Source: Patescibacteria group bacterium | GTDB taxonomy: Bacteria; Patescibacteriota; Patescibacteriia; XYB2-FULL-38-15 | DNA: 64,000 nt | Reading direction: 5' to 3' | Assembly (NCBI GenBank): GCA_041737355.1 | Contig: JBGSRW010000009.1 | Span: 5,323-69,322, forward strand | In this document: piece by piece, positions 1-64,000 of the stretch | How positions within the stretch are numbered: position 1 is the first letter of the stretch | How the letters are laid out: every line of letters starts with the position of its first letter | The notes under the pieces: generated by a model | Told to the model about the DNA's origin: nothing | Database searches by the model: none | Seen by the model: only the letters and a program-made list of their open reading frames with translations | Position numbers and translations under genes: made by a program

Positions 1-166
1 TGGGCGGCGCTGGCCTTCGCCGTCCTTTCCATTACTTGGCATATCCGCGACGTTGTTGCCTGATCTGCCGGCAGGAGGATTGAAGCCTCATCCCGTATTT
101 TGTTCCAGAGACAGAGTGCGGGATTTTTTTATTTATTCTTTTGTGGTAAAATAATTAAATAAGTTT

Positions 167-634
167 ATGCTGAAAATTAAGCCATACGAGCAGACAGCGG
201 GATTGAGTTCTTGCGGGCCAGTTTCTTTGAAAATGGTATTGGAGTTTTATGGCATAAAAGAAAGCGAAAAAAAATTAGTAAAAATTTGCGGTAGTACCGC
301 GAGGCGCGGTACGGGGGCGGAAGGATTTAGAAAGGCGGCCCGCTACTTCGGTTTTAAAATTTTTATCAAAGAGTTCACCGATTTTTCCGATATTATTTTT
401 TATTTAAAGAAAAAAATCCCCGTTATTGTTGACTGGTTTTCGACTGACGAAGGGCATTATTCCGTGGCCGTCGGCCTGGATCAAAAATACATTTATCTTG
501 CTGATCCGGAGTTTGGAAAAATAAAAAAAATGCCGAAAGATGTTTTTAGGAGAGTCTGGTTTGATTTTTCAGGCCCGTATTTAAAAAGAAAAGAAGACTT
601 GATATTAAGGAGAGTAATAGTTTTTTATAAATAA
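167..634 (+). CDS. Stand-alone papain-like cysteine peptidase domain, C39 (bacteriocin-processing) family-like
   Basis: Motif Q-x7-SSCGPVSLKMVLEFYG with a downstream His (DEGHYSV) matches the C39 Cys/His arrangement; 155 aa, no ABC domains attached. Confidence 0.55.
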   Translation: MLKIKPYEQTAGLSSCGPVSLKMVLEFYGIKESEKKLVKICGSTARRGTGAEGFRKAARYFGFKIFIKEFTDFSDIIFYLKKKIPVIVDWFSTDEGHYSVAVGLDQKYIYLADPEFGKIKKMPKDVFRRVWFDFSGPYLKRKEDLILRRVIVFYK

Positions 635-666
635 AGGGCTTTGCCCTGTAATAATTTAATAAATTT

Positions 667-978
667 ATGGGAAAAAAAGAATTTTTCAAAGGCGCACTGC
701 TTGGAGCCCTGATTGGGACGGTAGCCGCGCTTTTGACAACCACGAAGACGGGCAAGGAACGCCGCGCTGAATTGAAAAAGATGTCAGACGGCTTGTTTGC
801 GAAGTTGCTTAAAGAAGTAGAAAAAATGAAAGTGATGAGTAAGGAAAAATATGAGGATATGGTTGAAAAAGTCGTTTCCGAGTACGGTAAGAAAAGAAAA
901 ATGGCCGAAAAACAGGTTAAAGAAGTGATGGAAGAACTAAAAGGAAAGTGGACGGATATTCAGAAACACATGAAATAA
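667..978 (+). CDS. YtxH-like small membrane-anchored protein
   Basis: N-terminal TM (GALLGALIGTVAALL) followed by a charged coiled-coil tail; typical YtxH/DUF948 architecture. Confidence 0.5.
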   Translation: MGKKEFFKGALLGALIGTVAALLTTTKTGKERRAELKKMSDGLFAKLLKEVEKMKVMSKEKYEDMVEKVVSEYGKKRKMAEKQVKEVMEELKGKWTDIQKHMK

Positions 979-994
979 TTGGCGTAAATTCCAC

Positions 995-1035
995 AAACCC
1001 CGCCAAAATTTCCGGCGGGGTTTGTATTTTTTTTG
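995..1035 (+). terminator. Intrinsic terminator
   Basis: aaaccccgcc...ggcggggttt hairpin followed by a T-run. Confidence 0.7.
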
Positions 1036-1102
1036 TTTTTGTGATAATTTATTCTGTGCGGACGAGGAATCCGTTTTTTTAGATAAAAAGGAGAGTGTGG
1101 GA

Positions 1103-1711
1103 GTGTCGGGGAAAAATATCCTGAAGGGGCAAGACAGCAGGATCGAACGGGAGCTTGCTGCGGCAATCGTCGCGGGCAAGGCGCCTCAGTTCGAAATCCA
1201 GAGCCGCGATTTTCACAACACCGAATGGTCAATGGGCCAAGCGGGCAGCGGAAGAGGCGAAAGCCGCCTGCAAATGACGGTTTCCCTTTTGCTCGACGGC
1301 CAACCCATCATCCATTCGAGAGAACAGGCCGTGAGGTTCGAGAAGAAAGGCATCGCCTACGAAGGACGGATGGGGTCGGTCGACATCATGGAAACCGTCC
1401 TGCGCGAAGCGATCGTCCAGCGTTGGCCGGAAATCGGTCCGGAACTGGCGAAAATAAAGACAACCAGCTATGCCGTTCATGCTCTCGGCGCAGCTGACGG
1501 CGACAGCCGTGATGAGCACCACGTTCAGGTTCATCTGAGGGTTGTCTTCGAGGGTTGCTCGGAACCGTGCTCGATAAGCCGAGAGGGGGTTGATTCAGTG
1601 GGCGTTACCTTTTCCGCCTTGGTAACCGTTTACCACTGGTTCGTCTGGCGGACTCTCAGGCGTCTGCGCGGCGAGGCGCGGAGAAACAAGGCGCCAAGGC
1701 GCATTGAATAA
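1103..1711 (+). CDS. G+C-rich hypothetical protein (island I1), about 202 aa from GTG
   Basis: Long ORF in a sharply G+C-rich segment; AAGGAGA RBS 8 nt before GTG at 1103; leader carries a small hairpin plus T-run (1059-1080); no recognisable domain. Confidence 0.45.
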   Translation: MSGKNILKGQDSRIERELAAAIVAGKAPQFEIQSRDFHNTEWSMGQAGSGRGESRLQMTVSLLLDGQPIIHSREQAVRFEKKGIAYEGRMGSVDIMETVLREAIVQRWPEIGPELAKIKTTSYAVHALGAADGDSRDEHHVQVHLRVVFEGCSEPCSISREGVDSVGVTFSALVTVYHWFVWRTLRRLRGEARRNKAPRRIE

Positions 1712-1724
1712 CGTCTGTCCACAC

Positions 1725-1758
1725 CGGCTTTAGTCTTCCGACTAGCCGGTTTTATTTT
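1725..1758 (+). terminator. Intrinsic terminator
   Basis: ccggctttagtcttccgactagccgg hairpin followed by ttttatttt. Confidence 0.65.
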
Positions 1759-1882
1759 AGATTGACAAAGCAGTCTAAAAGAGTTATGCTCTAAACAGAA
1801 TTTCGAGCCCAATTATGGCTAAAATTAGGCTTATTTTTAAGATTTCTGAATATAATCTCTTCGGCAGATTTTTATTTTTTTT

Positions 1883-3400
1883 ATGAAGATTTCGGATCGG
1901 GCAAAATACAGAATTTTGGAAATAATTCCCGGCGCTCTCGTCTGGACGACTTTTATTTTGGCGATAGTTTTATCTTTTTTGAAACCGATGTGGGTGATGT
2001 ATTTTGTTATAGTTTTTTGTGTTTACTGGCTTTTCAGGGTTTTCTATTTTGTTTTTTATATGGCAATATCCTGGAGACGTTTTCGGGCCGATATAAAAGT
2101 AAATTGGATGGAAAAATTAAAGGAGCTGGACGGTTGGGACAGTTATTATCATCTTGTCGTTCTTCCGACTTCCAAAGAGCCGATTGAAGTTTTACGTTCG
2201 ACCTTTTCAAGCTTGGTTGCCTCCAATTATCCGTCGGAAAAGATGATGGTAATTTTATCCGGCGAAGAAAGGTTAAAAGAAAATTTTTTGAAAAATAAGG
2301 AAATTATTGAAAAAGAATTCGGCGGAAAATTTTTTAAATTGCTCACGACCATGCATCCAGATAATCTTTTTGGAGAAATCAAGGGCAAGGGCGCCAACGC
2401 CTACTGGGCGGGACTCCGCGCCAAGGAGATGATTGACGAACTTCATATTCCTTACGAAAAAATTATCGTTTCTTATTTTGACAGCGATACCTGCGTTCAT
2501 CCGGAGTATTTTTCATGCCTGGCATACAAATACATAACCAATCCAAAGCGAGAAAGAGCCGCCTTTCAGCCGGTCGCTCTTTACAACAACAATATCTGGG
2601 ATTCGATGGCTATCATGCGGGTAGCGGCTTTCGGCACGACTTTTTGGCTCCTGACCGAACTTGCCAAGCCGGACCGGCTTTTCACCTTTTCTTCCCATAG
2701 TATCGCCTTTAAGGCGCTGGTTGACGTGGATTTTTGGCAAAAAGATATTGTGACGGACGATTCGAGAATTTTTTTACAATGCTTCATCCGCTACGGGGGG
2801 GATTTCGAAGTGGTGCCAATGTATATACCCGTGTCCATGGACACGGTCATGGCCAACACTGCCTGGCGAAGTCTCGTAAATCTTTATAAACAGCAGCGCC
2901 GCTGGGCCTGGGGAGTGGAACATTTTCCATACATGGTCTGGCATTTTAAAAAAAGAACATTAAAAACGAATAGCGGAGAAATAAGTGTTCCCAAAATTCC
3001 TTTCTGGAAAAGAATAAAATATCTGTGGAATCTCGGAGAAGGAATGTATTCCTGGGCTACCGCCCCGATTTTGATGTTTATTCTGAGCAAGTTGCCGCTC
3101 TGGGTTGGGAAGGGCAAAATCGGGACAACGGCTTTCTTTCAGATGACACCGCTTGTTCTCCATTGGCTCCTTACCGCGGCCATGATCGGAATGTTTGTTT
3201 CGGCAATTCTCTTTTTGTTTCTTTTGCCGCCAAGACCGAAAACGCAGCATCCTTTTAAATTTATTATTATGCTTTTGCAGTGGGCTCTTCTGCCGGTTTC
3301 CCTTATTTTGTTCGGTTCAATTCCGGCTATCGAAGCGCAAACCAGGCTGATGCTCGGCAAATATTTGGGATTTTGGGTCACGGAAAAGGCCAGAAAATAA
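1883..3400 (+). CDS. Processive family-2 glycosyltransferase (cellulose/chitin synthase-like) with membrane domains
   Basis: N- and C-terminal TM segments; DSD motif; QQRRW (QxxRW) motif. Confidence 0.7.
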   Translation: MKISDRAKYRILEIIPGALVWTTFILAIVLSFLKPMWVMYFVIVFCVYWLFRVFYFVFYMAISWRRFRADIKVNWMEKLKELDGWDSYYHLVVLPTSKEPIEVLRSTFSSLVASNYPSEKMMVILSGEERLKENFLKNKEIIEKEFGGKFFKLLTTMHPDNLFGEIKGKGANAYWAGLRAKEMIDELHIPYEKIIVSYFDSDTCVHPEYFSCLAYKYITNPKRERAAFQPVALYNNNIWDSMAIMRVAAFGTTFWLLTELAKPDRLFTFSSHSIAFKALVDVDFWQKDIVTDDSRIFLQCFIRYGGDFEVVPMYIPVSMDTVMANTAWRSLVNLYKQQRRWAWGVEHFPYMVWHFKKRTLKTNSGEISVPKIPFWKRIKYLWNLGEGMYSWATAPILMFILSKLPLWVGKGKIGTTAFFQMTPLVLHWLLTAAMIGMFVSAILFLFLLPPRPKTQHPFKFIIMLLQWALLPVSLILFGSIPAIEAQTRLMLGKYLGFWVTEKARK

Positions 3401-3431
3401 AAGTTTTTAATTTATATTTTTTTTAATTTCG

Positions 3432-4430
3432 ATGAAAGTCTCGGTTAACCTTGTCACATGGAACGGCAAGAAGTATTTGCCCTTTTGCTTGGATTCATTA
3501 GCCAAACAGACGTTTAGGGATTTTTCTCTCTTTATTTTGGATAACGGTTCGACTGACGGAACGGCAGAGTATCTTAAGAGTTTCCGGTTCCCGGCCATTG
3601 ATTTAAAACTGGCGTTTAATGAAAAAAATATCGGGTTTGCTGCCGGGCACAACCAGGTGTTTCGTTCAACCAAAAGCGATTATGTGCTACTGCTCAACCA
3701 AGACGTGATCCTGGAACCGAATTTTTTGGAGGCTGCAGTGAATTTTATGGATAAAAATCTCGAGATCGGGGCGGTAACGGGGAAATTGTTGCGCTGGGAT
3801 TTCTGTAATAATAAAAAAACTGATATGCTTGATTCGGCGGGCCTCAAAATTTGGAAAAATCATCGGCTTGCCGAACTCGGTGCCGGAGAGAAAGACGGAG
3901 AAAAATGGAACAAACCTTTTGAAGTTTTCGGTGTTTCCGGAGCCGCGGCGGTTTATCGCCGGAGTTCCCTCGAATCGGTCACGGTTTTAGGAGAATACTT
4001 TGATCCCGATTTTTTCAGCTACAAAGAAGATATCGACTTGGCTTACCGTTTGCGGCTTTTCGGGTGGAAGGCATGGTTTCTGCCTGAAGCGAGAGGTTAT
4101 CATGACCGTACGGCGAGAAGCGATGGAGGAAGCGACGCCCAAGCGGTTCGGCGGAGAAAAAATAAATCGTCTTTTGTAAATTATCATTCGTACAAAAACC
4201 ACCTGTTTCTTCTCCTTAAAAACGTTCCAGCCGGGATTTTTTGGCGTTACGGCTGCAGGATTAAATGGTACGAATTCAGAAAATTTATTTACCTTTTATT
4301 TTTTGAAACCAGGACACTTGGAGGCCTGGGGGAATTTTTTGGGAAGTTGGGTAAAATGCTTGTCAAAAGGAAATGGATTATGTCCAATAAAAAAGTAAAT
4401 ACCGGAGAAATTAAAAAATGGCTTGTTTAG
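3432..4430 (+). CDS. Family-2 glycosyltransferase
   Basis: N-terminal GT-A signature (VTWNGKKYL...LDNGSTDGT); DxD-type region. Confidence 0.7.
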   Translation: MKVSVNLVTWNGKKYLPFCLDSLAKQTFRDFSLFILDNGSTDGTAEYLKSFRFPAIDLKLAFNEKNIGFAAGHNQVFRSTKSDYVLLLNQDVILEPNFLEAAVNFMDKNLEIGAVTGKLLRWDFCNNKKTDMLDSAGLKIWKNHRLAELGAGEKDGEKWNKPFEVFGVSGAAAVYRRSSLESVTVLGEYFDPDFFSYKEDIDLAYRLRLFGWKAWFLPEARGYHDRTARSDGGSDAQAVRRRKNKSSFVNYHSYKNHLFLLLKNVPAGIFWRYGCRIKWYEFRKFIYLLFFETRTLGGLGEFFGKLGKMLVKRKWIMSNKKVNTGEIKKWLV

Positions 4431-4439
4431 ATTAATAAT

Positions 4440-5240
4440 ATGGATTTGTCGATAATTATTTTAAACTACAGGGCGCGCGGACTTCTCAAGGAATGCCTTA
4501 AGGGAATAAAAATGGCGCAGCCGAAGATTAATTTTGAAATTATTGTCGTGGATAATGCCTCTGGCGACGGAACGCCGGCCATGATGGAGGAGGGTTTTCC
4601 CGACATCCGTTTTATAGCTTCAGATAAAAATATCGGATACGCCAGGGGAAATAATCTTGGTATCAAGGAGGCGAAGGGCCGTTATGTTATGATTATGAAT
4701 CCGGATATAGTTGTATTCGAGGGGGTTTTTGAAAAATTAGTTGAATTTATGGACGGCCGGCCGGATGTCGGAATTATCGGACCGAAGCTTTTGAATCCGG
4801 ATAAATCTTTGCAGTATTCCTGCTATCGTTTTCCGGATTTTTGGGAGCCGGTTTACCGCCGGACACCGATCGGGAAATTCGGTTTTGCAAAAAAGAAACT
4901 GGATCTTTACTTCATGAAGGATTTTGATCACGCTTCGGTCAGGGAAGTCGATTGGCTTTTGGGTGGATGTTTCCTAATCCGCCGCAAGGCACTGGATGAA
5001 GTCGGGTTGCTCGACGAGAGATATTTTGCTTATTTTGACGATGTTGATTTATGCCGGAGTATGTGGGAGAAAAAATGGAAAGTGGTTTATTATCCTCTCG
5101 TTTCGGTTATTCATTTTCATCGGCGCGAATCGGCCGAGGGAAAATGGTGGAGCGGAATTTTTAAAAAAGTGACAAGAATACACCTCATGAGCTGGCTTAA
5201 ATATTTCGGAAAATGGAGAAAGAGTGAAAAAAATATTTAA
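4440..5240 (+). CDS. Family-2 glycosyltransferase
   Basis: IIILNYR...VDNASGDGT GT-A N-terminus; DDVD motif. Confidence 0.7.
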   Translation: MDLSIIILNYRARGLLKECLKGIKMAQPKINFEIIVVDNASGDGTPAMMEEGFPDIRFIASDKNIGYARGNNLGIKEAKGRYVMIMNPDIVVFEGVFEKLVEFMDGRPDVGIIGPKLLNPDKSLQYSCYRFPDFWEPVYRRTPIGKFGFAKKKLDLYFMKDFDHASVREVDWLLGGCFLIRRKALDEVGLLDERYFAYFDDVDLCRSMWEKKWKVVYYPLVSVIHFHRRESAEGKWWSGIFKKVTRIHLMSWLKYFGKWRKSEKNI

Positions 5241-5263
5241 AATAAATCAGTAGTTTTTTATTT

Positions 5264-7261
5264 ATGAAATTCAGGGGGACAAATTTTTTGGATATTCTTC
5301 ATCCCGAAAGGGCCAAAAAAAGAAGAGTTTTTCTTTTCGTCAGGATTATTTTATATGTTTTTGCTTCGGTCGTGGCGGCAAGTTTGATTTTTTCCGCAAT
5401 TTATTTTTGGACTGTCCGGGACGCTTATAATCTGGCCGATTCGGGAAAGCGCAATCTGGAATTGGCGGTCAGCCGGGCGGAAGCTTTGGATTTTGGCAAT
5501 GCAAACTTTTATTTGTCCGAGGCAAAAAATAATTTTGAAGAGGCCCGGGCCAAGTTTTCCAATCTTAGATTCCTGAAAATTTTTCCCTGGGTTGGCGACC
5601 AATATGGAGCAATAGAAAATTTGATAGAAACCGGCGTTGAAACGTCGTCGGCTTTGCAAGATGTGGTCGGGGTAGTTGGAGACATAGTTAATATCGCCGG
5701 TGAAGCGGAGACGACGCTTGGGGGAGTTCCCGGCATAAATAAAGAAACCAGTTTCGCGGAACTTTCCCCCGAAAAGAAGAGGGAAATCCTTCAAAAATTA
5801 TTTGATTCGGCTCCTCGCCTTGCTTCAGCTGAAATAAAAATAGATCAAGCCCTCGCCTCGCTCAATGAGGTTAAAGAAGGAAGGGTAATCGGCCAAATTT
5901 TTCAAGTCGTGGCTAAAGTGAGGGAAACTCTCCTGAAACTGAAGAACGCGGTTCAAAAAGCCATTCCGGCCGCGGAAATTTTGCCGCAACTCGCCGGCTA
6001 CCCCGAGGGTAAAACCTATCTTTTTCTTCTCCAAAACAGCGACGAAATCAGGCCAACCGGCGGATTTATTGGGACTTACGGAATTGTTAAAGCCAAAGAC
6101 GGAGAAATAAAGACATTTGAAACCGATAACATCTACGCTCTGGACGGCCCGGCGTCTAATTTTTTGAAGATAGACCCCCCGGCTCCGATAAAAAAATATC
6201 TGAAAGTCGGGTCGTGGTTTATGCGCGACTCCAATTGGTCTCCGGATTTTCCGACTTCGGCGGCCAAGGCGGAATGGTTTTACGAAGCCGAGCGCGGAGA
6301 GGAAAAGAAGATTGACGCGGTGGTAGCCGTAACGCCGGCCCTGATTGAAAATATTTTGAGACAAATCGGCAACATAGAAATGGACGGAGCGACTTTTACT
6401 CCAGAAAATCTGATGGATGTTCTCCAATACAAGGTGGAAAAAGAATATTACGAAAAGGGGATTCCTGAATGGCAGCGTAAGGATATAGTCGGAAAATTGG
6501 GAGATAAAATTTTTGAACGATTAGCCAATTTACCGTCGTCGAGATGGTCTGATTTGATAAATGTTGTCAGCGAGGCCCTTGTTCAAAAACACCTTCTTTT
6601 ATGGGGAAAATCCGCGGGGCTGCAGTCGATTATCGCGCGTGAAGGGTGGGATGGAGCGGTCCGCAACACCGACGGAGATTATCTTATAGTCGTGGACGCA
6701 AACCTTGCCAGTTTAAAAACGGACAGCGTAATGGATAAAAAAATATTTTATTCTTTTACAGCCGGGGAGAACGGTGAGGTCCGGGCAAAAGCGGAGATAG
6801 TTTATAAAAACAAAGGCACGTTTACGTGGAAAACTACCCGTTACAGAACTTACACAAGAATATATGTTCCGGCCGGAAGCGTTTTAGTGAAAGGAGCGGG
6901 CATGATGGAAAACGATAAAGTTTCCGATCCGTCGCGCCGGGCAGGCAAAGTTGATGTCGGCGAAGAGCTGGGGAAAACATATTTTGGCGCCTTTATCTCC
7001 ATTGAGCCCGGCGAGGAGAGAACCCTTAGTTTTGAATATGTTTTGCCGGAAAAAATAAAAAATCAGATCCAGGGAGGTTCGTATAAATTGTTTTTCCAAA
7101 AGCAATCGGGCACGACCGGTCACCCCTTGACTTTAAACCTTGATTTTGGTAAAAAGATTAAGCAAGCCGCGCCCGCCGAAGAGTCTAAAGATTGGGGCGA
7201 CGTGGTCTATAAATTACAGACCGACCTAAGAACGGACAAGGAAATAGAAATTAGATTTTAG
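5264..7261 (+). CDS. Large membrane-anchored extracytoplasmic hypothetical protein
   Basis: Single N-terminal TM then a roughly 600-aa soluble region; no confident family call (possibly DUF4012-like). Confidence 0.4.
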   Translation: MKFRGTNFLDILHPERAKKRRVFLFVRIILYVFASVVAASLIFSAIYFWTVRDAYNLADSGKRNLELAVSRAEALDFGNANFYLSEAKNNFEEARAKFSNLRFLKIFPWVGDQYGAIENLIETGVETSSALQDVVGVVGDIVNIAGEAETTLGGVPGINKETSFAELSPEKKREILQKLFDSAPRLASAEIKIDQALASLNEVKEGRVIGQIFQVVAKVRETLLKLKNAVQKAIPAAEILPQLAGYPEGKTYLFLLQNSDEIRPTGGFIGTYGIVKAKDGEIKTFETDNIYALDGPASNFLKIDPPAPIKKYLKVGSWFMRDSNWSPDFPTSAAKAEWFYEAERGEEKKIDAVVAVTPALIENILRQIGNIEMDGATFTPENLMDVLQYKVEKEYYEKGIPEWQRKDIVGKLGDKIFERLANLPSSRWSDLINVVSEALVQKHLLLWGKSAGLQSIIAREGWDGAVRNTDGDYLIVVDANLASLKTDSVMDKKIFYSFTAGENGEVRAKAEIVYKNKGTFTWKTTRYRTYTRIYVPAGSVLVKGAGMMENDKVSDPSRRAGKVDVGEELGKTYFGAFISIEPGEERTLSFEYVLPEKIKNQIQGGSYKLFFQKQSGTTGHPLTLNLDFGKKIKQAAPAEESKDWGDVVYKLQTDLRTDKEIEIRF

Positions 7262-7272
7262 CCAAATAACAT

Positions 7273-8280
7273 ATGTTAAGAAAAAAGATCGGGATCGATC
7301 TTGGCACAACCAACGTCCTAGTGCACGTTCCCAAAAGGGGAATTATTATTAACGAACCTTCAGTGGTTGCGCTTTCTGTTTCCGACCGAAAAATTTTAGC
7401 GGTCGGACATGAGGCGAAGGAAATGCTCGGAAGAACACCAGAAACCATCGTTGCCCGCCGTCCGTTGAAGGACGGAGTAATTGCCGATTACAAGACAACC
7501 GAGACGATGCTCCGCTATTTTATTAACAAAGCTTTGGGGGGCGTCCGGCTTTTTCGTCCGGAAGTAATGGTTGCCGTTCCGGCTGGAATTACTTCAACTG
7601 AAAAAAGAGCCGTAATCGACGCGACGATTGCTGCCGGAGCCAAGGCGGCTTACGTAATTAAAGAACCGGTTGTCGCGGCAATTGGTGCGAATATTCCGAT
7701 TGGCAGCGCTTCCGGTCATATGATTATTGATATCGGCGGGGGAACCTCAGAAATGGCGGTTATTTCTTTGGGCGGGATCGTTTCTTCCGCTTCGGTGAGA
7801 ATCGGCGGGAACAAACTTGATACTGCAATTGCTGAATTTATCCGCCGGAAATACGGTCTGGCAATCGGTGAGCGGACCGCCGAACAAATCAAAATAGAAA
7901 TCGGTTCGGCAATGTATATGGAAGAAAAATTGAAAATGGAGGTTCGGGGACGCGACATGATCAGCGGACTTCCGCGGACAATTCTTGTTACCTCCGACGA
8001 CGTGACCGAGGCGGTAACGAACGAACTTGAGGGAATGATAGCCGCGGTCAAGGAAGTTTTATACAATACTCCGCCCGAACTTTCCGCGGACGTTATTGAT
8101 AAAGGAATAGTTCTTTCCGGCGGTACGGCCCTGCTCCGTAACCTCGATCAGCTGATTGTTCAGGCAACAGGCATTCCGACTTACGTGGCGAATGAGCCGC
8201 TTCTTTGCGTAGCCAAAGGCACGGGTATCGCGCTTGAAAATTTGGAATCTTACAAAAGAAGCATTTTGGCGACAAAATAA
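7273..8280 (+). CDS. mreB: Rod shape-determining actin homologue MreB
   Basis: IGIDLGTTN phosphate-1 motif, DIGGGTSE, full-length actin-fold similarity. Confidence 0.9.
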   Translation: MLRKKIGIDLGTTNVLVHVPKRGIIINEPSVVALSVSDRKILAVGHEAKEMLGRTPETIVARRPLKDGVIADYKTTETMLRYFINKALGGVRLFRPEVMVAVPAGITSTEKRAVIDATIAAGAKAAYVIKEPVVAAIGANIPIGSASGHMIIDIGGGTSEMAVISLGGIVSSASVRIGGNKLDTAIAEFIRRKYGLAIGERTAEQIKIEIGSAMYMEEKLKMEVRGRDMISGLPRTILVTSDDVTEAVTNELEGMIAAVKEVLYNTPPELSADVIDKGIVLSGGTALLRNLDQLIVQATGIPTYVANEPLLCVAKGTGIALENLESYKRSILATK

Positions 8281-8295
8281 GCTAAACAATTTATT

Positions 8296-9429
8296 ATGCT
8301 TATCGGTATTGACGCCTCACGCGCCAATAAATCGGAGAAGACGGGAACCGAATGGTATTCCTACCATTTGATTCAAGAATTAAAAAAAATTGCTGATCTA
8401 AAAGATCGGTTTATTTTATATTCGAGGGAAAAATTGCGGGGGGATCTCGGGAAACTTTCGGAAAATTGGCAGAGCAAAATTCTTTCCTGGCGGCCAAAGA
8501 AATTTTGGACGCAAATAAGATTATCCTGGGAAATGCGCCGCCGGCCGCCGGAAGTTCTTTTTGTCCCGGCACATACTCTTCCCTTTATTCATCCCCAAAA
8601 AACGGTTACAACCTGCCACGACGTAGCTTTTTTGCGTTTGCCACAAGTTTATGACTGGCCAGCCTTGAAATATCATGAATTAGCCTTAAAATTCGCCCTG
8701 CGCCACGCGACTAAAATCATTACCGTTTCGGAATTTACGAAGAGCGAAATTTTGGAATTTTTTAAAATTTCTCCCGAGCGGATCGCAGTCGTGCCGAACG
8801 GTTATGACAGCAGCCGGTATAAAATAATTGACGATAAAGAGGCAATAAAAAAAGTTTTGGAAAAATGCAAAATCAGCCAGCCGTATATTTTATATGTCGG
8901 CCGCTTGGAACTGAAAAAGAATACGCCGGGTTTGTTGGAGGCGTTTAAAATTTTAAAGAAAAATTTAAAGTCCTCGGCTGAAAATTCTCAATTAAAATTG
9001 GTACTGGCCGGCCAGCCGGGATTTGGTTTTGAAAAAGTTGCCAAAGCAATTGTGGACAATGATTTGCACGATCAAATCATTATGCCGGGCTGGGTGGAAC
9101 CGGATGATTTGCCGTATTTGATGAACGGTGCGAACGCTTTCGTCTTTCCATCTTTCTACGAAGGGTTTGGCATTCCGATTTTGGAAGCTATGGCTTCGGG
9201 CACGCCGGTTGTTTGCTCAGGTATTCCGGCGCTCCGCGAGGTAGCAGGGGAGGCGGCCTATTTTGTCGATCCCTACGAACCGAAAAATATTGCCGAAGGC
9301 ATAGAGCGGGTTCTTGGGGATGAACATCTCCGAGAAGATTTGAGAATCCGTGGGTTGGCCAAAGCGCAGGATTTCAGTTGGGATAGATGCGCCAGAGAGA
9401 CGTGGAAAGTATTGGAAAATTTGAGATAG
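8296..9429 (+). CDS. GT-B fold family-4 (group 1) glycosyltransferase
   Basis: C-terminal EGFGIPILEAMASGTPVV motif typical of the GT4 family. Confidence 0.75.
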   Translation: MLIGIDASRANKSEKTGTEWYSYHLIQELKKIADLKDRFILYSREKLRGDLGKLSENWQSKILSWRPKKFWTQIRLSWEMRRRPPEVLFVPAHTLPFIHPQKTVTTCHDVAFLRLPQVYDWPALKYHELALKFALRHATKIITVSEFTKSEILEFFKISPERIAVVPNGYDSSRYKIIDDKEAIKKVLEKCKISQPYILYVGRLELKKNTPGLLEAFKILKKNLKSSAENSQLKLVLAGQPGFGFEKVAKAIVDNDLHDQIIMPGWVEPDDLPYLMNGANAFVFPSFYEGFGIPILEAMASGTPVVCSGIPALREVAGEAAYFVDPYEPKNIAEGIERVLGDEHLREDLRIRGLAKAQDFSWDRCARETWKVLENLR

Positions 9430-9498
9430 AAAAATCGAAGTAAAAGGTAATTTTTTTATTATCTCGCTTAGCGGGATTTTTATTTTTAGAAATAAAAA

Positions 9499-9550
9499 AG
9501 AAGGCCCGTCCGCAAGTAGGATTTAGAGTCCTATTCGCAGGCAGGCCTTT
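9499..9550 (-). terminator. Intrinsic terminator for minus-strand island I2
   Basis: Imperfect 20+ bp hairpin (aaggcc...ggcctt) followed on the minus strand by cttttttatttc. Confidence 0.55.
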
Positions 9551-9601
9551 GGGGAAAAAGAACGGGTGGGTTACGAACCGGTGGGCCCGATTGGCGGGAA
9601 A

Positions 9602-9808
9602 CTACGATGAGAGGTCGTCGGCCGGGTCCTCGAGCTGCCCGCCCGTGGCGAGCAGCCGGACGTGGTCGGCGAAGGTGTCCAGGTCGGCCGCGCGATCGCG
9701 GTCCGGACCGGAACGCCAGACGCCGTCATCCTGGACCATGTCGGCCGGGTCGGCGCCTTCGACCAGCGCTTCGTAGCGCCGGTCCATCTCACTCAGCACG
9801 TTTCTCAC
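9602..9808 (-). CDS. G+C-rich small acidic hypothetical protein (island I2), about 68 aa from GTG
   Basis: GGAGGTG RBS 5 nt before GTG; D/E-rich product VRNVLSEMDRRYEALVEGADPADM...; the ORF track gives a longer 101-aa version from an upstream GTG. Confidence 0.4.
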   Translation of the reverse strand: MRNVLSEMDRRYEALVEGADPADMVQDDGVWRSGPDRDRAADLDTFADHVRLLATGGQLEDPADDLSS

Positions 9809-10171
9809 TTTTCCACCTCCATCCCCTGATGGTCGCACTTCCTCCTTTTGGAATTTGGCGGCCATCCGGCTGGGCAAAATATTTTTGCTCAATCGGTCGG
9901 TCGTCACTTAATAATTTTAATCCTTCTTTCGGGAAAAAAGAAGGGGTTTCAAGACTTGCGTCCATCCACCCCCCCCTGCAGTTCAGTGCGCGCCCCGCGC
10001 TGCGGTTCTCAGAATTTTTTGTTCCTCCTCTTTCTTGCTGTGAGTTGCTGACTTGTCTCATCGCCGGCCTCATCTGCCGGCGTGCGCTTGCGGGGCCTCC
10101 CGCACAAAGTGCGGTACTCCGGTCCTTGGCCGGTTCTAGGCTGTAACCGGATTCCCCAGGTTCGGTGCTTT

Positions 10172-10201
10172 AAATTTATCATATTTTCTTAATTTTGTCA
10201 A
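10172..10201 (-). promoter_or_regulatory. Minus-strand sigma70-type promoter driving island I2 (TTGACAAAA-N14-TGATAAATT)
   Basis: Reverse complement reads cTTGACAAAAttaagaaaatatgaTAAATT; the 18-nt core is near-identical to the promoter at 11565-11593. Confidence 0.55.
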
Positions 10202-10306
10202 GAGTTGTTGACAGAATAAATAAAAATAGCCCTTACAAAAGGGCTTTATTTTATTAAAAGTTTATGCTATGATAACAAAATAATTAATCTTAAATTGTGC
10301 ATAAAT

Positions 10307-11065
10307 ATGCTCGAGAAAGAATTACAAAAATTAGGTCTGTCCGATAAAGAGGCTAAAGTTTATCTGTCCTCAATGGAACTTGGCCCTTCGCCCGTGCAAA
10401 ATATTGCCGGTAAAGCCGGAGTCAATCGGGCTACGACTTACGTGATGATCGAATCTTTAATTGGCAGGGGATTGATGAGCTCTTTTGAAAAAGGAAAGAA
10501 AAGATTTTTTACTTCAGGCTCTCCTGATCATCTTTTGGCCTTGCTCCACAAAGAGGAAGTTGAAATTAAAGAAAAAACCCGACAATTTGAAGAAATTTTG
10601 CCGGAATTGAAAACCCTTTTCGCCGCGGCCGAAGAAAAACCAAGATTAAGATTCTTCGAAGGCGCGGAAGGGTTAAGAGCGATTCAGGATGATATTTTAA
10701 AATCGAAATATGAGAGTTTTGAGGAAGTTGTGGCGCTGGATGAGTTTTACAAAATTTTTCCTCCCGACGACAAAGACCACAGAAAAAAATTGTCGGATAA
10801 GACAAAAGACATGTCTTTCAGGCTTATTTATACGACAGCCAAAGGGAAATCCCTATCCTCAAAAGAGGGAAGAAGAGAAAGGCGCTACATCCCGCCGGAA
10901 AAATTTCCTTTTTCAACCGATTTGGTTATCTATGGGCAAAAGGTAGCAATCGGAGTCTGCAAGGGTAAAATTATTGGAGTTATTATCGAGAGTAAGGAAA
11001 TCAGTGAAACCTTGAGGGCAATTTTCAACCTGGCCTGGGATGCGGCGGAAAAATACCAGAAATAA
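10307..11065 (+). CDS. TrmB-family transcriptional regulator
   Basis: N-terminal wHTH LSDKEAKVYLSSMELGPSPVQNIAGKAGVNRATTYVMIESLIGRGL typical of the TrmB family. Confidence 0.6.
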   Translation: MLEKELQKLGLSDKEAKVYLSSMELGPSPVQNIAGKAGVNRATTYVMIESLIGRGLMSSFEKGKKRFFTSGSPDHLLALLHKEEVEIKEKTRQFEEILPELKTLFAAAEEKPRLRFFEGAEGLRAIQDDILKSKYESFEEVVALDEFYKIFPPDDKDHRKKLSDKTKDMSFRLIYTTAKGKSLSSKEGRRERRYIPPEKFPFSTDLVIYGQKVAIGVCKGKIIGVIIESKEISETLRAIFNLAWDAAEKYQK

Positions 11066-11137
11066 AAAAATAGCCCGGTAATATGGTGCTGCGTCTCTGA
11101 TCTTGTAGCCAAGATGCAGACACCTTATTCCCGGGCT
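11062..11137. terminator. Bidirectional terminator-like hairpin
   Basis: agcccgg ... ccgggct outer stem with an inner hairpin, flanked by an A-run on the left and a T-containing stretch on the right. Confidence 0.5.
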
Positions 11138-11556
11138 TTGCGCCAGGGTTGAAGTCGGCTCGTGCCGGTTTATCTTCCCAGACGCTGGTTCTTCACTTCG
11201 ATCCGATTGGACCGACGACTTCCGCTCGTGCGGCAGGAGAAGGAGAGTCGTTACCCACCTTCACCACAGTTCGCCGTCCGTCGCTTCTGAAACCATCTTG
11301 AACCACTTCCGTGAGCTCCCCAAAACATGACGTTCATACCTCCTTCGCGGAGGACTTATCGGAAAGCAGCAAGCCAAGACCGTTAGGCCTCAAAGCTCTG
11401 CCGCGAAAATCCCGGGGCGATCACGAAATTGTGACCAAGCACCAAAGGATCCTCCTTTCTAGCGGCGTAAGCTTAAAAGCCCGCGAGTCGGTCGAGAAGT
11501 CGAGCTGCCATCCAAAAAAGTCTCCGCAATCTGATGCGGCGGGACACCCCGCCTTT
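11138..11556 (-). ncRNA. Candidate long structured non-coding RNA (island I3)
   Basis: Roughly 470 nt, G+C-rich, minus-strand unit between promoter (11565-11593) and terminator (11062-11137); no minus-strand ORF of 60 aa or more; many local helices; weak, unconvincing resemblance to RNase P CR-I/CR-II strings. Confidence 0.35.
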
Positions 11557-11564
11557 GATGGTTT

Positions 11565-11593
11565 AAATTTATCATATTTCAGAAGTTTTGTCA
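11565..11593 (-). promoter_or_regulatory. Minus-strand promoter driving island I3
   Basis: Reverse complement reads aTTGACAAAActtctgaaatatgaTAAATT; same core as the 10172-10201 promoter. Confidence 0.55.
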
Positions 11594-11632
11594 ATAGTTA
11601 ATAACAAAAGGCGGATTTTTAAAAGAAAAAGT

Positions 11633-12613
11633 ATGTCTTTCAGCGAGATTATCGGCCATAAAAATGTTATAAGTTTTTTAGAAAAAAGCGTGAAAAACGG
11701 TCAAGTTTCCCACGCTTATTTGTTTTATGGCCCGAAACGGCTCGGTAAGGGAACAATCGCGGAAAAATTCGCCGAGATGCTCGTTGGCCAGCCGGTTGCC
11801 GGGCATCCGGATGTTTATTTTATCCGCCGGGAGAAAGATGAAAAAGAGGAGAAAATGATGAGTGAAATAAGTATTGCTCAGATGCGGGAATTGGAGAGAA
11901 AACTTTCCTTAAGCTCCTTTTTAAACTCGTATAAAATTGCTATTATAGAAGAGGCGGAAACTATGAGTATTGAGGCGGCCAACAGTCTTTTGAAGACCCT
12001 GGAAGAGCCGACGCCAAAAACGCTGATTATTCTTTTATCTTCAAGTTTGTCGGCGCTGCCGGCAACGATAGTTTCGCGCTGCCAGACCTTAAAATTTTTG
12101 CCGGTCAGCGAAAAAGAAATTTACCAATATCTGGTCGGCCGGGGAGCGGGAAGGGACGAAGCTCAAAATTTTTCCAAGGCCTCATGGGGAAAACCGGGAG
12201 CGGCCATAAATTTTTGGGAAACAAGAAACGAAAGCGATTCTTCGGCGATGGCCAGCTATCTCGAGGACGTGAAAGGGATAATTGATCTCATGAAAGATGA
12301 TACTTTGGCTGGAAAAATGAAAATTTTTGAAAAATATTTTAATAAAGAAAAAGCTCCGGAAGATCTCACCAACTCTCTGAACAGAATTTTGTCGCTTTGG
12401 ATTTCCGTCTTGCGCGATGCGGCGCTCGTAAAAACAAATTGTTCGGAGATGATTTCCAATCAGATATTTCTTGAGGACATAAAAAAAATAGCCCGAAGGT
12501 TTGACGCGGGGTTTTTCCCCAAACTTTACGGAGAAATAGGCCAGGCGAGCCGTTATTTCCGGGACAATTTCAACCCCCGGTTAGTTTTGGAAAATTTAAT
12601 GTTATCTTTTTAA
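11633..12613 (+). CDS. holB: DNA polymerase III delta-prime subunit
   Basis: AAA+ clamp-loader N-terminus (HAYLFYGPKRLGKGT), SRC motif (SRCQ). Confidence 0.7.
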   Translation: MSFSEIIGHKNVISFLEKSVKNGQVSHAYLFYGPKRLGKGTIAEKFAEMLVGQPVAGHPDVYFIRREKDEKEEKMMSEISIAQMRELERKLSLSSFLNSYKIAIIEEAETMSIEAANSLLKTLEEPTPKTLIILLSSSLSALPATIVSRCQTLKFLPVSEKEIYQYLVGRGAGRDEAQNFSKASWGKPGAAINFWETRNESDSSAMASYLEDVKGIIDLMKDDTLAGKMKIFEKYFNKEKAPEDLTNSLNRILSLWISVLRDAALVKTNCSEMISNQIFLEDIKKIARRFDAGFFPKLYGEIGQASRYFRDNFNPRLVLENLMLSF

Positions 12614-12625
12614 TAATTTAACTTT

Positions 12626-13681
12626 ATGAAAAAAAATCATCTCATCTTATTTCTGGTTGCCGGTATGATCCTGATGGGTCCGGGCTGTATCAGTTTTAGC
12701 GGCGGATCGTCCGGCGGAAACGACGGCGGAGTTTTCAAATCGACCGACAAAGCCGAAAATTGGCAGCAAAAAGTCGCGGTAGCGGCCACAACGCCGTCCA
12801 CCATTGCCAATGTCAATGTCGTGACCATGGTTTTTGATCCCGAGGATTCGCGGACAATTTACCTCGGAACGGCGGAAAACGGCCTGTTTTATACTTTGGA
12901 CGGGGGAGAATCGTGGTTTTCCGGAGGAGCCCTTTCGGCCGGAAAAATAAATTCCATAGGCGTTGACGCAAAGGATAAATGCAATGTTTACGCTTCCATC
13001 GGTAACAAAATTTTTAAGACTTCGGACTGTCTCCGGTCTTGGCAGAATGTCTATGTCGATACTAGGGCCGACCAGGCGGTTACGGCTATCGCGGTTGATT
13101 CCTACAATCCGACAATAGTTTATGCCGGTCTTTCGGGCGGAGATTTTTTGAAATCAACCGACCGGGGGGCAAGCTGGGCGGTAACGAAAAGATTTGAAAA
13201 TCAAATCGCGAAAATTTTGGTAAACTTTTACGATACAAGAATTGTTTATGTCGCAACTTCCGAACGCGGTATCTGGAAATCGACGGACGGGGGAGCGAAC
13301 TGGGCGGATTTGAGCGAAAAATTGAATCAATACGACGGGGCGAGAAGTTTCAAAAATTTGCTGATGGATGTCGCCCAGCGCGACGCCTTGTTCCTCGTTT
13401 CCCGTTACGGAATTTTGAAATCTTCTGACGGGGGAGCGAACTGGCAGCCAATCGGGCTTCTTACGCCGCCCGGCAGCATCGATATTTCCGCTTCAGCGAT
13501 CAATCCGCAAAACGGAAACGAGATTTATTACGGGACAACCTCGACGCTTTATAAAACGGCCGACGGCGGAGCAAGATGGGTGACGAGAAAACTTCCGACA
13601 ACCCGCATCGCGACCTTTTTGACGGTTGATCCGGCGAACGGAGGGACCGTCTATCTCGGAACAACCAAACCAAAGCAATAA
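12626..13681 (+). CDS. BNR/Asp-box repeat beta-propeller lipoprotein (Ycf48/sialidase-like)
   Basis: Signal peptide with a lipobox-like GPGC; repeated S-x-D-G-G-x-x-W Asp-box motifs. Confidence 0.6.
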   Translation: MKKNHLILFLVAGMILMGPGCISFSGGSSGGNDGGVFKSTDKAENWQQKVAVAATTPSTIANVNVVTMVFDPEDSRTIYLGTAENGLFYTLDGGESWFSGGALSAGKINSIGVDAKDKCNVYASIGNKIFKTSDCLRSWQNVYVDTRADQAVTAIAVDSYNPTIVYAGLSGGDFLKSTDRGASWAVTKRFENQIAKILVNFYDTRIVYVATSERGIWKSTDGGANWADLSEKLNQYDGARSFKNLLMDVAQRDALFLVSRYGILKSSDGGANWQPIGLLTPPGSIDISASAINPQNGNEIYYGTTSTLYKTADGGARWVTRKLPTTRIATFLTVDPANGGTVYLGTTKPKQ

Positions 13682-13705
13682 CAAATTATAGATAAAAATA
13701 AAAAT

Positions 13706-14260
13706 ATGAATAGTCTTTTGGAAACACACAAACCTAATTTCGCCAAAGTTTTGGAACACCTCAAAACTGAATTGTCATCTCTCCGGACCGGACGGGCTCA
13801 TCCTTCGATTGTGGAAAATATTATTGTCGAGGCATACGGGGTTAAAACTCCCATCCGCGGTTTGGCCAATATTATAATTTCCGATCCGAAGACCCTGATC
13901 GTTGAGCCGTGGGATAAGAGTGTTATCAAGGATATGGAAAAAGCTATTCAGATGGCCAATATTGGGATCAATCCGGTAAATGAGGGAACAAAGATCCGCC
14001 TTTCCATGCCCCAGATGACCGAGGAAAACCGCAAGGAAATGATAAAAATTATGGGGCAGAAATTGGAACAGTCGCGGATCAGTTTACGGAGCGTTCGGGA
14101 AATGGTTAAGGATGAAATCGCCAAAGCGGAAAAAGATAACAAAATTGCCGAAGATGAAAAGTTCCGGGCGACGGAAGAATTGGAGAAATTCGTTAAAGAA
14201 CAGAACGACGAGATAAAAGCGATTGGCGATAAAAAAGAGCAGGAATTAATGACAATCTAA
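13706..14260 (+). CDS. frr: Ribosome recycling factor
   Basis: Full-length RRF similarity (ELSSLRTGRAHPSIVENI..). Confidence 0.9.
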   Translation: MNSLLETHKPNFAKVLEHLKTELSSLRTGRAHPSIVENIIVEAYGVKTPIRGLANIIISDPKTLIVEPWDKSVIKDMEKAIQMANIGINPVNEGTKIRLSMPQMTEENRKEMIKIMGQKLEQSRISLRSVREMVKDEIAKAEKDNKIAEDEKFRATEELEKFVKEQNDEIKAIGDKKEQELMTI

Positions 14261-14265
14261 TTTTT

Positions 14266-15600
14266 ATGGCGCAAAAAGAAAATCAAAACGAATTGATGGA
14301 AAAAATAGTTTCCTTGTGTAAACGCCGCGGTTTTATTTTTCCCGGTTCGGAAATTTACGGAGGTTTGAGTAATTCCTGGGATTACGGACCGTTGGGCGTT
14401 GAACTTAAAAATAATATCAAACAGGCCTGGTGGAGAAAATTTGTCCATCAGAGAACCGATATGGTCGGGATTGACGCGGCCTTGATTATGAATCCGAAAG
14501 TCTGGGAGGCCTCGGGGCATCTGCAAAATTTTACCGATCCCTTGGTTGAATGCAAAAAATGCCATAACCGTTTCCGGGCCGACAAAATCGAAAGCGACAA
14601 ATGTCCGGATTGCGGCGGCGAGCTTACTTCGGCAAAACAGTTCAATTTGATGTTCAAGACTTTTATCGGATCTTCCGAAGAATCGGCCAACATCGCTTAT
14701 TTCCGTCCGGAAACCGCTCAGGCCATGTTTGTCGATTTCCGATCCGTGCTCGATAGCAGTCGGAAAAGAATTCCTTTTGGCATTGCCCAAGTCGGCAAAG
14801 CTTTCAGGAACGAAATCACACCGGGAAATTTCATTTTCCGGACGCGCGAATTTGAACAGATGGAAATAGAATATTTTATCCGGGAGAAAGAATGGGGAAA
14901 AAGTTTTGAATATTGGCTTAGCGAAATGTACGACTGGATGAAAATGTTGGGATTAAAAAAAGAGCATCTGCACGACCTTGAAGTTCCGGACGGCGAGCGC
15001 GCCCATTACTCCAAGAGAACCATTGATATTGAATATGATTTTCCGTTTGGCAAAGACGAGCTTTACGGCATTGCTTACCGGACGGATTTTGATTTAGGGA
15101 ACCATTCAAAATCAAGCGGCCAGGAATTGGTTTATACCGATCCGGAAAGCAAAGAAAAATTTATTCCCCACGTGATCGAGCCGACTTTCGGTGTTGACCG
15201 TTCGGTACTCGCGGTTTTGACGGAGAGCTACACCGAAGAAGAAGCCCCGACCTCGGAAGAAGGAAAAACCGAGCCGAGAATAGTTTTAAAATTTCCAAAA
15301 TGGCTCGCCCCGGTTAAGGTTGCTATCTTGCCGCTTTCTAAAAAAGAAGAATTATCAAAAGTGGCGCGGCCGCTTTACGAAGAGTTGGTCAAGCATTTCG
15401 TTTGCGAATACGACGAGACCCAGTCGATCGGCAAACGTTACCGCCGCCAAGATGAAATCGGCACGCCGTATTGTGTGACGGTTGATTTTGAAACGCTCGA
15501 AGACAAAGCCGTGACGGTCCGCGACCGCGATACGATGAAACAGGAGAGAATAAAAATTGCCGAGCTGGCCGATTACTTAAAAGAGAAATTAAATTTGTAG
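14266..15600 (+). CDS. glyQS: Glycine--tRNA ligase (alpha2-type GlyRS)
   Basis: N-terminus KRRGFIFPGSEIYGGLSNSWDYGPLGVELKNNIKQAWW matches dimeric GlyRS; class II motifs. Confidence 0.85.
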   Translation: MAQKENQNELMEKIVSLCKRRGFIFPGSEIYGGLSNSWDYGPLGVELKNNIKQAWWRKFVHQRTDMVGIDAALIMNPKVWEASGHLQNFTDPLVECKKCHNRFRADKIESDKCPDCGGELTSAKQFNLMFKTFIGSSEESANIAYFRPETAQAMFVDFRSVLDSSRKRIPFGIAQVGKAFRNEITPGNFIFRTREFEQMEIEYFIREKEWGKSFEYWLSEMYDWMKMLGLKKEHLHDLEVPDGERAHYSKRTIDIEYDFPFGKDELYGIAYRTDFDLGNHSKSSGQELVYTDPESKEKFIPHVIEPTFGVDRSVLAVLTESYTEEEAPTSEEGKTEPRIVLKFPKWLAPVKVAILPLSKKEELSKVARPLYEELVKHFVCEYDETQSIGKRYRRQDEIGTPYCVTVDFETLEDKAVTVRDRDTMKQERIKIAELADYLKEKLNL

Positions 15601-15607
15601 ATTAAAT

Positions 15608-16879
15608 ATGTTTCAAAAAAAAATTTTAAAGAACGGCGTCCGGATGATTACCGCGCCGATCGCCGGAACCGAAGCGGCGACAATTTTGGTTTTGTATAAA
15701 GTCGGTTCGCGCTACGAAACGAAAGAAGTGAACGGCATTTCCCATTTTATAGAACACATGATGTTCAAGGGAACAGCGAAACGTCCGGACACCTTGGCTA
15801 TCTCCCGCGACCTGGACAGCGTCGGAGCCGAATATAATGCTTTTACTTCCCGCGACCATACCGGCTACTACATAAAGATTGAACAGGATAAAATTGAACT
15901 GGCTCTCGACATGCTCTCGGACATGCTTTTCAATTCCAAGTTCGATGAAGAGGAAATCCGGCGCGAGGCGGGAGTAATATCTGAAGAGATAAGGATGTAT
16001 GAAGACAATCCGATAATGTTTATTGACGATCTGTTCGAGCAGACGCTGTTTGGCGATCATCCGCTCGGCTGGAAAATAAGCGGAGACGTGGCAACGGTTA
16101 GAAGCTTCAACCGGAAAAAAATGCTGGAGTACCGAGATGAATATTATCAGCCGAATAATCTTGTTTTGATTCTGGCCGGGAAATTCGGGGAGAAAGATGT
16201 AGCTCTGGCGGAAAAATATTTCGGTTCCTCGGGCGTGAAAGTTGATCCGGCCTTCAATAAATTCGATTTTGGCGGGGGGAAAAACGCCGGATCGAAAATA
16301 AAAATCCAATACAAAGATACCGAACAGGTTCAATTGGCTCTCGGATTTCCGGGGTTTTCTTATTTTGATTCGGAAATTTATGCCCTGCAGCTTTTGGCAA
16401 TAATTTTGGGCGGCTACATGAGTTCCCGGCTTTTTATCTCTATCCGTGAGAAGCGGGGATTGTGCTATTTTATAAAATCTTATGTCAATGTTTACGAAGA
16501 TGTCGGAAATTTAGTTATCCAGTCTGGTCTTGATAAAACAAGAATTACTTCGGCAATCGGGGCGATTTTTGAAGAATTGGATAAAGTATCGCGCGAGGGG
16601 ATTGAAAAGGAAGAACTTGAGCGGGCTAAAGAGTGTATAAAAGGACGTCTGGTTTTGGCTCTTGAGGATTCAAGCCAGGTTGCCGATTGGTTTGCCAAAC
16701 AGGAGCTTTTGACCAAAGAAATTCTTACGCCCGAAGAAAAGTTAAAGAAAATATTCGCTGTCACTGCCGCCGATATCCAAAAAGTCGCCAAGGAAGTAAT
16801 GCAAAAGAAAAAAATGAGCTTGGCTCTGATTGGGCCGTTCAAGGACGAAGCGCCTTTCGCCAAATTTTTAAAAATTTAA
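15608..16879 (+). CDS. M16-family zinc peptidase (insulinase-like)
   Basis: Inverted zinc-binding motif HFIEHMMF (HxxEH) followed by E..EY. Confidence 0.8.
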   Translation: MFQKKILKNGVRMITAPIAGTEAATILVLYKVGSRYETKEVNGISHFIEHMMFKGTAKRPDTLAISRDLDSVGAEYNAFTSRDHTGYYIKIEQDKIELALDMLSDMLFNSKFDEEEIRREAGVISEEIRMYEDNPIMFIDDLFEQTLFGDHPLGWKISGDVATVRSFNRKKMLEYRDEYYQPNNLVLILAGKFGEKDVALAEKYFGSSGVKVDPAFNKFDFGGGKNAGSKIKIQYKDTEQVQLALGFPGFSYFDSEIYALQLLAIILGGYMSSRLFISIREKRGLCYFIKSYVNVYEDVGNLVIQSGLDKTRITSAIGAIFEELDKVSREGIEKEELERAKECIKGRLVLALEDSSQVADWFAKQELLTKEILTPEEKLKKIFAVTAADIQKVAKEVMQKKKMSLALIGPFKDEAPFAKFLKI

Positions 16880-16885
16880 TTTTTT

Positions 16886-17659
16886 ATGAAAAAAAAGATT
16901 TTTGTCGCCAACTGGAAAATGAATCTTTCGGTTTCCGAAGCGGCCGATCTTACCGGGAGTCTCGGGAAAGAGCTCGGGAAGCTTGATTTGGGAAAAGTGG
17001 AAATTGTTCTTTGCCCTTCATTCACTTCGCTTTTTTCTTTGCATGAATTATTGGAAGCGGACAACCCGGCGGATTTAAAATTGGGAGCGCAGGATGTTTT
17101 TAGGGAAGAAAAAGGAGCTTTTACCGGAGAAATATCCCCGAAGATGCTTGAAGATGTCGGCTGCAATTATGTAATTGTCGGCCATTCGGAGCGGAGGGTG
17201 AATTTCGGCGAAACTGACGAAACGGTTAATCAAAAAGTCAAAGCCGTCCTAAAGCACGATATTACCCCGATAATATGCGTCGGAGAAACTTTTGACGAGA
17301 GGCAGAAGGGTCTGAGAGACGTTATAGTCGCGAGACAAACCGGCAAGGCGCTTCACGGCGTCGAGCTTTTTGGCAATAAAAAAGTAATTATTGCCTACGA
17401 ACCGATTTGGGTGATAGGAACGGGCCAGGCGGTCATTCCGGAAGATGCTGATCACTCGCACCGGATCATCCGCGAGGCGCTTCTTGAAATTTTCCCGGTC
17501 GATATCGTCGAAAAACATTTCCGGATCATTTATGGAGGGAGTGTTGACAGTAAAAATATCAAAGATTTTGTTGAACAGGAGGGGATTGACGGAGTTTTGG
17601 TCGGAGGAGCATCGCTTAAAGTCGACGAATTTGTTAAAATGATAAAAGGGATTGTCTAA
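16886..17659 (+). CDS. tpiA: Triosephosphate isomerase
   Basis: FVANWKMN start, AYEPIWAIGTG motif. Confidence 0.9.
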   Translation: MKKKIFVANWKMNLSVSEAADLTGSLGKELGKLDLGKVEIVLCPSFTSLFSLHELLEADNPADLKLGAQDVFREEKGAFTGEISPKMLEDVGCNYVIVGHSERRVNFGETDETVNQKVKAVLKHDITPIICVGETFDERQKGLRDVIVARQTGKALHGVELFGNKKVIIAYEPIWVIGTGQAVIPEDADHSHRIIREALLEIFPVDIVEKHFRIIYGGSVDSKNIKDFVEQEGIDGVLVGGASLKVDEFVKMIKGIV

Positions 17660-17679
17660 AAATTTCAAAAAATAAATTC

Positions 17680-18549
17680 ATGCCGATTGTCCACATAAAA
17701 AATTTAGTCAAAGGAGCCGAGCGCGGCAAATACGGGCTTGGCGCTTTTAATACGCAAAATCTTGAAATCACATTGGGGATTGTCCGCGGCGCGGAGCGTA
17801 TGGAAGCGCCGGTCATAGTCCAGGTGAGCGAGGCAACAATAGATTACGCCGGATTAAAACCGATTACCCATATCGTAGAGACAGTGGCAAAAAATTTAGC
17901 CTTGCGGGCTCCGATGGCGTTGCATTTGGATCACGGCAAGAAATTCCAGTCAATCGTCGAGTGCATTAAAGCCGGTTTTTCCTCGATTATGATGGACGCT
18001 TCGGATTTACCTTTTGATGAAAATGTCGCCCTGACCAGGAAAGCGGTTCAGTATGCCCATAAACACGGCGTTTGGGCCCAAGGGGAATTGGGAAGACTGA
18101 AAGGAATCGAGGATACGGTAAAGGTTGCCGGACGGGACGCTTTCATGACTCACCCCGACGAGGCGGCGGAGTTCGTCAAAAAAACCGGAGTTGATACCCT
18201 GGCTGTTTCTATAGGCAATATCCACGGAATCGTTAAATTAAGAAAAGGGGTCCCCAAACTTGACTTGCAAAGACTGAGGGAAATTTCCCGGAAGGTAGGG
18301 ATTCCGCTCGTTCTGCATGGCGCCTCCGGTATAAAAAAAGACGAAATAGAAAAAGCGATAAAATTAGGAATTAAAATTATCAATATTGATACGGAAATCA
18401 GGCTGGCTTTTACCGAATCCCTGAGAAAGACTTTGGCTGGCGACCGACAGATATACGATCCGCGCAAGGTTTTATCGCCGGCGATAAAAGAAGTTGAAGA
18501 AATTGTTTCCGCAAAGATAAAAATTTTTGGCAGTGAGGGTAAATTTTAA
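17680..18549 (+). CDS. fba: Class II fructose/tagatose-bisphosphate aldolase
   Basis: GAFN.. N-terminus, HLDHG metal-binding motif. Confidence 0.8.
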   Translation: MPIVHIKNLVKGAERGKYGLGAFNTQNLEITLGIVRGAERMEAPVIVQVSEATIDYAGLKPITHIVETVAKNLALRAPMALHLDHGKKFQSIVECIKAGFSSIMMDASDLPFDENVALTRKAVQYAHKHGVWAQGELGRLKGIEDTVKVAGRDAFMTHPDEAAEFVKKTGVDTLAVSIGNIHGIVKLRKGVPKLDLQRLREISRKVGIPLVLHGASGIKKDEIEKAIKLGIKIINIDTEIRLAFTESLRKTLAGDRQIYDPRKVLSPAIKEVEEIVSAKIKIFGSEGKF

Positions 18550-18629
18550 ATAAAAAAATTAAACATTGAAAATTATCCGCCCGAGGCGGGTTCGCCTCTC
18601 GAAGCGGAGGAATTTAAAATTATATATTT

Positions 18630-19415
18630 ATGTCTCCTTACGATATTATTCCGCTAGTGATCATAGTTGTTTCCTTGGCCTTTATTATTTTTATAATTGT
18701 CAGAAAATTTCCTGTTTTGGCGGCAATCGACATCGGGTCGATAAAGAGTGAACAGGAGGCGGCAAAAAAAGAGGAGATTATCGCGTCCCGCCTGGAAAGA
18801 AAAATTACCGGTTTTGGAAATTTTTTATCCAAAGTTTTTTCTCCTCTTGGCGAATTTTTTAAAAATATTTTTAAAAAAGTCCATGGCCGGGCGCGGAGCC
18901 TGGAAGCCGAGTATGTCAAGAAAAAAGACAAGGAAGCGTCATCTCCGGCCGAAATCGAACAAAAAATAAAATCATTGTTTTTTTTGGTTGAAGAACTGGT
19001 CAAAGAAAAAAAGTTTGATGAAGCGGAGCAAAAATGCATAGAAATAATTTCCTTTGATCATAAGAACACCGACGCTTACAAAAAATTAGGATTTATTTAT
19101 CTCGAACAGAAAAATTATAATAATGCCGAAGAAACATTTGCTCATATTCTCAAATTGATTCCCGACGATGTGGAAACCTTGATTGATTTGGGGCTTCTCC
19201 TTAAGCAGCGGGACGAAAAAGAAAAGGCCCTGCAAAGTTTTTCCAGAGCAGTTGAAATTGAACCGACAAATCCCAAAAACCTTGATTTTTTAATTGAGAT
19301 AAGTATAATGGTAGGGAATAAGGGTTTGGCTTCAAAAACGCTCGAAAAGCTGAAGGAAGTCAACCCCGAGAATCAGAAGTTGGAAGAACTGGAGGAAAGA
19401 ATAAAAAATATTTAG
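18630..19415 (+). CDS. TPR-repeat protein with N-terminal TM anchor
   Basis: TM segment then TPR-like repeats (AYKKLGFIYLEQKNYNNAEETF..); the 3' end lies within an 85-bp direct repeat. Confidence 0.6.
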   Translation: MSPYDIIPLVIIVVSLAFIIFIIVRKFPVLAAIDIGSIKSEQEAAKKEEIIASRLERKITGFGNFLSKVFSPLGEFFKNIFKKVHGRARSLEAEYVKKKDKEASSPAEIEQKIKSLFFLVEELVKEKKFDEAEQKCIEIISFDHKNTDAYKKLGFIYLEQKNYNNAEETFAHILKLIPDDVETLIDLGLLLKQRDEKEKALQSFSRAVEIEPTNPKNLDFLIEISIMVGNKGLASKTLEKLKEVNPENQKLEELEERIKNI

Positions 19416-19418
19416 AAA
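19334..19418 (+). repeat. 85-bp direct repeat, copy 1 (3' end of TPR gene); copy 2 at 20350-20434
   Basis: Identical aaaaacgctcgaaaagctgaaggaagtcaaccccgagaatcagaagttggaagaactggaggaaagaataaaaaatatttagaaa at both sites. Confidence 0.85.
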
Positions 19419-19422
19419 TTGT

Positions 19423-19776
19423 ATGGATAAAAATGAAGTAGACAACTATTTAAAGAACAAAACGGTTCTTCACCCTGCCATTTTGAAAGTATGGGAAGAA
19501 CTTTCTGACAGGGGAGCATTAAAAGGACTTTCTGATGATGAGGTTTTGGAGGTTGTGGTCTCCGTTTGTGAGGGGTTGATAAAAAGCAAGGGCGGGAATC
19601 TCGATTATAACGGAGGGAAACCTTTTGATGAATCGGATATTCCTACGGAGTTTTACATGCACGAATCTGACCCGGAAAATTCTGTAAAATTTACAAAAGA
19701 GCAAACCGACCAAGTGAATGAGTATGTAAAGAACCATCCCGACGAGGGGCTTTGGAAAATCGCCTACGACGAGTAA
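19423..19776 (+). CDS. Small acidic hypothetical protein (inside the repeat-bounded insert)
   Basis: 117-aa D/E-rich ORF with no recognisable domain. Confidence 0.4.
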   Translation: MDKNEVDNYLKNKTVLHPAILKVWEELSDRGALKGLSDDEVLEVVVSVCEGLIKSKGGNLDYNGGKPFDESDIPTEFYMHESDPENSVKFTKEQTDQVNEYVKNHPDEGLWKIAYDE

Positions 19777-19965
19777 AGAAGTGTTGAAAGGTATTATTTA
19801 GAGGTTTTAGGGCTATCGCCTCGCTGGCGAAGGATTTATAGGGCAAAGTGGGGCTGGTGGTGTAACGGAGGAGGACTTAGTTCGTCAAAAGGAGTAGAAA
19901 CCACCTGGGCGAGGTATCTGGACGATATACAAGTAAGACGGACAGTTAGCAGCCCTTCCGGACTC

Positions 19966-19994
19966 TTGACAAATTCCTGAAAATGTGGTATAGT
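19966..19994 (+). promoter_or_regulatory. Sigma70-type promoter (TTGACA-17-TATAGT) followed by a roughly 110-nt structured leader
   Basis: cTTGACAaattcctgaaaatgtggTATAGT; the leader contains a long stem gggtaaggatt...aatccttatcc and the hairpin gcgtttcacaagaacgc. Confidence 0.55.
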
Positions 19995-20119
19995 AATTAA
20001 ATATGCGTAAATCTTGTGTCATAATAACTTCTAATAGGGTAAGGATTGGCTCGGCTGAAAGGTCGGTCGCGTTTCACAAGAACGCTCGCAAATCCTTATC
20101 CGATTAGAGGTTTTTTGTT

Positions 20120-20431
20120 ATGAAGCGTGGCTATATAAGGGTATGGAGAAAAATTTTTGACAATCCCCTTTCGAATAAGCCAGCTTATATGTGGCTCTGG
20201 TTGTCGCTTTTGCTTTTAGTAAATCATAAATCAAAAGAGATTATGTGGAACGGCGAAATAATAATAATTAGGGAGGGACAACTTTTAACTGGCAGGAAGG
20301 AATTATCAAGACAAACTGGTATTCCTGAGTCAACTATTGAGGATATTTTAAAAACGCTCGAAAAGCTGAAGGAAGTCAACCCCGAGAATCAGAAGTTGGA
20401 AGAACTGGAGGAAAGAATAAAAAATATTTAG
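20120..20431 (+). CDS. Winged-HTH replication-initiator/replisome-organiser N-terminal-domain-like fragment fused in frame to repeat copy 2
   Basis: Pattern AYMWLWLSLLLLVNHKSKEIMWNGEIIIIREGQLLTGRKELSRQTGIPESTIEDILKTL resembles plasmid/phage Rep or DnaD-type N-terminal wHTH; the last 27 aa are identical to the TPR protein C-terminus. Confidence 0.4.
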   Translation: MKRGYIRVWRKIFDNPLSNKPAYMWLWLSLLLLVNHKSKEIMWNGEIIIIREGQLLTGRKELSRQTGIPESTIEDILKTLEKLKEVNPENQKLEELEERIKNI

Positions 20432-20434
20432 AAA
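20350..20434 (+). repeat. 85-bp direct repeat, copy 2
   Basis: See copy 1 at 19334-19418. Confidence 0.85.
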
Positions 20435-20491
20435 ATGTAAATTTCGGGAAGAAAGATTTTTTGGTTTTTCCCGGCAAAGATTAAGGATTTT

Positions 20492-20567
20492 GCCGTTGTA
20501 GCTCAGCTGGTAGAGCAACTCCATGGTAAGGAGTAGGTCGCCGGTTCAATTCCGGCCAACGGCTCCA
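20492..20567 (+). tRNA. tRNA-Thr (anticodon GGU)
   Basis: Cloverleaf: GCCGTTG acceptor stem, anticodon loop aTGGTaa, GGTTCAATTCC T-arm, CCA encoded. Confidence 0.85.
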
Positions 20568-20619
20568 TTCTATCGTAAAATTGAAAAACTCTGCGTAAAA
20601 GTAGGGGAAGCCAAAGCAT

Positions 20620-20702
20620 GGGCAGGTACCGAAGTAGTCAAACGGGGCAGACTGTAAATCTGCTGGCTTACGCCTTCCAAGGTGCAAATCCTTGCCTGCC
20701 CA
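20620..20702 (+). tRNA. tRNA-Tyr (anticodon GUA)
   Basis: GGGCAGG acceptor stem, anticodon loop cTGTAaa, long variable arm, TGCAAATCC T-loop. Confidence 0.8.
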
Positions 20703-20705
20703 TTT

Positions 20706-20778
20706 GCCAGCGTAGCTCAGTTGGCAGAGCAACGGTTTTGTAAACCGTAGGTCGTCGGTTCAAATCCGACCGCTGGCT
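20706..20778 (+). tRNA. tRNA-Thr (anticodon UGU)
   Basis: GCCAGCG acceptor stem, anticodon loop tTTGTaa, GGTTCAAATCC T-arm. Confidence 0.85.
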
Positions 20779-20803
20779 TTTGAGATTAATACATTAAAAT
20801 TTT

Positions 20804-20959
20804 ATGTCCCAGGAAAATTTAATCAAATTAGAATGTTCGGTCTGTAAACGGGTCAATTATTTTTCGCACAAAAATAAAAAGACATTGAAAAACAGACTGG
20901 AGATGAAGAAACATTGCAAGTGGTGCAAGAAGCACACGCCGCATAAGGAAACTAAATAG
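20804..20959 (+). CDS. rpmG: 50S ribosomal protein L33 (51 aa; below the ORF-track cutoff)
   Basis: Translation MSQENLIKLECSVCKRVNYFSHKNKKTLKNRLEMKKHCKWCKKHTPHKETK carries the L33 CxxC...CxxC zinc-ribbon signature. Confidence 0.8.
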   Translation: MSQENLIKLECSVCKRVNYFSHKNKKTLKNRLEMKKHCKWCKKHTPHKETK

Positions 20960-20997
20960 CAGGGCGCCCGGAAAGGGGCGTAAGGCATTTTTTTAGT

Positions 20998-22551
20998 ATG
21001 TCCGAGCCGGTAAAGCAAGAAATACTCAGGTTCCCGAACCTTATTGTTTTTATAAGCAGTTTTTGCTTAATGGTTTTGGAACTTGTAGCCGGAAGATTAA
21101 TGGCGCCGTATTTAGGCGTCTCTCTTTATACTTGGACAAGTATCATAGGAATAATTTTGGCCGGTATAAGTTTGGGAAATTATCTGGGCGGCAGAGCGGC
21201 TGACGGAAATTTAAGGAAAAAAACCCTGGGTTCGGTTTTTTTGCTCGCCGGAGTAGCTAGCGCTTCGGTTCTTTATCTTGTGCCGACCGTCGGATTGATT
21301 TTGGGAAGAATGAGCATTCCTCTTTCCGCTTCGACTTTTATTTTTTCCCTGGTAATTTTTTTCCCCGCGAGTTTTTTTCTCGGATGCATCTCTCCGATGG
21401 TCGTTAAATTTAATTTAAAAAATCTCGACGAGACAGGCCGGACAGTCGGAAAGATTTACGCATTTGGGTCGCTCGGGAGCATTCTCGGAACTTTCGCCAC
21501 GGGTTTTTTGTTTATCGCTTATCTGGGTACAAAATTTGTTGTTATCGGAGTTGCGGCGATTTTAATTTTGCTCGGGCTTTTGATTATCGGATCCCCGAAA
21601 GCGATGGCCGGGAAAAAAACAAATATAGTTTTGGGTTTAATTTTTTTAGGAAGCTTTTGGATTCCCGGTAATTGCGTCAGGGAGACCAACTATTATTGCA
21701 TCAGCACGAGACCGGTAGTCGCCGATGACAGGTCGCAGGGATTTATTTTGAAGCTGGACCACCTTATTCACAGTTTTGTCTATCCGGGACGGGAGGATAT
21801 TTTGACTTACGATTACGAAAAATTATATAAATTTTTGACCGATTACTGGATTAATAAAAGCGGCCGGGAAGAATTCGGGGCATTATTCCTCGGGGGCGGG
21901 GGATACACGCTGCCCAGATATTTCGACAAATTTTATTCGGGAGGAACTCTGGAGGTAGCTGAAATTGATCCGGAGGTGACAAATTTTAATTTTGACGAGA
22001 TGGGGCTTGATCCGGGGACAAGGATAAAAAGTATTAATAAGGACGCGAGAATTTTTTTGCAGCAATTGCCGTCGGATAGAAAATATGATTTAATTTTCGG
22101 AGACGCCTTTAACGATTTCGCCGTGCCTTATCACCTGACAACGCTTGAATTTGCCGGAGTTATCAAAGATCATCTGGCACCCGGAGGTTTTTACGCCGTA
22201 AATGTCGTAGACAATTATCAGTACGGGAGGTTTGCCAGTTCTCTTATTAAAACCCTGGAAGACGTTTTTCCAAACGTATATCTTGCTCCGATGGCCGCCG
22301 AATGGGAAAAAAACGGGCGCAATACTTTCGTGATATTGGCTGGAGAAGAAAAAATAGATTCCGAAAAATGGAATAAAGTTTTGGAAAAACTTCAGTCCGA
22401 GGGGAAATATAATAATTTGGAAAAAGTCAGCTTTTTGGCTCCCGAAGAAGAGGTTCGGCAATTTTTGGAAGATAAAAAGGCGATTATCCTTACCGATGAT
22501 TATGTCCCGACCGATAATTTGCTGGCGCCGGTTTTTAATAGTTATTACTAA
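20998..22551 (+). CDS. Spermidine synthase-like aminopropyltransferase fused to an N-terminal multi-TM domain
   Basis: N-terminal 6-7 TM helices, then a SpeE-type methyltransferase fold (LFLGGGGYTLPRY, VAEIDPEV, GDAF). Confidence 0.7.
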   Translation: MSEPVKQEILRFPNLIVFISSFCLMVLELVAGRLMAPYLGVSLYTWTSIIGIILAGISLGNYLGGRAADGNLRKKTLGSVFLLAGVASASVLYLVPTVGLILGRMSIPLSASTFIFSLVIFFPASFFLGCISPMVVKFNLKNLDETGRTVGKIYAFGSLGSILGTFATGFLFIAYLGTKFVVIGVAAILILLGLLIIGSPKAMAGKKTNIVLGLIFLGSFWIPGNCVRETNYYCISTRPVVADDRSQGFILKLDHLIHSFVYPGREDILTYDYEKLYKFLTDYWINKSGREEFGALFLGGGGYTLPRYFDKFYSGGTLEVAEIDPEVTNFNFDEMGLDPGTRIKSINKDARIFLQQLPSDRKYDLIFGDAFNDFAVPYHLTTLEFAGVIKDHLAPGGFYAVNVVDNYQYGRFASSLIKTLEDVFPNVYLAPMAAEWEKNGRNTFVILAGEEKIDSEKWNKVLEKLQSEGKYNNLEKVSFLAPEEEVRQFLEDKKAIILTDDYVPTDNLLAPVFNSYY

Positions 22552-22558
22552 TTTTTTA

Positions 22559-22632
22559 GGGGGTGTAGTTCAGTGGTAGAACACTGGTCTCCAAAACCAG
22601 GGATGAGGGTTCGATTCCTTCCGCCCCCGCCA
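22559..22632 (+). tRNA. tRNA-Trp (anticodon CCA)
   Basis: Acceptor stem GGGGGTG/CGCCCCC, anticodon loop cTCCAaa, T-arm GAGGGTTCGATTCCTTC, CCA encoded. Confidence 0.85.
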
Positions 22633-22660
22633 TGAAAATAATAATTTTAGGGTTCTGAAT

Positions 22661-23446
22661 ATGAAAAAAAATTGGTTGATTGCCGCGATAATAGCGTCTT
22701 TACTTTTTCAGGTCGGGGTGGTAAGCGCTGCTACTTCAGGAGAAGCAAAACAAAATTGGCTTGCCGAAAAACAGGCGCGAATTGAGGCCGACGCCGCCTA
22801 CCGTCAAGCGCAGCTTGATTACGCCGCCAATAAGACGTCGGAAAATGAACAAAAAATTGTTGATACGGCTAAAACGGTGCTTGGCGCCGCTCTTGACGAA
22901 GCGGAAGCTTGGCTAAATTGGAAAAAAGCCGAATCGGAAGAAGATACAGCTGTTCCTGAAAATATTAGACAGAATATCGTGAATGACGTTGTAAAAAATC
23001 TTGCTAAAATAGACGGTCTAAGAGAGGAGGTCAGCGGGATCGAAACGAGGCTCGAGGTCGGTACGGTTTTTCTTAAGATACTCGGCGCTTATGTCGAATT
23101 GTTGGTCGATGTTGCCAGAAATACAGGCGCCGCTTGGACATACATTGCATATCAAAGGGCCGGAGTAGCCGCTGATTATGAAACTAAATTGCGTACGGCG
23201 GCGGAAAAGTTGGATAATAATAATGAAATCATCGCCAAGCTGGATATCGTTAAGGCGGAAATCTCCCTAGCTAAAAATAAGATTAATACGGCCGAAGCCT
23301 CTTACGAAAAAGTTTTTTTACCCGGAACGCCTTTGATCAAATTTTCAGAGGGCAACGGCTATTTGAGACAGGCTAGGGAAAACCTTATTAACGCCCATTT
23401 TCAGCTTACGCGCGCTTTTGATTTGATTGTTTTAGAAAACAAATAA
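22661..23446 (+). CDS. Secreted hypothetical protein
   Basis: Signal peptide (LFQVGVVSAATS), Ala/Glu-rich helical product. Confidence 0.4.
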   Translation: MKKNWLIAAIIASLLFQVGVVSAATSGEAKQNWLAEKQARIEADAAYRQAQLDYAANKTSENEQKIVDTAKTVLGAALDEAEAWLNWKKAESEEDTAVPENIRQNIVNDVVKNLAKIDGLREEVSGIETRLEVGTVFLKILGAYVELLVDVARNTGAAWTYIAYQRAGVAADYETKLRTAAEKLDNNNEIIAKLDIVKAEISLAKNKINTAEASYEKVFLPGTPLIKFSEGNGYLRQARENLINAHFQLTRAFDLIVLENK

Positions 23447-23459
23447 GGTAATTTAAAAT

Positions 23460-23708
23460 ATGAAAAAACAAATAATTATTTCAGCAGTTATCATAGTCGC
23501 CGGTCTTATTTTAGCCGGAGCTGGTTGCGGCACTGGGGACGGAGAGAAAATAATTAATGGACAAGAAGAAAAAACAACGGGTACCGAAAAAGAAATAAAA
23601 AAAGACGATATAAACGTTAATTCTGGAGTCACCCAGGAGGAGCTGGACAGACTGAAGGCCGATATTGAAGGTATGGAATACGAAGATTTAAATGGTTTAA
23701 AAAAATAA
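23460..23708 (+). CDS. Small putative lipoprotein
   Basis: Signal peptide ending AGAGCG (lipobox-like). Confidence 0.4.
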   Translation: MKKQIIISAVIIVAGLILAGAGCGTGDGEKIINGQEEKTTGTEKEIKKDDINVNSGVTQEELDRLKADIEGMEYEDLNGLKK

Positions 23709-23754
23709 ACCCGAATCGTTTTAAGGGTTAGAATTTAATAAATTAATTTATTTT

Positions 23755-24411
23755 ATGTCCAAAAAAATTATTTTTTTGCTTTTTGCCGGGGTTTTGGTTC
23801 TGGCCGGCGCCGGCTGCCAGGGGGAGGAAAAGAAACAAACAAACGAAAACAATGAAAACGCCCAGGTTATTAATGGGAATGTGAATGAGAATGCCGGAAA
23901 TGTTAACGCCGAAGAAGAAATCGTCAGTCCGGAAGAGGAAGATACGGTTCCGACGGCTGGCGGCGTCAATTTCACTTCTTATACAAACAAGTCGGTTGGC
24001 TATACGATTGACCGGCCCGAGAAATGGTATTGGCAGCATTCAACCCAGAAGGAAATAGGGGAAGCCATGCCAGGCGTGGAAGATTTATTTGTCACCGATC
24101 CAAACCCGTTGACGCGGCTTGGTTCGGAATATCTTGGCAGGATTGTCATTGAAGTTTCGAGAAAGAGCTTGGATGAATTGGCTGTAAATATTTCCGACCT
24201 CGTCTCGAGCGAAGTGACTGTCGGAGGCGCGGCGGCAAAGAAATTTGAAGGCACTCGCGACAACGAGATGGTCCAAAACCAGAAAGTCATTGCCTATCAT
24301 TTTGAAAAGGATGGCAGAACTTTCAGAATTGTCTACACTAAAATAAAAAGTACCTCGGAAGAAGAAGCGGTTTTTGAGCACCTGGTTTCAAGCTTAAGCT
24401 TTGCCAGATAA
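23755..24411 (+). CDS. Putative lipoprotein, hypothetical
   Basis: Signal peptide with LAGAGC lipobox. Confidence 0.4.
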   Translation: MSKKIIFLLFAGVLVLAGAGCQGEEKKQTNENNENAQVINGNVNENAGNVNAEEEIVSPEEEDTVPTAGGVNFTSYTNKSVGYTIDRPEKWYWQHSTQKEIGEAMPGVEDLFVTDPNPLTRLGSEYLGRIVIEVSRKSLDELAVNISDLVSSEVTVGGAAAKKFEGTRDNEMVQNQKVIAYHFEKDGRTFRIVYTKIKSTSEEEAVFEHLVSSLSFAR

Positions 24412-24424
24412 CTTAATATAAGTT

Positions 24425-24458
24425 AAAAGCCTCCGGAAATTTCCGGAGGCTTTTAGTT
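24425..24458 (+). terminator. Intrinsic terminator
   Basis: aaaagcctccggaaatttccggaggctttt perfect hairpin plus T-run. Confidence 0.8.
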
Positions 24459-24548
24459 ATCCACAAGAGGGCGGTTGACCGCCGCTTGGCTTGGCCGTAT
24501 AATGAAAAGTACGATAAATCATACTTTTCAAATTTAATTATAAAAAAT

Positions 24549-24797
24549 ATGGCACATTTTTCACCGAACGATTTCAAATTTTACGGGCTGACGACCGTAG
24601 GCGAGCGCGGACAGATCGTTATTCCCAAGGAAGTCAGGGATGTAGTGGGCGTTAAGGCGGGGGACAAGTTTTTTATTTTTGCCCATGATGATGAAATAAT
24701 GGCGATGATTAAGCCGGAGAAATTTAATTCCCTGATTAAGGAGATGTCCGGCGTCCTCGAAAAGATAAAAAAAGTCAACAAGACCAAAAGCGTATAA
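24549..24797 (+). CDS. AbrB/MazE/SpoVT-family swapped-hairpin DNA-binding protein
   Basis: GQIVIPKEVRDVVGVKAGDKFFIF motif. Confidence 0.6.
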   Translation: MAHFSPNDFKFYGLTTVGERGQIVIPKEVRDVVGVKAGDKFFIFAHDDEIMAMIKPEKFNSLIKEMSGVLEKIKKVNKTKSV

Positions 24798-24835
24798 AAT
24801 GGTATAATAAAATAATAAAAATAATCGATAAATTT

Positions 24836-26701
24836 ATGAGGGGGATCCTAATTTTTTTCAAATCTTTACTTAAGAAAAAGTCTTTTTGGATTATACTGAT
24901 ATTGCTTCTGGCCGGAGGAGGATATATCGCGGCAAAAACCATGCAGAGCCAGAAGGTTGAATACGTTACCGAAGACGTCAAAATGGGGGATATCAGGCAA
25001 ACAGTTTCGGCGACGGGCACACTTACAAGTTCCGACAAAATAGAATTGAATTTTAAGGTAGCGGGAACGCTTAAGGAGATTCTTGTTTCGGAGGGAGATC
25101 AGGTTTCCTCCGGGCAAATTCTCGCTAAGCTCGACGCAAGAAACGCGGAGATTCAAGTTAAGCAGGCCCAGGCCAATTTGGCTTCCGCCGCCGCTAATTT
25201 GAATAAACTGCTCGCTGGCGCAAGCTTGGAAGACGTTAAAATTTCCCAGGAGTCGGTTAACAACGCGAAGATTGCCTACGAAAATGCCAAGAGGGATTAC
25301 GACGCCCTAGTTGCAAAGCTGAATAAGGACATCGAGACTTACGAAAAAAATATTTCAAACGCGGAAGTCTCCCTTGCGGACAGCCAGAAAAATTTGGCTA
25401 ATGCCGAAGTTACCTACCAACAAAACATTGTTAATGCCAAAAATAACGCCCTGACTTCCATCGAAACCAATTTGCTGACGGGCAATATTATTTTAGACAA
25501 TATCGCCCAAAATTTATCTATTGCCTCGGGGGCCAACGCCGACCAGCAAAAGATTAATCAGGCTGAGACATATAAGATTTTAGCCGTTGGAGAATTAGAA
25601 AAGGCAAAAAACGATCTGGCTTTGGCCAAGACGAGCGGGAAGATGGAAGATGCCTACAATGTTTTGAACGAAACGATTTCTGCCTTGAATAAAATTTTAA
25701 GTTCATTAACTTCCCTGATGGACGCCGTTTCCTCGGCCTCAGCGAGCAATTCTTCACAATTAGTCACTATTGAAACGATAAAAAACAGCGTAAAAGCCGA
25801 CCAGACATCTGTTTCGGCGGCTATATCTTCCGTCCAGTCGTCGCAGCAGTCTCTCTTGAACGCCGAAAACAGCTACCAGACTCAAATTGATACCTATCGG
25901 TCGGCGGTCAACGCGGCGAATAACAACTTGCTTACCGCCCGGACAAACCTTTCCGCCGCCCTAGCGGGCAAGGATGTTCAACTATCGGGAGCCAAAGCCG
26001 CAGTAGATAACGCTCTCGGCGCTTACAATTTGGCCAAGGCCCAATATGGTTACAAAGTGGCCGCGCCTCGTTCCTCGGATGTTTCTTTTTACAGATCGCA
26101 AGTAGCTCAATCCAGTGCCGCTCTTGATCTTGCCAAAAGCCAGCTTGACGAGTATACGCTTCTGGCGCCGACGGATGGAGCGATTACTTTCGTGAACTAT
26201 ACCGTTGGAGAACAGATAAACCAAAGCAAACCGGTCGTTGCCATGCTGGGGAAAAATAAATTTTATACCGAAGTTGATATCCCAGAATCCGACATCGTTA
26301 AAATAAAAGTCGGCAATCCGGTGGCAATTACCCTTGACGCCTACTCCGATGAAGTAAAATTTAATGGCAAGGTGTCCTTGGTTTATCCGGCTGAAACGGT
26401 AGTGCAGGACGTTGTTTATTATAAAGTTAAAGTGGAAATGGAAAATTCCGATTATGAAATTAAGTCCGGCATGACTGCAAACTGCGATATCCTCACCAGT
26501 CATAAGGAAAATGTTTTGCTGATGCCTTACCGGGCCCTTCAGGAAAAAGACGGCCGTAAATTCGTGCGTGTTATTTCAGTCGGCCAGCCGGTTGAAAAGA
26601 CAGTCGAAGTCGGCCTCCGGGGTGATGAGGGAGAAATAGAAATTGTTTCTGGGTTAGCGGCAGGGGAAAAAGTGATTGTTTTTGAAAAAACGGCTAAGTA
26701 G
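24836..26701 (+). CDS. HlyD/MacA-family periplasmic adaptor with very long coiled coil
   Basis: N-terminal TM, biotinyl/lipoyl-like half domains flanking a roughly 350-aa coiled coil, C-terminal beta-barrel region. Confidence 0.7.
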   Translation: MRGILIFFKSLLKKKSFWIILILLLAGGGYIAAKTMQSQKVEYVTEDVKMGDIRQTVSATGTLTSSDKIELNFKVAGTLKEILVSEGDQVSSGQILAKLDARNAEIQVKQAQANLASAAANLNKLLAGASLEDVKISQESVNNAKIAYENAKRDYDALVAKLNKDIETYEKNISNAEVSLADSQKNLANAEVTYQQNIVNAKNNALTSIETNLLTGNIILDNIAQNLSIASGANADQQKINQAETYKILAVGELEKAKNDLALAKTSGKMEDAYNVLNETISALNKILSSLTSLMDAVSSASASNSSQLVTIETIKNSVKADQTSVSAAISSVQSSQQSLLNAENSYQTQIDTYRSAVNAANNNLLTARTNLSAALAGKDVQLSGAKAAVDNALGAYNLAKAQYGYKVAAPRSSDVSFYRSQVAQSSAALDLAKSQLDEYTLLAPTDGAITFVNYTVGEQINQSKPVVAMLGKNKFYTEVDIPESDIVKIKVGNPVAITLDAYSDEVKFNGKVSLVYPAETVVQDVVYYKVKVEMENSDYEIKSGMTANCDILTSHKENVLLMPYRALQEKDGRKFVRVISVGQPVEKTVEVGLRGDEGEIEIVSGLAAGEKVIVFEKTAK

Positions 26702-26709
26702 CAAATATA

Positions 26710-27441
26710 ATGGAAAAGACATTAATAAAGACGGTTCATCTTTGCAAGGATTACGACAACGACGGAGTTATTACCAAGGTTCTGCACCAGGTTGATCTGG
26801 AAATAAAATCCGGAGAATTCGTCGCGATCATGGGTCCGTCGGGTTCCGGAAAGTCGACCCTGATGCATATTTTAGGTTTTTTGGAGCGGCTAAGCTGCGG
26901 CCAATATTTTTTTGACGGCCAAGACAGCAGTAAATTGACGGATGACGAATTGGCTGTGATAAGAAATGAAAAAGTCGGTTTTATTTTTCAGTCTTTTAAT
27001 CTTCTTCCCAAAACTTCGGTTTACGATAATGTCCGGCTGCCTCTTCTTTATGACGATAAAAAAAGAATAAAAAACCACAACGACGCGATCAAGGAAGCTA
27101 TTATGGCGGTCGGCCTTTATCATCGTATAGGTAATCTTTCAAACCAGCTTTCGGGTGGCGAAAAGCAAAGAGTAGCCATTGCCAGAGCCCTTGTTACGAG
27201 GCCGGAAGTCATTTTTGCCGATGAACCGACCGGGAATCTCGATTCAAAGAGCGGCAAACTTGTTATGGAAATTCTTCAGGATTTAAACGAAAAAGGGAAA
27301 ACTATTGTTCTGGTTACTCACGAAAAGTATACCGCCGAACACGCGAGGCGTATTATCAAAGTTGTGGACGGGTCAATCAGTGATGATTTCGAGGTAAAGC
27401 AAAGATTGCTGGCGAAAGAGGAAAATGATCTAATAAAATAG
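26710..27441 (+). CDS. ABC transporter ATP-binding protein (MacB/LolD type)
   Basis: Walker [10 protein letters not shown], signature LSGGEKQR, Walker [12 protein letters not shown]. Confidence 0.9.
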
Positions 27442-27447
27442 AAAAAC

Positions 27448-28689
27448 ATGGATTGGAAATCAACAATCAGAATTGCTTACATCGGCCTTAAAACAAAAAA
27501 ATCCCGAACATTTATGACAATGCTCGGGATAATTATTGGTATCGCCTCGGTGATTATAATTATTTCGGTCGGTTCCGGAGCCCAAAGTCTGATTTTAAAT
27601 CAGGTAAAAAGCATGGGTTCGAATCTGATAGGCGTTATGCCCGGCGCCTCGGAAGAAGCCGGCCCGCCCCCTTCGGCCATGGGGATTGTCGAAACCAGTC
27701 TGAAAGGGGCGGATATGGACTCATTGCTGGAAAACAATAATGTCCCCAACGCCGTTGCCGTGACTTACGAAAATAGGGGCGTAGGAACATTGCAGTGGCG
27801 GGAAAATAAATATGACGGGACTTTTATCGGCACGACGGCAAGTTACCCGGAAGTTCATGATTTCGAAGTCGGAAGAGGCCGTTTCTTCAATAAAGACGAA
27901 GAAAAAGACCTGGCCAGGGTTGTTGTTTTGGGTGCCGATGTTGCGCAAGAATTATTCGGGAACAACGATCCCTTGAATCAGAATATAAAAATTAAGAAAG
28001 AAGAGTTCAGAGTTGTCGGTGTAATCGTAAAAAGGGGAACGGTAACTTTCCAAAATCAAGACAGCCTAGTTTTTATTCCGAGTTCTACGTGCCAGAAGAT
28101 AATGCTGGGGATTGATTACGTTTCTTTGGGCAGGGTCAAAATTGATGTCGAAGAGAATACCAAACAGGCGGTGGAAGATATTAAAAGAGTTTTGCGGGAA
28201 AGGCACAGCCTGGACAAAGATGAGCCGGATGATTTTTCAGTCAGGGCTCAAACGCAGGCTATTGAAATTTTTTCGTCCATAACCGATTCCCTGACTTATT
28301 TTTTGGCGGCCATAGCCGCCATTTCTCTTTTGGTCGGCGGGATCGGTATTATGAATATTATGCTGGTTGCCGTAGTGGAACGAACGAGGGAAGTCGGATT
28401 GCGTAAGGCTCTGGGTGCTAAAAACCGCAATATCTTAAGTCAGTTTTTAGCCGAGTCGGTAGTCGTAACCTTAAGCGGGGGAGTCGTCGGGGTAATTTTC
28501 GGAGTAATATTTTCTTTTCTTGTCTCGGTGGTGGCCAGGCAGCTGGGATATGAGTGGGATTTTGTTATTTCATATGTGGCGATTTTTTTATCCTGCGCCA
28601 TTTCTATTTTGATAGGATTGGTGTTCGGCGTTTATCCGGCGCGGAAAGCCGCGAAACTTAACCCAATCGAGGCATTGCGTTATGAGTAG
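27448..28689 (+). CDS. ABC transporter permease, MacB/FtsX type
   Basis: N-terminal TM, large periplasmic domain, C-terminal FtsX-like 3 TM segments. Confidence 0.8.
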   Translation: MDWKSTIRIAYIGLKTKKSRTFMTMLGIIIGIASVIIIISVGSGAQSLILNQVKSMGSNLIGVMPGASEEAGPPPSAMGIVETSLKGADMDSLLENNNVPNAVAVTYENRGVGTLQWRENKYDGTFIGTTASYPEVHDFEVGRGRFFNKDEEKDLARVVVLGADVAQELFGNNDPLNQNIKIKKEEFRVVGVIVKRGTVTFQNQDSLVFIPSSTCQKIMLGIDYVSLGRVKIDVEENTKQAVEDIKRVLRERHSLDKDEPDDFSVRAQTQAIEIFSSITDSLTYFLAAIAAISLLVGGIGIMNIMLVAVVERTREVGLRKALGAKNRNILSQFLAESVVVTLSGGVVGVIFGVIFSFLVSVVARQLGYEWDFVISYVAIFLSCAISILIGLVFGVYPARKAAKLNPIEALRYE

Positions 28690-29947
28690 ATTGAATTTAA
28701 ATTTTTTGAAGACACCGATAAATATTGCCGTTGCCTCCCTTTGGCGTCACAAAATGAGAGCGATTTTGACAATTCTCGGCATTGCGGTCGGCATTATGGC
28801 CGTTATTGTCGTTCTCTCCGCCGGAAGAGCGATCGAGGATTTTATCGTCGGCCAGATTACAATGTTTGGTACCGATTATGTCGTTGTGGAAATCAAGGTT
28901 CCGGCGACTGAACACGCTTCCGCGGAAAATGCGACAAGCATGGCCCAGGGAGTGCAGGTTACCACCTTGAAAGAGTCTGACGCGGAAGAGTTAAAAAAAA
29001 TTTCTAACGTAAAAAATGTTTATTCCGCGCAGATGGGCCAGGCCATTTTTTCCTATAAAGAGCAGAATAAAATAGGCATGATTTTCGGCGTCACAGCCTC
29101 TTTTGACGAAATTGATCCCGGTGAAATAGCCGAGGGCCGTTTTTTTAATGATGGTGAAGACAAGGGTTTGGCTAAAGTGGTGGTACTCGGCAGTAAGATT
29201 AAAGAGAAGCTTTTTGGGCGGGAAGACGCCGTCGGAAAAAGAGTAAGGATAAAAAAACAAAATTATAAAGTTGTCGGGGTGATGAAGGAGCGGGGCGGAG
29301 CTAGCGTTTTTTCCATGGACGACATGGCTTATCTCCCCCTGCGTACTCTTCAGAAATTAATTTTAGGCATCGACTATATTCAGATGGTTTACGCTCAACT
29401 GGAAGATCCGTCGCTTTCCGCCGTGACAGCCGACGATTTGGCAATGCGCATGAGAGAGCTGCACGATATAGACGATCCTAAAAAAGAGGATTTTTCCGTT
29501 ACTGCCGCCGAGGAAGGCATGGCAATGCTTGGAACGATCACGGGAGCCATTAAGCTTTTGCTCTTTGCTCTCGCCTCCATTTCTTTGGTTGTCGGCGGTG
29601 TCGGTATTATGAATGTTATGTATGTTGCCGTAGCCGAGAGAACCTTTGAGATCGGTCTTAGAAAAGCCATTGGAGCGAAACGCCGTGATATTTTGAGCCA
29701 ATTTTTGGCGGAGGCGATAGCGATTACTTTTTTGGGCGGCGTCGCGGGAATATTTATCGGTACGGGGCTGTCTTACGCCATAAGCCGGATAGCTAATTCC
29801 TTGGGTTATGCATGGAAATTTTATCTCTCACCCCAATATATCCTTTTGGCGGTAGGTGTTTCGGTTATGGTAGGTTTGATTGCCGGTCTTTATCCGGCCA
29901 GGGCGGCGGCTCGCCTGGAGCCGATGGTAGCTCTCCGTAAAGAATAA
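28682..29947 (+). CDS. ABC transporter permease, MacB/FtsX type (second copy)
   Basis: Same architecture as 27448-28689 (paralogous). Confidence 0.8.
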   Translation: MSRLNLNFLKTPINIAVASLWRHKMRAILTILGIAVGIMAVIVVLSAGRAIEDFIVGQITMFGTDYVVVEIKVPATEHASAENATSMAQGVQVTTLKESDAEELKKISNVKNVYSAQMGQAIFSYKEQNKIGMIFGVTASFDEIDPGEIAEGRFFNDGEDKGLAKVVVLGSKIKEKLFGREDAVGKRVRIKKQNYKVVGVMKERGGASVFSMDDMAYLPLRTLQKLILGIDYIQMVYAQLEDPSLSAVTADDLAMRMRELHDIDDPKKEDFSVTAAEEGMAMLGTITGAIKLLLFALASISLVVGGVGIMNVMYVAVAERTFEIGLRKAIGAKRRDILSQFLAEAIAITFLGGVAGIFIGTGLSYAISRIANSLGYAWKFYLSPQYILLAVGVSVMVGLIAGLYPARAAARLEPMVALRKE

Positions 29948-29949
29948 AT

Positions 29950-30417
29950 ATGCTCAATATCGTTATTTTGGCGGTAGGAAAAATTAAAGAAAAATATTTT
30001 GCCGAGGCGGCTGCCGAATATTTTAAAAGGCTTCGCCCTTACGCTAAAATTATTGTTGAAGAAGCGGCGGCGGAGTCGTTCCGCAAAGAATCGGACAGAG
30101 AGAAAGCCAAAAGGGAAGAGGGACTGAGGCTGGCAAAAGCTTTGGAAAAATATTTGGAGAGTGAGATTATTATTCTTGATGAGCGCGGCAAGCAATTTTC
30201 TTCCCCCGCTTTTTCCGGTTTTTTAAATAATGAAAAGCGGAGAATAGTATTTGTTATAGGGGGAGCTCTCGGTTTATCTCCGGAAATTTTGGCCAAACCG
30301 TATCGCAAAATTTCCTTGTCGGAGATGACTTTACCGCACGAAATGGCGAGAGTGTTTTTGCTTGAACAAATTTATCGGGCCGCGACAATCGCGGCCGGAA
30401 AAACGTATCATTATTGA
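29950..30417 (+). CDS. rlmH: 23S rRNA (pseudouridine1915-N3)-methyltransferase
   Basis: SPOUT RlmH family similarity over the full 155 aa. Confidence 0.85.
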   Translation: MLNIVILAVGKIKEKYFAEAAAEYFKRLRPYAKIIVEEAAAESFRKESDREKAKREEGLRLAKALEKYLESEIIILDERGKQFSSPAFSGFLNNEKRRIVFVIGGALGLSPEILAKPYRKISLSEMTLPHEMARVFLLEQIYRAATIAAGKTYHY

Positions 30418-30420
30418 TCT

Positions 30421-31191
30421 ATGGATTTTTTCCAGGCGATTATTTTAGGAATTATCGAAGGCGTAACGGAATTTTTACCGGTTTCTTCAACCGGGCACTT
30501 AATTTTGGCTTCGGATTTGTTGCGTTTACCGGGAACGGAATTTTTGAAAAGTTTTGAAATAGCGATCCAGCTTGGCGCTATCTTGGCGGTCGTTGTCCTC
30601 TATTGGAAATCGTTTTTTTTGGAGTTGGGAGTTTTAAAAAAGGTTATCGTCGCTTTTCTCCCAACCGCCCTTTTAGGTCTTATCTTCTACAAATTAATAA
30701 AGCAATTTCTGCTCGGCAACAGGGATGTCGTTTTGTGGTCGCTTTTTATCGGCGGAATTATTTTGATTATTTTTGAAATTTTTTATAAAGAAAAACCGGG
30801 CGCGGTTGAGGAGTTTTCGGAAATTTCTTACGGGAAGGCCCTGGCGATCGGTTTTTTCCAGTCGGTCGCCATGGTTCCGGGAATTTCAAGGGCGGCAGCC
30901 ACGATCATCGGCGGTCTGGCGCTTGGGCTAAAAAGAAAAACCATAGTTGAATTTTCTTTTATTCTGGCAGTGCCGACCATGGCCGCGGCGACCGGGCTCG
31001 ATCTCGTAAAAAGCGCCGGGGCTTTTTCCGCGGATCAATTCTGGCTGTTGTTGGCTGGGTTTGCCTTCGCGTTTTTTACCGCCATTCTCGCAATAAAATT
31101 TTTACTTTATTTTATAAAAAATAACTCTTTTATTTTTTTTGGCGTCTATCGGATTATTTTGGCCGCTGCCTTCTGGTTTTTGGTTCGTTAA
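30421..31191 (+). CDS. uppP: Undecaprenyl-diphosphatase
   Basis: ILGIIEGVTEFLPVSSTGHLIL BacA motif; multi-TM. Confidence 0.85.
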   Translation: MDFFQAIILGIIEGVTEFLPVSSTGHLILASDLLRLPGTEFLKSFEIAIQLGAILAVVVLYWKSFFLELGVLKKVIVAFLPTALLGLIFYKLIKQFLLGNRDVVLWSLFIGGIILIIFEIFYKEKPGAVEEFSEISYGKALAIGFFQSVAMVPGISRAAATIIGGLALGLKRKTIVEFSFILAVPTMAAATGLDLVKSAGAFSADQFWLLLAGFAFAFFTAILAIKFLLYFIKNNSFIFFGVYRIILAAAFWFLVR

Positions 31192-31214
31192 AGCCGGCCG
31201 GACGTTGTTAAAAT

Positions 31215-32372
31215 ATGCGCATTGGTTTTTTTACCGACTACGCTTATCCCGGCGGTTTCGGAGTGGAAACCGTCATCAGAACTTTTAAGAATTGCCTCGA
31301 AAAAATGGGGCACGAGGTTTTTATTTATGCCCCGGACGACAAGGAAATAAAAAAAGACGAGAAGAACATTTTTCGATTCAAGTCGTTAAAAATCCAAAAG
31401 AACCCGAAAATATTTTTGAGTTTTTCCCGCCTCCCGAAGAATAGAAGTTTTAAGGAGATAATCGATTTTAAATTAGATATTGCCCACGCTCATTCCATTT
31501 TTGCCATGGGGGAGTTGGCCCAAAAGATTTCCAAAGCCCAAAAAATTCCCCTTATATGCACGCACCACACCGATTACCCGGCTTGGATTAAGGATAACCT
31601 GAAAGAAAAATTTATTTTGCCGCGCCTGGTTTTGAACAAGGTAAGAAATTTTTCCAACCAGGCCGATGCCGTTATCGCTCCGTCTTCCAAAATTAAGGTT
31701 TCGATGGAAAAATTCCGTGTCACAAAACCGATTTATGTTTTGTCCAACTGCGTTGACCTTGGCCTTTTTTATAAAGATAAATCCGGTTCCGATAAATTAA
31801 GAAAAAAATACGGAATTTCCCCCGGAGCCAAGGTTCTTATTTTTGTCGGCCGCCTTTCCAAGGAAAAAAATATTCTCTTCCTGCTCGAAGCGATGGGAGA
31901 AATTTTGAAATCGAGAAAAGATACGGTTTTGCTTTTGGTCGGCGAGGGATACCAGCGGGAGGAGCTAACCGGGAAAGCGAGGGAGCTCGGTCTCGGAGAA
32001 AATGTAAAATTTATCGGTTTTATTCCGCACGCGAAAATCGCCCCTTTTTACAATATGTCCGATCTTTTCGTTATGTCTTCTTTGAGCGAAATTATGCCGC
32101 TCGTTATTCTCGAGGCCGAGGCTTGCGGGTTACCAATCGTAGTCTTGGACGATTTGGCATTTCGTGATACAGTATTTGAAGGGGAAAACGGTTTTGTGGT
32201 AAAGGAAAATTCTCCGGTTGTTTTTGCTAAAAGAGTCGAGGAACTCCTGAAAAACGAGGCGTTTTACGGGAAGTTTTCCTCCCGGGCGGAAGAGATTGCC
32301 CGGGGGTTTTCCGAGGAAGCGCAAACCAAAAAATTGCTGGAAATATACGCGAAATTTTTGGGAAGAAAATAA
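31215..32372 (+). CDS. GT4-family glycosyltransferase
   Basis: GT-B fold; C-terminal E..A.GLPIV motif. Confidence 0.75.
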   Translation: MRIGFFTDYAYPGGFGVETVIRTFKNCLEKMGHEVFIYAPDDKEIKKDEKNIFRFKSLKIQKNPKIFLSFSRLPKNRSFKEIIDFKLDIAHAHSIFAMGELAQKISKAQKIPLICTHHTDYPAWIKDNLKEKFILPRLVLNKVRNFSNQADAVIAPSSKIKVSMEKFRVTKPIYVLSNCVDLGLFYKDKSGSDKLRKKYGISPGAKVLIFVGRLSKEKNILFLLEAMGEILKSRKDTVLLLVGEGYQREELTGKARELGLGENVKFIGFIPHAKIAPFYNMSDLFVMSSLSEIMPLVILEAEACGLPIVVLDDLAFRDTVFEGENGFVVKENSPVVFAKRVEELLKNEAFYGKFSSRAEEIARGFSEEAQTKKLLEIYAKFLGRK

Positions 32373-32374
32373 TT

Positions 32375-33109
32375 ATGAAAGTTTCAATTATTGTCCCCGC
32401 CTATAACGAGGAAAAATTGCTGCCACGCTGTTTGAAATCAATTCTGTCGGCCAAGCTGCCGGAGGATTTTGAAGTTATCGTAATAAATAACGCCTCTACC
32501 GACAAGACCGGAGAGATTGCAAGAAGTTTTTCCGGGATCAGGGTGGTTGACGAGCCGAACAAGGGTCTGACCAAAGCCAGGCAGGCCGGTTTTCGGGCTG
32601 CCTCGGGAGATATTCTTGTTTATTTTGACGCCGATACAATCGTCCCGAATCACTGGTTTAAGCTGGCTTTGGAAAAATTCAAGGCCAACCCAAGGCTTGT
32701 CGGCGTTTCCGGGCCATACCATTATGAAGCAATTTCTCCTTTCGCGCGCGCTCTCGAATGGACATACAACTGCGTTATCATGCAAGCCGGGGAATTTGTT
32801 TGGAAATATATTTTGCGTCAGGGAGGCATAATGCTTGTCGGGGGAAATTTTGCCGTGAAAAGGGAGGCCCTCCATTCAATCGGAGGTTTCGACACGGAGC
32901 TGGAATTTTTCGGCGAGGATACGAATCTGACGAGAAGGGTCGCCAAAGTCGGAAATATAGATTTTACCAATCAGCTTTATGTTTATACTTCTCCCCGCCG
33001 TTTTCAGCAGGAAGGGGGAGTGAGACTGGCTACGAAGTACGTTCTTAATTTTTTCGGGGAATGGATTTTTAAAAAACCGGTCAGCAAAACTTACCAAGAC
33101 TTCAGATAG
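32375..33109 (+). CDS. Family-2 glycosyltransferase
   Basis: VSIIVPAYNEE..NNASTDKT; DAD motif. Confidence 0.75.
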   Translation: MKVSIIVPAYNEEKLLPRCLKSILSAKLPEDFEVIVINNASTDKTGEIARSFSGIRVVDEPNKGLTKARQAGFRAASGDILVYFDADTIVPNHWFKLALEKFKANPRLVGVSGPYHYEAISPFARALEWTYNCVIMQAGEFVWKYILRQGGIMLVGGNFAVKREALHSIGGFDTELEFFGEDTNLTRRVAKVGNIDFTNQLYVYTSPRRFQQEGGVRLATKYVLNFFGEWIFKKPVSKTYQDFR

Positions 33110-33117
33110 CGAGGAAA

Positions 33118-34479
33118 ATGAAAACCAAGAAAAAAAACAGCAATCACCAAAAAGCCTGGGTTGTTGCCGTGGACATGGGTTACGGTCATCAGCGGGCTGC
33201 TTTTCCGTTGAAAAAATTGGCTTACGGAGGAAAGATTATCAACGCCAGCAACTATCCGGGAATGCCGAAGAGTGACCGTAGAATATGGCAGGAGAGCAAA
33301 AAATTCTACGAATTCATTTCCCGTTTTCAGCGCATACCGGTAGTCGGGAGAAAAGCTTTCGATATTTTCGACAAATTGCAGGCAATTTTGCCTTTCTATC
33401 CGAAGCGCGATTTGTCCAAGCCGAATCTCCAGTTGAGGGAGGTGGATCATTTAATCAGAAAAAACGGCTGGGGAAAACAATTGATAAGTAAGTTTGAGAA
33501 GAATCCGTTGCCGCTCGTTACGACTTTTCCTATCCCCGCCATGATGGCCGAAATCTGGGATTACAGCGGAGAAATTTATTGCGTTATCTGTGACGCCGAT
33601 ATTTCAAGAACTTGGGTTCCGCCGGATCCGGCCAAGAGCAGAATAAAATATTTTGCCTCGAATTACCGGGTGGTTGAAAGACTGAAACTTTACGGCGTCA
33701 AAACGGAAAATATTTTTTTGACCGGTTTTCCGCTGCCGCCGGAACTTACAGGAGGAAGATTTTTAGAGGTATTGAGAAGCGATTTGGGATACCGGCTGTT
33801 GAATCTCGATCCGATGAAAAAATACATTCCTTCGTACCGCTCAACGATTATTGAAAAACTCGGAGCCCACAAATGCTGTCCGAAAAAACCGAATCATCCG
33901 CTGACCCTGATGTTCGCGGTTGGCGGGGCCGGAGCGCAGCGGGATTTGGGTATGGATATTATCAGAAGTTTGTCCAAAAAAATCAGGTCAAATCAGATCA
34001 GGGTAATTTTGGTGGCCGGCATCCGCAATGAAGTAAACCGGTATTTCAGAAAAAATATAAGGAAAATGGGCCTGGGGAAATATCTGGATAAAAATATCAA
34101 GACTATTTTTTCCGCCGGCCGCGAAGAATATTTCAGAAAATTTAACCGGGCTCTCCGGACAGTCGATATTTTATGGACAAAGCCAAGCGAGCTTTCTTTC
34201 TATACGGCGCTCGGCTTGCCGATTATTATCGCTCCGCCGGTCGGTTCGCAGGAAGATTTTAACCAAAAATGGCTTATGACGATCGGTTCCGGCCTTCCGC
34301 AGGAGGATGCCAAATATACCGGAGAATGGCTTTTTGACTGGCTTGAGTCGGGCTGGTTTGCCGAGGCGGCGATGCAAGGGTTTATGGAGGGCGGAAAGTA
34401 CGGAGTTTATAATATAGAAAAAATAATTAAACACAAGCTTGGAGAAGTAAAAAGGGTAAAAACAGTGCTCCAGTATTAA
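33118..34479 (+). CDS. GT-B fold glycosyltransferase, MurG/MGDG-synthase (GT28)-like
   Basis: N-terminal VAVDMGYGHQRAA and C-terminal LMFAVGGAGAQRDLG resemble GT28 nucleotide-sugar transferases; family assignment tentative. Confidence 0.45.
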   Translation: MKTKKKNSNHQKAWVVAVDMGYGHQRAAFPLKKLAYGGKIINASNYPGMPKSDRRIWQESKKFYEFISRFQRIPVVGRKAFDIFDKLQAILPFYPKRDLSKPNLQLREVDHLIRKNGWGKQLISKFEKNPLPLVTTFPIPAMMAEIWDYSGEIYCVICDADISRTWVPPDPAKSRIKYFASNYRVVERLKLYGVKTENIFLTGFPLPPELTGGRFLEVLRSDLGYRLLNLDPMKKYIPSYRSTIIEKLGAHKCCPKKPNHPLTLMFAVGGAGAQRDLGMDIIRSLSKKIRSNQIRVILVAGIRNEVNRYFRKNIRKMGLGKYLDKNIKTIFSAGREEYFRKFNRALRTVDILWTKPSELSFYTALGLPIIIAPPVGSQEDFNQKWLMTIGSGLPQEDAKYTGEWLFDWLESGWFAEAAMQGFMEGGKYGVYNIEKIIKHKLGEVKRVKTVLQY

Positions 34480-34481
34480 TC

Positions 34482-35477
34482 ATGAATTTTTGGCTAAAAA
34501 AAATCTTAATAGGGTTGGCCGTTTTTGTCGCAGCGGTTGTTTTGTTTTTGGCCGCTCTTTGGCTGCCGTTTTTCAATAAAAAAAAGCCGATGGAATTCGG
34601 GGCAAGCTTCAGTCGGCCGTACGCCGAGTCCCTGGGTCTCGATTGGCAGGCGGCCTACTTGGCGATCCTCGACGATCTCGGCGCAAAATACCTCCGGCTC
34701 GGGTCGGAATGGGATAAAATTGAAGAGAGCGAAGGGAATTACGATTTTTCCGCCCTAGACTGGCAGTTGGCCGAAGCGGAGAAAAGGGGAGTCAAGGTTT
34801 TGCTTGTAGTTGGGAACCGCCAGCCGCGCTGGCCCGAATGCCATACTCCGGCTTGGCTTTCCGATTCCCTTGATGTGGAAATAAAGGAAAGAACGCTTGA
34901 ATTTATAAAAGTCGTGGTCGAAAGATACAAAAATTCTCCGGCCGTGGAAATGTGGCAGGTGGAAAACGAGCCTCTGCTTAATATTTTCGGCAAATGCCCC
35001 AAGGGTGACGTTAGTTTTTTGAAAGAAGAGATAGCGCTGGTAAAAACTCTCGATAGCCGGCCGGTTATGATTACCGACAGTGGAGAGCTTTCTACCTGGA
35101 GCCAGACGGCCCATCTCGGCGATTTTTTCGGCACCTCGGTTTACCGGGTAGTCCATAATCCCTACACCGGATATTTTTATCATTTTTGGGCTCCGGCCTC
35201 TTATCGCCTCAAGGCGAAGCTCGTTGGCCTCTCTCTCGATAAAGCGATAATCTCCGAACTTCAGGCCGAACCCTGGCTTAGCGACGGGGCCGAGTATTCA
35301 GCTCCGGAAGAACAGAAAAGAATGATGAGTCCGGAAAGAATAGAAAAGCAAATCGATTTCGCGACCCGGACCGGGTTTTCCCGCGCTTATGTTTGGGGAG
35401 TTGAATGGTGGTATTGGCTTAAAGAACAGGGCGACGATTCGGTCTGGCAGATTGGGAGAAAAATCTGGCATCCCTAG
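34482..35477 (+). CDS. Membrane-anchored TIM-barrel glycoside hydrolase (GH5/GH113-like)
   Basis: N-terminal TM; VENEP acid/base motif typical of clan GH-A. Confidence 0.45.
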   Translation: MNFWLKKILIGLAVFVAAVVLFLAALWLPFFNKKKPMEFGASFSRPYAESLGLDWQAAYLAILDDLGAKYLRLGSEWDKIEESEGNYDFSALDWQLAEAEKRGVKVLLVVGNRQPRWPECHTPAWLSDSLDVEIKERTLEFIKVVVERYKNSPAVEMWQVENEPLLNIFGKCPKGDVSFLKEEIALVKTLDSRPVMITDSGELSTWSQTAHLGDFFGTSVYRVVHNPYTGYFYHFWAPASYRLKAKLVGLSLDKAIISELQAEPWLSDGAEYSAPEEQKRMMSPERIEKQIDFATRTGFSRAYVWGVEWWYWLKEQGDDSVWQIGRKIWHP

Positions 35478-35554
35478 ATTTCCTTTACATTTAGCTTAAA
35501 TCGTGGTATACTCTATAAAGTTATACACAGCCTAATTTTTAACTATTTCAAACT

Positions 35555-35728
35555 ATGGCCAACGAACCAGTTGTAGCTTATTGCGTAAAATGCAAGGCAA
35601 AAAAGGACATGAAGGACCCCCAGGAAGTGGAAATGAAGGGAAAGGGCGGCGTAGCGCGTCGTGCTATGAAAGGCACATGCCCGGTTTGCGGAACAGGTAT
35701 GTACAGAATTTTGGGCAAAAAGGACTAA
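35555..35728 (+). CDS. Small zinc-ribbon protein (57 aa; below the ORF-track cutoff)
   Basis: MANEPVVAYCVKCKAKKDMKDPQEVEMKGKGGVARRAMKGTCPVCGTGMYRILGKKD has CxxC...CxxCG; followed by a terminator. Confidence 0.5.
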   Translation: MANEPVVAYCVKCKAKKDMKDPQEVEMKGKGGVARRAMKGTCPVCGTGMYRILGKKD

Positions 35729-35748
35729 TTTGGCTTAGAATAAAGGAA

Positions 35749-35785
35749 AAAACGCTGAAAATTTCAAATCTTCAGCGTTTTTTAA
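35749..35785 (+). terminator. Intrinsic terminator
   Basis: aaaacgctgaaaatttcaaatcttcagcgtttttt. Confidence 0.8.
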
Positions 35786-35834
35786 TCTTTAAGATGTACA
35801 ATAGATCCGAAGCTTATAAGTAAAATAAAAATAT

Positions 35835-36284
35835 ATGAAAGTCGGAGAGATAATGCAAAAGGATGTGGTTTCCGTGCCAAAAGGCACGCCTTTCCGCGAG
35901 GTAGCCAAGATTCTAATTGAGAAAAAGGTGAGTGGCGCCCCGGTTATTGATGAAACAGGGAAAATTATTGGGGTGGTTTCGGAAAAAGATCTTTTCCGGG
36001 CGGTATATCCCTCTTATGAGGATTTTTACAAGTCGCCCGAGTCGTATCTTGATTTCGAGGAATTGGAAGCCGAGGCCAAGACGGCCAACCATAAAAAGGT
36101 GGAAGATTTTATGTCCACGAGGCTGATTACCGCTGATCCTGAAACCCCGGTTTTGAAAATCGGCGCATTAATGGTAGCAACCGGTATTCACCGGGTGCCG
36201 GTAGTTCAAAATGGAAAAATAGTCGGCATGGTCGGCCGGGGGGATATTTATCGGGTAATTTTGAAGGAAAGGTTTGATCTTTAG
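35835..36284 (+). CDS. CBS-domain pair protein
   Basis: Two CBS motifs (GAPVIDETGKIIGVVSEKDL ... HRVPVVQNGKIVGMVGRGDI). Confidence 0.75.
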   Translation: MKVGEIMQKDVVSVPKGTPFREVAKILIEKKVSGAPVIDETGKIIGVVSEKDLFRAVYPSYEDFYKSPESYLDFEELEAEAKTANHKKVEDFMSTRLITADPETPVLKIGALMVATGIHRVPVVQNGKIVGMVGRGDIYRVILKERFDL

Positions 36285-36342
36285 GGAAAAATACCTTTCT
36301 TAATCTTACTGTAATTTTTTCTTGGTATAGTTATGGGTGAGA

Positions 36343-36456
36343 GGCAATCTACTGCTAGAAGTCCAGCAAAAGGCAGGACTTGCAATATAAAATTTGCGCA
36401 AAAGTAGTGGATTGTCTCTCGCCAAAAACACGACACGATGAAGTGTCGCGTTTTTT
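36343..36456 (+). ncRNA. Candidate small structured RNA with its own terminator
   Basis: 11-bp long-range stem (gagaggcaatc/gattgtctctc) enclosing hairpins, then the terminator cgacacgatgaagtgtcg plus tttttt; no ORF. Confidence 0.3.
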
Positions 36457-36467
36457 GTTAGAATATC

Positions 36468-36496
36468 TTGACAAAATATTAAAGCCATGATAAGCT
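36468..36496 (+). promoter_or_regulatory. Promoter of cassette 1 (TTGACAAAA-N14-TGaTAAGCT)
   Basis: Near-consensus -35 element and extended -10 element. Confidence 0.55.
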
Positions 36497-36517
36497 GATT
36501 TGTCGTTCGTGGTTTTG

Positions 36518-36577
36518 TTTTGGCGGTTTTATAACCTTCAAAATAAGGCCAGGAATGGTCCTGCCTATGGATGGATG
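36518..36577 (+). repeat. 60-nt conserved leader copy 1 (copy 2 at 37146-37205), ending in the start codon
   Basis: ttttggcggttttataaccttcaaaataaggccaggaatggtcctgcctatggatggATG identical in both copies; contains the hairpin gccaggaatggtcctgc that overlaps an AGGA. Confidence 0.85.
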
Positions 36578-36970
36578 CCCGGTAACCTTTGGGTTGGAAA
36601 GGGAGAGATGGAGAAGGCTACGGAGCTGGAACTTCCGAAGGAGATGACGGTCGGCGGCGTCACCTACGAGGTTGTCTCTTGCCTCAAGGAGGGCGAGGAG
36701 AGCGTCGACGGCGACGTGATGATGGAGCGGGCTTGGGAGATGAAGGCCAACCTCGGCCAGGATGACGGCGAGTTCATCCTCGCCCACCAGGACGAGATCC
36801 CGGTCGCCTTCCGCGACAAGATCGAGTTCGTCTTCCCTAACTGGCGGTCACGAAGGTTTCCCTCCGAGATCGTCATATGCGTCGAATGGGAGGGCGACCA
36901 CTGGGAGGAGAACCAAGGCTGGCTCGAAGACGACTGGTGCGACTTCGTTCGTCTCCTCCGCCGCAAGTAG
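36575..36970 (+). CDS. G+C-rich small acidic Trp-rich hypothetical protein (cassette 1), 131 aa
   Basis: Starts at the third ATG of the conserved leader; MPGNLWVGKGEMEK...EWEGDHWEENQGWLEDDWCDF; no known domain. Confidence 0.45.
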   Translation: MPGNLWVGKGEMEKATELELPKEMTVGGVTYEVVSCLKEGEESVDGDVMMERAWEMKANLGQDDGEFILAHQDEIPVAFRDKIEFVFPNWRSRRFPSEIVICVEWEGDHWEENQGWLEDDWCDFVRLLRRK

Positions 36971-37033
36971 GAACCTTGGTCACTCGGTAACTCGGCCCTC
37001 TCGGGCCGGGTCTCCGGAACCTCGGATCCTCTG

Positions 37034-37087
37034 GACCCTTGTCTCAACTACGTCTAATAAGCGTGTGTTGAGGCGGGGGTCTTTTTT
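37034..37087 (+). terminator. Intrinsic terminator of cassette 1
   Basis: gaccc...gggggtc stem followed by ttttttat. Confidence 0.6.
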
Positions 37088-37095
37088 ATACGGGG

Positions 37096-37124
37096 TTGAC
37101 AAAAATTAAGAATCATGTTAATCT
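37096..37124 (+). promoter_or_regulatory. Promoter of cassette 2 (TTGACAAAA-N14-TGtTAATCT)
   Basis: Same architecture as the 36468-36496 promoter. Confidence 0.55.
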
Positions 37125-37145
37125 ATTCGGTTGATTCCTGCCTTT

Positions 37146-37205
37146 ATTTTGGCGGTTTTATAACCTTCAAAATAAGGCCAGGAATGGTCCTGCCTATGGA
37201 TGGAT
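37146..37205 (+). repeat. 60-nt conserved leader copy 2
   Basis: Identical to 36518-36577. Confidence 0.85.
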
Positions 37206-37839
37206 GTTCGGACAAAGAAAGCTGGGAAAGATGACAAAGCCGTCGCTGGGACAGATTGCCGATCTCCACAATCAGATCGAAGCGGGTCGGGTCACTCGGG
37301 ATAATCTCCAATTTTTTCTGAGGAATCCTGAAGGGTCCGCCCTAATCTTCGGAGATTATCCGACCTTCAGTGTTACCGTCGATTACGACATCTCACTTGA
37401 GAAGATGGCAATGGCTACGGCCTTCGAAGATATCGCAGATGTCGTCGGCCTGGATCAGTTTGAGATGCGGGGGGAAGGTCGCGTCGATCGTGAACTCACC
37501 ATCTGTTCCATCTGCGAAAGCGTGACAACCAAGGTGTTGCTAGCAGAAATTGACAAGCATGGTTTCAGGCCAGCGAAAGTTGAGGATCTCCTGTCTTTTC
37601 TGGGTCAATTTCGTAGATTCCGGATGAAAACAGGAGGAACTCAGGGCGGAGCTTGGCTCGTCGCTCTCGGCTCGTACTGCTCGTGGGCGGCGGGGCATTG
37701 CATCGGATTTCCCAGTCTCCGCGAATGGAGATCCGATAAAGTAAAGCGGAGAAGCTTGTCGCTGGCGCAACCTCACTCGAAGAAGAATTTTTGGCTTCCA
37801 GAGCACTCTTTCTTGGTGGCCCGCAAGGACGCCGTATAG
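37204..37839 (+). CDS. G+C-rich hypothetical protein (cassette 2), 211 aa
   Basis: In frame with the third ATG of the conserved leader; no known domain; C-terminal third is low-complexity, so the true 3' end is uncertain. Confidence 0.4.
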   Translation: MFGQRKLGKMTKPSLGQIADLHNQIEAGRVTRDNLQFFLRNPEGSALIFGDYPTFSVTVDYDISLEKMAMATAFEDIADVVGLDQFEMRGEGRVDRELTICSICESVTTKVLLAEIDKHGFRPAKVEDLLSFLGQFRRFRMKTGGTQGGAWLVALGSYCSWAAGHCIGFPSLREWRSDKVKRRSLSLAQPHSKKNFWLPEHSFLVARKDAV

Positions 37840-37902
37840 TTCGGACTTCATCCTGACGTTTTCGGCGTAAGCCGAGAACGTCGGGCGGGGACGGACTGCT
37901 TG

Positions 37903-37947
37903 ACCCTTGAATTTTGTGCTTCGGCACGAGATTCGGGGTCTTTTTTT
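37903..37947 (+). terminator. Intrinsic terminator of cassette 2
   Basis: gaccc ttgaattttgtgcttcggcacgagattc ggggtc followed by ttttttta. Confidence 0.65.
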
Positions 37948-38026
37948 ATTTCAAACAAATGCCGAAAATTATTTTTTGTGATACAATATATTAGAAATTA
38001 GGATTTATAAATTAGAAATTTTACCC

Positions 38027-39517
38027 ATGCCTTTCTTTAAAGTAAAAAAATTGGATTTTGAAACCGGTGGACGGTGGATTATTGTTTTAAAAGAAAAAGA
38101 AGCCCGGGCCTACGGCATCAGGATGGGCGACAAATTGAAATTGAAATGGGACGGCCGGGAAACGGTTGTCACCGCCAATTTTACCCATACCAAAGTCGCG
38201 GACGGCGAGGTCGGGCTTTTCAAGGAAATCTGGCAGCATTATAAATTTAAACCCGGCGAGATGATTGATATTACGCTCTCGGAACGGCCGGCCTCCATTG
38301 AATCCATTAAGAAAAAACTTCTTGGCGGCGAACTGAATTACCGGGAAATGCACGCGGTCGTTCGCGATATTGCCGATTATGTCCTAGGCGATCTTGAAAT
38401 AACTTATTTTGTCGCCTCGGGCTTTGCCAGAAAATTTTCAAACAGTGAGCTTTATTATCTTACGAAATCAATCGCCGAAACCGGCGATATGCTGCGGCTT
38501 CCCGGCCCGGTTCTTGATAAGCATTCGGTCGGCGGCCTACCGGGTAATCGAACAACCATGCTTGTTGTTCCGATTATTGCGAGTTTAGGTTTCAAGATTC
38601 CCAAAACTTCTTCGCGGGCCATTACTTCGGCGGCCGGCACGGCCGATACAATGGAGGTCTTGGCGCCGGTAACCTTTCCCATGGCAAAAATAAAAGAGAT
38701 AGTTAAAAAAACCGGAGCCTGTCTTGCTTGGGGCGGAGGAACGCGCATCGCTCCGGCCGATGACCGAATAATTAAAGTTTCCTATCCTTTGTCGCTCGAG
38801 CCGTACACAAAAATGATAGTTTCGGTTATGGCGAAAAAAGTCGCCATGGGGGTGAAATATCTTGTCATCGATTTGCCGGTCGGACCGACCGGTAAAATTC
38901 ACCGGGTTGCCGACGCAAAAAAAATAGAAAAGATAATGAAATACCTGGCAAAGCGTTTCGGAATAAAAATAAAAGTGGATATCAATGAAGCGCTAAAACC
39001 AATCGGCCGGGGAATCGGTCCGGCGCTTGAGGCGCGCGATGTTTTGCGCGTCTTGGAACGCAAGGAGCACAGGCCGCTTGATTTGGAAGAAAAATCTTTG
39101 GAGCTGGCCGGCCAACTTTTGGACTTGGCCGGAATTTCCAAGAAGGGCGATGGCTATGATTTAGCTATGGAAGCTCTCCGGAGCGGCAAGGCTTGGAAGA
39201 AAATGCAGGAGATTATCCGGGCCCAGGGAGGAAAGGCCAATCTTGATTCCGAAGAGATCGTTTTGAGCGATAAAATTTTAAAAATCAAAGCGGAAAAAGC
39301 CGGCCAAATCGTAAGTTTCGACAATCTGGCGATCGTGGCAATCTGCCGGATTCTGGGGGCCCCCTCTTGCAAAATCGCGGGAATCTACTTAAATAAGGTG
39401 ATGGGCGACCGGGTGAGGCGCGGCGATACGGTCTTTACGATGTACGGAGAAAGCGCCGACAGGCTCAAATTAGCGGAAAAAGCTTTGGAAAAAAATAAGA
39501 TTTTAACCATAAAATAA
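38027..39517 (+). CDS. Thymidine-phosphorylase-family enzyme, archaeal-type AMP phosphorylase-like
   Basis: About 500 aa with an N-terminal extension (MPFFKVKKLDFETGGRWIIVLKEKEARAYGIRMGDKLKLKW) characteristic of AMP phosphorylase rather than the roughly 440-aa DeoA; glycosyltransferase family 3 core. Confidence 0.7.
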   Translation: MPFFKVKKLDFETGGRWIIVLKEKEARAYGIRMGDKLKLKWDGRETVVTANFTHTKVADGEVGLFKEIWQHYKFKPGEMIDITLSERPASIESIKKKLLGGELNYREMHAVVRDIADYVLGDLEITYFVASGFARKFSNSELYYLTKSIAETGDMLRLPGPVLDKHSVGGLPGNRTTMLVVPIIASLGFKIPKTSSRAITSAAGTADTMEVLAPVTFPMAKIKEIVKKTGACLAWGGGTRIAPADDRIIKVSYPLSLEPYTKMIVSVMAKKVAMGVKYLVIDLPVGPTGKIHRVADAKKIEKIMKYLAKRFGIKIKVDINEALKPIGRGIGPALEARDVLRVLERKEHRPLDLEEKSLELAGQLLDLAGISKKGDGYDLAMEALRSGKAWKKMQEIIRAQGGKANLDSEEIVLSDKILKIKAEKAGQIVSFDNLAIVAICRILGAPSCKIAGIYLNKVMGDRVRRGDTVFTMYGESADRLKLAEKALEKNKILTIK

Positions 39518-39520
39518 AAA

Positions 39521-40231
39521 ATGAGCATATTTAAAAAAATCTTCAAAGGCAACACACTGTATTATCCGGGCTGTCTTTCTAAATTCGCCGCCAAGGAACT
39601 CATGGAAAATTACCGGCGGATTTTGCGCGAAGCCGGTTTTGATTTTATAGAACTCTCCGATCTCGAAGTTTGCTGCGGCTCGCCGGCATTGAAAGCCGGA
39701 TACAACGAAGATTTTAAAAATTTGGCGGAAAAAAATCTGCAGGCTTTCAAGGATCACTCGGTCGGAAAAATCATTACCCATTGCCCGACCTGCAGCATGA
39801 TTTTTAAGAAACATTACCCGGAAGTGCTGGGCGAGAAGTGGGATATTGAAGTTCAGCATATTACCGAGGCGTTGGCCGAGAAAGCTGGCAAACCGGTGAG
39901 CAAAAAAGGCGCGGTTACCTACCATGATCCCTGCCACCTGGGCCGGCATATGGGAGTATACGAGGCGCCGCGGAAAGTTATTGAATCTTTGGGTTACGAA
40001 ATAAAAGAAATGGAGCTTTGCCGGAACCAGAGTTTCTGCTGCGGCGGAGGCGGGGGAGTCCACGCCAACGAATTCGAGCTGGCCGGGAAAATCGCCAAAG
40101 ACCGGATCGCCATGGCGAAAAAAACCGGAGCAAAAGTTTTAGTGACGCCGTGTCCGTTATGTTATTTAAATTTGAAACACAATTCCGAAGGCGAAGATAT
40201 CGAGGTTAAAGAACTGTCTCAACTAATGTAG
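39521..40231 (+). CDS. Cysteine-rich (CCG domain) Fe-S oxidoreductase subunit, LutA/GlcF-like
   Basis: Two CCG-type cysteine clusters (CCGSPAL ... CCGGGGG). Confidence 0.7.
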   Translation: MSIFKKIFKGNTLYYPGCLSKFAAKELMENYRRILREAGFDFIELSDLEVCCGSPALKAGYNEDFKNLAEKNLQAFKDHSVGKIITHCPTCSMIFKKHYPEVLGEKWDIEVQHITEALAEKAGKPVSKKGAVTYHDPCHLGRHMGVYEAPRKVIESLGYEIKEMELCRNQSFCCGGGGGVHANEFELAGKIAKDRIAMAKKTGAKVLVTPCPLCYLNLKHNSEGEDIEVKELSQLM

Positions 40232-40232
40232 T

Positions 40233-41489
40233 ATGCAAAAAGAATTTTTATCTCCGGAAATCAAGAAAAATATTTGGAAAGTGGTTTTTGAATATAAAAT
40301 CAGGCGGAAAAAAACTTTGGCCGATTTGGGTTTGGATTGGGATAAATTCAGAGATGAATTCAGGAAGATGAAAGAGGCGGCTTTCCGAGACATGAAAAGT
40401 TTAAAGAAGCGGGCAATAGAAAATTTAACAAAAAACGGAATCAAGGTTATTGAGGCGCGCGATGGGGCCGAAGCAAGAAAAATAATCGGCGAGCTGGTCG
40501 CGGCCGACAAGACAATCGTCAAATCAAAGACCACGGCGGCCGACGAAATCGGGATTGACGAAATTTTGGGAGAAAGATCGGTGAGCACCGATTTGGGAGA
40601 TTTTATTATGAGTATTTCCGGCGGGCGCGACATGCATCCGGTTTTTCCGTCGTATCATTTATCGCCGGAAGAAATTTCAAAAATTATAAAAAATAAATTC
40701 GGAGCCGACGTAGCCCCCGACGCCAAAAGCATTGCCGCTTTCGCGAGGAAATATCTGCGGAGCAAAATGATCGAAGCTACGGCCGGGATTACCGGGGCGA
40801 ACGTTATTACCGCTGACGGCCGGATTGTTGTTTTGGAAAATGAGGGGAATATTTCTTTGGTTTCAAGATTGCCTGATAAACATATTGTTATTTCCGGCTG
40901 GGAAAAGATAGTTCCAACAGTGGAAGACGCCATGCAGGTCGTGCGGGCCGCCTCCGTTTGGGGAACCGGGCAGGATTGGCCGGTTTATGTTTCAATTATT
41001 TCCGGACCGTCAAAGACCGCCGATATTCAGAATGAACTCGTGATCGGCGCCCAGGGAGCCAAAGAAGTTTATCTGGTAATACTTGACAATGGCCGCGAAA
41101 AAATATTGGAAGACGGTTTTGAGGAATTACTCTACTGCATAAATTGCGGCGCCTGTTTGGATTTTTGTCCGGCTTATCATCAATTGGGCACAAAATACGG
41201 AGACAAATATCTCGGAAGCAAGGGAATAATTTTGTCGGCCTTTATGGTTAACTTGCTCCGCGCCAAAGAGTCTGGTTGCTATTCCTGCACTCTTTGTTCC
41301 GCCTGTTTTGAGAATTGTCCGGCGAAAATCGATCTGCCCGGCATGATGAGAAAAATCAGGAACAAGCTTGATCTCGCCGGCCAGGAAACCGAAGAAAATA
41401 AAAAAATGATTGAAAACATAAGAAAGTTCGGCAATCCTTTCGGCGAAAAAGACAAAGAACGTGCCCCCAACGAACTTTACTGTTGCTAA
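40233..41489 (+). CDS. LUD-domain iron-sulfur protein, LutB-like
   Basis: LUD/DUF162 region plus two 4Fe-4S ferredoxin motifs (CINCGACLDFCP, CTLCSACFENCP). Confidence 0.7.
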   Translation: MQKEFLSPEIKKNIWKVVFEYKIRRKKTLADLGLDWDKFRDEFRKMKEAAFRDMKSLKKRAIENLTKNGIKVIEARDGAEARKIIGELVAADKTIVKSKTTAADEIGIDEILGERSVSTDLGDFIMSISGGRDMHPVFPSYHLSPEEISKIIKNKFGADVAPDAKSIAAFARKYLRSKMIEATAGITGANVITADGRIVVLENEGNISLVSRLPDKHIVISGWEKIVPTVEDAMQVVRAASVWGTGQDWPVYVSIISGPSKTADIQNELVIGAQGAKEVYLVILDNGREKILEDGFEELLYCINCGACLDFCPAYHQLGTKYGDKYLGSKGIILSAFMVNLLRAKESGCYSCTLCSACFENCPAKIDLPGMMRKIRNKLDLAGQETEENKKMIENIRKFGNPFGEKDKERAPNELYCC

Positions 41490-41597
41490 TTTGTATGGGC
41501 AGAAAGACGGCCGTCGGCCGTCTTTTTTAGTTTTATAACAAAGACATAGAGAGAAAAATTTGGTATAATTGAGGAAGCTGGTTTTACTAGGAAAAAT

Positions 41598-44099
41598 ATG
41601 TCTAAAGAAATTGAAAAAGAAAAAGGGTTAGCCGGGCTTTCTTCCGGGGAAGCCGCGGAACGTCTTAAAAAATTCGGGGAGAATGTTGCCGTCAAAAAGA
41701 AAAGAATCAGGCCGATCTTAGCTTTCTTGAGAAAGCTAAACAGCCCGTTGCTTTTGATTTTAATCGCCGCTTCGCTGATTTCTTTTTTGGTCGGCGAACG
41801 CATAAACGCCGCGATTTTGTTTTTGATGATATGTACTTCGGCGATTTTGGAGTTTGTCAATTCCTACAAATCGGAAAAGGCGGTCCAGAAATTGGTATCC
41901 CGCGTTGTCACTACCGCGACGGTTTTTCGCGACGGGAGAAAGAGGGAAATAGCGCTGAAGGAAATTGTTCCCGGAGATCTGATTTTTCTTTCCGCCGGAG
42001 ACGTCGTTCCGGCTGATTGCCGGGTAGAGGAGAGTGACGATTTTTTTGTTAACCAGTCGGCCCTGACCGGCGAAGCCTTTCCGGTTGAAAAAGTTGCCAA
42101 GAGCGATGAGGTGGAGGCGGAAGATTTTTCTCTCCAAAACAGAAATTTGGTTTTCACCGGAACAAGCGTCGTGACCGGTTTTGCCACGGTTTTATCCTTG
42201 AAAACCGGCGCCTCGACGGAATTCGGGAAAATAGCCGGCGACCTTGTGCGGGCCGAACCGGAAACTGATTTTGAAAAAAATATCAAGAAGTTCAGTTTCT
42301 TCATAATGCGGGTCAACATTTTTTTGGTTGGCTTTGTTTTTTTAATAAACGCCATGCTCGGGCGCGGTTGGCTCACTTCTTTTATTTTTGCTATCGCCAT
42401 CGCGATCGGTCTGACTCCGGAACTTCTTCCGGTGATAATCTCCGTTTCTTTGAGCCGCGGTTCGGTGCGGATGGCTAAAAAGGGAGTAATTGTAAAAAAT
42501 CTTTCTTCAATCCAGAATTTCGGGAGCATGAATGTTTTATGCACCGATAAAACCGGGACGCTGACTCAGAATAAAATAATTCTGGTCAAGTATATGGACG
42601 GCCTCGGCAATGTTTCGGAAGATGTTTTGCTCTATGCCTACCTTAACAGTTTTTTCCACACAGGCGTGCAAAATCCTTTGGATAGCGCCGTTTTGGAATA
42701 TAAAAAATTGCATATTGCCCGCTATAAAAAAATAGACGAGATACCTTTCGATTTTGAAAGAAAGAGACAGTCTATGGTTGTCGAGGATGAGGGAAAAAGA
42801 TTTTTGATTACCAAGGGAGCGCCGGAAGAAGTTTTTAAAATTTGCGGTCATTATCAAAAAGAAGGAAAAAATTATATTTTGGACGCGGAATCAAAGAAAG
42901 AAATTAACGAGCAATTTAAAAAATTAAGCCAGGACGGTTTCCGCGTTCTTGCCATGGCCAGAAAAGAAATAAAAAGTACGGCCAAAGTTTATGAGCGGCG
43001 AGAAGAAAAGGAAATGATTTTTTTGGGCTTTGTCGCTTTCCTGGATCCGCCCAAAGATACGGTTACGGAAACGATTAGGGAACTTTTTGATCTCGGTATT
43101 GAGGTAAAAATTCTGACAGGGGACAACGAATTGCTGACGGAGAAAATCTGCCGGGAAATAAAGCTCAAAACTAAAGGGACGATCACCGGCATTGAAATAG
43201 AAAAAATGTCTGATCACGAGTTGCAGAAGGCGGTTCTCGGGACGACGATTTTCGCGAGGATTACTCCGGAACAAAAAGAAAGAATTATTATTAATTTGAA
43301 AAAAGCCGGCAAGGTTGTTGGTTATTTGGGCGACGGGATTAACGACGCGCCGGCCCTAAAAGCTGGCGATATCGGTATTTCCGTCAATAACGCGGTTGAT
43401 GTTGCCAAGGAAACGGCGGATCTTATTTTATTGCGGAAAAGTTTAAGAGTTTTGAAAGACGGCATTATTGAGGGAAGAAAAACTTTTCACAACACGATGA
43501 AATATATCATGATGGGATTGAGTTCCAATTTCGGAAATATGTTTTCCATGATGGGCGCTTCGGCTATTTTGCCGTTTTTGCCGATGCTTCCGACGCAAGT
43601 GCTTTTGAATAATTTTTTATACGACATTTCCCAGCTGTCGCTTACGACCGATGCGGTTGACGATGACGCCATCAAGAAACCGACTGCCTGGAGTCTTCCA
43701 TTCATCAGAAAATATATGCTGACTTTTGGTCTGATCAGTTCGATTTTTGATTTCCTGACTTTTGGTGCGCTCTTTTTTGTATTTCGCTTATCGGAAAGCC
43801 AATTCCAGACCGGGTGGTTTATCGAATCAATCGCCACCCAGGTTTTTGTTATTTACGTTATCCGCACGAAAAAAATACCGTTTATACAAAGCAGCCCGAG
43901 CCGGATGCTTTTCTGGAACACTTTTCTCCTTGTGGCTTTCGCCTGGGCTATTCCGTTTTTATCGATAGGAATATTTTTCCATTTCGCGCCGCTGCCGCTT
44001 ATGGTGCTCGGGGTGATTTTCGGCCTGGTGGTAATTTATCTGATCTTGGTGGAAATAGCCAAAAGAATTTTTTATAAAAAATACGGTTATAATCTGTAA
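41598..44099 (+). CDS. P-type cation-transporting ATPase (Mg2+/Ca2+ type, P2/P3)
   Basis: DKTGTLT phosphorylation motif, TGDN, GDGINDAPAL, 10 TM helices. Confidence 0.85.
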   Translation: MSKEIEKEKGLAGLSSGEAAERLKKFGENVAVKKKRIRPILAFLRKLNSPLLLILIAASLISFLVGERINAAILFLMICTSAILEFVNSYKSEKAVQKLVSRVVTTATVFRDGRKREIALKEIVPGDLIFLSAGDVVPADCRVEESDDFFVNQSALTGEAFPVEKVAKSDEVEAEDFSLQNRNLVFTGTSVVTGFATVLSLKTGASTEFGKIAGDLVRAEPETDFEKNIKKFSFFIMRVNIFLVGFVFLINAMLGRGWLTSFIFAIAIAIGLTPELLPVIISVSLSRGSVRMAKKGVIVKNLSSIQNFGSMNVLCTDKTGTLTQNKIILVKYMDGLGNVSEDVLLYAYLNSFFHTGVQNPLDSAVLEYKKLHIARYKKIDEIPFDFERKRQSMVVEDEGKRFLITKGAPEEVFKICGHYQKEGKNYILDAESKKEINEQFKKLSQDGFRVLAMARKEIKSTAKVYERREEKEMIFLGFVAFLDPPKDTVTETIRELFDLGIEVKILTGDNELLTEKICREIKLKTKGTITGIEIEKMSDHELQKAVLGTTIFARITPEQKERIIINLKKAGKVVGYLGDGINDAPALKAGDIGISVNNAVDVAKETADLILLRKSLRVLKDGIIEGRKTFHNTMKYIMMGLSSNFGNMFSMMGASAILPFLPMLPTQVLLNNFLYDISQLSLTTDAVDDDAIKKPTAWSLPFIRKYMLTFGLISSIFDFLTFGALFFVFRLSESQFQTGWFIESIATQVFVIYVIRTKKIPFIQSSPSRMLFWNTFLLVAFAWAIPFLSIGIFFHFAPLPLMVLGVIFGLVVIYLILVEIAKRIFYKKYGYNL

Positions 44100-44119
44100 T
44101 GAATTTTTCGGAGGAAACA

Positions 44120-44150
44120 AAAAACGAGGCGCTTGCCTCGTTTTTATAAT
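44120..44150. terminator. Bidirectional intrinsic terminator
   Basis: aaaaacgaggcgcttgcctcgttttt. Confidence 0.8.
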
Positions 44151-44166
44151 CTGTTAATTGTCCAAG

Positions 44167-44240
44167 TCGGGGTAGAGGGATTCGCACCCTCGATCTCACG
44201 GTCCCGAACCGTGCGCCTTAGACTACTGGGCCATACCCCG
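44167..44240 (-). tRNA. tRNA-Pro (anticodon CGG)
   Basis: Minus strand: CGGGGTA acceptor stem, anticodon stem CACGG/CCGTG with loop tTCGGGa, T-arm GAGGGTGCGAATCCCTC; D-arm atypical. Confidence 0.7.
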
Positions 44241-44330
44241 TTAATTTAATCATTATTTATTATAAAGCAGATTCTTCTTTACGTAAAGGTTAATTTAGGA
44301 TAAATTAAAGGTACAGTTAATACAGATTTT

Positions 44331-45590
44331 ATGCAAGACCTATTTGACGGAAAATTGAATAAAGACTTGGCAAAAAACGCGCCGCTGGCCGACAGATTAA
44401 GGCCGGAAACACTTGATGAGTTTGAGGGACAGGAAGATTTGATCGGCGCCGGGAAAATGCTCCGCAATCTGATTCAGAATGATGAAATCCCGTCTATGAT
44501 TTTTTGGGGTCCGCCCGGAAGCGGGAAAACTACGCTCGCGCGGATTATTGCCAAGATGACCAAGTCGGAATTTATCCAAATGTCGGCGACCGCTTCGGGT
44601 TTGGCCGATCTGCGGAAAATTGTTTCCGCGGCGCAAAGCGGAAGAAAGTTTAATAGCCGCCGGACAATTTTGTTTATTGACGAAATCCACCGCTGGAACA
44701 AATCCCAACAGGATTCTCTTTTGCCCTACGTGGAAAACGGAACCATTACTTTAATCGGAGCGACCACGGAAAATCCGTCGTTTGAAGTTAATTCCGCCCT
44801 TCTTTCCCGCTCGCGAGTTTTTGTCCTAAAATCTTTGGGCCAGGAAAATATTAAAAATATTTTGAAGCGGGCGATTTCCGATAAAGTCCGCGGTTATGGC
44901 GCCCTTGACGTTCAGGTTGTTGAAAAGACTCTTGACTATCTGGCCGGAGTGGCCAATGGCGATGCCCGAATTGCCTTGAATGCTTTGGAATTCGCGATCA
45001 AGGCCAGTCGTAAGGGCAGCGAAAAAATGGTACAATTAAATCAGGAAACGATCCGCGAAGCCCTGCAGAAAACCCATCTGCTTTACGACAGGGCCGGAGA
45101 AGAACATTTCAATATAATTTCCGCGCTTCATAAATCAATGCGAGGTTCGGATGCTGACGCGGCGCTTTACTGGCTTGGCCGGATGGTTGAGGCGGGGGAG
45201 GATCCGCTCTATGTTGCCCGGCGCTTGGTCCGTTTCGCTTCGGAAGATATTGGCTTGGCCGATCCGCAGGCGCTAGTGCAGGCGACGACGGCTTACACCG
45301 CTTGCCATTATTTAGGAATGCCTGAGTGCAATGTGATTTTAGCACAGGCGGTTGTTTATCTTGCCCGCGCGCCGAAATCAAACGCGCTTTACACGGCTTA
45401 CGGAGAAGTTCAGCACGATCTCCGTGAAACAGAAAATGAACCGGTGCCGTTTCATTTACGCAACGCCCCGACAGATTTGATGAAAGATTTGGGTTATGGA
45501 AAAGGATATAAATATAATCCAAATTACAAGGAGCCGGTTCATCAGGATTATTTTCCGGAAAAATTAAAAGGCAGAAAGTATTTAAAATAA
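44331..45590 (+). CDS. rarA: Replication-associated recombination protein A (AAA+ ATPase)
   Basis: Walker A GPPGSGKTT, full-length MgsA/RarA similarity. Confidence 0.85.
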   Translation: MQDLFDGKLNKDLAKNAPLADRLRPETLDEFEGQEDLIGAGKMLRNLIQNDEIPSMIFWGPPGSGKTTLARIIAKMTKSEFIQMSATASGLADLRKIVSAAQSGRKFNSRRTILFIDEIHRWNKSQQDSLLPYVENGTITLIGATTENPSFEVNSALLSRSRVFVLKSLGQENIKNILKRAISDKVRGYGALDVQVVEKTLDYLAGVANGDARIALNALEFAIKASRKGSEKMVQLNQETIREALQKTHLLYDRAGEEHFNIISALHKSMRGSDADAALYWLGRMVEAGEDPLYVARRLVRFASEDIGLADPQALVQATTAYTACHYLGMPECNVILAQAVVYLARAPKSNALYTAYGEVQHDLRETENEPVPFHLRNAPTDLMKDLGYGKGYKYNPNYKEPVHQDYFPEKLKGRKYLK

Positions 45591-45603
45591 TAAATTTTTC
45601 CAT

Positions 45604-45933
45604 ATGCATGACGAAAAATGGCTGGATACGGTTTCAATTCTGAAAGATAAGTTTCCGATTTTGGAAGAAGGAAAAGAGGATTTACAGGAGGAAGAGGGGA
45701 GAGGTTTCCGCGAATTTGTTGTTTTTAACGGCCCCTTGGGAAAAATGAAAATTGAGCGGACGACCAAAGCTGTGGTGCTTGATAAAAAAACCTTGGGTTC
45801 GAAAAGAATGGGCAGCCAGGCGGCGGTTGAATATGTCTATTCCGATACTGAAAAAAGCCATAAATTTAAAGCTTACAAATGGGGAGAGTCGCAAAATAGC
45901 TGGGTAGAAATAACTCTTGAAGGCGGTTTATGA
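45604..45933 (+). CDS. Hypothetical protein
   Basis: 109-aa ORF between rarA and PBP2, overlapping the PBP2 start by 4 nt. Confidence 0.35.
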   Translation: MHDEKWLDTVSILKDKFPILEEGKEDLQEEEGRGFREFVVFNGPLGKMKIERTTKAVVLDKKTLGSKRMGSQAAVEYVYSDTEKSHKFKAYKWGESQNSWVEITLEGGL

Positions 45934-47789
45934 GAAGATTCTCGCGCAAAAAAAATGTGCGCGCCCTGGAGATGAGAGGGGATGGACGTCTTAAATTTAT
46001 TTTAGGACTTATTTTTATATTTGCCGCTGTTCTTGTCTGGCGGCTTTTTACTTTACAAATTTTGGATAAAGATTTTTATTCGGCTCTGGCCGCCGGGCAG
46101 CACGAAATTTACCAGTCGCTTTTTCCCGAGCGGGGAAAAATTTGGATGAGCGAGATTTCCGGTGACGATAACAAAAAAGAACTTTATCCCTTGGCGACGA
46201 ACCAAGCCCTTTATCTTGTTTATGCCGATACGAGGAAGATAAAAAATCCTGAAGAGGTGGCCAAGCAGTTGTCGGAGATATTCAAAATAGCCGAAGATCA
46301 GGCCAGCGAAGAAAAAAAAGACGAAGCGGCCGATCCGGAAGTTCTGGCCGCGGCCAAAGAAGAGGCGGATAAAGCGGCCAAGGAGAAATTGAAGGGAGAG
46401 CTTTTGGAAAAATTGAAAAAAGAAAACGATCCCTATGAACCGCTCCGGAACAGGGTTACGGAAGAAGAAGTTAAAAAAATTGAAGAATTAAAAATTGAAG
46501 GGATAGGATTTGCGGACGAGGATATCCGTTTCTATCCGGAAAAAAATGTCGGCAGTCATCTTCTGGGATTTCTCGGTTTTAAGGACGATAAAAAAATTGG
46601 TCAGTACGGGCTTGAGGGTTATTTTGACAAGGAGCTCGCCGGAAAGCAGGGTTTTCTCGCTTCGGAAAAAGATGTGGCCGGGCGCTGGATTCCCGTTTCC
46701 GGAAGAAAATGGGACAAGGCGGAGGACGGATCGGATTTGGTTTTGACAATCGACCGCAATATAGAATTTTTTGCCTGCGACGCGTTGCGGAAAGCAGTGG
46801 AAAAACATGGAGCCGACGGAGGATCGGTAATCGTTATGGATCCGAAAACCGGGGCGGTCCTCGCAATGTGTTCTTACCCAGATTTTGATCCGAACGAATA
46901 CTCCAAAGTTAAAGATATCAATGTGTTCAATAATCCGGCTATTTTTTATCAGTACGAACCCGGTTCTATTTTTAAAGCCATTACGATCGCCGCCGCGTTA
47001 GATCTCGGAAAAGTTACGCCGACTACTACATACAACGACGAAGGATTCGTAAAGGTTGACGACCGGACAATCAAAAATTCCGATGAAAAAGCGCACGGCA
47101 TACAGACAATGACCGACGTACTTGACGAATCCCTGAATACCGGAGCCGTTTACGCCGTCCAAAAAATTGGCGCCGAGGCTTTCAAAAAATATGTCGAGGA
47201 TTTTGGGTTTGGCACGGCAACCGGAGTTGGTCTGGATTTTGAAAATAAAGGAAATATAAGTTCTTTAGGGAAAAGGGGCGATATCTGGAGCGCGACCGGT
47301 TCTTTTGGGCAGGGAATTTCCGTGACGCCGATCCAGGTCGTATCGGCTTTTTCCGCCATTGCCAACGGGGGAAAACTGGTTAAGCCTTATATCGTCGACG
47401 AAATAAGGAAAAGCGACGGTGAAGTTGTTAAGACCGGTCAGCAAGTTGTAAGGCAGGTTATTTCTTCCCGCACCGCGACTCTTTTGGGCGGGATGTTGGC
47501 TTCGGTCGTTGAGCACGGTCATGGAAAACGCGCCGGGGTTCCGGGATATTTTGTCGCCGGGAAAACCGGAACGGCTCAAGTCGCGAAAAAAGACGGAAGC
47601 GGCTACGAAAAAGACGTAACCGTCGGTTCTTTCGTCGGGTTCGCACCGGTTGAAGATCCGAAATTCGTGATGCTCGCCAAGATCGATCACCCGCGTGATA
47701 CGATTTGGGCCGAAGCGACCGCCGCGCCGCTCTTTGGCGAAATTGCCAAATTTATGCTAAACTATTTTAAAGTGCCTCCAAGCAGGTAA
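45930..47789 (+). CDS. mrdA: Penicillin-binding protein 2 (peptidoglycan D,D-transpeptidase)
   Basis: N-terminal TM, dimerisation domain, transpeptidase motifs SIFK (SxxK) and KTGT. Confidence 0.8.
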   Translation: MRRFSRKKNVRALEMRGDGRLKFILGLIFIFAAVLVWRLFTLQILDKDFYSALAAGQHEIYQSLFPERGKIWMSEISGDDNKKELYPLATNQALYLVYADTRKIKNPEEVAKQLSEIFKIAEDQASEEKKDEAADPEVLAAAKEEADKAAKEKLKGELLEKLKKENDPYEPLRNRVTEEEVKKIEELKIEGIGFADEDIRFYPEKNVGSHLLGFLGFKDDKKIGQYGLEGYFDKELAGKQGFLASEKDVAGRWIPVSGRKWDKAEDGSDLVLTIDRNIEFFACDALRKAVEKHGADGGSVIVMDPKTGAVLAMCSYPDFDPNEYSKVKDINVFNNPAIFYQYEPGSIFKAITIAAALDLGKVTPTTTYNDEGFVKVDDRTIKNSDEKAHGIQTMTDVLDESLNTGAVYAVQKIGAEAFKKYVEDFGFGTATGVGLDFENKGNISSLGKRGDIWSATGSFGQGISVTPIQVVSAFSAIANGGKLVKPYIVDEIRKSDGEVVKTGQQVVRQVISSRTATLLGGMLASVVEHGHGKRAGVPGYFVAGKTGTAQVAKKDGSGYEKDVTVGSFVGFAPVEDPKFVMLAKIDHPRDTIWAEATAAPLFGEIAKFMLNYFKVPPSR

Positions 47790-47810
47790 TTTGATTGTTA
47801 ATTTGTATTT

Positions 47811-49103
47811 ATGAAAAAAATAGTTCAGAAAATTTTATATGTTCTGTCCCGCGCGGTTTTGAAAAAATACAAGCCGGGCGTGATCGGCATTACGGGAAGT
47901 ATGGGTAAGACCTCGACCAAAGAGGCGGTCTTCGCGGTTTTGTCTTCAAAATTCAAGGTCCGTCAGAATTTAAAAAATTACAACAACGAACTCGGCGTGC
48001 CTCTTTCCGTTCTTGGTTCGGAATCAGGGTACAAATCAATTTTCAAATGGTTGGGAGTAATTTTTCACGGCGTTAAACTTATTCTATTCCGCGACGCCGA
48101 CTACCCGCAAATTTTGGTTTTGGAAATGGGGGCCGATCATCCCGGCGATATAAAATATCTTACGGATTTGGCGCCGTGCAGGGTCGGAGTAGTTACGGGA
48201 ATCGGGCCGGCCCATCTGGAATTTTTTGAAAGTATAGATAAGATTGTCAAAGAAAAAAGAATTATCATAAGCCATCTTGACCAGGAGGGTTTCGCAATAT
48301 TGAACCGCGACGATGAAAAAGTTTACGAAATGAGGGATAAAACCAGAGCCAAGGTTTTGACTTACGGTTTTGACGCGTCTTCGGGAGTCCGGGCCCAGGA
48401 GGACAGCGTAATCGGCGACGGAGTGGAAATAAAAGGTGTCAATTTCAAACTTAGTCATGCCGGAGCGGTTGTCCCGATTTTTATTCCCGGGGTTTTAGGT
48501 AAACAGCATATTTACGCGGCGCTGGCCGGAGCGGCGGCAGGAATTGTTTATGGGATGAATCTTGTCGAGATTGCCGAGAGTTTGAAAAATTATAAAGCGC
48601 CCAAGGGCCGGATGAATCTTGTAGCCGGTATAAAAAGAACATTGATTATCGATGATACCTACAACGCTTCGCCGATTCCGACAAAAGTGGCCCTTGAAGT
48701 ATTACAGTCGATAAAATTGCCGGCCGAGGACGACAAAAAATTCGCTGTGCTCGGCGATATGCTCGAACTCGGGAGTTTCAGCGAGGAGGGGCACAAACAA
48801 GTCGGCCGGGCCGTGACGGAGAATAAGGTTGATTATTTGGTGACGGTCGGCGAACGTTCCCGCGATATTGCCAGGGCGGCGCTCGAGGCGGGAATGAATG
48901 AGGATAGGGTTTCCAATTTCCCGACGCCGGAAGAGGCCGGGCTTTTTGTCCAAAATAAAATGAAGCAGGGAGATATAGTTTTAGCGAAAGGTTCACAAGG
49001 AATGAGGATGGAAAAAGTCGTGAAGGAATTGATGGCCGAACCGCTTATGGCCTCGGAGATGCTCGTCCGCCAGGATCCCGAATGGGCGAGAAAAAGAAAA
49101 TAG
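47811..49103 (+). CDS. murF: UDP-MurNAc-tripeptide--D-Ala-D-Ala ligase
   Basis: Mur ligase P-loop GITGSMGKTSTKE. Confidence 0.8.
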   Translation: MKKIVQKILYVLSRAVLKKYKPGVIGITGSMGKTSTKEAVFAVLSSKFKVRQNLKNYNNELGVPLSVLGSESGYKSIFKWLGVIFHGVKLILFRDADYPQILVLEMGADHPGDIKYLTDLAPCRVGVVTGIGPAHLEFFESIDKIVKEKRIIISHLDQEGFAILNRDDEKVYEMRDKTRAKVLTYGFDASSGVRAQEDSVIGDGVEIKGVNFKLSHAGAVVPIFIPGVLGKQHIYAALAGAAAGIVYGMNLVEIAESLKNYKAPKGRMNLVAGIKRTLIIDDTYNASPIPTKVALEVLQSIKLPAEDDKKFAVLGDMLELGSFSEEGHKQVGRAVTENKVDYLVTVGERSRDIARAALEAGMNEDRVSNFPTPEEAGLFVQNKMKQGDIVLAKGSQGMRMEKVVKELMAEPLMASEMLVRQDPEWARKRK

Positions 49104-49201
49104 TTTTTAATAAGAAAAAAAGTGAGTCGCACGGCTCGCTTTTCTGATATGGTGACAATTTAAAAGTTTTCTGATATACTGAAAATCAGTGAAAAATTCA
49201 C

Positions 49202-49279
49202 GGCCCCATCGTCTAGCCTGATCTAGGACGCCTCCCTCTCACGGAGGAAACTCGGGTTTAAATCCCGATGGGGCTACCA
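49202..49279 (+). tRNA. tRNA-Glu (anticodon CUC)
   Basis: GGCCCCA/TGGGGCT acceptor stem, D-stem GTCT/GGAC, anticodon loop cTCTCac, CCA encoded. Confidence 0.8.
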
Positions 49280-49447
49280 GAATAAATTAGAAATCAATAT
49301 AAAATATAGAAGTAAATTAACCGTGAAAGTAGCAATAGGGATTTAAACCAGGGAAGGGCCGGAAACCGTAAGGTTTCCGCTCGCGGAAATATTAAAACCG
49401 ATTGGTTTTAAAGCGCAGGCCGACGATTCGGCCGAACAGTTTAACTC

Positions 49448-49463
49448 CCCGATGGGGCTACCA
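49448..49463 (+). repeat. Duplicated tRNA-Glu 3' end (cccgatggggctacca), 168 bp downstream of the intact tRNA
   Basis: Exact 16-nt copy of 49264-49279 (T-stem 3' strand, acceptor 3' strand and CCA); the intervening 168 nt is G+C-rich with 4 clean hairpins. Confidence 0.7.
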
Positions 49464-49827
49464 ATATATACAACTTTCCAAAATTTTCCCGATTTTATCG
49501 TGGGCGGCCAATAAGGCCGCCCATTGTATTTTCAGCCAAATCTCAGTTTTTCTCGAAAGCAGGGTTTTTTGTCCCGCGCCCGGCGCCGTACCGCTGTTCT
49601 TATTTGCGAAGATGAAGTTAATTGTGTCAAAAATATAAAATATAATGTCAAAAATGGTACTATGCTCATTTCCTAAAATATGCTATATTATATCCATAAT
49701 CTGCCTTATATTTTTTATTTATACCCCCCCCATTGGCGAGTTTATCTCTGGCGGAAAAAGTAATGTTCGTTTGGATTTGGAAAAGTAATATTTTAAATTA
49801 GCTGTTAAATCAGGATAAGTTAAAAAT

Positions 49828-51285
49828 ATGGAAAACAACAAAACCAAACAGTTCACTGTAACAGCTAGAAAAAAAGAAAGCGCCAGACGTAAACTTGCCG
49901 TGACCGCCAAGGAAAAGGAGAGTGCCCGGCTTAAACTTGCCGTGACCGCCAAAGAAAAAGAAAGCGTCAGAAGTAAACTAGCAACAGTTGCCAAGCAACT
50001 TGCCGTGACCGCCAAAGAGGCGGAAAGCGTTAGACGCAAGTTAGCGGTGACCGCCAAGGAAAAGGAGGGCGTAAGGAACAAGCTGGTAATAACTGCAAAA
50101 AAACTCGCCACTACCGCCAAAGAAGCGGAAAGCGTCAGACGTAAACTCGCCGTGACCGCCAAAGAAAAAGAAAGTATAAGAAGCAAGCTGGCAATGGTCG
50201 CCAGACAACTTGCGACTACAGCCAAGGAAAGGGAAGACGCTAGACGCAGCTTAGTGGTGACTGCAAAAAATCTAAAGATAAAAGCCAAACAGCTCGCCAA
50301 GACTGCTGAGGAAAAAGAATATGTCAGGGGTAAATTAGAGGTGACAGCAAAGCAACTAGCAACTACAGCGGAAGAAAAAGAGGAAGTAAGAAGTAGATTA
50401 GCGGTAGTTGCCAAGAAGCTCGCCGCAACTGCCAAGGAAAAGGAAAACGTCAGACAAAAGTTAGCTGTAATCGCGAAGCAGCTGAAAGATAAAGCCATAC
50501 AACTCGCCGTGACCGCCAAGGAAATGGAATTGGCAAACAAAGAATTGAGGTCATTAGATTTGGCGAAAGATGAATTTGTTTCCATTGCTTCGCATCAGCT
50601 CCGCACGCCTCTTACTGCCCTAAAAGGATATGCAGGCATGCTTCTTGATGGAGATGCCGGACCAATAAACGATAAACAGCGCGAGTATCTTGTGGAAATG
50701 AAAAATGCCAATGACCGGATGATTGGTCTTATCACGGCGCTTCTTAACGTCTCAAGGGTTGATCTGGGTGTGTTCATCGTTGAACCAGAACGGCTAAGTC
50801 TTAAAAAGGTAGCAGAAGACGCGTTGAAAGATCTTGGCATGAAAATTGAGGGGAAAAAATTGCAGGTAGAGATGAATTTTGAAAACAATATTCCTCTAAT
50901 TAATGCGGATTTAAACATTGTTCGGATGATTTTTCAGAATTTGTTTACAAACGCGGTAAAATACACGCCAGCGGGAGGAAAAATTAATATCAATATAAAA
51001 AAGGACGGCCCTAATGTTCTTATCTCAGTCGCGGATACGGGTTATGGAATTCCCAGTAATGTGCAGCCAAAGATTTTTACAAAAATGTTTCGGGCCGATA
51101 ATGCGCGGATAAAGGATCCGGACGGTACCGGTCTTGGATTATATATTATAAAATCAACACTTGAAAAAACGGGTGGAAAAGTTTGGTTTGAATCGGTAGA
51201 AAATAAAGGGTCGACATTTTACGTTACTCTTCCGCTCGAGGGCATGAAGAAAAAAGAAGGAACAAAAAGATTAGAATTAAAATAA
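49828..51285 (+). CDS. Cytoplasmic sensor histidine kinase with N-terminal hendecad-repeat coiled coil
   Basis: About 230 aa of 11/21-residue repeats (KLAVTAKEKESVRR..) then a HisKA H-box (SHQLRTPLTAL) and HATPase_c (DTGYGIP, GTGLGLYI). Confidence 0.8.
   Translation: MENNKTKQFTVTARKKESARRKLAVTAKEKESARLKLAVTAKEKESVRSKLATVAKQLAVTAKEAESVRRKLAVTAKEKEGVRNKLVITAKKLATTAKEAESVRRKLAVTAKEKESIRSKLAMVARQLATTAKEREDARRSLVVTAKNLKIKAKQLAKTAEEKEYVRGKLEVTAKQLATTAEEKEEVRSRLAVVAKKLAATAKEKENVRQKLAVIAKQLKDKAIQLAVTAKEMELANKELRSLDLAKDEFVSIASHQLRTPLTALKGYAGMLLDGDAGPINDKQREYLVEMKNANDRMIGLITALLNVSRVDLGVFIVEPERLSLKKVAEDALKDLGMKIEGKKLQVEMNFENNIPLINADLNIVRMIFQNLFTNAVKYTPAGGKININIKKDGPNVLISVADTGYGIPSNVQPKIFTKMFRADNARIKDPDGTGLGLYIIKSTLEKTGGKVWFESVENKGSTFYVTLPLEGMKKKEGTKRLELK
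49870..50540 (+). repeat. Tandem 33/42/63-bp coding repeats
   Basis: Repeated ...cttgccgtgaccgccaaggaaaaggag... units encoding the hendecad repeats. Confidence 0.8.
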
Positions 51286-51291
51286 ATTTTT

Positions 51292-51675
51292 ATGGACACG
51301 CCGCGACAAAAAATTTTAATTATCGAGGATGAATTATCTATCCTGAATGGTATCTCGGATAAGTTTACGCATGAAGGTTTTTTAGTAACAAAAGCAGTCG
51401 ATGGTCAAGACGGTTTGGATAAGGCGCTCAAGGAGCATCCGGATTTTATTATAGTTGACAATCTGATGCCCGATACCGACGGTTTTTATTTTTTAGAGAA
51501 TCTTCGCAAGGACGAATGGGGAAAAAATTCTTTGGTTATTATGTGGAGTAATTCCCACGACTCCAGTACAATTGCTCGGGCAAAAAAAATAGGAATCATA
51601 GATTTTATGATCAAGAGTGAGTGGGAATACCGGGATGTGGTAAAAAAAGTGAGGGAATATATTGATGCTAAGTAA
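51292..51675 (+). CDS. Single-domain response regulator (receiver only)
   Basis: CheY-like receiver fold; acidic pocket and phospho-acceptor Asp in IIVDNLMPDTDG. Confidence 0.75.
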   Translation: MDTPRQKILIIEDELSILNGISDKFTHEGFLVTKAVDGQDGLDKALKEHPDFIIVDNLMPDTDGFYFLENLRKDEWGKNSLVIMWSNSHDSSTIARAKKIGIIDFMIKSEWEYRDVVKKVREYIDAK

Positions 51676-51701
51676 TTTTTTATAGAATATTATAAAATAA
51701 T

Positions 51702-52109
51702 ATGCCCACGTTACAAAAGAAAGTCCATGTTTTGATCATTGATGACGACGAGGTTATGCGTCGCCTTTATGGAAGTTTAGTTGCAAAGATTGGTTATGAA
51801 GTAATCTATTCCCCGGACTCTATTCAGGGAAGAGAATTGGCCCGGCGTTTTCAGCCAGATCTTATTTTGATGGATCTGGAGATGCCATTGGAGGATGGGC
51901 TGAAAGCCTCCAGCAGATTAAGAGAAGAAAAGGAAACCGCCCATATCCCTATTGCTTTGCTTACTAATACCGATTTATCGATTGAAGCGGAAAAATGGAT
52001 GAAAAAAATTTCAATAGAAGATTATATTCAAAAAGGCGTTAGTAACGAGGAATTCACCAAACGAATTAAAAATATTATTGAGAAGAAGCAAGCTTCGGCC
52101 AATGCCTGA
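51702..52109 (+). CDS. Single-domain response regulator (receiver only)
   Basis: LIIDDDE...ILMDLEMPLEDG receiver motifs. Confidence 0.75.
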   Translation: MPTLQKKVHVLIIDDDEVMRRLYGSLVAKIGYEVIYSPDSIQGRELARRFQPDLILMDLEMPLEDGLKASSRLREEKETAHIPIALLTNTDLSIEAEKWMKKISIEDYIQKGVSNEEFTKRIKNIIEKKQASANA

Positions 52110-52149
52110 TTTCGCTACGGTGTAGGGCAATACTAAATAAAATTTTATT

Positions 52150-52875
52150 ATGTTTCATACAATCTGGCACGATTTTCTTTACACTCCGCTTTTGAATATT
52201 CTGATTTGGCTTTATAACGTCCCGGCCTTTGAAAATTTGGGCGTGGCGATTATTTATCTGACTATCGCGATCCGCATCGTTCTTCTCCCGTTTACCATTG
52301 TTTCCGAGCGGAGTAAAATTCTTTACGAAAAGTTAGAACAGAAAATAAAAAAAATAGAACAAGATTTTAAAAACGATCCTATTCAAAAGAAAGACATAAT
52401 CCGCAAGGTAATGAGAGAGCACCGGGTTAGTCCTTGGGCAAAAGTCATGGTGCTCGCGGTGCAGGCCCTTATTTTGGTGCTCTTGTACCAGGTTTTTATC
52501 GGCGGAATTAACGGCAAGCTTGGGGATCTCTATTCGTGGGTTGATCATCCCGATTTTATCAATACTAATTTTTTGGGATTTGATCTTGGTATCAGGAGTT
52601 TATTTTGGAGCGGTCTGGTGGGAGCGGTTCTTTTTCTCGAGATCTTTATTGATTATCGTAGCCGGCCGAGCGGTCTCGCTAAATCGGAGGTTGCCTACAT
52701 GATTTTTTTTCCGGCCGCCTGTTTTTTCCTTCTCTGGATCTTGCCTATGGCCAAATCGATCTTTATCCTGACCTCGCTGATTTTTTCGATGATAGTTATT
52801 GTGATTAGGCAAAGAATAAAAATCAGAATAAAAGTTGAAGACAACGCGATTAAGATCGAAAGAGTAAAGGCATAA
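52150..52875 (+). CDS. yidC: Membrane protein insertase, short YidC/Oxa1 family
   Basis: LYTPLLNIL...G.AIIYLTIAIRIVLLPF..S conserved TM2 region; 5 TM helices. Confidence 0.65.
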   Translation: MFHTIWHDFLYTPLLNILIWLYNVPAFENLGVAIIYLTIAIRIVLLPFTIVSERSKILYEKLEQKIKKIEQDFKNDPIQKKDIIRKVMREHRVSPWAKVMVLAVQALILVLLYQVFIGGINGKLGDLYSWVDHPDFINTNFLGFDLGIRSLFWSGLVGAVLFLEIFIDYRSRPSGLAKSEVAYMIFFPAACFFLLWILPMAKSIFILTSLIFSMIVIVIRQRIKIRIKVEDNAIKIERVKA

Positions 52876-52935
52876 AGAATAATAAGTAAAGTTTCCAAAC
52901 CGGCTGAAAAGCCGGTTTTTTGTTAGTATAAAAGG

Positions 52936-52964
52936 TTGACAAATTTTTTAGTTTTTGTTATAAA
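52936..52964 (+). promoter_or_regulatory. Promoter (TTGACAAA-17-TATAAA) that initiates at the tRNA-like element
   Basis: gTTGACAaattttttagtttttgttaTAAAAAc; predicted start site about 6-8 nt before 52980. Confidence 0.5.
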
Positions 52965-52979
52965 AACAACATGTAGACG

Positions 52980-53134
52980 GGGGCTGTAGCTCAAAGTCTG
53001 AAACAGCGTTTGGTAATGGCTTAGGTCATGACCAGCGCCGTAGACGAAGCAGAGCATTTGGGGGAAGGCGCGTGAGAGTAACTACTGGCGCCCGAACCAG
53101 AAGGTTGGAGGTTCAAGCCCTCCCAGCCCCGCCA
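52980..53134 (+). ncRNA. 155-nt tRNA-like element: perfect 7-bp acceptor stem, canonical T-arm and CCA, with about 80 extra structured nt where the D and anticodon arms should be
   Basis: 5' GGGGCTG pairs with 3' CAGCCCC-G-CCA; T-arm GGAGGTTCAAGCCCTCC; the interior contains hairpins (gctgt..acagc, ggtcatgacc, ctgg..ccag) but no standard cloverleaf. Confidence 0.5.
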
Positions 53135-53759
53135 GGTCTTAACAGCGAAGGGTTTTGCCCCGCTTTTGGCTAGAGCACCGCGAGGAGAAAGCGGAGTGTC
53201 GATGCCAAAAGAAAAGATGCTGGCGGGTTAAGCCGCTGGGGAGAGAGTCCGCTCCCGCTGTTAAGACCTCCTTCTCGGTTGCGGTTAAAAAGCGGAAGAC
53301 CTCCGCTCGGCCGCAACCAGATGGCTCGTGGCTAAGCCCAAGGGGGCTAAAATGGGCCGGTGGGTTTTTCTCGAGCCACCGAGAGAACCCCGGAAGCTTC
53401 CGCGAGCCAAGCTCGCGTTAGCATAAAGTTGCGATCGGTGAAAGCCTTGCACTGGCTACGGTTCTGGCTACCGTGCCGATCGCGACCTGCACTGTTCCTG
53501 GGGGCGGAGCTCGCCCCACATCCCTCCGATTGGGCCAGAACAGTGCAGTCTTCCAAGCCCGGCGGCGGTTCTTTTCGCTGAACCGTGAGATCGCCGCCGG
53601 GCTCCACTAAACGTACTTCCAAGTGCGGAAACCCCGCGCGAGGAAGTCGTGATGTGTGTGTTGGATTGGCCTCCCCCACACGCTTGCCGGACGAACGACA
53701 GTTGGTCGAAAGACCGATAAGTAGCCGAAAGGTGAATGTTGTTTCGTCCGGCATTTTTT
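53135..53759 (+). ncRNA. Candidate large ornate structured non-coding RNA, about 620 nt, co-transcribed immediately 3' of the tRNA-like element
   Basis: G+C-rich; no credible ORF in either strand; many long-range helices with perfect reverse complements (ggtcttaacagcg/cgctgttaagacc, gttgcgg/ccgcaac, gcgatcgg/ccgatcgc, ctgcactgttc/gaacagtgcag, cccggcggcg/cgccgccggg, ccggacgaa/ttcgtccgg), ending in a U-run. Confidence 0.5.
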
Positions 53760-53843
53760 GTCTCTGACCTTGACAAAATCACCTTTTAGAGTTAGTATTA
53801 GCCATAGGGTAGATTTAACTTTTGAATCTAAATAAAACAAAAT

Positions 53844-54428
53844 ATGGCAGATTCCTTAGACAAAATCATGTATTCCTTTGTCGTGGAGGACGTCTTAAAG
53901 GGCTTTTTCATTACTGTCCCGCCGGGTTATGTTGCCTGCGTTTACGACTTGGGCAGGGGAGTTCTGAAAAAAGTTCTGCACCCCGGATTACATCTTAAAA
54001 TTCCGTTCTGGCAGAGAGCTAAATTATTCAATACCCAAACCCTGGAATACAATATCAGTAAAGAATTTAACATTGAAAATATCAGAGCCTTGGGCGACGG
54101 TCCGATCGGCGCGGTAACGCTCGACAGCAAAAATATCGCGATCGAGGGGACGATTCTTTTACGGCTCGATATGGAGCAGATTCCTTACATCTGGCAAAAT
54201 ATCGGCGAGGATTTTGTGGAAAAAATTATCCGGCCGACAATCCGAAGCCGTCTCCGCATGATTGCCTCGCTTTACTCGGGCCAGGACATCGTCTCTCTTC
54301 AGAGAAACCAAATTGAGGTGGCGATTACTAATGAACTGGACAGAATTTTCCATCCGCGGGGAATCCACGTAGAAAATGTACTTCTCTCGGAAATCGGACA
54401 TCAGTTTGTCAAAAGCGGAAACGCATAA
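53844..54428 (+). CDS. SPFH/band-7 (prohibitin-like) domain protein
   Basis: Band-7 core similarity (GLHLKIPFWQRA...TLDSKNIAIEGTILLRL). Confidence 0.6.
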   Translation: MADSLDKIMYSFVVEDVLKGFFITVPPGYVACVYDLGRGVLKKVLHPGLHLKIPFWQRAKLFNTQTLEYNISKEFNIENIRALGDGPIGAVTLDSKNIAIEGTILLRLDMEQIPYIWQNIGEDFVEKIIRPTIRSRLRMIASLYSGQDIVSLQRNQIEVAITNELDRIFHPRGIHVENVLLSEIGHQFVKSGNA

Positions 54429-54483
54429 TCAATAAAAATAAACACGGACCCTTGACCGGGGTCCGTGTTTTGCTATACTGAAG

Positions 54484-54510
54484 TTAGCACTCTTGACACG
54501 AGATTGCTAA
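54484..54510 (+). promoter_or_regulatory. CIRCE operator (HrcA-binding inverted repeat) overlapping the hrcA promoter
   Basis: TTAGCACTC-N9-GATTGCTAA (consensus TTAGCACTC-N9-GAGTGCTAA, 1 mismatch); embedded TTGACA at 54494 and TAAAAT at 54517. Confidence 0.85.
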
Positions 54511-54530
54511 CTGGTGTAAAATAGTTTAAT

Positions 54531-55223
54531 ATGGAAAAACGAAAGGAAAAACTGCTCCTATCAATCATCAGCGAATACATAAAAAATGCCGCGCCGGTGG
54601 CCTCAAAAATGTTGGCTGGGCGGGGCGGTTTTAAGTTAAGTTCGGCAACATTACGGAACGAAATGGCGGAGCTTGAGGAGGAAGGCATGATTTTCCAGCC
54701 GCATACCTCAGCCGGCCGTATTCCGACCGAAGCGGGATTTAATTTTTATCTTGCCAATCTCCCGGAGAAAAATCTGGAAATCGACGGCAAAGAAAAAAAA
54801 GAACTGGAACGGGCAGCGCGGGCCGATGAATTTCCTGAAAAAAGTCTGGCCAAAGTTTTGGCCGAACTTTCGGAAGAAGCAGTGATTCTCGCTTTCGGAA
54901 AAAACGACGTTTATTATACCGGGCTTTCCAACCTTTTTGCCAAACCGGAGTTTCATGATCAAAATTTGGTTTATCGGATTGGTGAAGTGGTTGATCATCT
55001 GGATGAAATAATCAGCGAGATTTTTGAAGAAACCAAAGAAGAGATAAAAATTTTAATCGGCAAGAAAAATCCTTTCAGTGAAAGTTGCGGAGCGGTTGTT
55101 TCAAGATATCGCGGAAAAAATAAAAAAAACGGCCTTGTCGCGGTGCTCGGTCCGATCAGAATGGACTACGGGAAAAATATCGCCTTGGTCCACGAGGTTA
55201 AGAATTTGTTAAATAAAATATAA
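54531..55223 (+). CDS. hrcA: Heat-inducible transcription repressor HrcA (short form)
   Basis: N-terminal wHTH LLLSIISEYIKNAAPVASKML, HrcA family similarity; 230 aa (shorter than the typical roughly 340 aa). Confidence 0.8.
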   Translation: MEKRKEKLLLSIISEYIKNAAPVASKMLAGRGGFKLSSATLRNEMAELEEEGMIFQPHTSAGRIPTEAGFNFYLANLPEKNLEIDGKEKKELERAARADEFPEKSLAKVLAELSEEAVILAFGKNDVYYTGLSNLFAKPEFHDQNLVYRIGEVVDHLDEIISEIFEETKEEIKILIGKKNPFSESCGAVVSRYRGKNKKNGLVAVLGPIRMDYGKNIALVHEVKNLLNKI

Positions 55224-55225
55224 CT

Positions 55226-55711
55226 ATGGCAGACGATAAGCAAAAAACTGAAGAAAAAAATGAAGAGGCGCAGACGGAACTGGAAGCGTGTAAAAAACAA
55301 GCCGAGGAATATTTAAACGGCTGGAAGCGGGCCAAGGCGGATTATCTTAATTTAAAAAAGGAGAGCGAAACAGCGAGCGCGGAATTGGCGCAATTTGTGG
55401 CGGGCGGAATGATGTTAAAATTTTTGCCGGTTTACGACGGCCTCAAAAAAGCCTGCGCGATGGAAACGAGCGGAGATAAATGGGCAGAAGGAATTTTAAA
55501 TATCAAAAAGCAATTTGAAGATGTTTTTAAGAAATTAGGCGTGGAAGAAATTAAAACCGTGGGAGAAAAATTTAATCCGGAATTTCATGAAGCAATCAGC
55601 CGGCAGAAAAAAGACGGCGTGGAGTCGGATATCATAATTGGAGAAGTTGGCGGAGGATATATGATGAATGGAAAAACAATCATCGCGGCCAAAGTAATTG
55701 TTAGTGAATAA
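55226..55711 (+). CDS. grpE: Nucleotide exchange factor GrpE
   Basis: Coiled-coil N-terminus, GrpE C-terminal beta-domain. Confidence 0.85.
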   Translation: MADDKQKTEEKNEEAQTELEACKKQAEEYLNGWKRAKADYLNLKKESETASAELAQFVAGGMMLKFLPVYDGLKKACAMETSGDKWAEGILNIKKQFEDVFKKLGVEEIKTVGEKFNPEFHEAISRQKKDGVESDIIIGEVGGGYMMNGKTIIAAKVIVSE

Positions 55712-55738
55712 AAATTTAAATATTAATTTATAAAATTT

Positions 55739-56152
55739 ATGCCAATTATAAGATTCAATCCCTGGGAACAATTTGGAGAATTAGACAGATTTTTTGACGA
55801 GAACGCGCCCGGTTTTGTCCCGGCGTTAGACATTTATCAAACCAAAGACGCGGTCATCGTGGAAACCCCGCTTGCCGGAATTGATCCGGAAGATGTGGAG
55901 ATTTCCATTGAAAACGATGTCTTAACCGTCGACGGAAAAACCGAACGGCAAAGCGAAGTTGATGAAAAGAATTTTTACCGTAAAGAAGTCCGCTACGGAA
56001 GTTTTCATCGTTCGGTCCGTTTGCCCGTCGCGGTCGTCGGAAACAAAGCCGAAGCCAAATCGGAAAATGGAATGTTGAAAATCACCATCCCCAAAGCGCC
56101 GGAAGCAAAGAGCAAGGCGATAAAAGTTAAAGTGGTGAAGGGGAAGAAATAA
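55739..56152 (+). CDS. Hsp20/alpha-crystallin family small heat-shock protein
   Basis: Alpha-crystallin domain (DIYQTKDAVIVETPLAGIDPEDVEI...GMLKITIPK). Confidence 0.85.
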   Translation: MPIIRFNPWEQFGELDRFFDENAPGFVPALDIYQTKDAVIVETPLAGIDPEDVEISIENDVLTVDGKTERQSEVDEKNFYRKEVRYGSFHRSVRLPVAVVGNKAEAKSENGMLKITIPKAPEAKSKAIKVKVVKGKK

Positions 56153-56218
56153 GAAATAAAAAAACGCGCCACCGATAAGGATCTCGAATGACGCGTGATG
56201 AGCAAGGAAGGCGTCTCG

Positions 56219-56572
56219 CTAGAAGTAACCCACACTAGCCCGTACGAGCGTGTACAAGTCTGCCTCCGGGCAGGGGTTTACGATTTCGTTCTCGGGCGGA
56301 TCCTTGGCAATACGCTTGAGAAAAACGACGTTGCAGTCTGCGTCCGCAATTTCCATCTTCCAAGAGGACGGCGTGAAACGCGCCACCCCCGACGGTTCCA
56401 ACGCGCGACTCCAACGACGCCAAGAAATCATGAACGCTTCGTCGGGTTCTACCCAACGCGCGGGTCTGCGTAGGAGATTGCCAACGACGTTTTGGCCGTC
56501 GCTGCGGTGCTCAATTATGATCCACCCGCCCAGATCCATGCGCCGAAGTCGGTCAACGTCATTCTTGTTCAT
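56219..56572 (-). CDS. G+C-rich hypothetical protein (island I6), 117 aa, inserted antisense inside the heat-shock operon
   Basis: Strong RBS GGGAGG 7 nt before ATG; upstream minus-strand promoter TTGACT-17-TTAGAT (alternative -10 TATTAG at 15-nt spacing) with an extended-10 TG; no known domain. Confidence 0.45.
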   Translation of the reverse strand: MNKNDVDRLRRMDLGGWIIIEHRSDGQNVVGNLLRRPARWVEPDEAFMISWRRWSRALEPSGVARFTPSSWKMEIADADCNVVFLKRIAKDPPENEIVNPCPEADLYTLVRASVGYF

Positions 56573-56714
56573 GTCGCTACCTCCCTCTTTCTGTTTGCGA
56601 CGCGTTAATCTAATATCATTTAATCAAAAAAGTCAAGAGTAATTGTTTATAGATAGATTGTTCCGTGCATGCGGCGCGGAACAGAAATTTACAAATAATT
56701 AAGTATAAAAAATT

Positions 56715-58616
56715 ATGCCAAAAATTTTAGGTATAGATCTCGGAACAACTAATTCCTGCATGTCCGTTATCCAAGGTGGCGAGCCGAAAGTGTTGGAAAA
56801 TAAAGAGGGCGCGAGAACCACGCCTTCGGTTGTCGCTGTGACAAAAAGCGGTGAGAGAATGGTCGGACAGATTGCCAAGAGGCAGTCAGTGACCAATCCG
56901 GAAAACACGCTTTATTCAATTAAGCGTTTAATCGGTAGGCGATATGACGACGCCGAAGTTGGCCGCGACATGAAAGTTCTGCCTTTTAAAATTGTTCAGT
57001 CGGGAGTCGGCGTGAAAATAAAAATGTCCGACAAAGAATATTCTCCGCAGGAAATTTCCGCCATGGTCCTCCAAAAAATGAAAGCCGACGCGGAAGAAAA
57101 ATTGGGAGAAAAAATTGAAGAAGCGGTAATTACCGTCCCGGCTTATTTTGACGACGCCCAACGTCAGGCGACCAAAGAAGCCGGAGAAATCGCGGGGCTC
57201 AAAGTGCGCCGGATTATCAACGAGCCGACCGCCGCGGCCTTGGCTTATGGATTAGACAAAAAGAAAGGCCAGCAAATTGTTGTTTACGATTTGGGCGGCG
57301 GAACTTTTGACGTTTCAGTTTTGGATATTGGTCAGGACACGGTTGAAGTTAAATCAACAAACGGCGATACTCATTTGGGCGGCGACGATTTTGACCAGAG
57401 AATAATCCATTGGATTTTGGATGAATTCAGAAAAGATCAGGGGATTGATTTGTCAAAAGATAATCTGGCCTTGCAGAGAATCAAGGAAGCGGCGGAAAAA
57501 GCAAAAATAGAATTATCAACCGCCATGGAATCGGAAATCAACCAGCCGTTTATCACTTCCGATTCTTCGGGGCCGAAACATTTGGTAATGAAAATGACGC
57601 GGGCGAAATTGGAAGAGTTGGTCGGAGATTTGGTCCAAGCGACTTTGGAGCCGTGCAAGAAAGCATTGGCTGACGCGAAGATGGATATTAAAGATATTGA
57701 AGAAGTGGTAATGGTCGGCGGAATGACGAGAATGCCGTTGGTTCTGCAGACCGTGGAAAACTTTTTTAGAAAGAAACCAAACCTGTCGGTAAATCCGGAC
57801 GAAGTTGTGGCAATCGGCGCGGCAGTTCAGGCGGGCGTTCTTCAGGGAGAGGTGCGAGATATTTTATTGCTCGACGTAACGCCGTTAACTTTAGGTCTTG
57901 AAACCCTGGGCGGAGTAATGACTCCATTAATTAACCGCAATACAACAATCCCGACTTCCAAATCTCAGGTTTTTTCAACCGCGGCTGACGGACAGACATC
58001 GGTTGAAATTCATGTTCTGCAAGGCGAACGGCCGATGGCTCCCGATAACAAGACTTTGGGGCGGTTTATTCTTTCGGGAATTCCGACGGCGCCGCGCGGC
58101 GTTCCTCAGGTTGAAGTGACTTTTGATATTGATGCGAACGGGATTTTGAATGTTAAAGCAAAAGACAAGGCAACCAACAAAGAACAATCAATTACCATTA
58201 CCGCGTCAACTGGTTTGTCAAAAGATGAAATAGAAAGAATGAAAAAGGAAGCCGATCTGCACGCCGAAGAAGACAAGAAACGCAAAGAATTGATTGATTT
58301 GAAAAATACCGCCGAAACAATTGTTTACACCACGGAAAAAATGCTGAAAGACGCGGGAGATAAAGTTAAGGCCGAAGATAAAAAAGCGATTGAAGAAAAA
58401 ATTGAAGCGTTAAAAAAAGTGAAGGACGGAGAAGATAAAGAAGCTATCAAAAAAGCGGCGGACGATTTAGCGCAGACGGCGCAGAAAGTCGGCGCGGCGA
58501 TGTACCAGCAGCAGCCGCCGCAGGGCGGTCCGGCAGCCGGAGCAGGCGGAACCGAGCCGGAGAAAAAAGATGATAAAAAGAAAACAGTGGAAGGCGAATA
58601 CGAAGAAGTAAAATAA
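56715..58616 (+). CDS. dnaK: Chaperone DnaK (Hsp70)
   Basis: [18 protein letters not shown], full-length Hsp70 similarity. Confidence 0.95.
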
Positions 58617-58617
58617 A

Positions 58618-59697
58618 ATGGCAAAAGATTATTACAATGTTTTAGGCGTTTCAAAAGGAGCGAGCCAGGACGAAATAAAAAAGGCCTTCCGTGAATTGGC
58701 GCACAAATATCATCCCGACAAACAGGGCGGCAGCGCGGATAAGTTCAAAGAAATCAACGAGGCCTATCAGGTTTTGTCCAATCCCGAAAAACGCCAGCAA
58801 TACGATCAATTCGGAACCACCTTTGAACAGGCCCAAGGCCAGGGTGGTTTTTCCGGTTTTGACGGCTTCCGCGATTTTTCCGGATTTGCCAACGGTTTTG
58901 ATATGGGGGATCTTGGCGATATGTTCGGTTTTGGAGATATCTTTGGCGGCGGACGAAAAGCCAAGGGGCGGGCCGGACGCGGCCGCGATATTGAAGTGGA
59001 AATGGAAATAGATTTCCGCGAAGCGGTTTTCGGCGCGGAAAAAGTTTTGGATTTATACAAACCGAGCGCCTGCAAAAACTGCGGCGGCAGCGGAGCCGAT
59101 CCAAAAAGCAAAATTTCAACCTGCGCGAAATGCGGCGGCGCCGGCCGGGTTCAGGTTGTCCAGCGGACTTTTTTGGGGAACATCCAGTCGGTTTCAACCT
59201 GCCCGGATTGCGGCGGCGAAGGGAAAAAGGCGGAGCGGGAATGTCCGAACTGCCACGGCAACGGAGTTATAAGCGATTCCAAAAAGCTCAAGATAAAAAT
59301 TCCGGCGGGAGTTGATAACGGCCAAACCATCAAAATATCCGGCGAAGGGGAGGCCGGTAAACGCGGCGGCAGGGCGGGGGATTTATTTGTTACCTTCAGA
59401 GTCAGGCCGGACCGCGAACTCCGTCGCAAGGATAACGACATTTTAACCATTTTGGAATTAAGTTTTTCCCAAGCCGCGCTTGGCGAAAAAATCGAGATAG
59501 AAACCCTGGATGGAAAAATAAAATTAACCGTTCCGGCCGGAACGCAATCGGGACAAATTTTCCGGCTGAAGGGAAGAGGGGTTCCGCAGCTTGGCGGCTA
59601 CGGAAGAGGGGACCATCTCGTGGAAATAAAAGTTTTGACGCCGGCCAATCTCACAAGGCGCCAGAAGGAATTGCTCGAAGAGTTAGCCCGCGAGTAG
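58618..59697 (+). CDS. dnaJ: Chaperone DnaJ (Hsp40), type I
   Basis: J-domain with HPD (YHPDKQ), G/F region, four CxxCxGxG zinc motifs, C-terminal domains. Confidence 0.9.
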
Positions 59698-59743
59698 TTT
59701 TTGTGATATAATTAAATAATATTCACATAAACTCTTTTGTTTT

Positions 59744-60289
59744 ATGCAATTTCTCCAATCAATCGACTGGGCGATGCCGACTTGGGATCTTTTTATCGTA
59801 ATATTTTTCGTGATCGCCGCTTTTCTTTACGGGCTTTCGCTCGGACGGGACAGGGTCATTGTAATTTTGGTTTCAATCTACATGGCTCTTGCGGTCATTA
59901 ATACCGCGCCGTATCTTAACGACTGGTCGGGAAAGGATATCAACGTCAATTTGGGGCCGAATTTCGCTTTCAAGGTAACTTTATTTTTGGGAGTTTTTAT
60001 CGCCCTGTTTTTTCTTCTTTCAAGAAGCGCTCTCTCGCGGGCCTTTGGATCGTCGGGCGGCGGGGGAAGCTGGTGGCAGGTAATTCTTTTCAGTTTTCTG
60101 CATATTGGTCTTATGATCAGCGTGGTGATGTCTTTTCTGCCTACTGAAACGGCTGAACATTTATTGCCGCTAACGAGGCAAATTTTTACGAGCGAGCTCG
60201 GTAAATTTCTTTGGATTACAACGCCGATCGCGGCTATGGTTTTGTTCAAAGGCGGAAGCAACCGCGGCCGGCCGCCGCTTGTTGAGTAA
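59744..60289 (+). CDS. CvpA-family membrane protein
   Basis: Four TM helices with a CvpA-like N-terminus (WDLFIVIFFVIAAFLYGLSLG). Confidence 0.45.
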   Translation: MQFLQSIDWAMPTWDLFIVIFFVIAAFLYGLSLGRDRVIVILVSIYMALAVINTAPYLNDWSGKDINVNLGPNFAFKVTLFLGVFIALFFLLSRSALSRAFGSSGGGGSWWQVILFSFLHIGLMISVVMSFLPTETAEHLLPLTRQIFTSELGKFLWITTPIAAMVLFKGGSNRGRPPLVE

Positions 60290-60305
60290 TTTTAAATAGT
60301 TATTA

Positions 60306-60337
60306 CAAAAAACCGAGCCCGGGAAAGGGCTCGGTTT
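60306..60337. terminator. Bidirectional intrinsic terminator
   Basis: aaaaaccgagcccgggaaagggctcggtttt. Confidence 0.8.
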
Positions 60338-60354
60338 TAATTTCATTAATTTAT

Positions 60355-61005
60355 TTACGGTTGCGGTACAGCCGGACGTTCAGGAGTTATTGTCAGGCGG
60401 ATTTCTTTTGCTTCGAACTGGGCAGTCATCTTTATGTTCGCGTCAGAGGTGACGGAAATAATGTCGCCAGCTTTCAAATCGGACAATTTCAATTCCTCCG
60501 TGGTAAATGCCTGCGGCGGCGCGGGAGGAGTTTCGTTGGGCGCTAAATTTCCCGTGCTTTGTCTATATTTTTCAAATTCAGCGGCAAATTCGTCCGGCGC
60601 TTTATTGGTTTGTTTTAGGATTTTTGTGTTTTCGCTTACCGTGATTGTTCTTTCCTCAGGCGCCTGTTCGGCCAGAGGATTGGCGACTGTCGGATCTGCT
60701 TTTATAGTAATTTTATTTTGGGCAACTGCCGATATTTTTCCGGAGATGGTAAAAATTTCTTCCGGTTCGGGGCGTAGCAAGCCGGATTTTTCAAGTTTGG
60801 CGCGGGCGGCATCAAAGCCGGCCTGGTAAGAATTATTTTGATTTCCGCCGAGAAGGCTAAGGACGGGGTAGTTTGCGTTGTTAGAGTTGATAGAGTAACC
60901 AGCATAGAAGGCGGCCAAAAGAATTATAAATAGGCCAAGTGCGATAATGAGGATTTTTAAAAACGCTGCAGTTTTTTTGGGCCTGGGTGTTAGCTCTTGT
61001 TCCAT
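60355..61005 (-). CDS. Membrane-anchored secreted hypothetical protein
   Basis: N-terminal TM (LKILIIALGLFIILLAAFYAG), Pro/Ala-rich C-terminus. Confidence 0.4.
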   Translation of the reverse strand: MEQELTPRPKKTAAFLKILIIALGLFIILLAAFYAGYSINSNNANYPVLSLLGGNQNNSYQAGFDAARAKLEKSGLLRPEPEEIFTISGKISAVAQNKITIKADPTVANPLAEQAPEERTITVSENTKILKQTNKAPDEFAAEFEKYRQSTGNLAPNETPPAPPQAFTTEELKLSDLKAGDIISVTSDANIKMTAQFEAKEIRLTITPERPAVPQP

Positions 61006-61069
61006 AAATTTTAAGGTTAGTTTAATAATTTTGTGGAAAGATTATTTAATTATACCACTCTATTCTCCC

Positions 61070-61098
61070 TTGACAAAATGGCTAAAACGGATTTAAGT
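61070..61098 (+). promoter_or_regulatory. Promoter of island I7 (TTGACAAAA-17-TTAAGT) followed by a leader hairpin with U-run
   Basis: cccTTGACAaaatggctaaaacggatTTAAGT; leader hairpin cttgtctcggagtgagacagg then tttttgtt at 61108-61136. Confidence 0.45.
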
Positions 61099-61179
61099 AT
61101 ATGGAGGCTTGTCTCGGAGTGAGACAGGTTTTTGTTCGAAAGCAGCTTCTCGGCCAAAAGCCGGGAAGGGAGGGAAAAA

Positions 61180-63603
61180 ATGAGGCTGTTCGTTCTTTTC
61201 ATTCTGGTACTTGGGGCGACCCAGGCATCGGAGGCCTTGGCGAGCGAGAGCTCACCTATTGGCGAAGCAGGGCAGGCCTACGAGGTCAGGCCCCGCGACC
61301 GGCTCGAGCGGGTGGCGGCGCATTTCGGCGTGACGATCGGAGAAATCATCTCCGCCAATCCGCCGCGCGCTTTCATCCGCGAATGCGTTGGCCAGCGCGA
61401 ACTTACGCTCCGTAACGGCGAGACGATCACTGTCTGCCGGCGGGTTCATTACGGACTTATCGCCGGAAAGACGCTCATCATCCCGGTTCCACGCTTGATT
61501 GTCGAATCGGAAAATGTCCGACTTGACGCGGAAAACACGGCTCTTGAGGCCGAACGCGACCAGGCCGAGAGAGAGAGCGATTTGTTGAAGCAAGAGCGCG
61601 ACGCTTTGCGCGCCGAACGCGATGAACTGAAGCGGACGGCCGAAGCAGCGCTTCGCGAGAAGGCCGAGATCCAGGGCCGCTACGACGAGCTGAAGCAAGC
61701 TTCTGCCGTGAGGCCGGAAAATAATGTGAACTCTCCGGCCGAAAGCAAGAGTTCCGCGCCTTCCGCGATGTATAATCGCGAGGCGTTCTTCTTCGTCATT
61801 CTGGCGATCATGGGATGCTCCCTGATTGTCATCGCACACAGGCATTTTACCCGTCCCGGATTGAAACTGAAGCGATCGGTCGAAGAACTCCGGCGCGAAC
61901 GGGCGAATTTTGAAATCGTGCGTTCCGCCTTGGCGGAAGAAGGCAAGGAACTTGCCGAGCGGCGGCGCCGGCTCGACGCCGAGGATCTGGAAATTCGCAC
62001 GCAGAGGTCGACGCTTGAGCGCGACCAGGAGAGTTTGCGGACTCAGCGCGATGAACTCGGCAAGTGGGAAGAGAGCTTGAAGGCAAGGGCAGCCGCCCCT
62101 GTGTCCGAGAAGCCGAAGACAGTCACTGCAATCGGCGTCCCGCCGATTTTCTCGCCCGTTCCGACTGGCGCGGAAAAAGCCAAGACCGAAGCGGGACTGC
62201 TGCAGGTCATGGTTGCCCGCGGGCGCCAACTCCTCGAAGAGGATTTCCGGACGCTTGCCGGACGCGAAGCAGCTTGCACGGCCCGTGAAAAGGCCATTGA
62301 GCGTCGGGTTGCGGCGCTTGATTCATTGCGGCAGGCCCTTGAAGACCGGGAGAAGAACCTTACCACAAAAGAACACGGGGTCGAAGAGTTGCGCAGGACC
62401 TTCAGCAGCGGGAAAGCCCGTTGCGACCTAACGGACATCGCCCAAACTGAACGGGAAGAGAATCTCGTTAAGGGTTTTGCCGATTTGACGGCTCAGAGAG
62501 ACCGTTTGGACAAGGAATTCGGCCAAAGGCAAATTGACCTTGACCGGCGTGCCACAGAGATCGACGGCAAGGTCCGGATGTACGACGAGGACATCGCTCC
62601 GGCGATCAAAAAGGCCCGGGAAGACCTCGCCGCCCGTGAGGCCGCTTTCGCCGAACGGGAGCGTGGGCTTGCGGAAACGGAAAGAAGCAACACGGCCCGT
62701 GCCGAAAAGCTTAGCGAAGACGAGCGCGCTTACGAACGCCGGATGCAGGAACTGAAGCAGACAGGCGACGACCTCGATCTGCGCGCTGAAAAGTTGGGCG
62801 AAGGCGAGCAGAAACTCAGCGAAGAACAGCTTGAGCTGAAGAACAACCGCGACGCCTTTGCCAACGAAGTCGACGCGGCTAAGGGTATTCTTACCCGGGC
62901 CAAGCGCAAGAAGGAAATCGTCGCCACGCTCGAAGAACGCGAAGCCGAAGTCGCTCGGCGCGAACGAGAATGTGAAGCGCGCGAAGGCACGCTTCAGTCC
63001 TGGTCGGAGCGGCTTAGCGAACGGGAACGAAAGGTTGTTCTTGCCGAGCTTCCGACAAGTGGGATACCCCACAGGCCGACACTGGCGCCGGCGTTTCCGC
63101 CTCTTCCGTTGCCCGGAGATATTACCCCTGGCACAAGCGCCGACGACGACAATCCTACGGTCACTTTCCAACCGCCGACGGACGAGGAAATTGATCCGAG
63201 GGCCGCGACCCACATTGAAATGAACCCCGGCCCGGCAATGGTAGTTGATTCTGTTGATATTGAGGGCGAAAGGGTAATCGGAACTTCCGAAGAACCGTCC
63301 GCCCCCGCAGCGGACTTGACGGTGCCGGACGGCTCGCTAACCTGCCGGCGCGAGGAGGACGGTCAGGAAGTTGATCTTGCCTCCGCTGAAGCACATATCG
63401 GAATCTGCCGGTCGCCGGCCGGAGCAGAGTCACCGCTCCGCGAAACCGGACCGCACATTCCGGTAGCGGCAGAGCCAATGCTGCACTCGGAAAGTTCTTT
63501 TTGGTGCAGCCTCTGCAAACGGGATATCCCTATGGATGACATGGATGCCCACCAGAAGCTGCATCAAGAGCAGGAAAACCACGGCCCGCTTGGCCAGGGA
63601 TAA
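61180..63603 (+). CDS. G+C-rich LysM-domain, membrane-spanning, long coiled-coil protein with C-terminal C2H2-type zinc-finger-like motif (island I7)
   Basis: RBS GGGAGGG; signal peptide; LysM (YEVRPRDRLERVAAHFGVTIGEIISANP); TM (FFFVILAIMGCSLIVIAH); about 400 aa of E/R/A-rich coiled coil; Pro-rich spacer; CSLCKRDIPMDDMDAHQKLH (C-x2-C-x12-H-x3-H). Confidence 0.5.
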   Translation: MRLFVLFILVLGATQASEALASESSPIGEAGQAYEVRPRDRLERVAAHFGVTIGEIISANPPRAFIRECVGQRELTLRNGETITVCRRVHYGLIAGKTLIIPVPRLIVESENVRLDAENTALEAERDQAERESDLLKQERDALRAERDELKRTAEAALREKAEIQGRYDELKQASAVRPENNVNSPAESKSSAPSAMYNREAFFFVILAIMGCSLIVIAHRHFTRPGLKLKRSVEELRRERANFEIVRSALAEEGKELAERRRRLDAEDLEIRTQRSTLERDQESLRTQRDELGKWEESLKARAAAPVSEKPKTVTAIGVPPIFSPVPTGAEKAKTEAGLLQVMVARGRQLLEEDFRTLAGREAACTAREKAIERRVAALDSLRQALEDREKNLTTKEHGVEELRRTFSSGKARCDLTDIAQTEREENLVKGFADLTAQRDRLDKEFGQRQIDLDRRATEIDGKVRMYDEDIAPAIKKAREDLAAREAAFAERERGLAETERSNTARAEKLSEDERAYERRMQELKQTGDDLDLRAEKLGEGEQKLSEEQLELKNNRDAFANEVDAAKGILTRAKRKKEIVATLEEREAEVARRERECEAREGTLQSWSERLSERERKVVLAELPTSGIPHRPTLAPAFPPLPLPGDITPGTSADDDNPTVTFQPPTDEEIDPRAATHIEMNPGPAMVVDSVDIEGERVIGTSEEPSAPAADLTVPDGSLTCRREEDGQEVDLASAEAHIGICRSPAGAESPLRETGPHIPVAAEPMLHSESSFWCSLCKRDIPMDDMDAHQKLHQEQENHGPLGQG

Positions 63604-63627
63604 GTGAAAAGCAGGAGGAAGCACAAT

Positions 63628-63662
63628 GCCGGACAATAAGCTTATTGTCCGGCGTTTTTTTA
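63628..63662 (+). terminator. Intrinsic terminator
   Basis: gccggacaataagcttattgtccggc followed by gtttttttt. Confidence 0.8.
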
Positions 63663-63864
63663 TTTTGCCTTTATGCCGTAGGCGGAAAAGTGGGAAGTAT
63701 ATTGTGAGCGAGCGGTAGCGAGCGAACTCTGCTCAAATGAGAATTCTAAAGGAGGATACTCCTTTAGTCGGAGGGCGGAATATAATAATCATCCGCCTGA
63801 CGATACTTTTTGTACTAATTTTTTTATGCTATACTATATTAATATCAAAACATTTCGCTTTATG

Positions 63865-64000
63865 AATATGCGAATGCGATTTTTTCTTATTTGTCTGGCC
63901 GTAATTCTTTTTAGTACGGCCGGTGGTTTAGGTTTGCGTTTTGCCTTGGCTGCCTGGCAGGAACCGACCGCGGCTCCGCCGGACAATAATGTTCCCGGAC
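63865..64000 (+). CDS. Secreted hypothetical protein (5' partial, runs off the window)
   Basis: MNMRMRFFLICLAVILFSTAGG signal peptide; G+C-rich from about 63900. Confidence 0.35.

Follow-up and report, generated by a model that had tools for sequence, protein, structure and literature searches.

Nine G+C-rich islands in a Patescibacteria chromosome form a mixed set and not one family of mobile elements

Composition, boundaries and promoters of the nine islands

Across the 64-kb window (the whole stretch of DNA that was analysed), the background lies at ~0.38–0.50 G+C in 400-nt windows, against which nine sharply bounded segments peak at 0.55–0.62, as a preliminary description of the sequence had claimed. 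The contrast was confirmed at the gene level, since the background genes (n = 56) have a mean G+C of 0.441 (sd 0.033) and a GC3 of 0.478 (sd 0.049), while the island coding sequences (CDSs) reach 0.53–0.70 and 0.59–0.87, respectively. Codon usage in the coding islands is not host-like and is that of a much G+C-richer genome, and their period-3 structure is normal. No further segment of the 64-kb window is as G+C-rich; milder bumps (0.52–0.54) correspond to mreB, dnaJ and a glycosidase gene. All the homologues that were found, for every island, are G+C-rich relative to their own locus.

The island edges coincide with promoter-like and terminator-like sequences (from sequence reading and scans), and we infer nine independent units of one gene or one RNA, each with a predicted promoter and hairpin terminator. 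The extended architecture TTGACAAAA-N14-TG-N-TAAnnT, described earlier for four promoters, is indeed common to 10201(−), 11594(−), 36468 and 37096. The broader claim that each island has its own near-consensus promoter and intrinsic terminator holds in part: a simple promoter scan gives 10/12 for islands 3 and 4 only and 9/12 for island 8, and islands 5 and 6 combine a perfect −35 and the TG with poor −10 hexamers, while a simple terminator scan gives matches at islands 1, 6 and 9 only, the remaining terminators being long-loop hairpins followed by T-runs that were seen by eye in the sequence. Of eight sites matching TTGACA + TAnnnT, four belong to islands and the other four to ordinary genes, and the same promoter type precedes the non-island genes at 1762, 19966, 53770 and 54493. 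The island promoters are therefore predicted, from these motifs, to be of the host’s ordinary sigma-70 type, with TTGACAAAA probably being simply the usual −35 region of this lineage.

Islands kept in place among relatives

Five of the nine islands (1, 2, 3, 4 and 9) keep their site in the related species that were compared: islands 1–4 in two other species, where the flanking regions are about 75–80% identical in nucleotides, and island 9 at the same position in four loci. Because they are conserved in place, as the preliminary description had expected of ordinary genes, we regard these five as ordinary conserved, if odd, genes.

Island 1 (1..130, + strand), previously listed as a truncated island at 1–135, is G+C-rich as stated, and homology (L001, 4313–4882) assigns it to a CDP-alcohol phosphatidyltransferase gene, of which it would hold the 3′ end. 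Positions 1–63 would encode its last 20 codons plus the stop, aligning to L001 4820–4882 at the end of a PF01066 gene (0.57 G+C there), and are followed by a terminator hairpin at 90–130 (scan match 90–124). Island 2 (1038..1760, +) comprises an extended −10 (TGTGATAAT, about 1040–1050), a CDS at 1103–1711 (202 aa, hydrophobic C-terminal helix; G+C 0.58, GC3 0.67) and a terminator at about 1722–1756. Its protein has nine homologues, belongs to no known family and gave no match in Pfam, PADLOC or PHROG; the same YtxH|X|GT2 site is occupied and also G+C-rich in three relatives (L001, L002, L004). Island 9 (61070..63662, +) has a promoter at about 61070–61100, a CDS at 61180–63603 (G+C 0.60, GC3 0.66) and a terminator at 63625–63662 (scan match). 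The 807-aa product carries a signal peptide, a coiled coil, a TM segment and a Cys/His-containing C-terminus, together with a weak LysM match below the Pfam cut-off, and homologues with 27–54% amino acid identity, likewise G+C-rich, occupy the same position in L086, L087, L088 and L090. Islands 1, 2 and 9 thus look like older, genus-conserved, fast-evolving G+C-rich protein genes, with island 9 as a putative LysM/coiled-coil envelope protein.

Islands 3 and 4 have a promoter in common and, judged from their alignments and folding, are probably conserved transcripts in which a long structured leader precedes a small ORF; neither matched an Rfam family. In island 3 (9499..10201, −), the promoter (10201–10173; 10/12 plus TG) is followed by a leader of ~360 nt (10166–9806), a 68-aa CDS (9805–9602) and a terminator at about 9545–9499. 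The CDS has a GC3 of 0.87 and a third-position composition close to that of island 5 and its relatives (see below), and at the same site in two relatives (L096, L100) the ORF spans 62–85 aa, with conserved C-terminus and terminator. Island 4 (11072..11594, −) consists of a promoter (11594–11566), a leader of ~230 nt that is conserved above the level of the flanking genes when aligned with relatives, a tiny ORF (11337–11251, 28 aa), a variable 3′ part and a terminator at about 11140–11066. It had been described as non-coding, and it is a candidate structured, G+C-rich RNA (MFE z = −5.02), but the ORF is conserved at 24–28 codons among relatives, with indels in multiples of three and a retained C-terminus (CG.EGG*).

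Substitution patterns differ among these conserved islands, in counts that are small, parsimony-based and near saturation. Polarised GC-to-AT versus AT-to-GC changes at third positions amount to 52:26 in island 2, where ~2.2:1 is expected under the background regime, compared with 0.94:1 at background third positions, and island 2 appears to be slowly ameliorating. The ratios of 1.26 in island 3 and 1.38 in island 4 are nearer to equilibrium, at about 0.60 G+C.

Islands in slots that vary among close relatives

The remaining islands (5+6, 7 and 8) appear, from comparison with close relatives, to be accessory units recently gained or exchanged at variable slots. Islands 5 and 6 are adjacent, in the CBS|PYNP slot. 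Island 5 (36468..37090, +) has a promoter at 36468–36496, a leader at 36500–36607, a CDS at 36608–36970 encoding a C-type-lectin fold, and a structured 3′UTR with terminator reaching to about 37090. Island 6 (37096..37948, +) has a promoter at 37096–37124, a leader at about 37128–37230, a CDS at 37231–37839 encoding a C-type-lectin/FGE-like fold, and a terminator at 37905–37948. The lengths given earlier (131 and 211 aa) need revision to 120 aa, counted from the ATG preceded by a Shine–Dalgarno sequence (SD), and 202 aa, by the public gene call, respectively; both proteins are taken as real because their AF2 models reach a pLDDT of 93.8 and 88.1. The common promoter and 77-nt leader ahead of different CDSs are explained by the finding that the two islands turn out to be remote paralogues. 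The acquisition proposed in the preliminary description holds for this pair, which is missing from a near-identical relative (L095; flanks 90–97% identical, a 66-nt spacer versus 1590 nt in the window), and in another (L092) the slot holds a 902-aa MmeI-type restriction enzyme.

The G+C excess of island 5 is synonymous, since its GC2 (0.34) equals that of the background. Island 5 and its L101 homologue have the same third-position frequencies (A, C, G, T) of 0.06, 0.49, 0.37 and 0.08, and those of the L183 homologue of island 6, which has a GC3 of 0.90 versus 0.59 in island 6 itself, are 0.04, 0.54, 0.36 and 0.07; an island-5 homologue in L182 has a GC3 of only 0.55–0.60. The homologues are G+C outliers in all four genomes, and in three genomes, at 42–57% amino acid identity, a CDS of GC3 ~0.9 comes with an AT-rich promoter and a homologous leader. 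That the islands “adopted host promoters”, as first proposed, is unproven, as in this family the gene moves between genomes together with its promoter and leader. An AT-rich promoter and leader beside such a CDS would fit maintenance in place more easily than repeated fresh imports.

Island 8 (56160..56636, −), in the hsp20|dnaK slot, contains a promoter (56636–56607), a 5′UTR with SD, a CDS (56572–56219) for an orphan protein of 117 aa (singleton cluster; GC3 0.67) and a terminator at about 56203–56160. In one relative (L088) the stretch from promoter to ATG is ~80% and the terminator ~90% conserved, while the enclosed 94-aa ORF is unrelated (BLASTP E = 22), the homology stopping at the ATG and returning ~25 nt past the stop codon. 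This cargo swap within a conserved frame bears out the idea of an exchanged unit, and the slot ranges from 57 to 1918 nt across relatives, being variable in L006, L090, L108, L109 and L110. Such an exact ATG-to-3′UTR replacement is not predicted by simple flank-mediated recombination.

Island 7 (52936..53760, +) lies in the yidC|SPFH slot, which is empty in three close relatives (L102, L119, L110), in keeping with the proposed gain, and holds 0.8–1.8 kb of G+C-rich sequence in eight others. Its promoter (52936–52964; TTGACA-N17-TATAAA) precedes a tRNA-like element (52980–53131; Rfam tRNA 38.2 bits, with insertions of 56 and 35 nt, not called by ARAGORN), ~620 nt of structured G+C-rich RNA and a terminator at about 53690–53760, making ~780 nt overall. 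It is the only one of the nine islands with a tRNA association. The RNA folds strongly (MFE z = −8.55), shares conserved motifs at variable spacing with the eight relatives and shows a few compensatory pairs in alignments that, for the RNA islands, span 3–8 sequences; no Rfam family was matched. Island 7 is therefore a candidate large modular structured RNA, predicted to be co-transcribed with a tRNA-derived element. GOLLD and ROOL are large accessory bacterial RNAs that are frequent beside tRNAs or within prophages, and island 7 resembles them in its size (~0.8 kb; 0.8–1.8 kb in relatives), G+C richness, modularity, tRNA adjacency and variable presence among close relatives, but it has no similarity to their Rfam models at E up to 1. 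G+C-rich structured ncRNAs reportedly stand out in compositional screens of AT-richer genomes, such as those of Klein, Misulovin and Eddy in 2002. Islands 4 and 7, like the leader of island 3, are similarly non-coding, G+C-rich, strongly folding and conserved, although they match no Rfam family, and the background here is only moderately AT-rich (44% G+C), with no sign of thermophily.

Origin of the high G+C and route of movement

The preliminary description had offered two alternatives, a family of horizontally acquired cassettes or a class of modules whose G+C is constrained by RNA structure, and each is right for a subset of the islands. Islands 5+6, 7 and 8 appear to have been gained or exchanged, five of the nine are in place, and RNA structure plausibly accounts for the G+C of islands 4 and 7 and of the long leader in island 3. 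The single “family” or “class” does not stand, since the contents are unrelated, only islands 5 and 6 sharing a fold and leader and only islands 3 and 4 a promoter. The nine islands are a mixed set.

A combined account seems to us somewhat better than an even bet. Mixed units would be lodged between conserved housekeeping genes, in intergenic slots of a Patescibacteria (CPR) chromosome of ~44% G+C; the excess in coding parts would be foreign codon usage (GC3 up to 0.87), brought by lateral transfer from G+C-richer genomes, most probably other Patescibacteria, and slowly eroding, and that in non-coding parts would reflect selected RNA secondary structure. Movement would follow DNA uptake and proceed by homologous recombination through the conserved genes or frames on either side, with no dedicated recombinase. 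The lateral origin is suggested by the GC3 of 0.59–0.87 versus 0.48. The homologue contexts recovered for islands 2, 5, 6 and 9 all look like CPR DNA, and CPR genomes of 0.59–0.67 G+C are present among the fetched loci; for the six island proteins (2, 3, 5, 6, 8, 9), no homologue was shown to sit in a G+C-rich genome and no donor was found. PMC12455944 reports that the transfers detectable in Patescibacteria mostly have other Patescibacteria as their source.

A less probable alternative is that the high G+C is maintained in place, so that the contrast is a lasting trait of the units and does not record an import that is fading. It could be upheld by selection on these particular transcripts (for mRNA stability or structure, or for escape from an AU-targeting nuclease or silencer) or by GC-biased gene conversion where recombination between strains is unusually frequent. 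Such maintenance would account for the G+C outlier status of the island-5/-6 homologues in four genomes, for the near-equal third positions of island 5, L101 and L183 that persist despite protein divergence with an AT-rich promoter and leader travelling along, for the G+C-rich homologues of every island and the near-equilibrium of islands 3 and 4, and for the coincidence of islands with recombining or turnover slots. However, island-2 third positions lose G+C about as unconstrained sites would, and the lower GC3 of the L182 homologue and of island 6 relative to L183 looks like stages of decay. Expression level as such is not the driver, since the highly expressed housekeeping genes dnaK and mreB have ordinary GC3.

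We consider it improbable that one dedicated cassette system operates, in which G+C-rich ORFs or RNAs enter fixed intergenic frames of promoter/UTR and terminator by a specific, unrecognised mechanism, integron-like or via an RNA intermediate, whose enzyme would be encoded in another part of the genome. The island-8 frame around unrelated ORFs, the shared promoters of islands 5/6 (with leader) and 3/4, the start of units at TTGACAAA with the TTGACAAAA of the next unit or gene coming after, and the agreement of G+C-rich segments with predicted transcript boundaries would all suit it. Yet the swapped frame was found once only, most islands are stably inherited with unrelated contents, remote paralogy explains the 5/6 leader and TTGACAAAA is probably just a −35 region. 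No integrase, transposase, reverse transcriptase, attC-like site, target duplication or common terminal repeat was found in the window, nor such genes in Pfam annotations of syntenic relatives, in agreement with the preliminary description.

Equally doubtful is the reading, for islands 5 and 6 only, as variable-protein targets of a diversity-generating retroelement (DGR) with its reverse transcriptase and template repeat beyond the window, whereby the needs of retrohoming would explain why their composition is unusual and their 3′ ends are conserved. In CPR, DGRs that target CLec-fold proteins are frequent. In the homologues, the C-terminal ~30 residues intersperse conserved W/G/L with highly variable positions, and nucleotides are kept across the stop codon (CGYCGCAAGTAG), followed by the structured 3′UTR. 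Like the DGR variable proteins Mtd and TvpA (PMC5006420, PMC8144416), the products are small, have the CLec fold and vary over a C-terminal stretch; unlike them, they come with no template-like copy of either 3′ end, whether in the window or in the 12.5 kb surrounding the L101 homologue, and with no reverse transcriptase in the window or in annotations of syntenic relatives. The third-position depletion affects A and T equally along the entire gene and is not limited to adenine in a C-terminal tract. An assembly or binning artefact, with chimeric joins to reads from a G+C-rich organism, would explain nothing but the sharp boundaries and can be dismissed, since the same islands recur between the same flanking genes in independent JGI, ENA, NCBI and Logan assemblies of relatives and promoter and terminator sequences bridge the boundaries.

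Among known systems, PMC12455944 reports genomic islands in Patescibacteria, and the present units share with these and with genomic islets, the hotspots at which accessory and defence genes insert or vary between core genes, a slot of differing content among close relatives, including an MmeI-type restriction–modification gene, and an atypical composition; unlike classical islands, they are single genes, far smaller (0.5–0.9 kb), and lack integrase or direct repeats. The closest analogue would be the phage moron (PMC3594210), here in a chromosome: a single gene with its own promoter and terminator, lying between genes that are adjacent in relatives, with a composition unlike its surroundings, horizontal spread, and cargo that is mostly accessory or without known function. 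Searches of the islands against PHROG and phage databases gave no match. Unlike morons, the units sit between housekeeping genes of a cellular chromosome (hsp20|dnaK, yidC|SPFH, CBS|PYNP) and not in a prophage, some of them are RNAs, and about half are inherited stably across species.

Composition and edges of the islands

The nine G+C-rich segments (islands 1–9) do not form one family; they are a mixture of moron-like units in the chromosome and structured RNAs. They lie within 64 kb taken from a contig of 70,185 bp in a metagenome-assembled CPR genome, whose DnaK falls into a 90% cluster with named members from Patescibacteria, Paceibacterota and Falkowbacteria. In a 400-nt sliding profile the segments reach a G+C of 0.55–0.62 over a background of ~0.38–0.50. 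The mean for 56 background genes was 0.441 (sd 0.033; GC1/GC2/GC3 = 0.50/0.35/0.48), compared with 0.53–0.70 for the island coding sequences (CDSs), where GC3 was 0.67 in islands 2 and 8, 0.87 in the 68-aa CDS of island 3, 0.86 in island 5, 0.59 in island 6 and 0.66 in island 9. Both the profile and GC3 uphold the contrast that the preliminary description had reported for the nine segments. Clear period-3 composition indicates that the island CDSs are real genes, and since the GC2 of island 5 (0.34) equals the background value, its G+C excess lies in synonymous codon choice. An assembly chimera, which that description had named as another possible source of the contrast, is excluded by the recurrence of the islands in independent assemblies. 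We also rejected rRNA, RNase P, tmRNA, SRP RNA and introns as the origin of the G+C peaks, tRNAs being the only matches at the Rfam gathering thresholds.

The island edges are abrupt and coincide with promoter-like and terminator-like sequences, so that at the level of a consensus match each island is bounded by a predicted promoter and terminator around one gene or RNA. Four island promoters have the architecture TTGACAAAA-N14-TG-N-TAAnnT in common, as first described; the same TTGACAAAA-type promoter stands before ordinary genes as well (1762, 19966, 53770 and 54493), and is thus the normal strong promoter of the lineage and no hallmark of islands. The contents are as heterogeneous as had been claimed, comprising unrelated small proteins, an envelope-type protein and RNAs.

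Conserved islands and variable slots

Syntenic loci from other assemblies (L numbers) were recovered via cluster members, exact-protein look-ups, a DnaK-anchored GTDB scan and an SPFH-anchored metagenome scan (one scan each). Islands 1–4 and 9 occurred in every relative examined, with no empty site for any of them, and islands 1–4 were found at the same sites and G+C-rich in two other species whose flanks are ~75–80% identical in nucleotide sequence. Island 1 (1–130) includes the end of a CDP-alcohol phosphatidyltransferase gene (1–63), which has a G+C of 0.57 in a relative, and the 202-aa product of island 2 (1038–1760) has nine homologues and belongs to no known family. Two islands on the minus strand combine a leader with a small ORF: island 3 (9499–10201) consists of a promoter, a ~360-nt leader, a 68-aa ORF and a conserved terminator, and island 4 (11072–11594) of a highly conserved leader of ~230 nt followed by an ORF of 24–28 codons (11337–11251: MNVMFWGAHGSGSRWFQKRRTANCGEGG), in which indels come in multiples of three and the C-terminus is kept in the two other species. 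The product of island 9 (61070–63662) has 807 aa; a signal peptide, a LysM match below the threshold, a long coiled coil and a membrane segment were recognised in it, and its tail contains Cys and His. The island sits 3' of dnaK-dnaJ in four loci, with a G+C of 0.60–0.62 in all four, and its protein is 27–54% identical among loci whose DnaK is >90% identical. A homologue search with a concatenated multi-protein query returned island-9 relatives only and failed to find the island-8 protein itself; its lack of matches for islands 3 and 8 is therefore no evidence that homologues are absent.

Beside island 3, locus L100 has an extra gene of the 23S_rRNA_IVP family (3026–3421) between the GT4 gene and the island, which means that this neighbouring slot varies as well. 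The CDSs of islands 3 (9721–9746, minus strand) and 5 (36745–36770) also have a stretch of 26 nt in common, 85% identical and in coding orientation (..GGCCAGGATGACGGCG.., encoding QDDG), which may be due to chance or be a trace of common origin.

At the remaining islands, a comparison of synteny in relatives found the same slots empty or otherwise filled. The hsp20|dnaK slot, occupied in the window by island 8 (56160–56636, minus strand), spans 57–150 nt in many distant CPR and 254–1918 nt, with differing contents, in close relatives (254 nt in L109 and L110). Island 8 encodes an orphan 117-aa protein that forms a singleton cluster. In L088, the slot holds a G+C-rich minus-strand unit that matches the promoter, 5'UTR, Shine-Dalgarno sequence and ATG of island 8 (~80%) as well as its terminator (~90%), and the ORF within it (94 aa) bears no relation to the protein of island 8 (BLASTP E = 22). 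The exact replacement from ATG to 3'UTR at island 8 is not accounted for by simple homologous recombination through flanks or frames, and it is the main reason why the hypothesis of a dedicated cassette is kept alive. The frame with its swapped cargo offers a testable entry to accessory-gene renewal in episymbionts without obvious mobile-element machinery.

The CBS|PYNP slot measures 1590 nt in the window, where it contains islands 5 (36468–37090) and 6 (37096–37948), and is a 66-nt spacer in L095, the flanks of which are 90–97% identical to those of the window; in L092, a 902-aa restriction-modification enzyme of the MmeI type (type IIL; 4993–7701) lies there instead. Islands 5 and 6 have a promoter in common together with a 77-nt leader that is 92% identical. 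Their proteins gave confident models (pLDDT 93.8 and 88.1, respectively) with the same C-type-lectin (CLec) fold, and align in their C-terminal halves in a profile comparison (E 1.6e-4, probability 50%). We take them to be remote paralogues on the basis of this likeness, which would explain the common leader. The homologues of island 5 are 45–58% identical, all metagenomic with one named Patescibacteria, and lie at differing sites, beside gyrB in L101 and beside a PadR gene in L182; the best accessible homologue of island 6 is found behind a CHASE2 cyclase gene in L183. Each is a G+C outlier in its own locus, with GC3 values of 0.86 in L101 (neighbour genes 0.36–0.39), 0.55–0.60 in L182 (about 0.37) and 0.90 in L183 (about 0.40). 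At third positions, the frequencies of A, C, G and T are 0.06, 0.49, 0.37 and 0.08 in island 5 as well as in the homologue from L101, those of the L183 gene are similar (0.04, 0.54, 0.36 and 0.07), island 3 is also close, and A and T are equally depleted across the whole gene in the island-5/6 family.

A TTGACA promoter and a homologous leader are retained in L101 and L183, which argues that promoter, leader, CDS and terminator of this family move as one unit. The TTTTGGC motif at the 5' end of the leader is present in L101 and the window, and the leader hairpin stems differ yet pair in each case (CAGGA..UCCUG in the window, GCUGG..CCAGC in L101, UGGGAA..UUCCCA in L183). A leader pattern search over ~180 loci, covering few neighbourhoods and with a pattern too strict for the window's own copies, returned only L101 and L183. 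These small CLec-fold proteins under a common leader are probably ligand binders, possibly of host or phage surfaces.

Several further elements were observed around these genes. Across the stop codon of the CLec genes the DNA sequence is conserved (CGYCGCAAGTAG; window 36971–37090, L182 ~2893–3000, L183 ~5553–5650), and in both families the 3'UTRs repeat CTTGG/CTCGG/CCTAGG pentamers roughly every 8–12 nt, a region that could be a protein-binding or recombination-related element. Just 3' of the CBS-domain gene lies a candidate long-hairpin RNA of ~95 nt (36336–36430; GGTGAGAGGCAATCTACTGC...GTAGTGGATTGTCTCTCGCC) with its own -10-like sequence, which is near-identical in L095 and L092, precedes a terminator that differs between the genomes and did not match Rfam in a scan up to E = 1. 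A palindromic repeat of three hairpins (~65 nt; TGTCATCCCCGA..TCGGGGATCCAG..CTGGATTCCCGC..GCGGGAATGACA) occurs in several CPR genomes (L101 47–110, 5637–5705 and 6540–6605; L006 ~5060; L090 ~11991; L178 ~8298), and two of its copies flank the island-5-like cassette of L101; as the window has none, it was rejected as a general island boundary.

Island 7 and other RNA candidates

Island 7 (52936–53760), in the yidC|SPFH slot, begins with a tRNA-like element (52980–53131) that scores 38.2 bits against the Rfam tRNA model (cut-off 29), with insertions of 56 and 35 nt in the D and anticodon loops, and that received no ARAGORN call. The ~620 nt from this element to the terminator are non-coding and G+C-rich, and the island has a far more stable predicted fold than shuffled controls (z = -8.55). 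The slot is empty (54–134 nt) in L102, L119 and L110, with SPFH proteins 90–96% identical, and holds 0.8–1.8 kb of G+C-rich non-coding DNA in eight other relatives. Common to eight island-7 versions are the motifs AAGCTTCCGCGAG..CTCGCGTT, AAAGTTGCG and GTACTTCC..GCGCGAGGAAGTCG and the terminator, at a spacing of 242 to 759 nt. A few compensatory base-pair changes were seen among these versions, which nhmmer recovered from close relatives only and whose alignments are too shallow for covariation statistics. A genuine tRNA-Glu(CUC) replaces the tRNA-like element in L104 (~2226–2299) and L088 (1–58), and L090 has neither.

In L104 and L088, this tRNA and the large G+C-rich RNA lie behind one promoter, from which co-transcription is predicted. 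The window carries a separate tRNA-Glu(CTC) at 49202–49279 besides its degenerate, expanded element, the T-arm of which is homologous, along with the sequence just 3' of it, to the tRNA of the relatives.

GOLLD and ROOL are large accessory RNAs often associated with tRNAs. Island 7 resembles them in size, tRNA association and accessory distribution, but differs in sequence and Rfam model: cmscan at E up to 1 over 52900–53800, 9400–11700 and 36250–38000 gave the tRNA match and chance-level matches only, with no credible match in the scanned islands to models of GOLLD, ROOL, OLE, HEARO, RNase P, tmRNA or group II introns. At least three RNA candidates here are thus without an Rfam family, one being a tRNA-linked RNA of 0.8–1.8 kb that is present or absent among close relatives.

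Origin of the islands

The preliminary description had read the islands either as a family of acquired cassettes or as structured-RNA/protein modules. Polymorphic slots, foreign composition and structured RNAs speak for parts of both readings; a single family does not emerge, and islands 1–4 and 9 are conserved in place. The units have a foreign composition, lie between expression signals and are partly polymorphic at fixed slots in close relatives. They would have been gained laterally, most likely from G+C-richer Patescibacteria, since all homologue contexts look like CPR DNA; CPR loci with a G+C of 0.59–0.67 were among those fetched. Transfer is reported to be mainly intra-phylum, and competence genes are reported as well (PMC12455944). 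The units would have been incorporated by homologous recombination, for which conserved flanks or frames supplied the homology.

Substitutions were polarised by parsimony among three genomes aligned over window positions 1–20,500. Background third positions were at equilibrium (GC-to-AT versus AT-to-GC 1120:1193, GC3 0.48) and those of island 2 gave 52:26, where ~2.2:1 is expected under the background regime from a GC3 of 0.67. The island-2 pattern fits an old import that is slowly ameliorating. The mostly non-coding islands 3 and 4 were nearer balance (87:69 and 58:42), which would be the case if selection acts on paired G-C positions. All of this is indicative only, given small counts at sites near saturation. 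For the island-5/6 family, whose proteins in three genomes are 42–57% identical, maintenance of the high G+C in place explains a GC3 of ~0.9 beside an AT-rich leader more easily than the alternative, repeated recent export from a G+C-rich reservoir; the decay in island 2, however, points in the opposite direction. If the excess is maintained, an unknown selective or recombinational force would act on composition, and if it is imported, it would serve to date gene flow among Patescibacteria of differing G+C and to show which way it runs.

We consider it rather improbable that CPR possess an integrase-less "expression-slot" system, in which conserved frames between housekeeping genes, made up of promoter, 5'UTR and start codon on one side and a terminator on the other, are reloaded with unrelated G+C-rich cargo whose composition is actively maintained. 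Such cargo may include orphan small proteins, CLec-fold binders with a leader RNA of their own and large modular RNAs of a new, tRNA-fused class, and the system, if true, would constitute a distinct, lineage-wide accessory compartment of CPR with its own logic of transfer and regulation. An origin from phages, plasmids or defence systems is unsupported, with no tblastn match for the island proteins in phage collections or, for island 6, in plasmids, none in PADLOC, a single PHROG match that is a chance match of the island-9 coiled coil, and none for island DNA motifs in IMG/VR.

Phage morons come closest: these are independent transcription units of distinct composition that lie between conserved genes and spread horizontally (PMC3594210). 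The islands match them, at consensus level, in their predicted promoter and terminator around one gene, and islands 5+6, 7 and 8, unlike islands 1–4 and 9, are inserted between genes that are adjacent in relatives; residence in a phage or prophage, which defines morons, is lacking, the island neighbours being housekeeping genes. The islands are neither integron cassettes nor genomic islands of the classical kind. Integron cassettes typically have no promoter of their own, whereas each island has a predicted one, and the islands do not have in common an imperfect, attC-like inverted repeat, nor is there an integrase among their neighbours in the window or in syntenic relatives. Classical genomic islands, which insert at the 3' end of a tRNA gene, differ in that neither integrase nor flanking repeats accompany the islands, and in that the tRNA link is confined to island 7, within the 5' end of the transcript. 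Islands 5 and 6 have the scaffold of the variable proteins of diversity-generating retroelements; a template repeat of their 3' ends is absent from the 64-kb window and from around the L101 homologue, and no reverse transcriptase was seen in the checked ORFs of the window, part of a single 70-kb contig, or in Pfam annotations of syntenic relatives. The lack of integrase and transposase first noted holds for the window and the annotations of syntenic relatives, as it does for attC sites, target duplications, reverse transcriptase and template repeats.

CPR have tiny genomes in which most lineage-specific genes lack an explanation, and a simple compositional screen exposes their accessory layer almost gene by gene, catching strain-variable slots in otherwise rigid housekeeping operons as well as a fast-evolving LysM envelope protein. 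The new leads are the hsp20|dnaK frame, the CLec-cassette leader, the large tRNA-linked accessory RNA and the leader-plus-small-ORF transcripts of islands 3 and 4.

Two features were observed outside the islands. A 93-nt direct repeat, 98% identical, occurs at the 3' ends of a TPR gene (19331–19423) and of a 103-aa ORF (20347–20439), enclosing ~1 kb with two small ORFs (19423–19776 and 20120–20431) beside a tRNA-Thr/Tyr/Thr cluster; no such ORFs were called between the TPR and L33 genes in L096, and the stretch 19331–20439 resembles an insertion in which the end of a gene was duplicated. The N-terminal half (49858–50530) of a 485-aa histidine kinase (49828–51285) is made up of degenerate 21/42/63-nt repeats encoding KLAVTAKEKES-like heptad units, with a very high AT skew of up to 0.51.

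Follow-up and report, generated by a model that had tools for sequence, protein, structure and literature searches.

The question raised by this locus is what, if anything, is encoded in the G+C-rich stretch that lies between holB and trmB in a 64-kb window (64,000 nucleotides, the whole stretch of DNA that was analysed) from a Patescibacteria genome. The G+C content of this stretch is 0.55-0.56, compared with 0.36-0.42 in its flanks. A sequence-only reading had taken it for a non-coding transcript of the minus strand beside trmB; the genes around it all lie on the other strand. On balance, we consider it probable that the region specifies a conserved minus-strand RNA of approximately 495 nt in these candidate-phyla bacteria (Patescibacteria), in which a folded leader is followed by an unannotated gene of 25 codons. 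Our verdict is that of a new sORF/leader RNA family, in which a self-contained minus-strand gene would give rise to a structured small mRNA.

The promoter is of the sigma-70 type with an extended -10 (TTGACA-17-(TG)aTAAATT; 11566..11594, minus strand), matches the consensus at 10 of 12 positions, and sets the predicted transcription start at 11559-11562, approximately. The pattern TTGACA-N14-16-TGNTAWANT occurs three times in the 64-kb window, where 0.01 occurrences are expected, and the promoter is also conserved in the homologues. At the other end of the unit, sequence and folds reveal a long intrinsic terminator (AGCCCGGGAAU...AUUACCGGGCU, then U7; 11064..11137, minus strand), with the hairpin at 11137-11072 and the U7 tract at 11070-11064. 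It overlaps the end of the convergent trmB gene and adjoins the trmB stop codon (11063-11065), and the base of its stem is 95.8% paired across the alignment, with GU/AU/GC variation. From these positions the transcript is predicted to run from ~11559 to ~11064, so that the separate transcript proposed earlier is upheld and its length, given as 430-470 nt, proves somewhat short. The same reading called the terminator bidirectional; this is only partly true, because on the plus strand the hairpin is followed only by UUUG. As in an sORF-RNA, the predicted promoter and terminator belong to the unit itself and are independent of the flanking genes. A strong promoter would drive synthesis of the RNA, the 3′-end of which would be formed by a conserved hairpin and the long terminator, next to where trmB ends. 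For the minus strand, folding gives a minimum free energy of -209.8 kcal/mol (z = -5.2 versus shuffles, compared with -3.0 for the plus strand) and its helices recur in relatives, in keeping with the density of local helices remarked on before. It is also correct that the minus strand has no genuine long ORF; the two frames on the list, of 57 and 60 aa, have their start at the -35 box or extend into antisense trmB.

A comparison among relatives had been proposed, and the region is indeed conserved in them. Through genome, metagenome and exact-protein look-ups, 17 other distinct sequences of Patescibacteria/Falkowbacteria-like type were collected (18 counting the window), all with the unit in the same position, convergent with trmB and divergent from holB. 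A locus identical to that of the window is present in sequencing run SRR28170473. Identity is 75-93% in the leader core (alignment columns 227-271), versus 41-49% at the third codon positions of trmB, which are saturated. The trmB-convergent arrangement is kept across the Patescibacteria, and the element itself is recognisable in only one clade. L104 lacks the central leader domain, and L014, L019 and L020 lack the leader altogether. A sister clade (L006, L007, L015, L023, L107 and L109) keeps the leader, the SD hairpin and the 3′ domain with an ORF of 5-6 codons (MGD.G..), as does the more distant L005; chromosome OZ246416.1 comes from the tiny-ORF clade. The long peptide is therefore dispensable in the sister clade, and the RNA itself may be functional. 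The leader core had no match (0) in the viral contigs scanned, and we found no description of the element in the literature on CPR small proteins and structured RNAs, nor in one survey from the Breaker laboratory.

Is this RNA one of the known classes? In the window cmscan gave no Rfam match at the gathering threshold, nor did 4227 Rfam models run against 9300-11800 at E<=10 with permissive filters, or Rfam at E<=1 in seven homologous loci (RNase P, tmRNA, 6S, SRP and riboswitches included). ARAGORN reported tRNAs only and no tmRNA, and Rfam likewise gave nothing in favour of a T-box, a glycine riboswitch or an r-protein leader. That the unit is a divergent form of RNase P RNA, or some other universal RNA (tmRNA, 6S, SRP) overlooked by these standard models, is thus exceedingly improbable, and the decision of the sequence-only reading not to call the region rnpB was sound. 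What the unit has in common with bacterial RNase P RNA (RNaseP_bact_a, RNaseP_bact_b) is its size, its G+C richness and two strings loosely resembling CR-I and CR-II. Both strings are present, but the "CR-I" is the anti-SD/SD hairpin at 11353-11339 and the "CR-II" is the end of the micro-ORF with its stop codon; equivalents of P4 or of CR-IV/CR-V are lacking, and a translated ORF is predicted inside. Furthermore, the element is limited to one Patescibacteria lineage and is absent from, or radically shortened in, the close relatives L014 and L104, and is therefore unlike an essential universal RNA.

The description of the transcript as non-coding does not hold. A micro-ORF of 25 codons plus stop (MFWGAHGSGSRWFQKRRTANCGEGG; 11251..11328, minus strand) was recognized by its pN/pS, its in-frame indels and a family motif. 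The conserved micro-ORF foreseen in the sequence-only reading does exist, but its start is the second AUG (MFWG...) and not that of MNVMFWG. From this AUG, which has an SD 8-10 nt upstream, the frame stays open in 11 sequences over 24-29 codons, every indel being in frame, and pN/pS is 0.33 in this frame versus 1.47 and 0.80 in the shifted ones. In the peptide alignment C and G are invariant. The product would be a basic micro-protein of 24-29 residues with Trp, Cys and Gly and the motif MFWG..(K/R)W.QKRRT..C..GG. Related peptides (W..QK/R..[TV]A[HNR]C..G.) are found downstream of trmB in distant lineages (L011, L021, L024, L034, L040 and L054), where TrmB is only 39-55% identical. The density of this motif is 0.29 per kb downstream of trmB and 0.0066 per kb in controls, a 44-fold excess for a motif that was defined after seeing the data. 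The family also occurs without the long leader (L014, L019, L020, L034, L011). By these sequence signatures the micro-ORF is clearly coding and is conserved as a peptide family, with the long sORF under purifying selection in 11 sequences, and we infer that it is transcribed and translated. Profile searches with the peptides against Pfam, NCBIfam, PHROGs and PDB revealed no relative (matches to uL11 in PDB, at E=1, are noise), and an exact look-up of ten family peptides and start variants found none among 15 billion predicted proteins.

The coding signature bears on another explanation, namely that the region is a decayed, frame-shifted pseudogene of the protein of a second G+C-rich island (the ORF of RNA B, 9494-10166) or of some other protein gene. 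The promoters and first ~60 nt of the two transcripts are alike, as a 68-nt repeat of 74% identity, but nhmmer finds similarity nowhere beyond the promoter and the 5′ hairpin. Five RNA-B proteins searched by tblastn against ten homologous regions of the present RNA (hereafter RNA A) at E<=100 gave scattered and inconsistent noise, where the true RNA-B locus scores 1e-15 to 1e-41; the frame-shifted copy that the sequence-only reading had thought of was thus not found. With the region under purifying selection both as RNA and as a 25-codon ORF, we regard decay of a protein gene as very improbable.

The first ~225 nt of RNA A are predicted to form a conserved domain with a hairpin at the 5′-end, P0/P1 as closing helix, and P2 (variable), P3 and P4; the same leader architecture was obtained in 15 of 16 independent MFE folds. 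All elements lie on the minus strand. The 5′-terminal hairpin GGCGGG-GUGU-CCCGCC (11538..11553) has 100% of its cells paired, with pair 16-31 present as GC in nine sequences, AU in five and GU in two. It is followed by the 5′ strand of P0 (UUGCGGAG; 11522..11529), identified from per-sequence MFE folds, RNAalifold pairs 46-49/283-286 and a comparison of energies, and by that of P1 (UUGGAUGGCAGC; 11504..11515), identified by RNAduplex and hand-anchored pair counts. The P2 region (11476..11503) holds a hairpin UCGA-CUUC-UCGA in the window; in relatives it spans 13-73 nt and is CA-rich or without structure. The 5′ strand of P3 (AAGCUU..GCCGC), with the orphan SD-like UAGAAAGGAGG after it, occupies 11451..11474; the 3′ strand (GCGGC-ag-AGCUUU) lies at 11392..11404. 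The inner helix is 100% paired, and P3 is lengthened to ~15 bp in L023. Hairpin P4 (GAGGCC-uaac-GGUCUU; 11376..11391) is 97.9% paired; its pair 244-254 is GC in six sequences, GU in six and AU in four, and pair 241-257 is UA in L023. Next come the 3′ strand of P1 with the near-invariant GGCUUGCUGC (11359..11375) and the anti-SD/SD hairpin CCUCC-GCGAA-GGAGG (11339..11353), the latter predicted locally in all 17 sequences at -5.5 to -12 kcal/mol. In the 3′-UTR, hairpin H3 (GCGUCUGGG...CCCUGGCGC; 11140..11185) is part of the MFE fold of 17 of 17 sequences.

The orphan SD-like element within P3 has no conserved start codon. Its form GAAAGGAGG, which we take to be the exact STAB-SD sequence, sits in an internal loop of the helix in 8 of 17 sequences, is mutated to GAAAGGAUG in L017 and is missing from the L003-type clade (8 of 17). 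A conserved ORF following GAAAGGAGG was considered and rejected, as start codons and frames are not conserved; a C-terminus common to the window and L017 merely reflects conserved P3/P4 nucleotides.

Across the alignment 94.3% of cells are paired, as against 39-57% with slid partners, and the compensatory changes that had been looked to as a check are present as double changes in four pairs. The covariation score (0.184, versus 0.157 in shuffles, and reached by 3 of 500 shuffles) is modest, since the majority of paired positions do not vary. RNAalifold, which offers a competing local hairpin GCGGC..GCUGC, recovered the structure only in part from the raw MAFFT alignment, because that alignment misplaces the 5′ strands of P1 and H3 relative to one another among the sequences. 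For P1 we therefore turned to a mini-alignment anchored by hand and to RNAduplex compared with shuffles. The z-scores ranged from -2.6 to -4.9 in 16 of 17 sequences (mean about -3.8). In the hand-anchored alignment P1 is 82% paired versus 39-57% when slid, with double changes CG<->GC and UA<->GC and a covariation score reached by 0 of 500 shuffles.

The ribosome-binding site of the micro-ORF would be held in the CCUCC/GGAGG hairpin. Alternatively, the same CCUCC (11349-11353) may pair with an upstream GGAG (11522-11525), forming P0 stacked on P1; the 5′ strand of P0 would in this manner engage the anti-SD region and free the SD. Since CCUCC is shared by the two structures, folding of the leader would decide whether the SD is free. 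In 16 of 17 sequences thermodynamic modelling puts no more than ~4 kcal/mol between the SD-free and SD-sequestered states, in keeping with a putative SD switch for the micro-ORF.

The retention of the RNA in the L006-type clade and in L005, with 5-6 codons of ORF, also argues for a different emphasis: that the RNA acts chiefly as a non-coding RNA which regulates or binds protein, or has a dual function, with the conserved leader and 3′ domain as the functional parts and the micro-ORF accessory, or there just for ribosome loading and RNA stability. We consider this possible though rather unlikely. GGCUUGCUGC and AGCUUUGAGGCC are near-invariant in helices that had room to covary, which suggests sequence-specific recognition or alternative pairings. 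The codons of the conserved MGD vary synonymously (GGA/GGT/GGC, GAT/GAC), a sign that the peptide may count for less than the engagement of ribosomes. Also consistent with an RNA function is the likeness of the orphan GAAAGGAGG, without start codon, to the STAB-SD stabiliser (PMC4113751). Against it stand the purifying selection on the long sORF in 11 sequences, the members of the peptide family that have no long leader (L014, L019, L034, L011) and the absence of an Rfam match; in addition, a search of the 64-kb window for the complement of the invariant 13-mer found only the element itself.

One more reading of the 3′ domain is a leader-peptide attenuator, in which the choice between a terminator (3:4) and an antiterminator (2:3) would depend on sORF translation, and read-through would run antisense into trmB, making a feedback loop with the TrmB regulator. 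This we hold to be quite unlikely. The domain does divide into four segments, with 1:2 (H3) and 3:4 (the terminator) in 17 of 17 MFE folds, and each of the 17 sequences could instead form a 2:3 hairpin of -9 to -12 kcal/mol; one 2:3 position changes from C-G to U-A between clades, the tiny ORF of L015 stops 8 nt before region 1, and convergence with trmB is conserved across the Patescibacteria. However, no same-strand gene lies downstream, there being only the 3′-end of the convergent trmB beyond the terminator; the terminator conformer is more stable by 9-14 kcal/mol, and the z-scores of 2:3 are just -1 to -3.5. The distance from stop codon to region 1 ranges from 8 to ~100 nt, and the peptide has no run of codons for one regulatory amino acid, the C-terminal Gly excepted.

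The neighbouring "trmB" (10307-11062) codes for a PF01978 wHTH transcriptional regulator and not for a tRNA methyltransferase. An operator-like palindrome (TTGTCAATAGTTAATAACAA; 11588..11607), with two mismatches to the consensus TTGTCAA-N6-TTGACAA, has the -35 box of the RNA promoter as its left half. A paralogous promoter palindrome at 10195-10214 has one mismatch, and at both flanking promoters the palindrome overlaps the -35 box. The core TGTCA-N8-TGACA occurs at 80 sites in 103 distinct trmB loci (543 kb), where chance would give ~0.03 per 64 kb; 71 of the 80 sites fall within -200..+600 nt of trmB, and 74 have the same spacer. The palindrome enclosing the -35 box is therefore probably the operator of the adjacent TrmB-family regulator, by which the unit is apparently controlled. 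Its interpretation as two back-to-back divergent promoters was rejected at this locus because just 19-27 nt separate the plus-strand TTGACA from the holB ATG.

The genomes of Patescibacteria (CPR) are tiny and contain very little intergenic DNA, and to our knowledge almost nothing has been established on their regulatory RNAs and small proteins. Here, some 1.2 kb around one regulator gene is predicted to yield two conserved, strongly promoted and highly structured transcripts. It is conceivable, though we put it forward tentatively, that RNA A and RNA B, each with a strong promoter under operator control, are the two outputs of an undescribed TrmB-controlled module in a Patescibacteria lineage, their long leaders being new ligand- or protein-responsive translational switches before tiny proteins, and RNA A being a riboregulator as well; the last would explain why the sister clade kept the RNA after the ORF shrank to 5-6 codons. 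If our favoured reading is true, a small-protein family, the member of which in RNA A was missed by gene callers, and a structured leader would both be new. The candidate TrmB operator, if confirmed, would offer a small and experimentally tractable regulon in organisms where such circuits are essentially uncharted. The locus also illustrates that a "G+C-rich non-coding island" of an AT-rich genome can conceal a real coding sORF.

Among known systems, SgrS/SgrT, SR1/SR1P and RNAIII/delta-haemolysin are structured RNAs of a few hundred nucleotides with their own promoter and terminator and a very small translated ORF; in the case of sgrT, some lineages keep the RNA and lose or truncate the ORF. 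By analogy, RNA A resembles these dual-function RNAs in its predicted promoter and terminator, its structure and its tiny ORF, reduced in some lineages. It differs in having no homology to them (no Rfam match), an unrelated peptide family and a Patescibacteria host, and the 64-kb window yielded no base-pairing target of the invariant 13-mer. The modelled leader is also reminiscent of translational riboswitches and RNA thermometers, with a multi-helix domain just upstream of an anti-SD/SD hairpin, a P0 that would free the SD, and near-isoenergetic states. Unlike translational riboswitches, it matches no aptamer class in Rfam and points to no ligand, would regulate an ORF of just 25 codons, and has a central domain that is dispensable in L104 and absent from L014-type loci. 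As in STAB-SD, the 5′ mRNA stabiliser of Bacillus thuringiensis cry3A (PMC4113751), an SD-like purine tract far upstream has no start codon of its own, and GAAAGGAGG could similarly bind 30S subunits and block 5′-3′ decay; the tract here, however, lies in the P3 internal loop, and only 8 of 17 sequences carry it intact (GAAAGGAUG in a ninth). Lastly, the G+C-rich intergenic sORF candidates of the Breaker laboratory, in a paper that does not mention trmB, holB or Patescibacteria (PMC11109978), share with the micro-ORF a conserved start and stop, a coding-type pattern and the lack of a main ORF to regulate, whereas the sORF described here is preceded by a conserved structured leader of ~225 nt.

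In the minus strand, read over 10400-12400, the G+C-rich unit between trmB and holB (RNA A, about 11559-11064) is preceded by a promoter of consensus type at 11594..11566 (TTGACA-17 nt-TAAATT, with TG upstream). At its other end, a long hairpin (11137-11072) and a U7 run (11070-11064; minus) adjoin the convergent gene 10307-11065 at its stop codon. The G+C content over its approximately 495 nt is 0.55-0.56, against 0.36-0.42 in the flanks, and no credible minus-strand ORF of at least 60 aa was found. The minus strand folds to an MFE of -209.8 kcal/mol (z = -5.2 versus shuffled sequence), the plus strand being less exceptional (z = -3.0). Promoter, G+C-rich stretch, terminator and lack of a long ORF are all present where the sequence-only reading had placed them; the feature is real and was accurately located. 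Its neighbours encode a PF01978 TrmB-family wHTH regulator and DNA polymerase III delta' (holB); this trmB is not the tRNA methyltransferase. Against an expectation of 0.01, the 64 kb contain only three copies of the extended promoter pattern. The second copy (10201..10173), 1.4 kb from RNA A, heads another G+C-rich minus-strand transcript, RNA B, and since nearly all genes of the window lie on the plus strand, these two units stand out.

Searching the window with cmscan against all 4227 Rfam families returned tRNAs only; with permissive filters, 9300-11800 contained nothing credible at E<=10, and the corresponding positions of seven homologous loci gave no match at E<=1. ARAGORN detected no tmRNA. 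Of the two RNase P-like strings remarked upon earlier, one is the anti-Shine-Dalgarno (anti-SD)/SD hairpin at 11353-11339 and the other the final codons of a micro-ORF together with its stop. On these results we reject RNase P, tmRNA, 6S, SRP and the known riboswitch classes, in agreement with the earlier decision not to call rnpB.

Relatives were retrieved with the TrmB protein: 15 loci from species-representative genomes of Patescibacteria (several labelled Candidatus Falkowbacteria), 80 further loci from metagenomes, and 13 more from eight exact-protein look-ups (TrmB homologues 58-84% identical). Searches by nhmmer, begun with the window sequence and repeated with a profile, found RNA A in 18 distinct sequences, always between trmB and holB and running opposite to trmB. 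Where pairwise identity at trmB third codon positions has fallen to saturation (41-49%), the leader core (alignment columns 227-271) still shows 75-93% identity. This equals the conservation of trmB codon positions 1 and 2, and the region is thus conserved in relatives. The suggestion that it might be a frame-shifted pseudogene of the neighbouring island protein was likewise rejected: five RNA B proteins compared by tblastn with ten RNA A regions gave inconsistent noise only, versus 1e-15 to 1e-41 at the true locus.

A conserved AUG at 11328 (minus) is preceded at 8-10 nt by an SD, GGAGG, and an ORF of 24-29 codons is kept at this position in 11 sequences. The sequence-only reading had offered a micro-ORF beginning MNVMFWG as a check; the frame is conserved, starting from the second AUG of that peptide, while the first AUG is not. 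The window peptide is MFWGAHGSGSRWFQKRRTANCGEGG; others among the 11 are MFWGYRATGKKWLQKRRTEHCGSEGG, MYWGGKDKKWLQKPRTEHCGGEGG, MFLGGRGAKGGKLKKWLQKPATANCGTGK and MSHNATAKHWFLPRMLKCPRTCSSEGGG. All length differences are multiples of three. For the nine ORFs that could be aligned, the two shifted frames give a pN/pS of 1.47 and 0.80 and the annotated frame 0.33, with individual pairs down to 0.09-0.18. On this substitution pattern we conclude that the micro-ORF is coding, and the label "non-coding" given to the transcript is not supported.

The core motif W-x-(Q/L)-(K/R)-x-x-(T/V)-(A/E)-(H/N/R)-C-x-x-G-x-stop recurs in distant lineages whose TrmB has only 39-55% identity. There the peptides (MWFFPTRKRWLLRPVAHCRGGA; MWRNPSYQRWLKPPVARCKAGA; MWQNPTYRRWMRQPVRRCDKGQ; MRSKNSVVIDFWAQKWTLRAVAHCHEGS; MRTQVLVNFWVQKGALRAIAHCPGGS; ...NWLLRPVARCNGGH) are encoded opposite to trmB and downstream of it, each with its own promoter, SD and terminator; short-leader versions also exist, e.g. 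MKRFMVPRTAHCPDGQ. A regular expression for the motif, defined post hoc after the data had been seen, matches 0.29 times per kb over the 650 nt that follow trmB versus 0.0066 per kb in a 763 kb control, its sole match in the 64-kb window being the RNA A micro-ORF. No peptide matched Pfam, NCBIfam, PHROGs or PDB, and none of ten was present in an exact-sequence look-up among 15 billion predicted proteins; the peptides are shorter than the gene-caller length cut-off. At locus L024 the micro-ORF carrying this motif (MRTQVLVNFWVQKGALRAIAHCPGGS; 4323, minus strand), with a strong SD and a palindrome nearby (4474-4491), lies about 1.1 kb downstream of trmB and is separated from it by other sequence, so the linkage is not always immediate.

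Seventeen RNA A sequences were aligned with MAFFT. Independent MFE folds of the leaders give one architecture in 15/16: a 5'-terminal hairpin; P0, in which an upstream GGAG pairs with the anti-SD CCUCC; P1, joining a variable 5' strand to the near-invariant GGCUUGCUGCUUY; P2, variable or CA-rich, 13-73 nt; P3, formed by AAGCU+GCCGC and GCGGC+AGCUU and enclosing, in two of three clades, an orphan SD-like UAGAAAGGAGG; P4, GAGGCC/GGUCUU; and the anti-SD/SD hairpin. In the helices whose register MAFFT preserves, standard pairs fill 94.3% of cells, a share that falls to 39-57% once the partners are offset by 1-3 columns; both sides have changed in four pairs, and the covariation score (0.184 versus 0.157 in shuffles) is reached by 3/500 shuffles. 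P1 is out of register in this alignment and was therefore tested in two other ways. Compared with shuffled 5' segments in RNAduplex, 16/17 sequences reach z of -2.6 to -4.9. In a hand-anchored concatenation of the strands, fitted to the helix and hence biased in its favour, 82% is paired versus 39-57% slid, CG<->GC and UA<->GC double changes occur, and the covariation score is reached by 0/500 shuffles. The abundance of G-U pairs points to the minus strand as the RNA strand. A common fold is well supported; the compensatory changes called for by the sequence-only reading are real but modest, because most paired positions are invariant. RNAalifold proposes a competing local hairpin, GCGGC...GCUGC, which locus L023 disrupts, P3 there being extended to about 15 bp. 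The 3' UTR contains a conserved hairpin (11185-11140) and the long terminator in 17/17 folds; an alternative pairing of the hairpin's 3' strand with the terminator's 5' strand is possible in all 17 and much weaker. Under constrained folding, freeing the SD by forming P0 and sequestering it differ by at most about 4 kcal/mol in 16/17 sequences, which is compatible with a switch but no proof of one. By a modest preference, then, we read RNA A as a TrmB-linked, independently transcribed, structured small mRNA, the leader of which is predicted to gate translation of a conserved, unannotated 25-aa micro-protein.

The main rival, which we consider rather unlikely, is that RNA A acts primarily at the RNA level or has a dual function. 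In its favour, a sister clade (L006, L007, L015, L023, L107, L109) and the more distant L005 retain promoter, 5' hairpin, leader domain, SD hairpin, 3' UTR hairpin and terminator with an ORF of just 5-6 codons (MGDSGD, MGDEG, MGDCG, MGDGGD, MGDAD, MGDEGN), its MGD being kept through synonymous changes. A tiny MG... ORF after an SD hairpin also ends the trmB-downstream transcript in other distant lineages. Conversely, the central leader domain is missing from L104, and in L014, L019 and L020 the peptide is kept with the leader wholly absent. Leader and peptide are therefore separable modules. By analogy with dual-function sRNAs, RNA A may have an RNA function of its own, or ribosome loading on it may be what matters. 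The leader's orphan GAAAGGAGG is, we assume, identical in sequence to STAB-SD. RNA A might also be a leader-peptide attenuator that sends antisense transcription into trmB; against this stands the lack of a downstream gene on the same strand.

As to control of the small mRNA, the -35 hexamers of the RNA A and RNA B promoters form the downstream halves of a palindrome, (A/T)TTTGTCAA-N6-TTGACAAA(A/T). By chance, the exact core TGTCA-N6-9-TGACA should appear 0.03 times per 64 kb; the 103 distinct trmB loci (543 kb) contain 80 copies. As these loci were collected through trmB, only clustering within them counts as evidence, and 71/80 sites fall -200..+600 nt from trmB. A spacing of 8 nt is shared by 74/80. 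Back-to-back promoters are ruled out at RNA A because the holB ATG is too close. Judged from site placement, the simplest reading is an operator for a TrmB-family dimer, which would control both flanking transcripts. The only other window site within two mismatches of TTGTCAA-N6-TTGACAA (36455-36474, TTGTTAGAATATCTTGACAA) is just upstream of ORF 36500-36970 and could be a further target. In distant Patescibacteria (L009, L010, L012, L033, L035), an AGTCA-N8-TGACA-type promoter palindrome on the minus strand downstream of trmB heads a transcript with an upstream ORF of 16-87 codons, a terminal anti-SD/SD hairpin and a tiny ORF (MGAGRP, MGASQ, MGNHS, MGTGY, MGMGG), in frame with the upstream ORF in L010 and L033. 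At the distant loci L011 and L034, another TrmB-like gene seems, from the sequence, to sit in tandem just upstream of the anchor trmB.

RNA B (9494-10213, minus) has the same design, with a near-identical extended -10 promoter (10201-10173) in a palindrome (10195-10214). Its leader of about 350 nt, up to 70% G+C, begins GGGGAAUCCGG... and includes an orphan GAAAGAGGAGG; an SD and a GTG-start ORF (9808-9602, minus) follow, specifying a 68-aa acidic protein, MRNVLSEMDRRYEALVEGADPADMVQDDGVWR..., with codons strongly G/C-ending in a genome of about 43% G+C. The terminator (9547-9494; loop CUCUAAA) is conserved, and RNA B as a whole is conserved within RNA A's clade; cmscan of 9300-11800 gave no Rfam match to it. 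Among 5.8 billion cluster representatives the protein has only 22 family members, all from this Patescibacteria clade, all "hypothetical" and none with a Pfam domain. On the other strand, the listed ORF 9607-10146 (plus; 179 aa) is probably spurious, an antisense reading frame. A perfect hairpin (10228-10245, AGCCCTTACAAAAGGGCT) separates the RNA B promoter from the trmB start; bordered on both strands by A/T runs, it resembles a bidirectional terminator or insulator. The third and last copy of the promoter pattern (19966-19994, plus) precedes a structured leader of about 125 nt (19966-20120 with the promoter) ending GGUUUUUUGUU right before ATG 20121 of an approximately 103-aa ORF, just upstream of a tRNA cluster; this leader may be an attenuator or riboswitch-like. 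An Rfam tRNA match at 52980-53131 (plus; 38 bits, 152 nt for a 71-position model), uncalled by ARAGORN, could represent a tRNA gene interrupted by a long insertion or an intron.

RNA A is neither RNase P nor any catalogued RNA, and is described neither in PMC11109978 nor in the literature searched. Its orphan SD resembles the STAB-SD stabiliser (PMC4113751), to which the ribosome-loading reading may be likened. It is a new family within the sORF-encoding structured small RNAs, of the kind defined, e.g., in PMC11109978.

Follow-up and report, generated by a model that had tools for sequence, protein, structure and literature searches.

A phage-derived insert bracketed by a duplicated TPR-gene 3′ end, upstream of clustered tRNA genes in a single Patescibacteria strain

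Between a TPR-repeat protein gene and a conserved tRNA cluster, a single strain of a bacterium of the Patescibacteria (CPR) carries a foreign, phage-derived, and heavily truncated insert that is bracketed by the duplicated 3′ end of its target gene (Table 1). The inserted unit measures 1016 bp, i.e., the 931-bp insert plus one copy of the repeat. With a probability of roughly 0.55, this unit is the remnant of a phage-like integrative element that duplicated the target 3′ end at integration and then underwent an internal deletion. In what follows, the window is the whole 64-kb stretch of DNA that was analyzed.

Table 1. Features of the insertion locus; positions are those of the window.
Feature	Position	Strand	Basis or remark
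Intact gene for a TPR-repeat membrane protein of 261 aa	18630..19415	+	Pfam TPR_1, E=3.4e-13
Conserved sigma-70-like promoter TTGATT-16-TATAAT inside the TPR coding sequence	19282..19309	+	Promoter scan, 10/12
Direct repeat, copy 1	19334..19418	+	Includes TPR 3′ end and stop codon, plus 3 nt; aligned to copy 2 and to sister strain L001
Insert, 931 bp	19419..20349	+	Without counterpart in the sister strain or any relative
ORF117, acidic 117-aa protein, pI 4.5	19423..19776	+	Rare small-protein family
Non-coding spacer, G+C slightly raised	19777..19965	.	No RNA family or structure detected
Near-consensus element promoter TTGACA-17-TGgTATAGT	19966..19994	+	11/12 consensus plus TG extension; consensus match alone
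Long imperfect hairpin leader, then U-run	20020..20122	+	MFE -42.2 kcal/mol, z=-5.66
ORF103	20120..20431	+	Residues 1-77, phage DnaD-like helicase loader N-terminal HTH; 78-103, duplicated TPR tail
Direct repeat, copy 2	20350..20434	+	Left edge is junction J2; right flank matches the empty site
tRNA-Thr(GGT), tRNA-Tyr(GTA), tRNA-Thr(TGT), and rpmG, conserved cluster	20492..20959	+	tRNAs 20492-20778, rpmG 20804-20959

As originally predicted, two exact copies of 85 bp flank an insert of about 930 bp; both the repeat search and the alignment recover them, and the chance occurrence of such a repeat is negligible. Beyond the exact core, the repeat search extends the similarity to a 93-nt pair (19331-19423 and 20347-20439) with two mismatches, which lie at the outer edges only (19333/20349 and 19419/20435). 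Copy 1 contains the last 26 codons of the TPR gene and its stop codon, and the protein it completes matches the orthologues of relatives in length and at the C-terminus. When the locus is aligned with the sister strain, the right edge of copy 2 and the left edge of copy 1 together give the allele of the empty site. Mismatches confined to the outer edges, combined with these empty-site edges, are what is expected from a single crossover inside a shared segment. Two other origins of the repeat were ruled out: a target-site duplication of the transposon type, since 85 bp is far too long and terminal inverted repeats are absent, and tRNA-targeting integration, since the repeat stops 57 nt before tRNA-Thr and holds no tRNA sequence. 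Neither the window nor any of the fetched loci has a second copy of the insert.

The ancestral state of the site is empty. The comparison with sister genomes that had been proposed as a check gave a direct answer: the contig of a sister strain, 96.8% identical, has a single repeat copy at a clean empty site, and this site is 100% identical over 120 nt to the right flank that follows copy 2. Collinearity with a further relative (L066) is interrupted solely by ∼1.02 kb, the distance from the TPR gene to the next gene being 1583 nt here and 560 nt there. The TPR gene is kept beside tRNA-Thr in ∼118 related Patescibacteria loci. A diverged duplication in all relatives was the observation that would have pointed to an ancient tandem duplication; none of the 118 loci carries one, and that origin is ruled out. 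In relatives with 61-74% identity, the spacing from the TPR stop codon to tRNA-Thr is the canonical 46-59 nt, to be compared with 60 nt after copy 2. In the sequence searches, duplication and insert occur together in one genome only, and these comparisons mark the 1016-bp unit as an insertion that is recent and specific to the strain.

What does the insert encode? For one of its two open reading frames, ORF103, the original prediction had pointed to a winged-HTH domain of replication initiators, and profile searches agree: the protein matches phrog_2514, “DnaD-like helicase loader”, with E=1.9e-17 and 64.4 bits, over residues 1-90 and profile positions 1-95 of 270. The same profile recognizes its closest relative, P0002 (62% identical; E=1.1e-25), and the proteins of two phage contigs, L002 and L003 (56-59% identical to the fragment; E=1e-35 and 1.6e-32), which cover profile positions 1-152 to 1-190. 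Nothing closer than P0002 was found among 5.8 billion proteins or in IMG/VR. The full-length relatives, 225-250 aa on the two phage contigs, occur on IMG/VR contigs of 37-58 kb beside lysis, HNH, FtsK-like, and NinG-like genes, and annotated phages name the homologue a DnaD-like helicase loader. From sequence similarity, then, the N-terminus of ORF103 is identified as a fragment of a phage DnaD-like helicase loader, or replisome organiser. Pfam models stay below their thresholds: neither Phage_rep_O (PF04492) nor Phage_rep_org_N (PF09681) matches ORF103, HTH families fall below their curated cut-offs, P0002 reaches 16.2 bits with Phage_rep_O (cut-off 28.7), and the L002 protein reaches 17.9 bits with Phage_rep_org_N (cut-off 23.3). 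A sequence search of the PDB for the winged HTH gave no match, and the AlphaFold model of P0002, built on a two-sequence alignment (pLDDT 66), had no Foldseek match in the PDB at E≤0.001.

This fragment is only about one third of the protein. Its alignment with P0002 and the two phage-contig proteins stops at residue 77-82, ahead of the conserved KYR(I/V/L)ITI wing, so that the complete architecture of winged HTH, wing, and C-terminal part is not present. Compared with the loaders of PHROG 2514, 186, and 7498, which are related to Phage_rep_org_N and lambda O-type initiators, the ∼77 N-terminal residues align with the HTH origin-binding domain, whereas 26 residues of the TPR tail stand in place of the wing and of the C-terminal part that interacts with the helicase. 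The frame does run into copy 2, as first noted, but the shared tail is 26 aa long (K78-I103) rather than 27; the residue ahead of it is L in ORF103 but S in the TPR protein. Most likely, the fragment is non-functional as a replication protein.

The point where the two genes meet, J2, bears directly on whether the repeats are attachment sites. A target direct repeat flanks a strain-specific insert, as in an attL-attR pair, but excision does not restore intact element genes: the repeat includes the TPR stop codon, and a circle released by excision would still carry the Rep gene cut at residue 77, compared with 225-250 aa in the relatives. Because the TPR stop codon lies within the repeat, the Rep/repeat junction cannot be the original att boundary, and the right-hand boundary does not stand as an attR. 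It looks instead like a product of microhomology. Where the TPR tail reads SKTLEKL, the Rep relatives read IL[KE]xLE[KRS][ER], and at the nucleotide level the common pattern is A AAA nnn CTn GAA A (ILKxLEK vs SKTLEKL). J2 thus appears, from its sequence, to be a secondary illegitimate junction, probably formed at the microhomology ILKxLEK. The alternative of a site-specific gene fusion, also raised in the original prediction, finds no support here, the simplest account of the in-frame fusion being that it arose incidentally, through recombination at similar codons.

Could the whole arrangement have arisen in the computer? The window comes from a metagenome-assembled NCBI contig of 70,185 bp, and 85 bp is below the largest common k-mers and above the smaller ones; an assembler might have gone once around a graph loop created by an 85-bp sequence common to the chromosome and another molecule. 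An exact loop of 931 bp, however, needs a real molecule with the repeat on both sides, either the integrated structure or a 1016-bp circle. Moreover, the microhomology of a few bases at J2 is too small for a k-mer join, and both flanks fully agree with the independent contig of the sister strain. An assembly artefact is, in our judgment, very improbable.

The preferred origin, a decayed integrative element, would involve two steps. In the first, a temperate phage or integrative element that itself contained 85-93 bp or more of the TPR 3′ end would have entered by Campbell-type recombination, leaving the TPR gene intact and the segment duplicated as attL and attR, as with e14 and phage 21 at icd. 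In the second, for which the structure of the junction is visible, an internal deletion or illegitimate recombination would have fused approximately codon 77 of rep to the start of the right-hand repeat, joining at a short microhomology, with loss of the integrase and nearly all of the cargo. What would remain is ORF117, then the promoter and hairpin leader of rep, and last the N-terminal, DNA-binding third of the helicase loader, extended by 26 residues of the TPR tail.

A close parallel is known from E. coli: prophage e14 inserts itself into icd at the 3′ end, which it replaces with an end of its own, and 163 bp of icd′ are left in duplicate (PMC6379469). The likeness lies in an element placed in the 3′ end of a protein-coding gene that is kept intact by a copy at both ends, as in e14 and phage 21, and, as for cryptic (“grounded”) prophage remnants such as e14, in a degraded element that is present or absent between strains. 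The differences are also evident. The duplicated segment here is 85-93 bp; e14 retains an integrase and 15 kb of genes, whereas the present insert has 0.93 kb and no recombinase; the right-hand junction is a secondary fusion within a replication gene and not an att boundary; the att nature of the repeat is a matter of deduction; and the host is a Patescibacteria (CPR) bacterium. On this reading, the locus is ordinary prophage decay, well documented by the empty site of the sister strain, and it changes nothing in what is known of how such elements work. Its value is of another kind. To our knowledge, there are few records of lysogeny and of mobile-element traffic in Patescibacteria (CPR), and here a clean, small, phage-derived insertion is seen as a presence/absence polymorphism between two strains ∼3% apart, with both junctions resolved to the single base. 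Together, a duplication of the att type and a deletion at a microhomology may leave a tiny scar with a chimeric open reading frame.

The integrative-element reading would gain from an integrase or a parent element, and neither was found. No integrase, excisionase, or other mobile-element gene is present in the insert, which contains just ORF117 and the Rep fragment, or in the ∼10 kb around it: within -11/+10 kb there is no integrase, and the genes from 8.3 to 30.4 kb all have syntenic orthologues in L066. Likewise, no integrase adjoins the TPR gene in the 118 related loci, which, scanned for TPR-3′ duplications and enlarged TPR-tRNA spacers, gave no sign that this 3′ end is used recurrently for insertion. 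One of them (L020) has a serine-recombinase-like open reading frame 5 kb away, beside tRNA-Trp and unrelated. The search for an intact element and its attP, suggested at the outset, returned neither: a 44-nt exact core had 0 matches in IMG/VR, the 85-bp repeat core was found on no phage contig, the DNA of the insert matched none of 50,697 phage records, a scan of genome contigs for Rep gave no match, and look-ups by exact sequence yielded no contig for P0001, P0002, or the TPR protein. In the metagenome collection, the scan covered the TPR gene only. The scar of an integrative element, as first proposed, is therefore upheld as regards a foreign, phage-derived, truncated insert in a duplication of the target 3′ end; its origin by an integrase is not, with no integrase, parent, or recurrent att site found, and with Rep relatives at no more than 62% identity.

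These gaps give some weight to an insertion that needed no integrase at all. Phage or island DNA, delivered by transformation or abortive infection, may have been joined at two microhomologies by double illegitimate recombination, or by homology-facilitated illegitimate recombination (HFIR) with the TPR gene as anchor and a lysogen junction as donor; in either route, 85 bp of host sequence would be duplicated and attP would never have been present in the lineage. J2 is necessarily illegitimate, with microhomology at the codon level, so parsimony does not strictly demand an integrase at the other junction, and this junction, J1, also has a short match, TGTA, after one mismatch. The repeat copies are identical at 85/85 positions although the sister strain differs by 3.2%, which also fits a duplication of host sequence without attP. 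The mechanisms are established in naturally transformable bacteria, as stated in PMC8116780, where double illegitimate and homology-facilitated recombination are referred to de Vries & Wackernagel 2002 and Hulter & Wackernagel 2008. Products in Acinetobacter baylyi and Streptococcus pneumoniae resemble the present locus in having microhomology of a few bases beside a homologous anchor and in needing no recombinase gene, but these events usually delete recipient DNA, whereas here 85 bp was duplicated. Other points stand against this explanation. The origin of an 85-bp target duplication in one step would be unusual; mismatches at the outer edges are the product of a crossover between pre-existing similar segments; and the HFIR variant still requires a lysogen donor with the junction of TPR 3′ end and ORF117 (attL). 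From work on Acinetobacter, illegitimate insertion is very rare relative to prophage integration and decay. An integrase-free insertion is possible, if rather unlikely.

The second reading frame of the insert, ORF117, is the acidic protein of 117 aa that had been noted at first inspection. An exhaustive search of 1.84 billion proteins gave 11 weak homologues, whose alignment has the motif NPxILKVWE..G.L.GLSDDE.LE.VV. No domain was matched in Pfam, PADLOC, or NCBIfam, the best PHROG match had E=0.016, and the AlphaFold single-sequence model reached a pLDDT of 51. Members of the family reside in variable islands adjoining Zeta toxin, RhuM, or AbiEii genes, and some precede Zeta toxin or RhuM genes. 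A role as the antitoxin of a toxin-antitoxin pair is not supported: the window has no toxin gene after ORF117, and no recognised antitoxin domain is found with Pfam, PADLOC, or NCBIfam. The family was not found in IMG/VR, and its contigs are Patescibacteria-like, with housekeeping and defence/toxin genes, and not viral, a point that counts against the integrative-element reading.

Between the two reading frames, the spacer gave no Rfam match and folds no better than its shuffles (z=+0.36), and the region 19760-20130 has no convincing iterons or other repeats, just short pairs at chance level. The strong promoter of the original prediction is there as a consensus match; in the promoter scan it is the best site of the region, and it is oriented toward the Rep fragment and then the tRNA cluster. 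The structured leader of ∼110 nt that had been expected after it was also found, and in none of 200 shuffles was the fold as stable. The leader contains an inverted repeat, I1, of 28 nt, and its U-run overlaps the RBS and the ATG of the Rep fragment, the GAGG ribosome-binding site being sequestered in the predicted fold. On this model, the leader would serve as an attenuator, a terminator, or a translational-control element. A strong promoter, a stable hairpin of ∼100 nt, and a U-run over the rep RBS are also features of plasmid and phage rep leaders, which act by attenuation or RBS sequestration; in contrast to these, the present leader matches no Rfam family and has no conserved counterpart ahead of the nearest rep relatives. 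Of the latter, the rep of L002 is without an intergenic leader, and that of L003 has an unrelated terminator and a short leader. At a permissive threshold, Rfam returned only sau-19 for the hairpin, with 31.7 bits where the gathering score is 80, and this was taken as a chance match.

Upstream of the insert, a second promoter lies within the TPR gene itself, with a predicted start at ∼19316, 17 nt before the repeat. Its DNA block is near-invariant in nine relatives in spite of 61-74% protein identity, and of the synonymous third positions, those of 7/7 codons within the block are invariant, as against 11% outside it (Fisher p=1.6e-6). These patterns suggest that the tRNA-Thr/Tyr/Thr-rpmG cluster probably has its native promoter here; the cluster follows copy 2 directly, as had been stated, with tRNA-Thr starting 60 nt past the stop codon in copy 2. 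The insert now stands between the two, and would sit within the transcribed leader of the cluster. As a consequence, and because its ATG is 8 nt past the TPR stop codon, transcription of ORF117 probably starts at the promoter embedded in the host gene, while the tRNAs would probably be expressed by read-through, from the element's own promoter, or both.

Has the unit then acquired a use? As a functional cassette, the 1016 bp might excise and re-integrate via the 85-bp repeats, or be retained by co-option, with its promoter feeding the displaced tRNA operon or the Rep fragment and leader RNA acting as a decoy against related phages. On a circle, the order promoter, leader, ORF103, ORF117 would form a compact, co-oriented operon under one near-consensus promoter; ORF117 belongs to a conserved protein family and hence is not a random open reading frame; and the conserved embedded promoter has been cut off from tRNA genes that are single-copy, while a strong promoter is now ∼500 nt upstream of them. 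Yet there is no recombinase and nowhere a second copy, the structure is seen in one genome only, the Rep fragment is without the wing and downstream part that all relatives retain, recombination at similar codons is enough to produce the in-frame fusion, and the hairpin with its U-run would tend to halt transcription from the element promoter. We therefore hold a functional cassette to be very unlikely. As for co-option of the remnant, the deletion might have been selected as it brought a near-consensus promoter within ∼500 nt of the tRNAs, and/or the Rep domain and leader might interfere with related phages. This is unlikely too; if true, the interference with phages would turn the locus into a domesticated immunity module of minimal size, in a CPR bacterium.

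The embedded promoter is a by-product of this study, and it may turn out to be more useful than the remnant whose insertion falls within its transcription unit: a promoter of the sigma-70 type, preserved from species to species at the synonymous sites of a conserved TPR gene, marks the likely start of the tRNA-Thr/Tyr/Thr-rpmG unit in this group.

The locus is in kind the scar of a degraded prophage or integrative element, with an att-like duplication of a gene 3' end, and what it still contains is one accessory ORF and a replication gene reduced to a pseudogene. A repeat search returned a pair of 93 nt at 98% identity (19331-19423 and 20347-20439), whose two mismatches, at the third and fifth-from-last positions, lie outside an exact core of 85 bp (19334-19418 = 20350-20434), which confirms the exact copies of the original prediction. 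Copy 1 consists of the final 26 codons of the TPR gene, its stop codon and three further bases, and 931 bp separate it from copy 2, which is followed by tRNA-Thr(GGT), Tyr and Thr(TGT), and then rpmG. ORF103 is indeed fused in frame to copy 2, but the tail that it shares with the TPR protein has 26 residues, not 27; this is the sole correction to the predicted layout, whose acidic ORF, promoter, leader, tRNAs and rpmG all hold. The long hairpin terminates in a U-run that covers the GAGG ribosome-binding site. Besides this hairpin, the non-coding parts of the insert matched no Rfam family and showed neither a significant fold nor iterons.

Features of the TPR gene and of the sequence between and across the repeat copies (window positions)
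Feature	Position	Size or location	Remarks
TPR-repeat membrane protein gene	18630-19415	261 aa	TPR_1 E=3.4e-13
Predicted promoter TTGATT-16-TATAAT	19282-19309	inside TPR gene	sigma-70-like; second-best match in region
ORF117	19423-19776	between copies	pI 4.5
Non-coding stretch	19777-19965	between copies	
Promoter TTGACA-17-TATAGT + TG extension	19966-19994		11/12 matches, region's best
Long hairpin	20020-20122		MFE -42.2 kcal/mol, z=-5.7
ORF103	20120-20431		reading frame continues into copy 2

This locus is a recent insertion. The TPR protein of the window clusters with a single other sequence (P0005, 97% identical, Logan assembly of SRR29054603). The contig that encodes P0005, L001, a sister-strain contig of 1795 bp that is 96.8% identical to window 17659-19423, has one repeat copy and then directly the sequence found 3' of copy 2, its last 120 nt matching 20350-20469 at 100%: this is the clean single-copy site that had been proposed as a check. 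About 118 related loci, drawn from genomes and metagenomes, keep the gene order TPR, tRNA-Thr(GGT), Tyr, Thr(TGT), and in none of them (0/118) is the TPR 3' end duplicated downstream. The spacing from the TPR stop to tRNA-Thr is 46-59 nt in the seven nearest relatives (protein identity 61-74%), and 60 nt in the window when counted from the stop codon of copy 2. L066, a 94-kb contig of a relative, is collinear with the window over 8.3-30.4 kb, the one difference being that the next protein gene lies 560 nt from the TPR gene there and 1583 nt from it in the window. Spacing, lack of duplicates and collinearity together identify the empty state as the ancestral one. By the same collinearity, the ~10 kb to each side lack strain-specific genes and hence an integrase. 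The host is a Patescibacteria bacterium, and its relatives carry Kerfeld-, Uhr- and Falkowbacteria labels. In GenBank, many MAG records under the title "uncultured Gammaproteobacteria bacterium" (L012, L014, L018, L019 and other "binchicken" MAGs) contain a Patescibacteria-type locus syntenic with the window, and their organism labels look wrong.

As for ORF103, it matches PHROG 2514, "DnaD-like helicase loader" (E=1.9e-17), over profile positions 1-95 of 270 only. Of 5.8 billion proteins, only P0002, a fragment from soil, is closely related to it (62% identity); in addition, relatives of 250 and 225 aa (56-59% identity) come from two IMG/VR contigs, 37 and 58 kb long. These match the profile over positions 1-152 to 1-190 (E=1e-32 to 1e-35) and are surrounded by phage genes, for an endolysin, a holin, a tail protein, HNH, FtsK-like and NinG-like proteins. 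Weaker-matching genes in annotated phages bear the name DnaD-like helicase loader, and Pfam Phage_rep_O and Phage_rep_org_N gave matches below threshold only. The Rep part of ORF103 is the N-terminal third, ending before the conserved wing KYRxITI. The profile match and the phage-contig relatives thus support the predicted Rep-like winged-HTH fragment at the family level: it belongs to the PHROG helicase loaders by sequence, not by architecture. On the 58-kb phage contig (L003), which encodes the closest full-length Rep relative, tRNA Gln, Asn and Trp lie at 8950-9394, closely upstream of the NinG-like and rep genes.

How did this fragment become joined to a host gene? The copies differ from each other at their outer edges only, where the chromosomal side has the empty-site allele in each case (C at 19333 and A at 20435, both as in L001), a pattern that is the trace of a single crossover inside a segment common to two molecules. 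The TPR stop codon is inside the repeat, so a circle excised via the copies would encode Rep to residue 77 plus the TPR tail, and all Rep relatives extend another 150-190 residues beyond that point. Given the stop and these longer relatives, the junction of Rep with copy 2 must, on sequence grounds, be a secondary illegitimate join and not the original attachment-site boundary. Here the relatives have IL-K/E-x-L-E-K/R/S where the TPR tail has S-K-T-L-E-K-L (in DNA, CTA AAA TTT CTA GAA AGT in phage contig L002 vs TCA AAA ACG CTC GAA AAG); had the two been joined at 5-15 nt of imperfect microhomology, the fusion would be in frame automatically.

We favor a history in two steps, with a probability of about 0.55. 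A phage or integrative element that bore a TPR 3' end of its own would have integrated in the Campbell manner, for which the textbook parallel is e14 in icd, where a 163-bp duplicated icd' is left (PMC6379469); a deletion would then have started inside rep and ended inside the right-hand copy. On this reading, the original common segment would have been at least 85 bp long. Illegitimate recombination of a DNA fragment, whether double or homology-facilitated, is known in transformable bacteria from references in PMC8116780 and would need no integrase. This is the main rival, though less likely: its rarity and the edge mismatches speak against it, while what speaks for it is that neither an integrase, an attP nor an intact parent was found in the IMG/VR, phage records and genome contigs searched, that the site is not recurrent among related loci, and that the copies are perfectly identical. 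Less likely than both are a functional or co-opted mini-cassette, which is very improbable, and, still more so, an assembly loop, which would still presuppose that a molecule in which the 931 bp stand between two repeat copies really exists.

Of the four tested features that define an integrated element with attL/attR, three were not found (a recombinase, the attP form, and att boundaries at both ends), so that the 1016-bp unit is described as working like, and is probably descended from, such an element, and not as an intact member. The predicted integrative-element scar is well supported as an observation and partly supported as an interpretation. The locus is a tidy case of mobile-element decay in a CPR genome, of modest interest.

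A noteworthy by-product is the conserved predicted promoter inside the TPR gene, 25 nt 5' of the repeat and at the same position in L001, L011, L012 and L066-L073. In nine relatives with TPR proteins only 61-74% identical, hardly any variation is seen in the DNA block CTTGATTTTTTAAT.GA.AT.AGTATAAT.GTA. Over the whole gene 8% of third codon positions are invariant, and a 10-codon sliding window peaks at 60%, at 19278-19284; for codons with an invariant amino acid, the third position is invariant in 7/7 within the block vs 11% of 89 outside (Fisher p=1.6e-6). This is strong comparative evidence that a functional DNA element overlaps the coding sequence. Given its match to the promoter consensus and where it lies, it probably drives the tRNA-Thr/Tyr/Thr-rpmG cluster, from which the insert separates it. 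If so, the 85-bp repeat would be the 5' leader of that transcript and the insert would sit within the transcription unit; ORF117, with its ATG 8 nt 3' of the TPR stop, would probably be expressed from the host promoter, and the tRNAs would rely on 1-kb read-through, on the element's own promoter, or on both. A terminator-like hairpin lies 3' of the element's promoter. The idea that the deletion was selected for restored tRNA expression is invited, not established.

The window and L001 differ by 3.2% over 1765 nt, yet at 0/120 positions in the last 120 nt (19334-19453 / 20350-20469, repeat plus spacer), where about 4 differences are expected (P ~0.02), which is suggestive of a constrained tRNA-operon leader or of a recent local exchange. 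Within this group, the tRNA cluster itself appears variable: 1.3-8 kb of genes lie between the Thr/Tyr/Thr tRNAs downstream of the TPR gene in L013, L024, L035, L045, L062, L063, L077, L114 and L123, with small HNH-like ORFs (HHILPRSRGG motif) directly 3' of tRNA-Thr in L035 and L063. In L015 and L075 an ORF of this type is 3' of the TPR gene, and no tRNA was found within 2 kb downstream. Elsewhere in the window, Rfam scores the 152 nt of 52980-53131 (+) as a tRNA at 38.2 bits, which exceeds the gathering score, with insertions of 56 nt in the D-loop and 35 nt in the anticodon loop; ARAGORN made no call here. Candidate explanations are a decayed tRNA and a tRNA gene interrupted by introns or insertions.

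The other gene of the insert, ORF117, had no match in a word-index search, and an exhaustive HMMER search of 1.84 billion representatives recovered 11 proteins of weak similarity (E=7.5e-7 to 1e-3). Most have 50-99 aa, and those that are short have the motif NPxILKVWE..G.L.GLSDDE.LE.VV in common. Where the surroundings were readable, P0006 is 3' of an unannotated 287-aa gene amid housekeeping genes, in the same MAG as the outgroup locus L012; P0019 directly precedes a Zeta-toxin gene; P0014, in a restriction/defence island, shares 4 nt with the beginning of a RhuM gene; and P0012 adjoins AbiEii. The IMG/VR contigs have no member of the family. Judged by these relatives and their contexts, ORF117 is a genuine small accessory gene of variable islands. 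The neighbors hint at an antitoxin-like or regulatory role, as a lead only, and no toxin gene lies 3' of ORF117 in the window. The sites beside Zeta-toxin, RhuM or AbiEii genes are L143 10001-10816, L141 2735-4128, L142 237-1630 and L144 6971-7934, and the islands at all four hold restriction-modification genes. Downstream of the ORF117 homologue on L139, an otherwise A+T-rich related Patescibacteria contig, a conspicuously G+C-rich non-coding block of ~350 nt (5120-5470), with no Rfam match at the gathering threshold, could be a divergent structured RNA.
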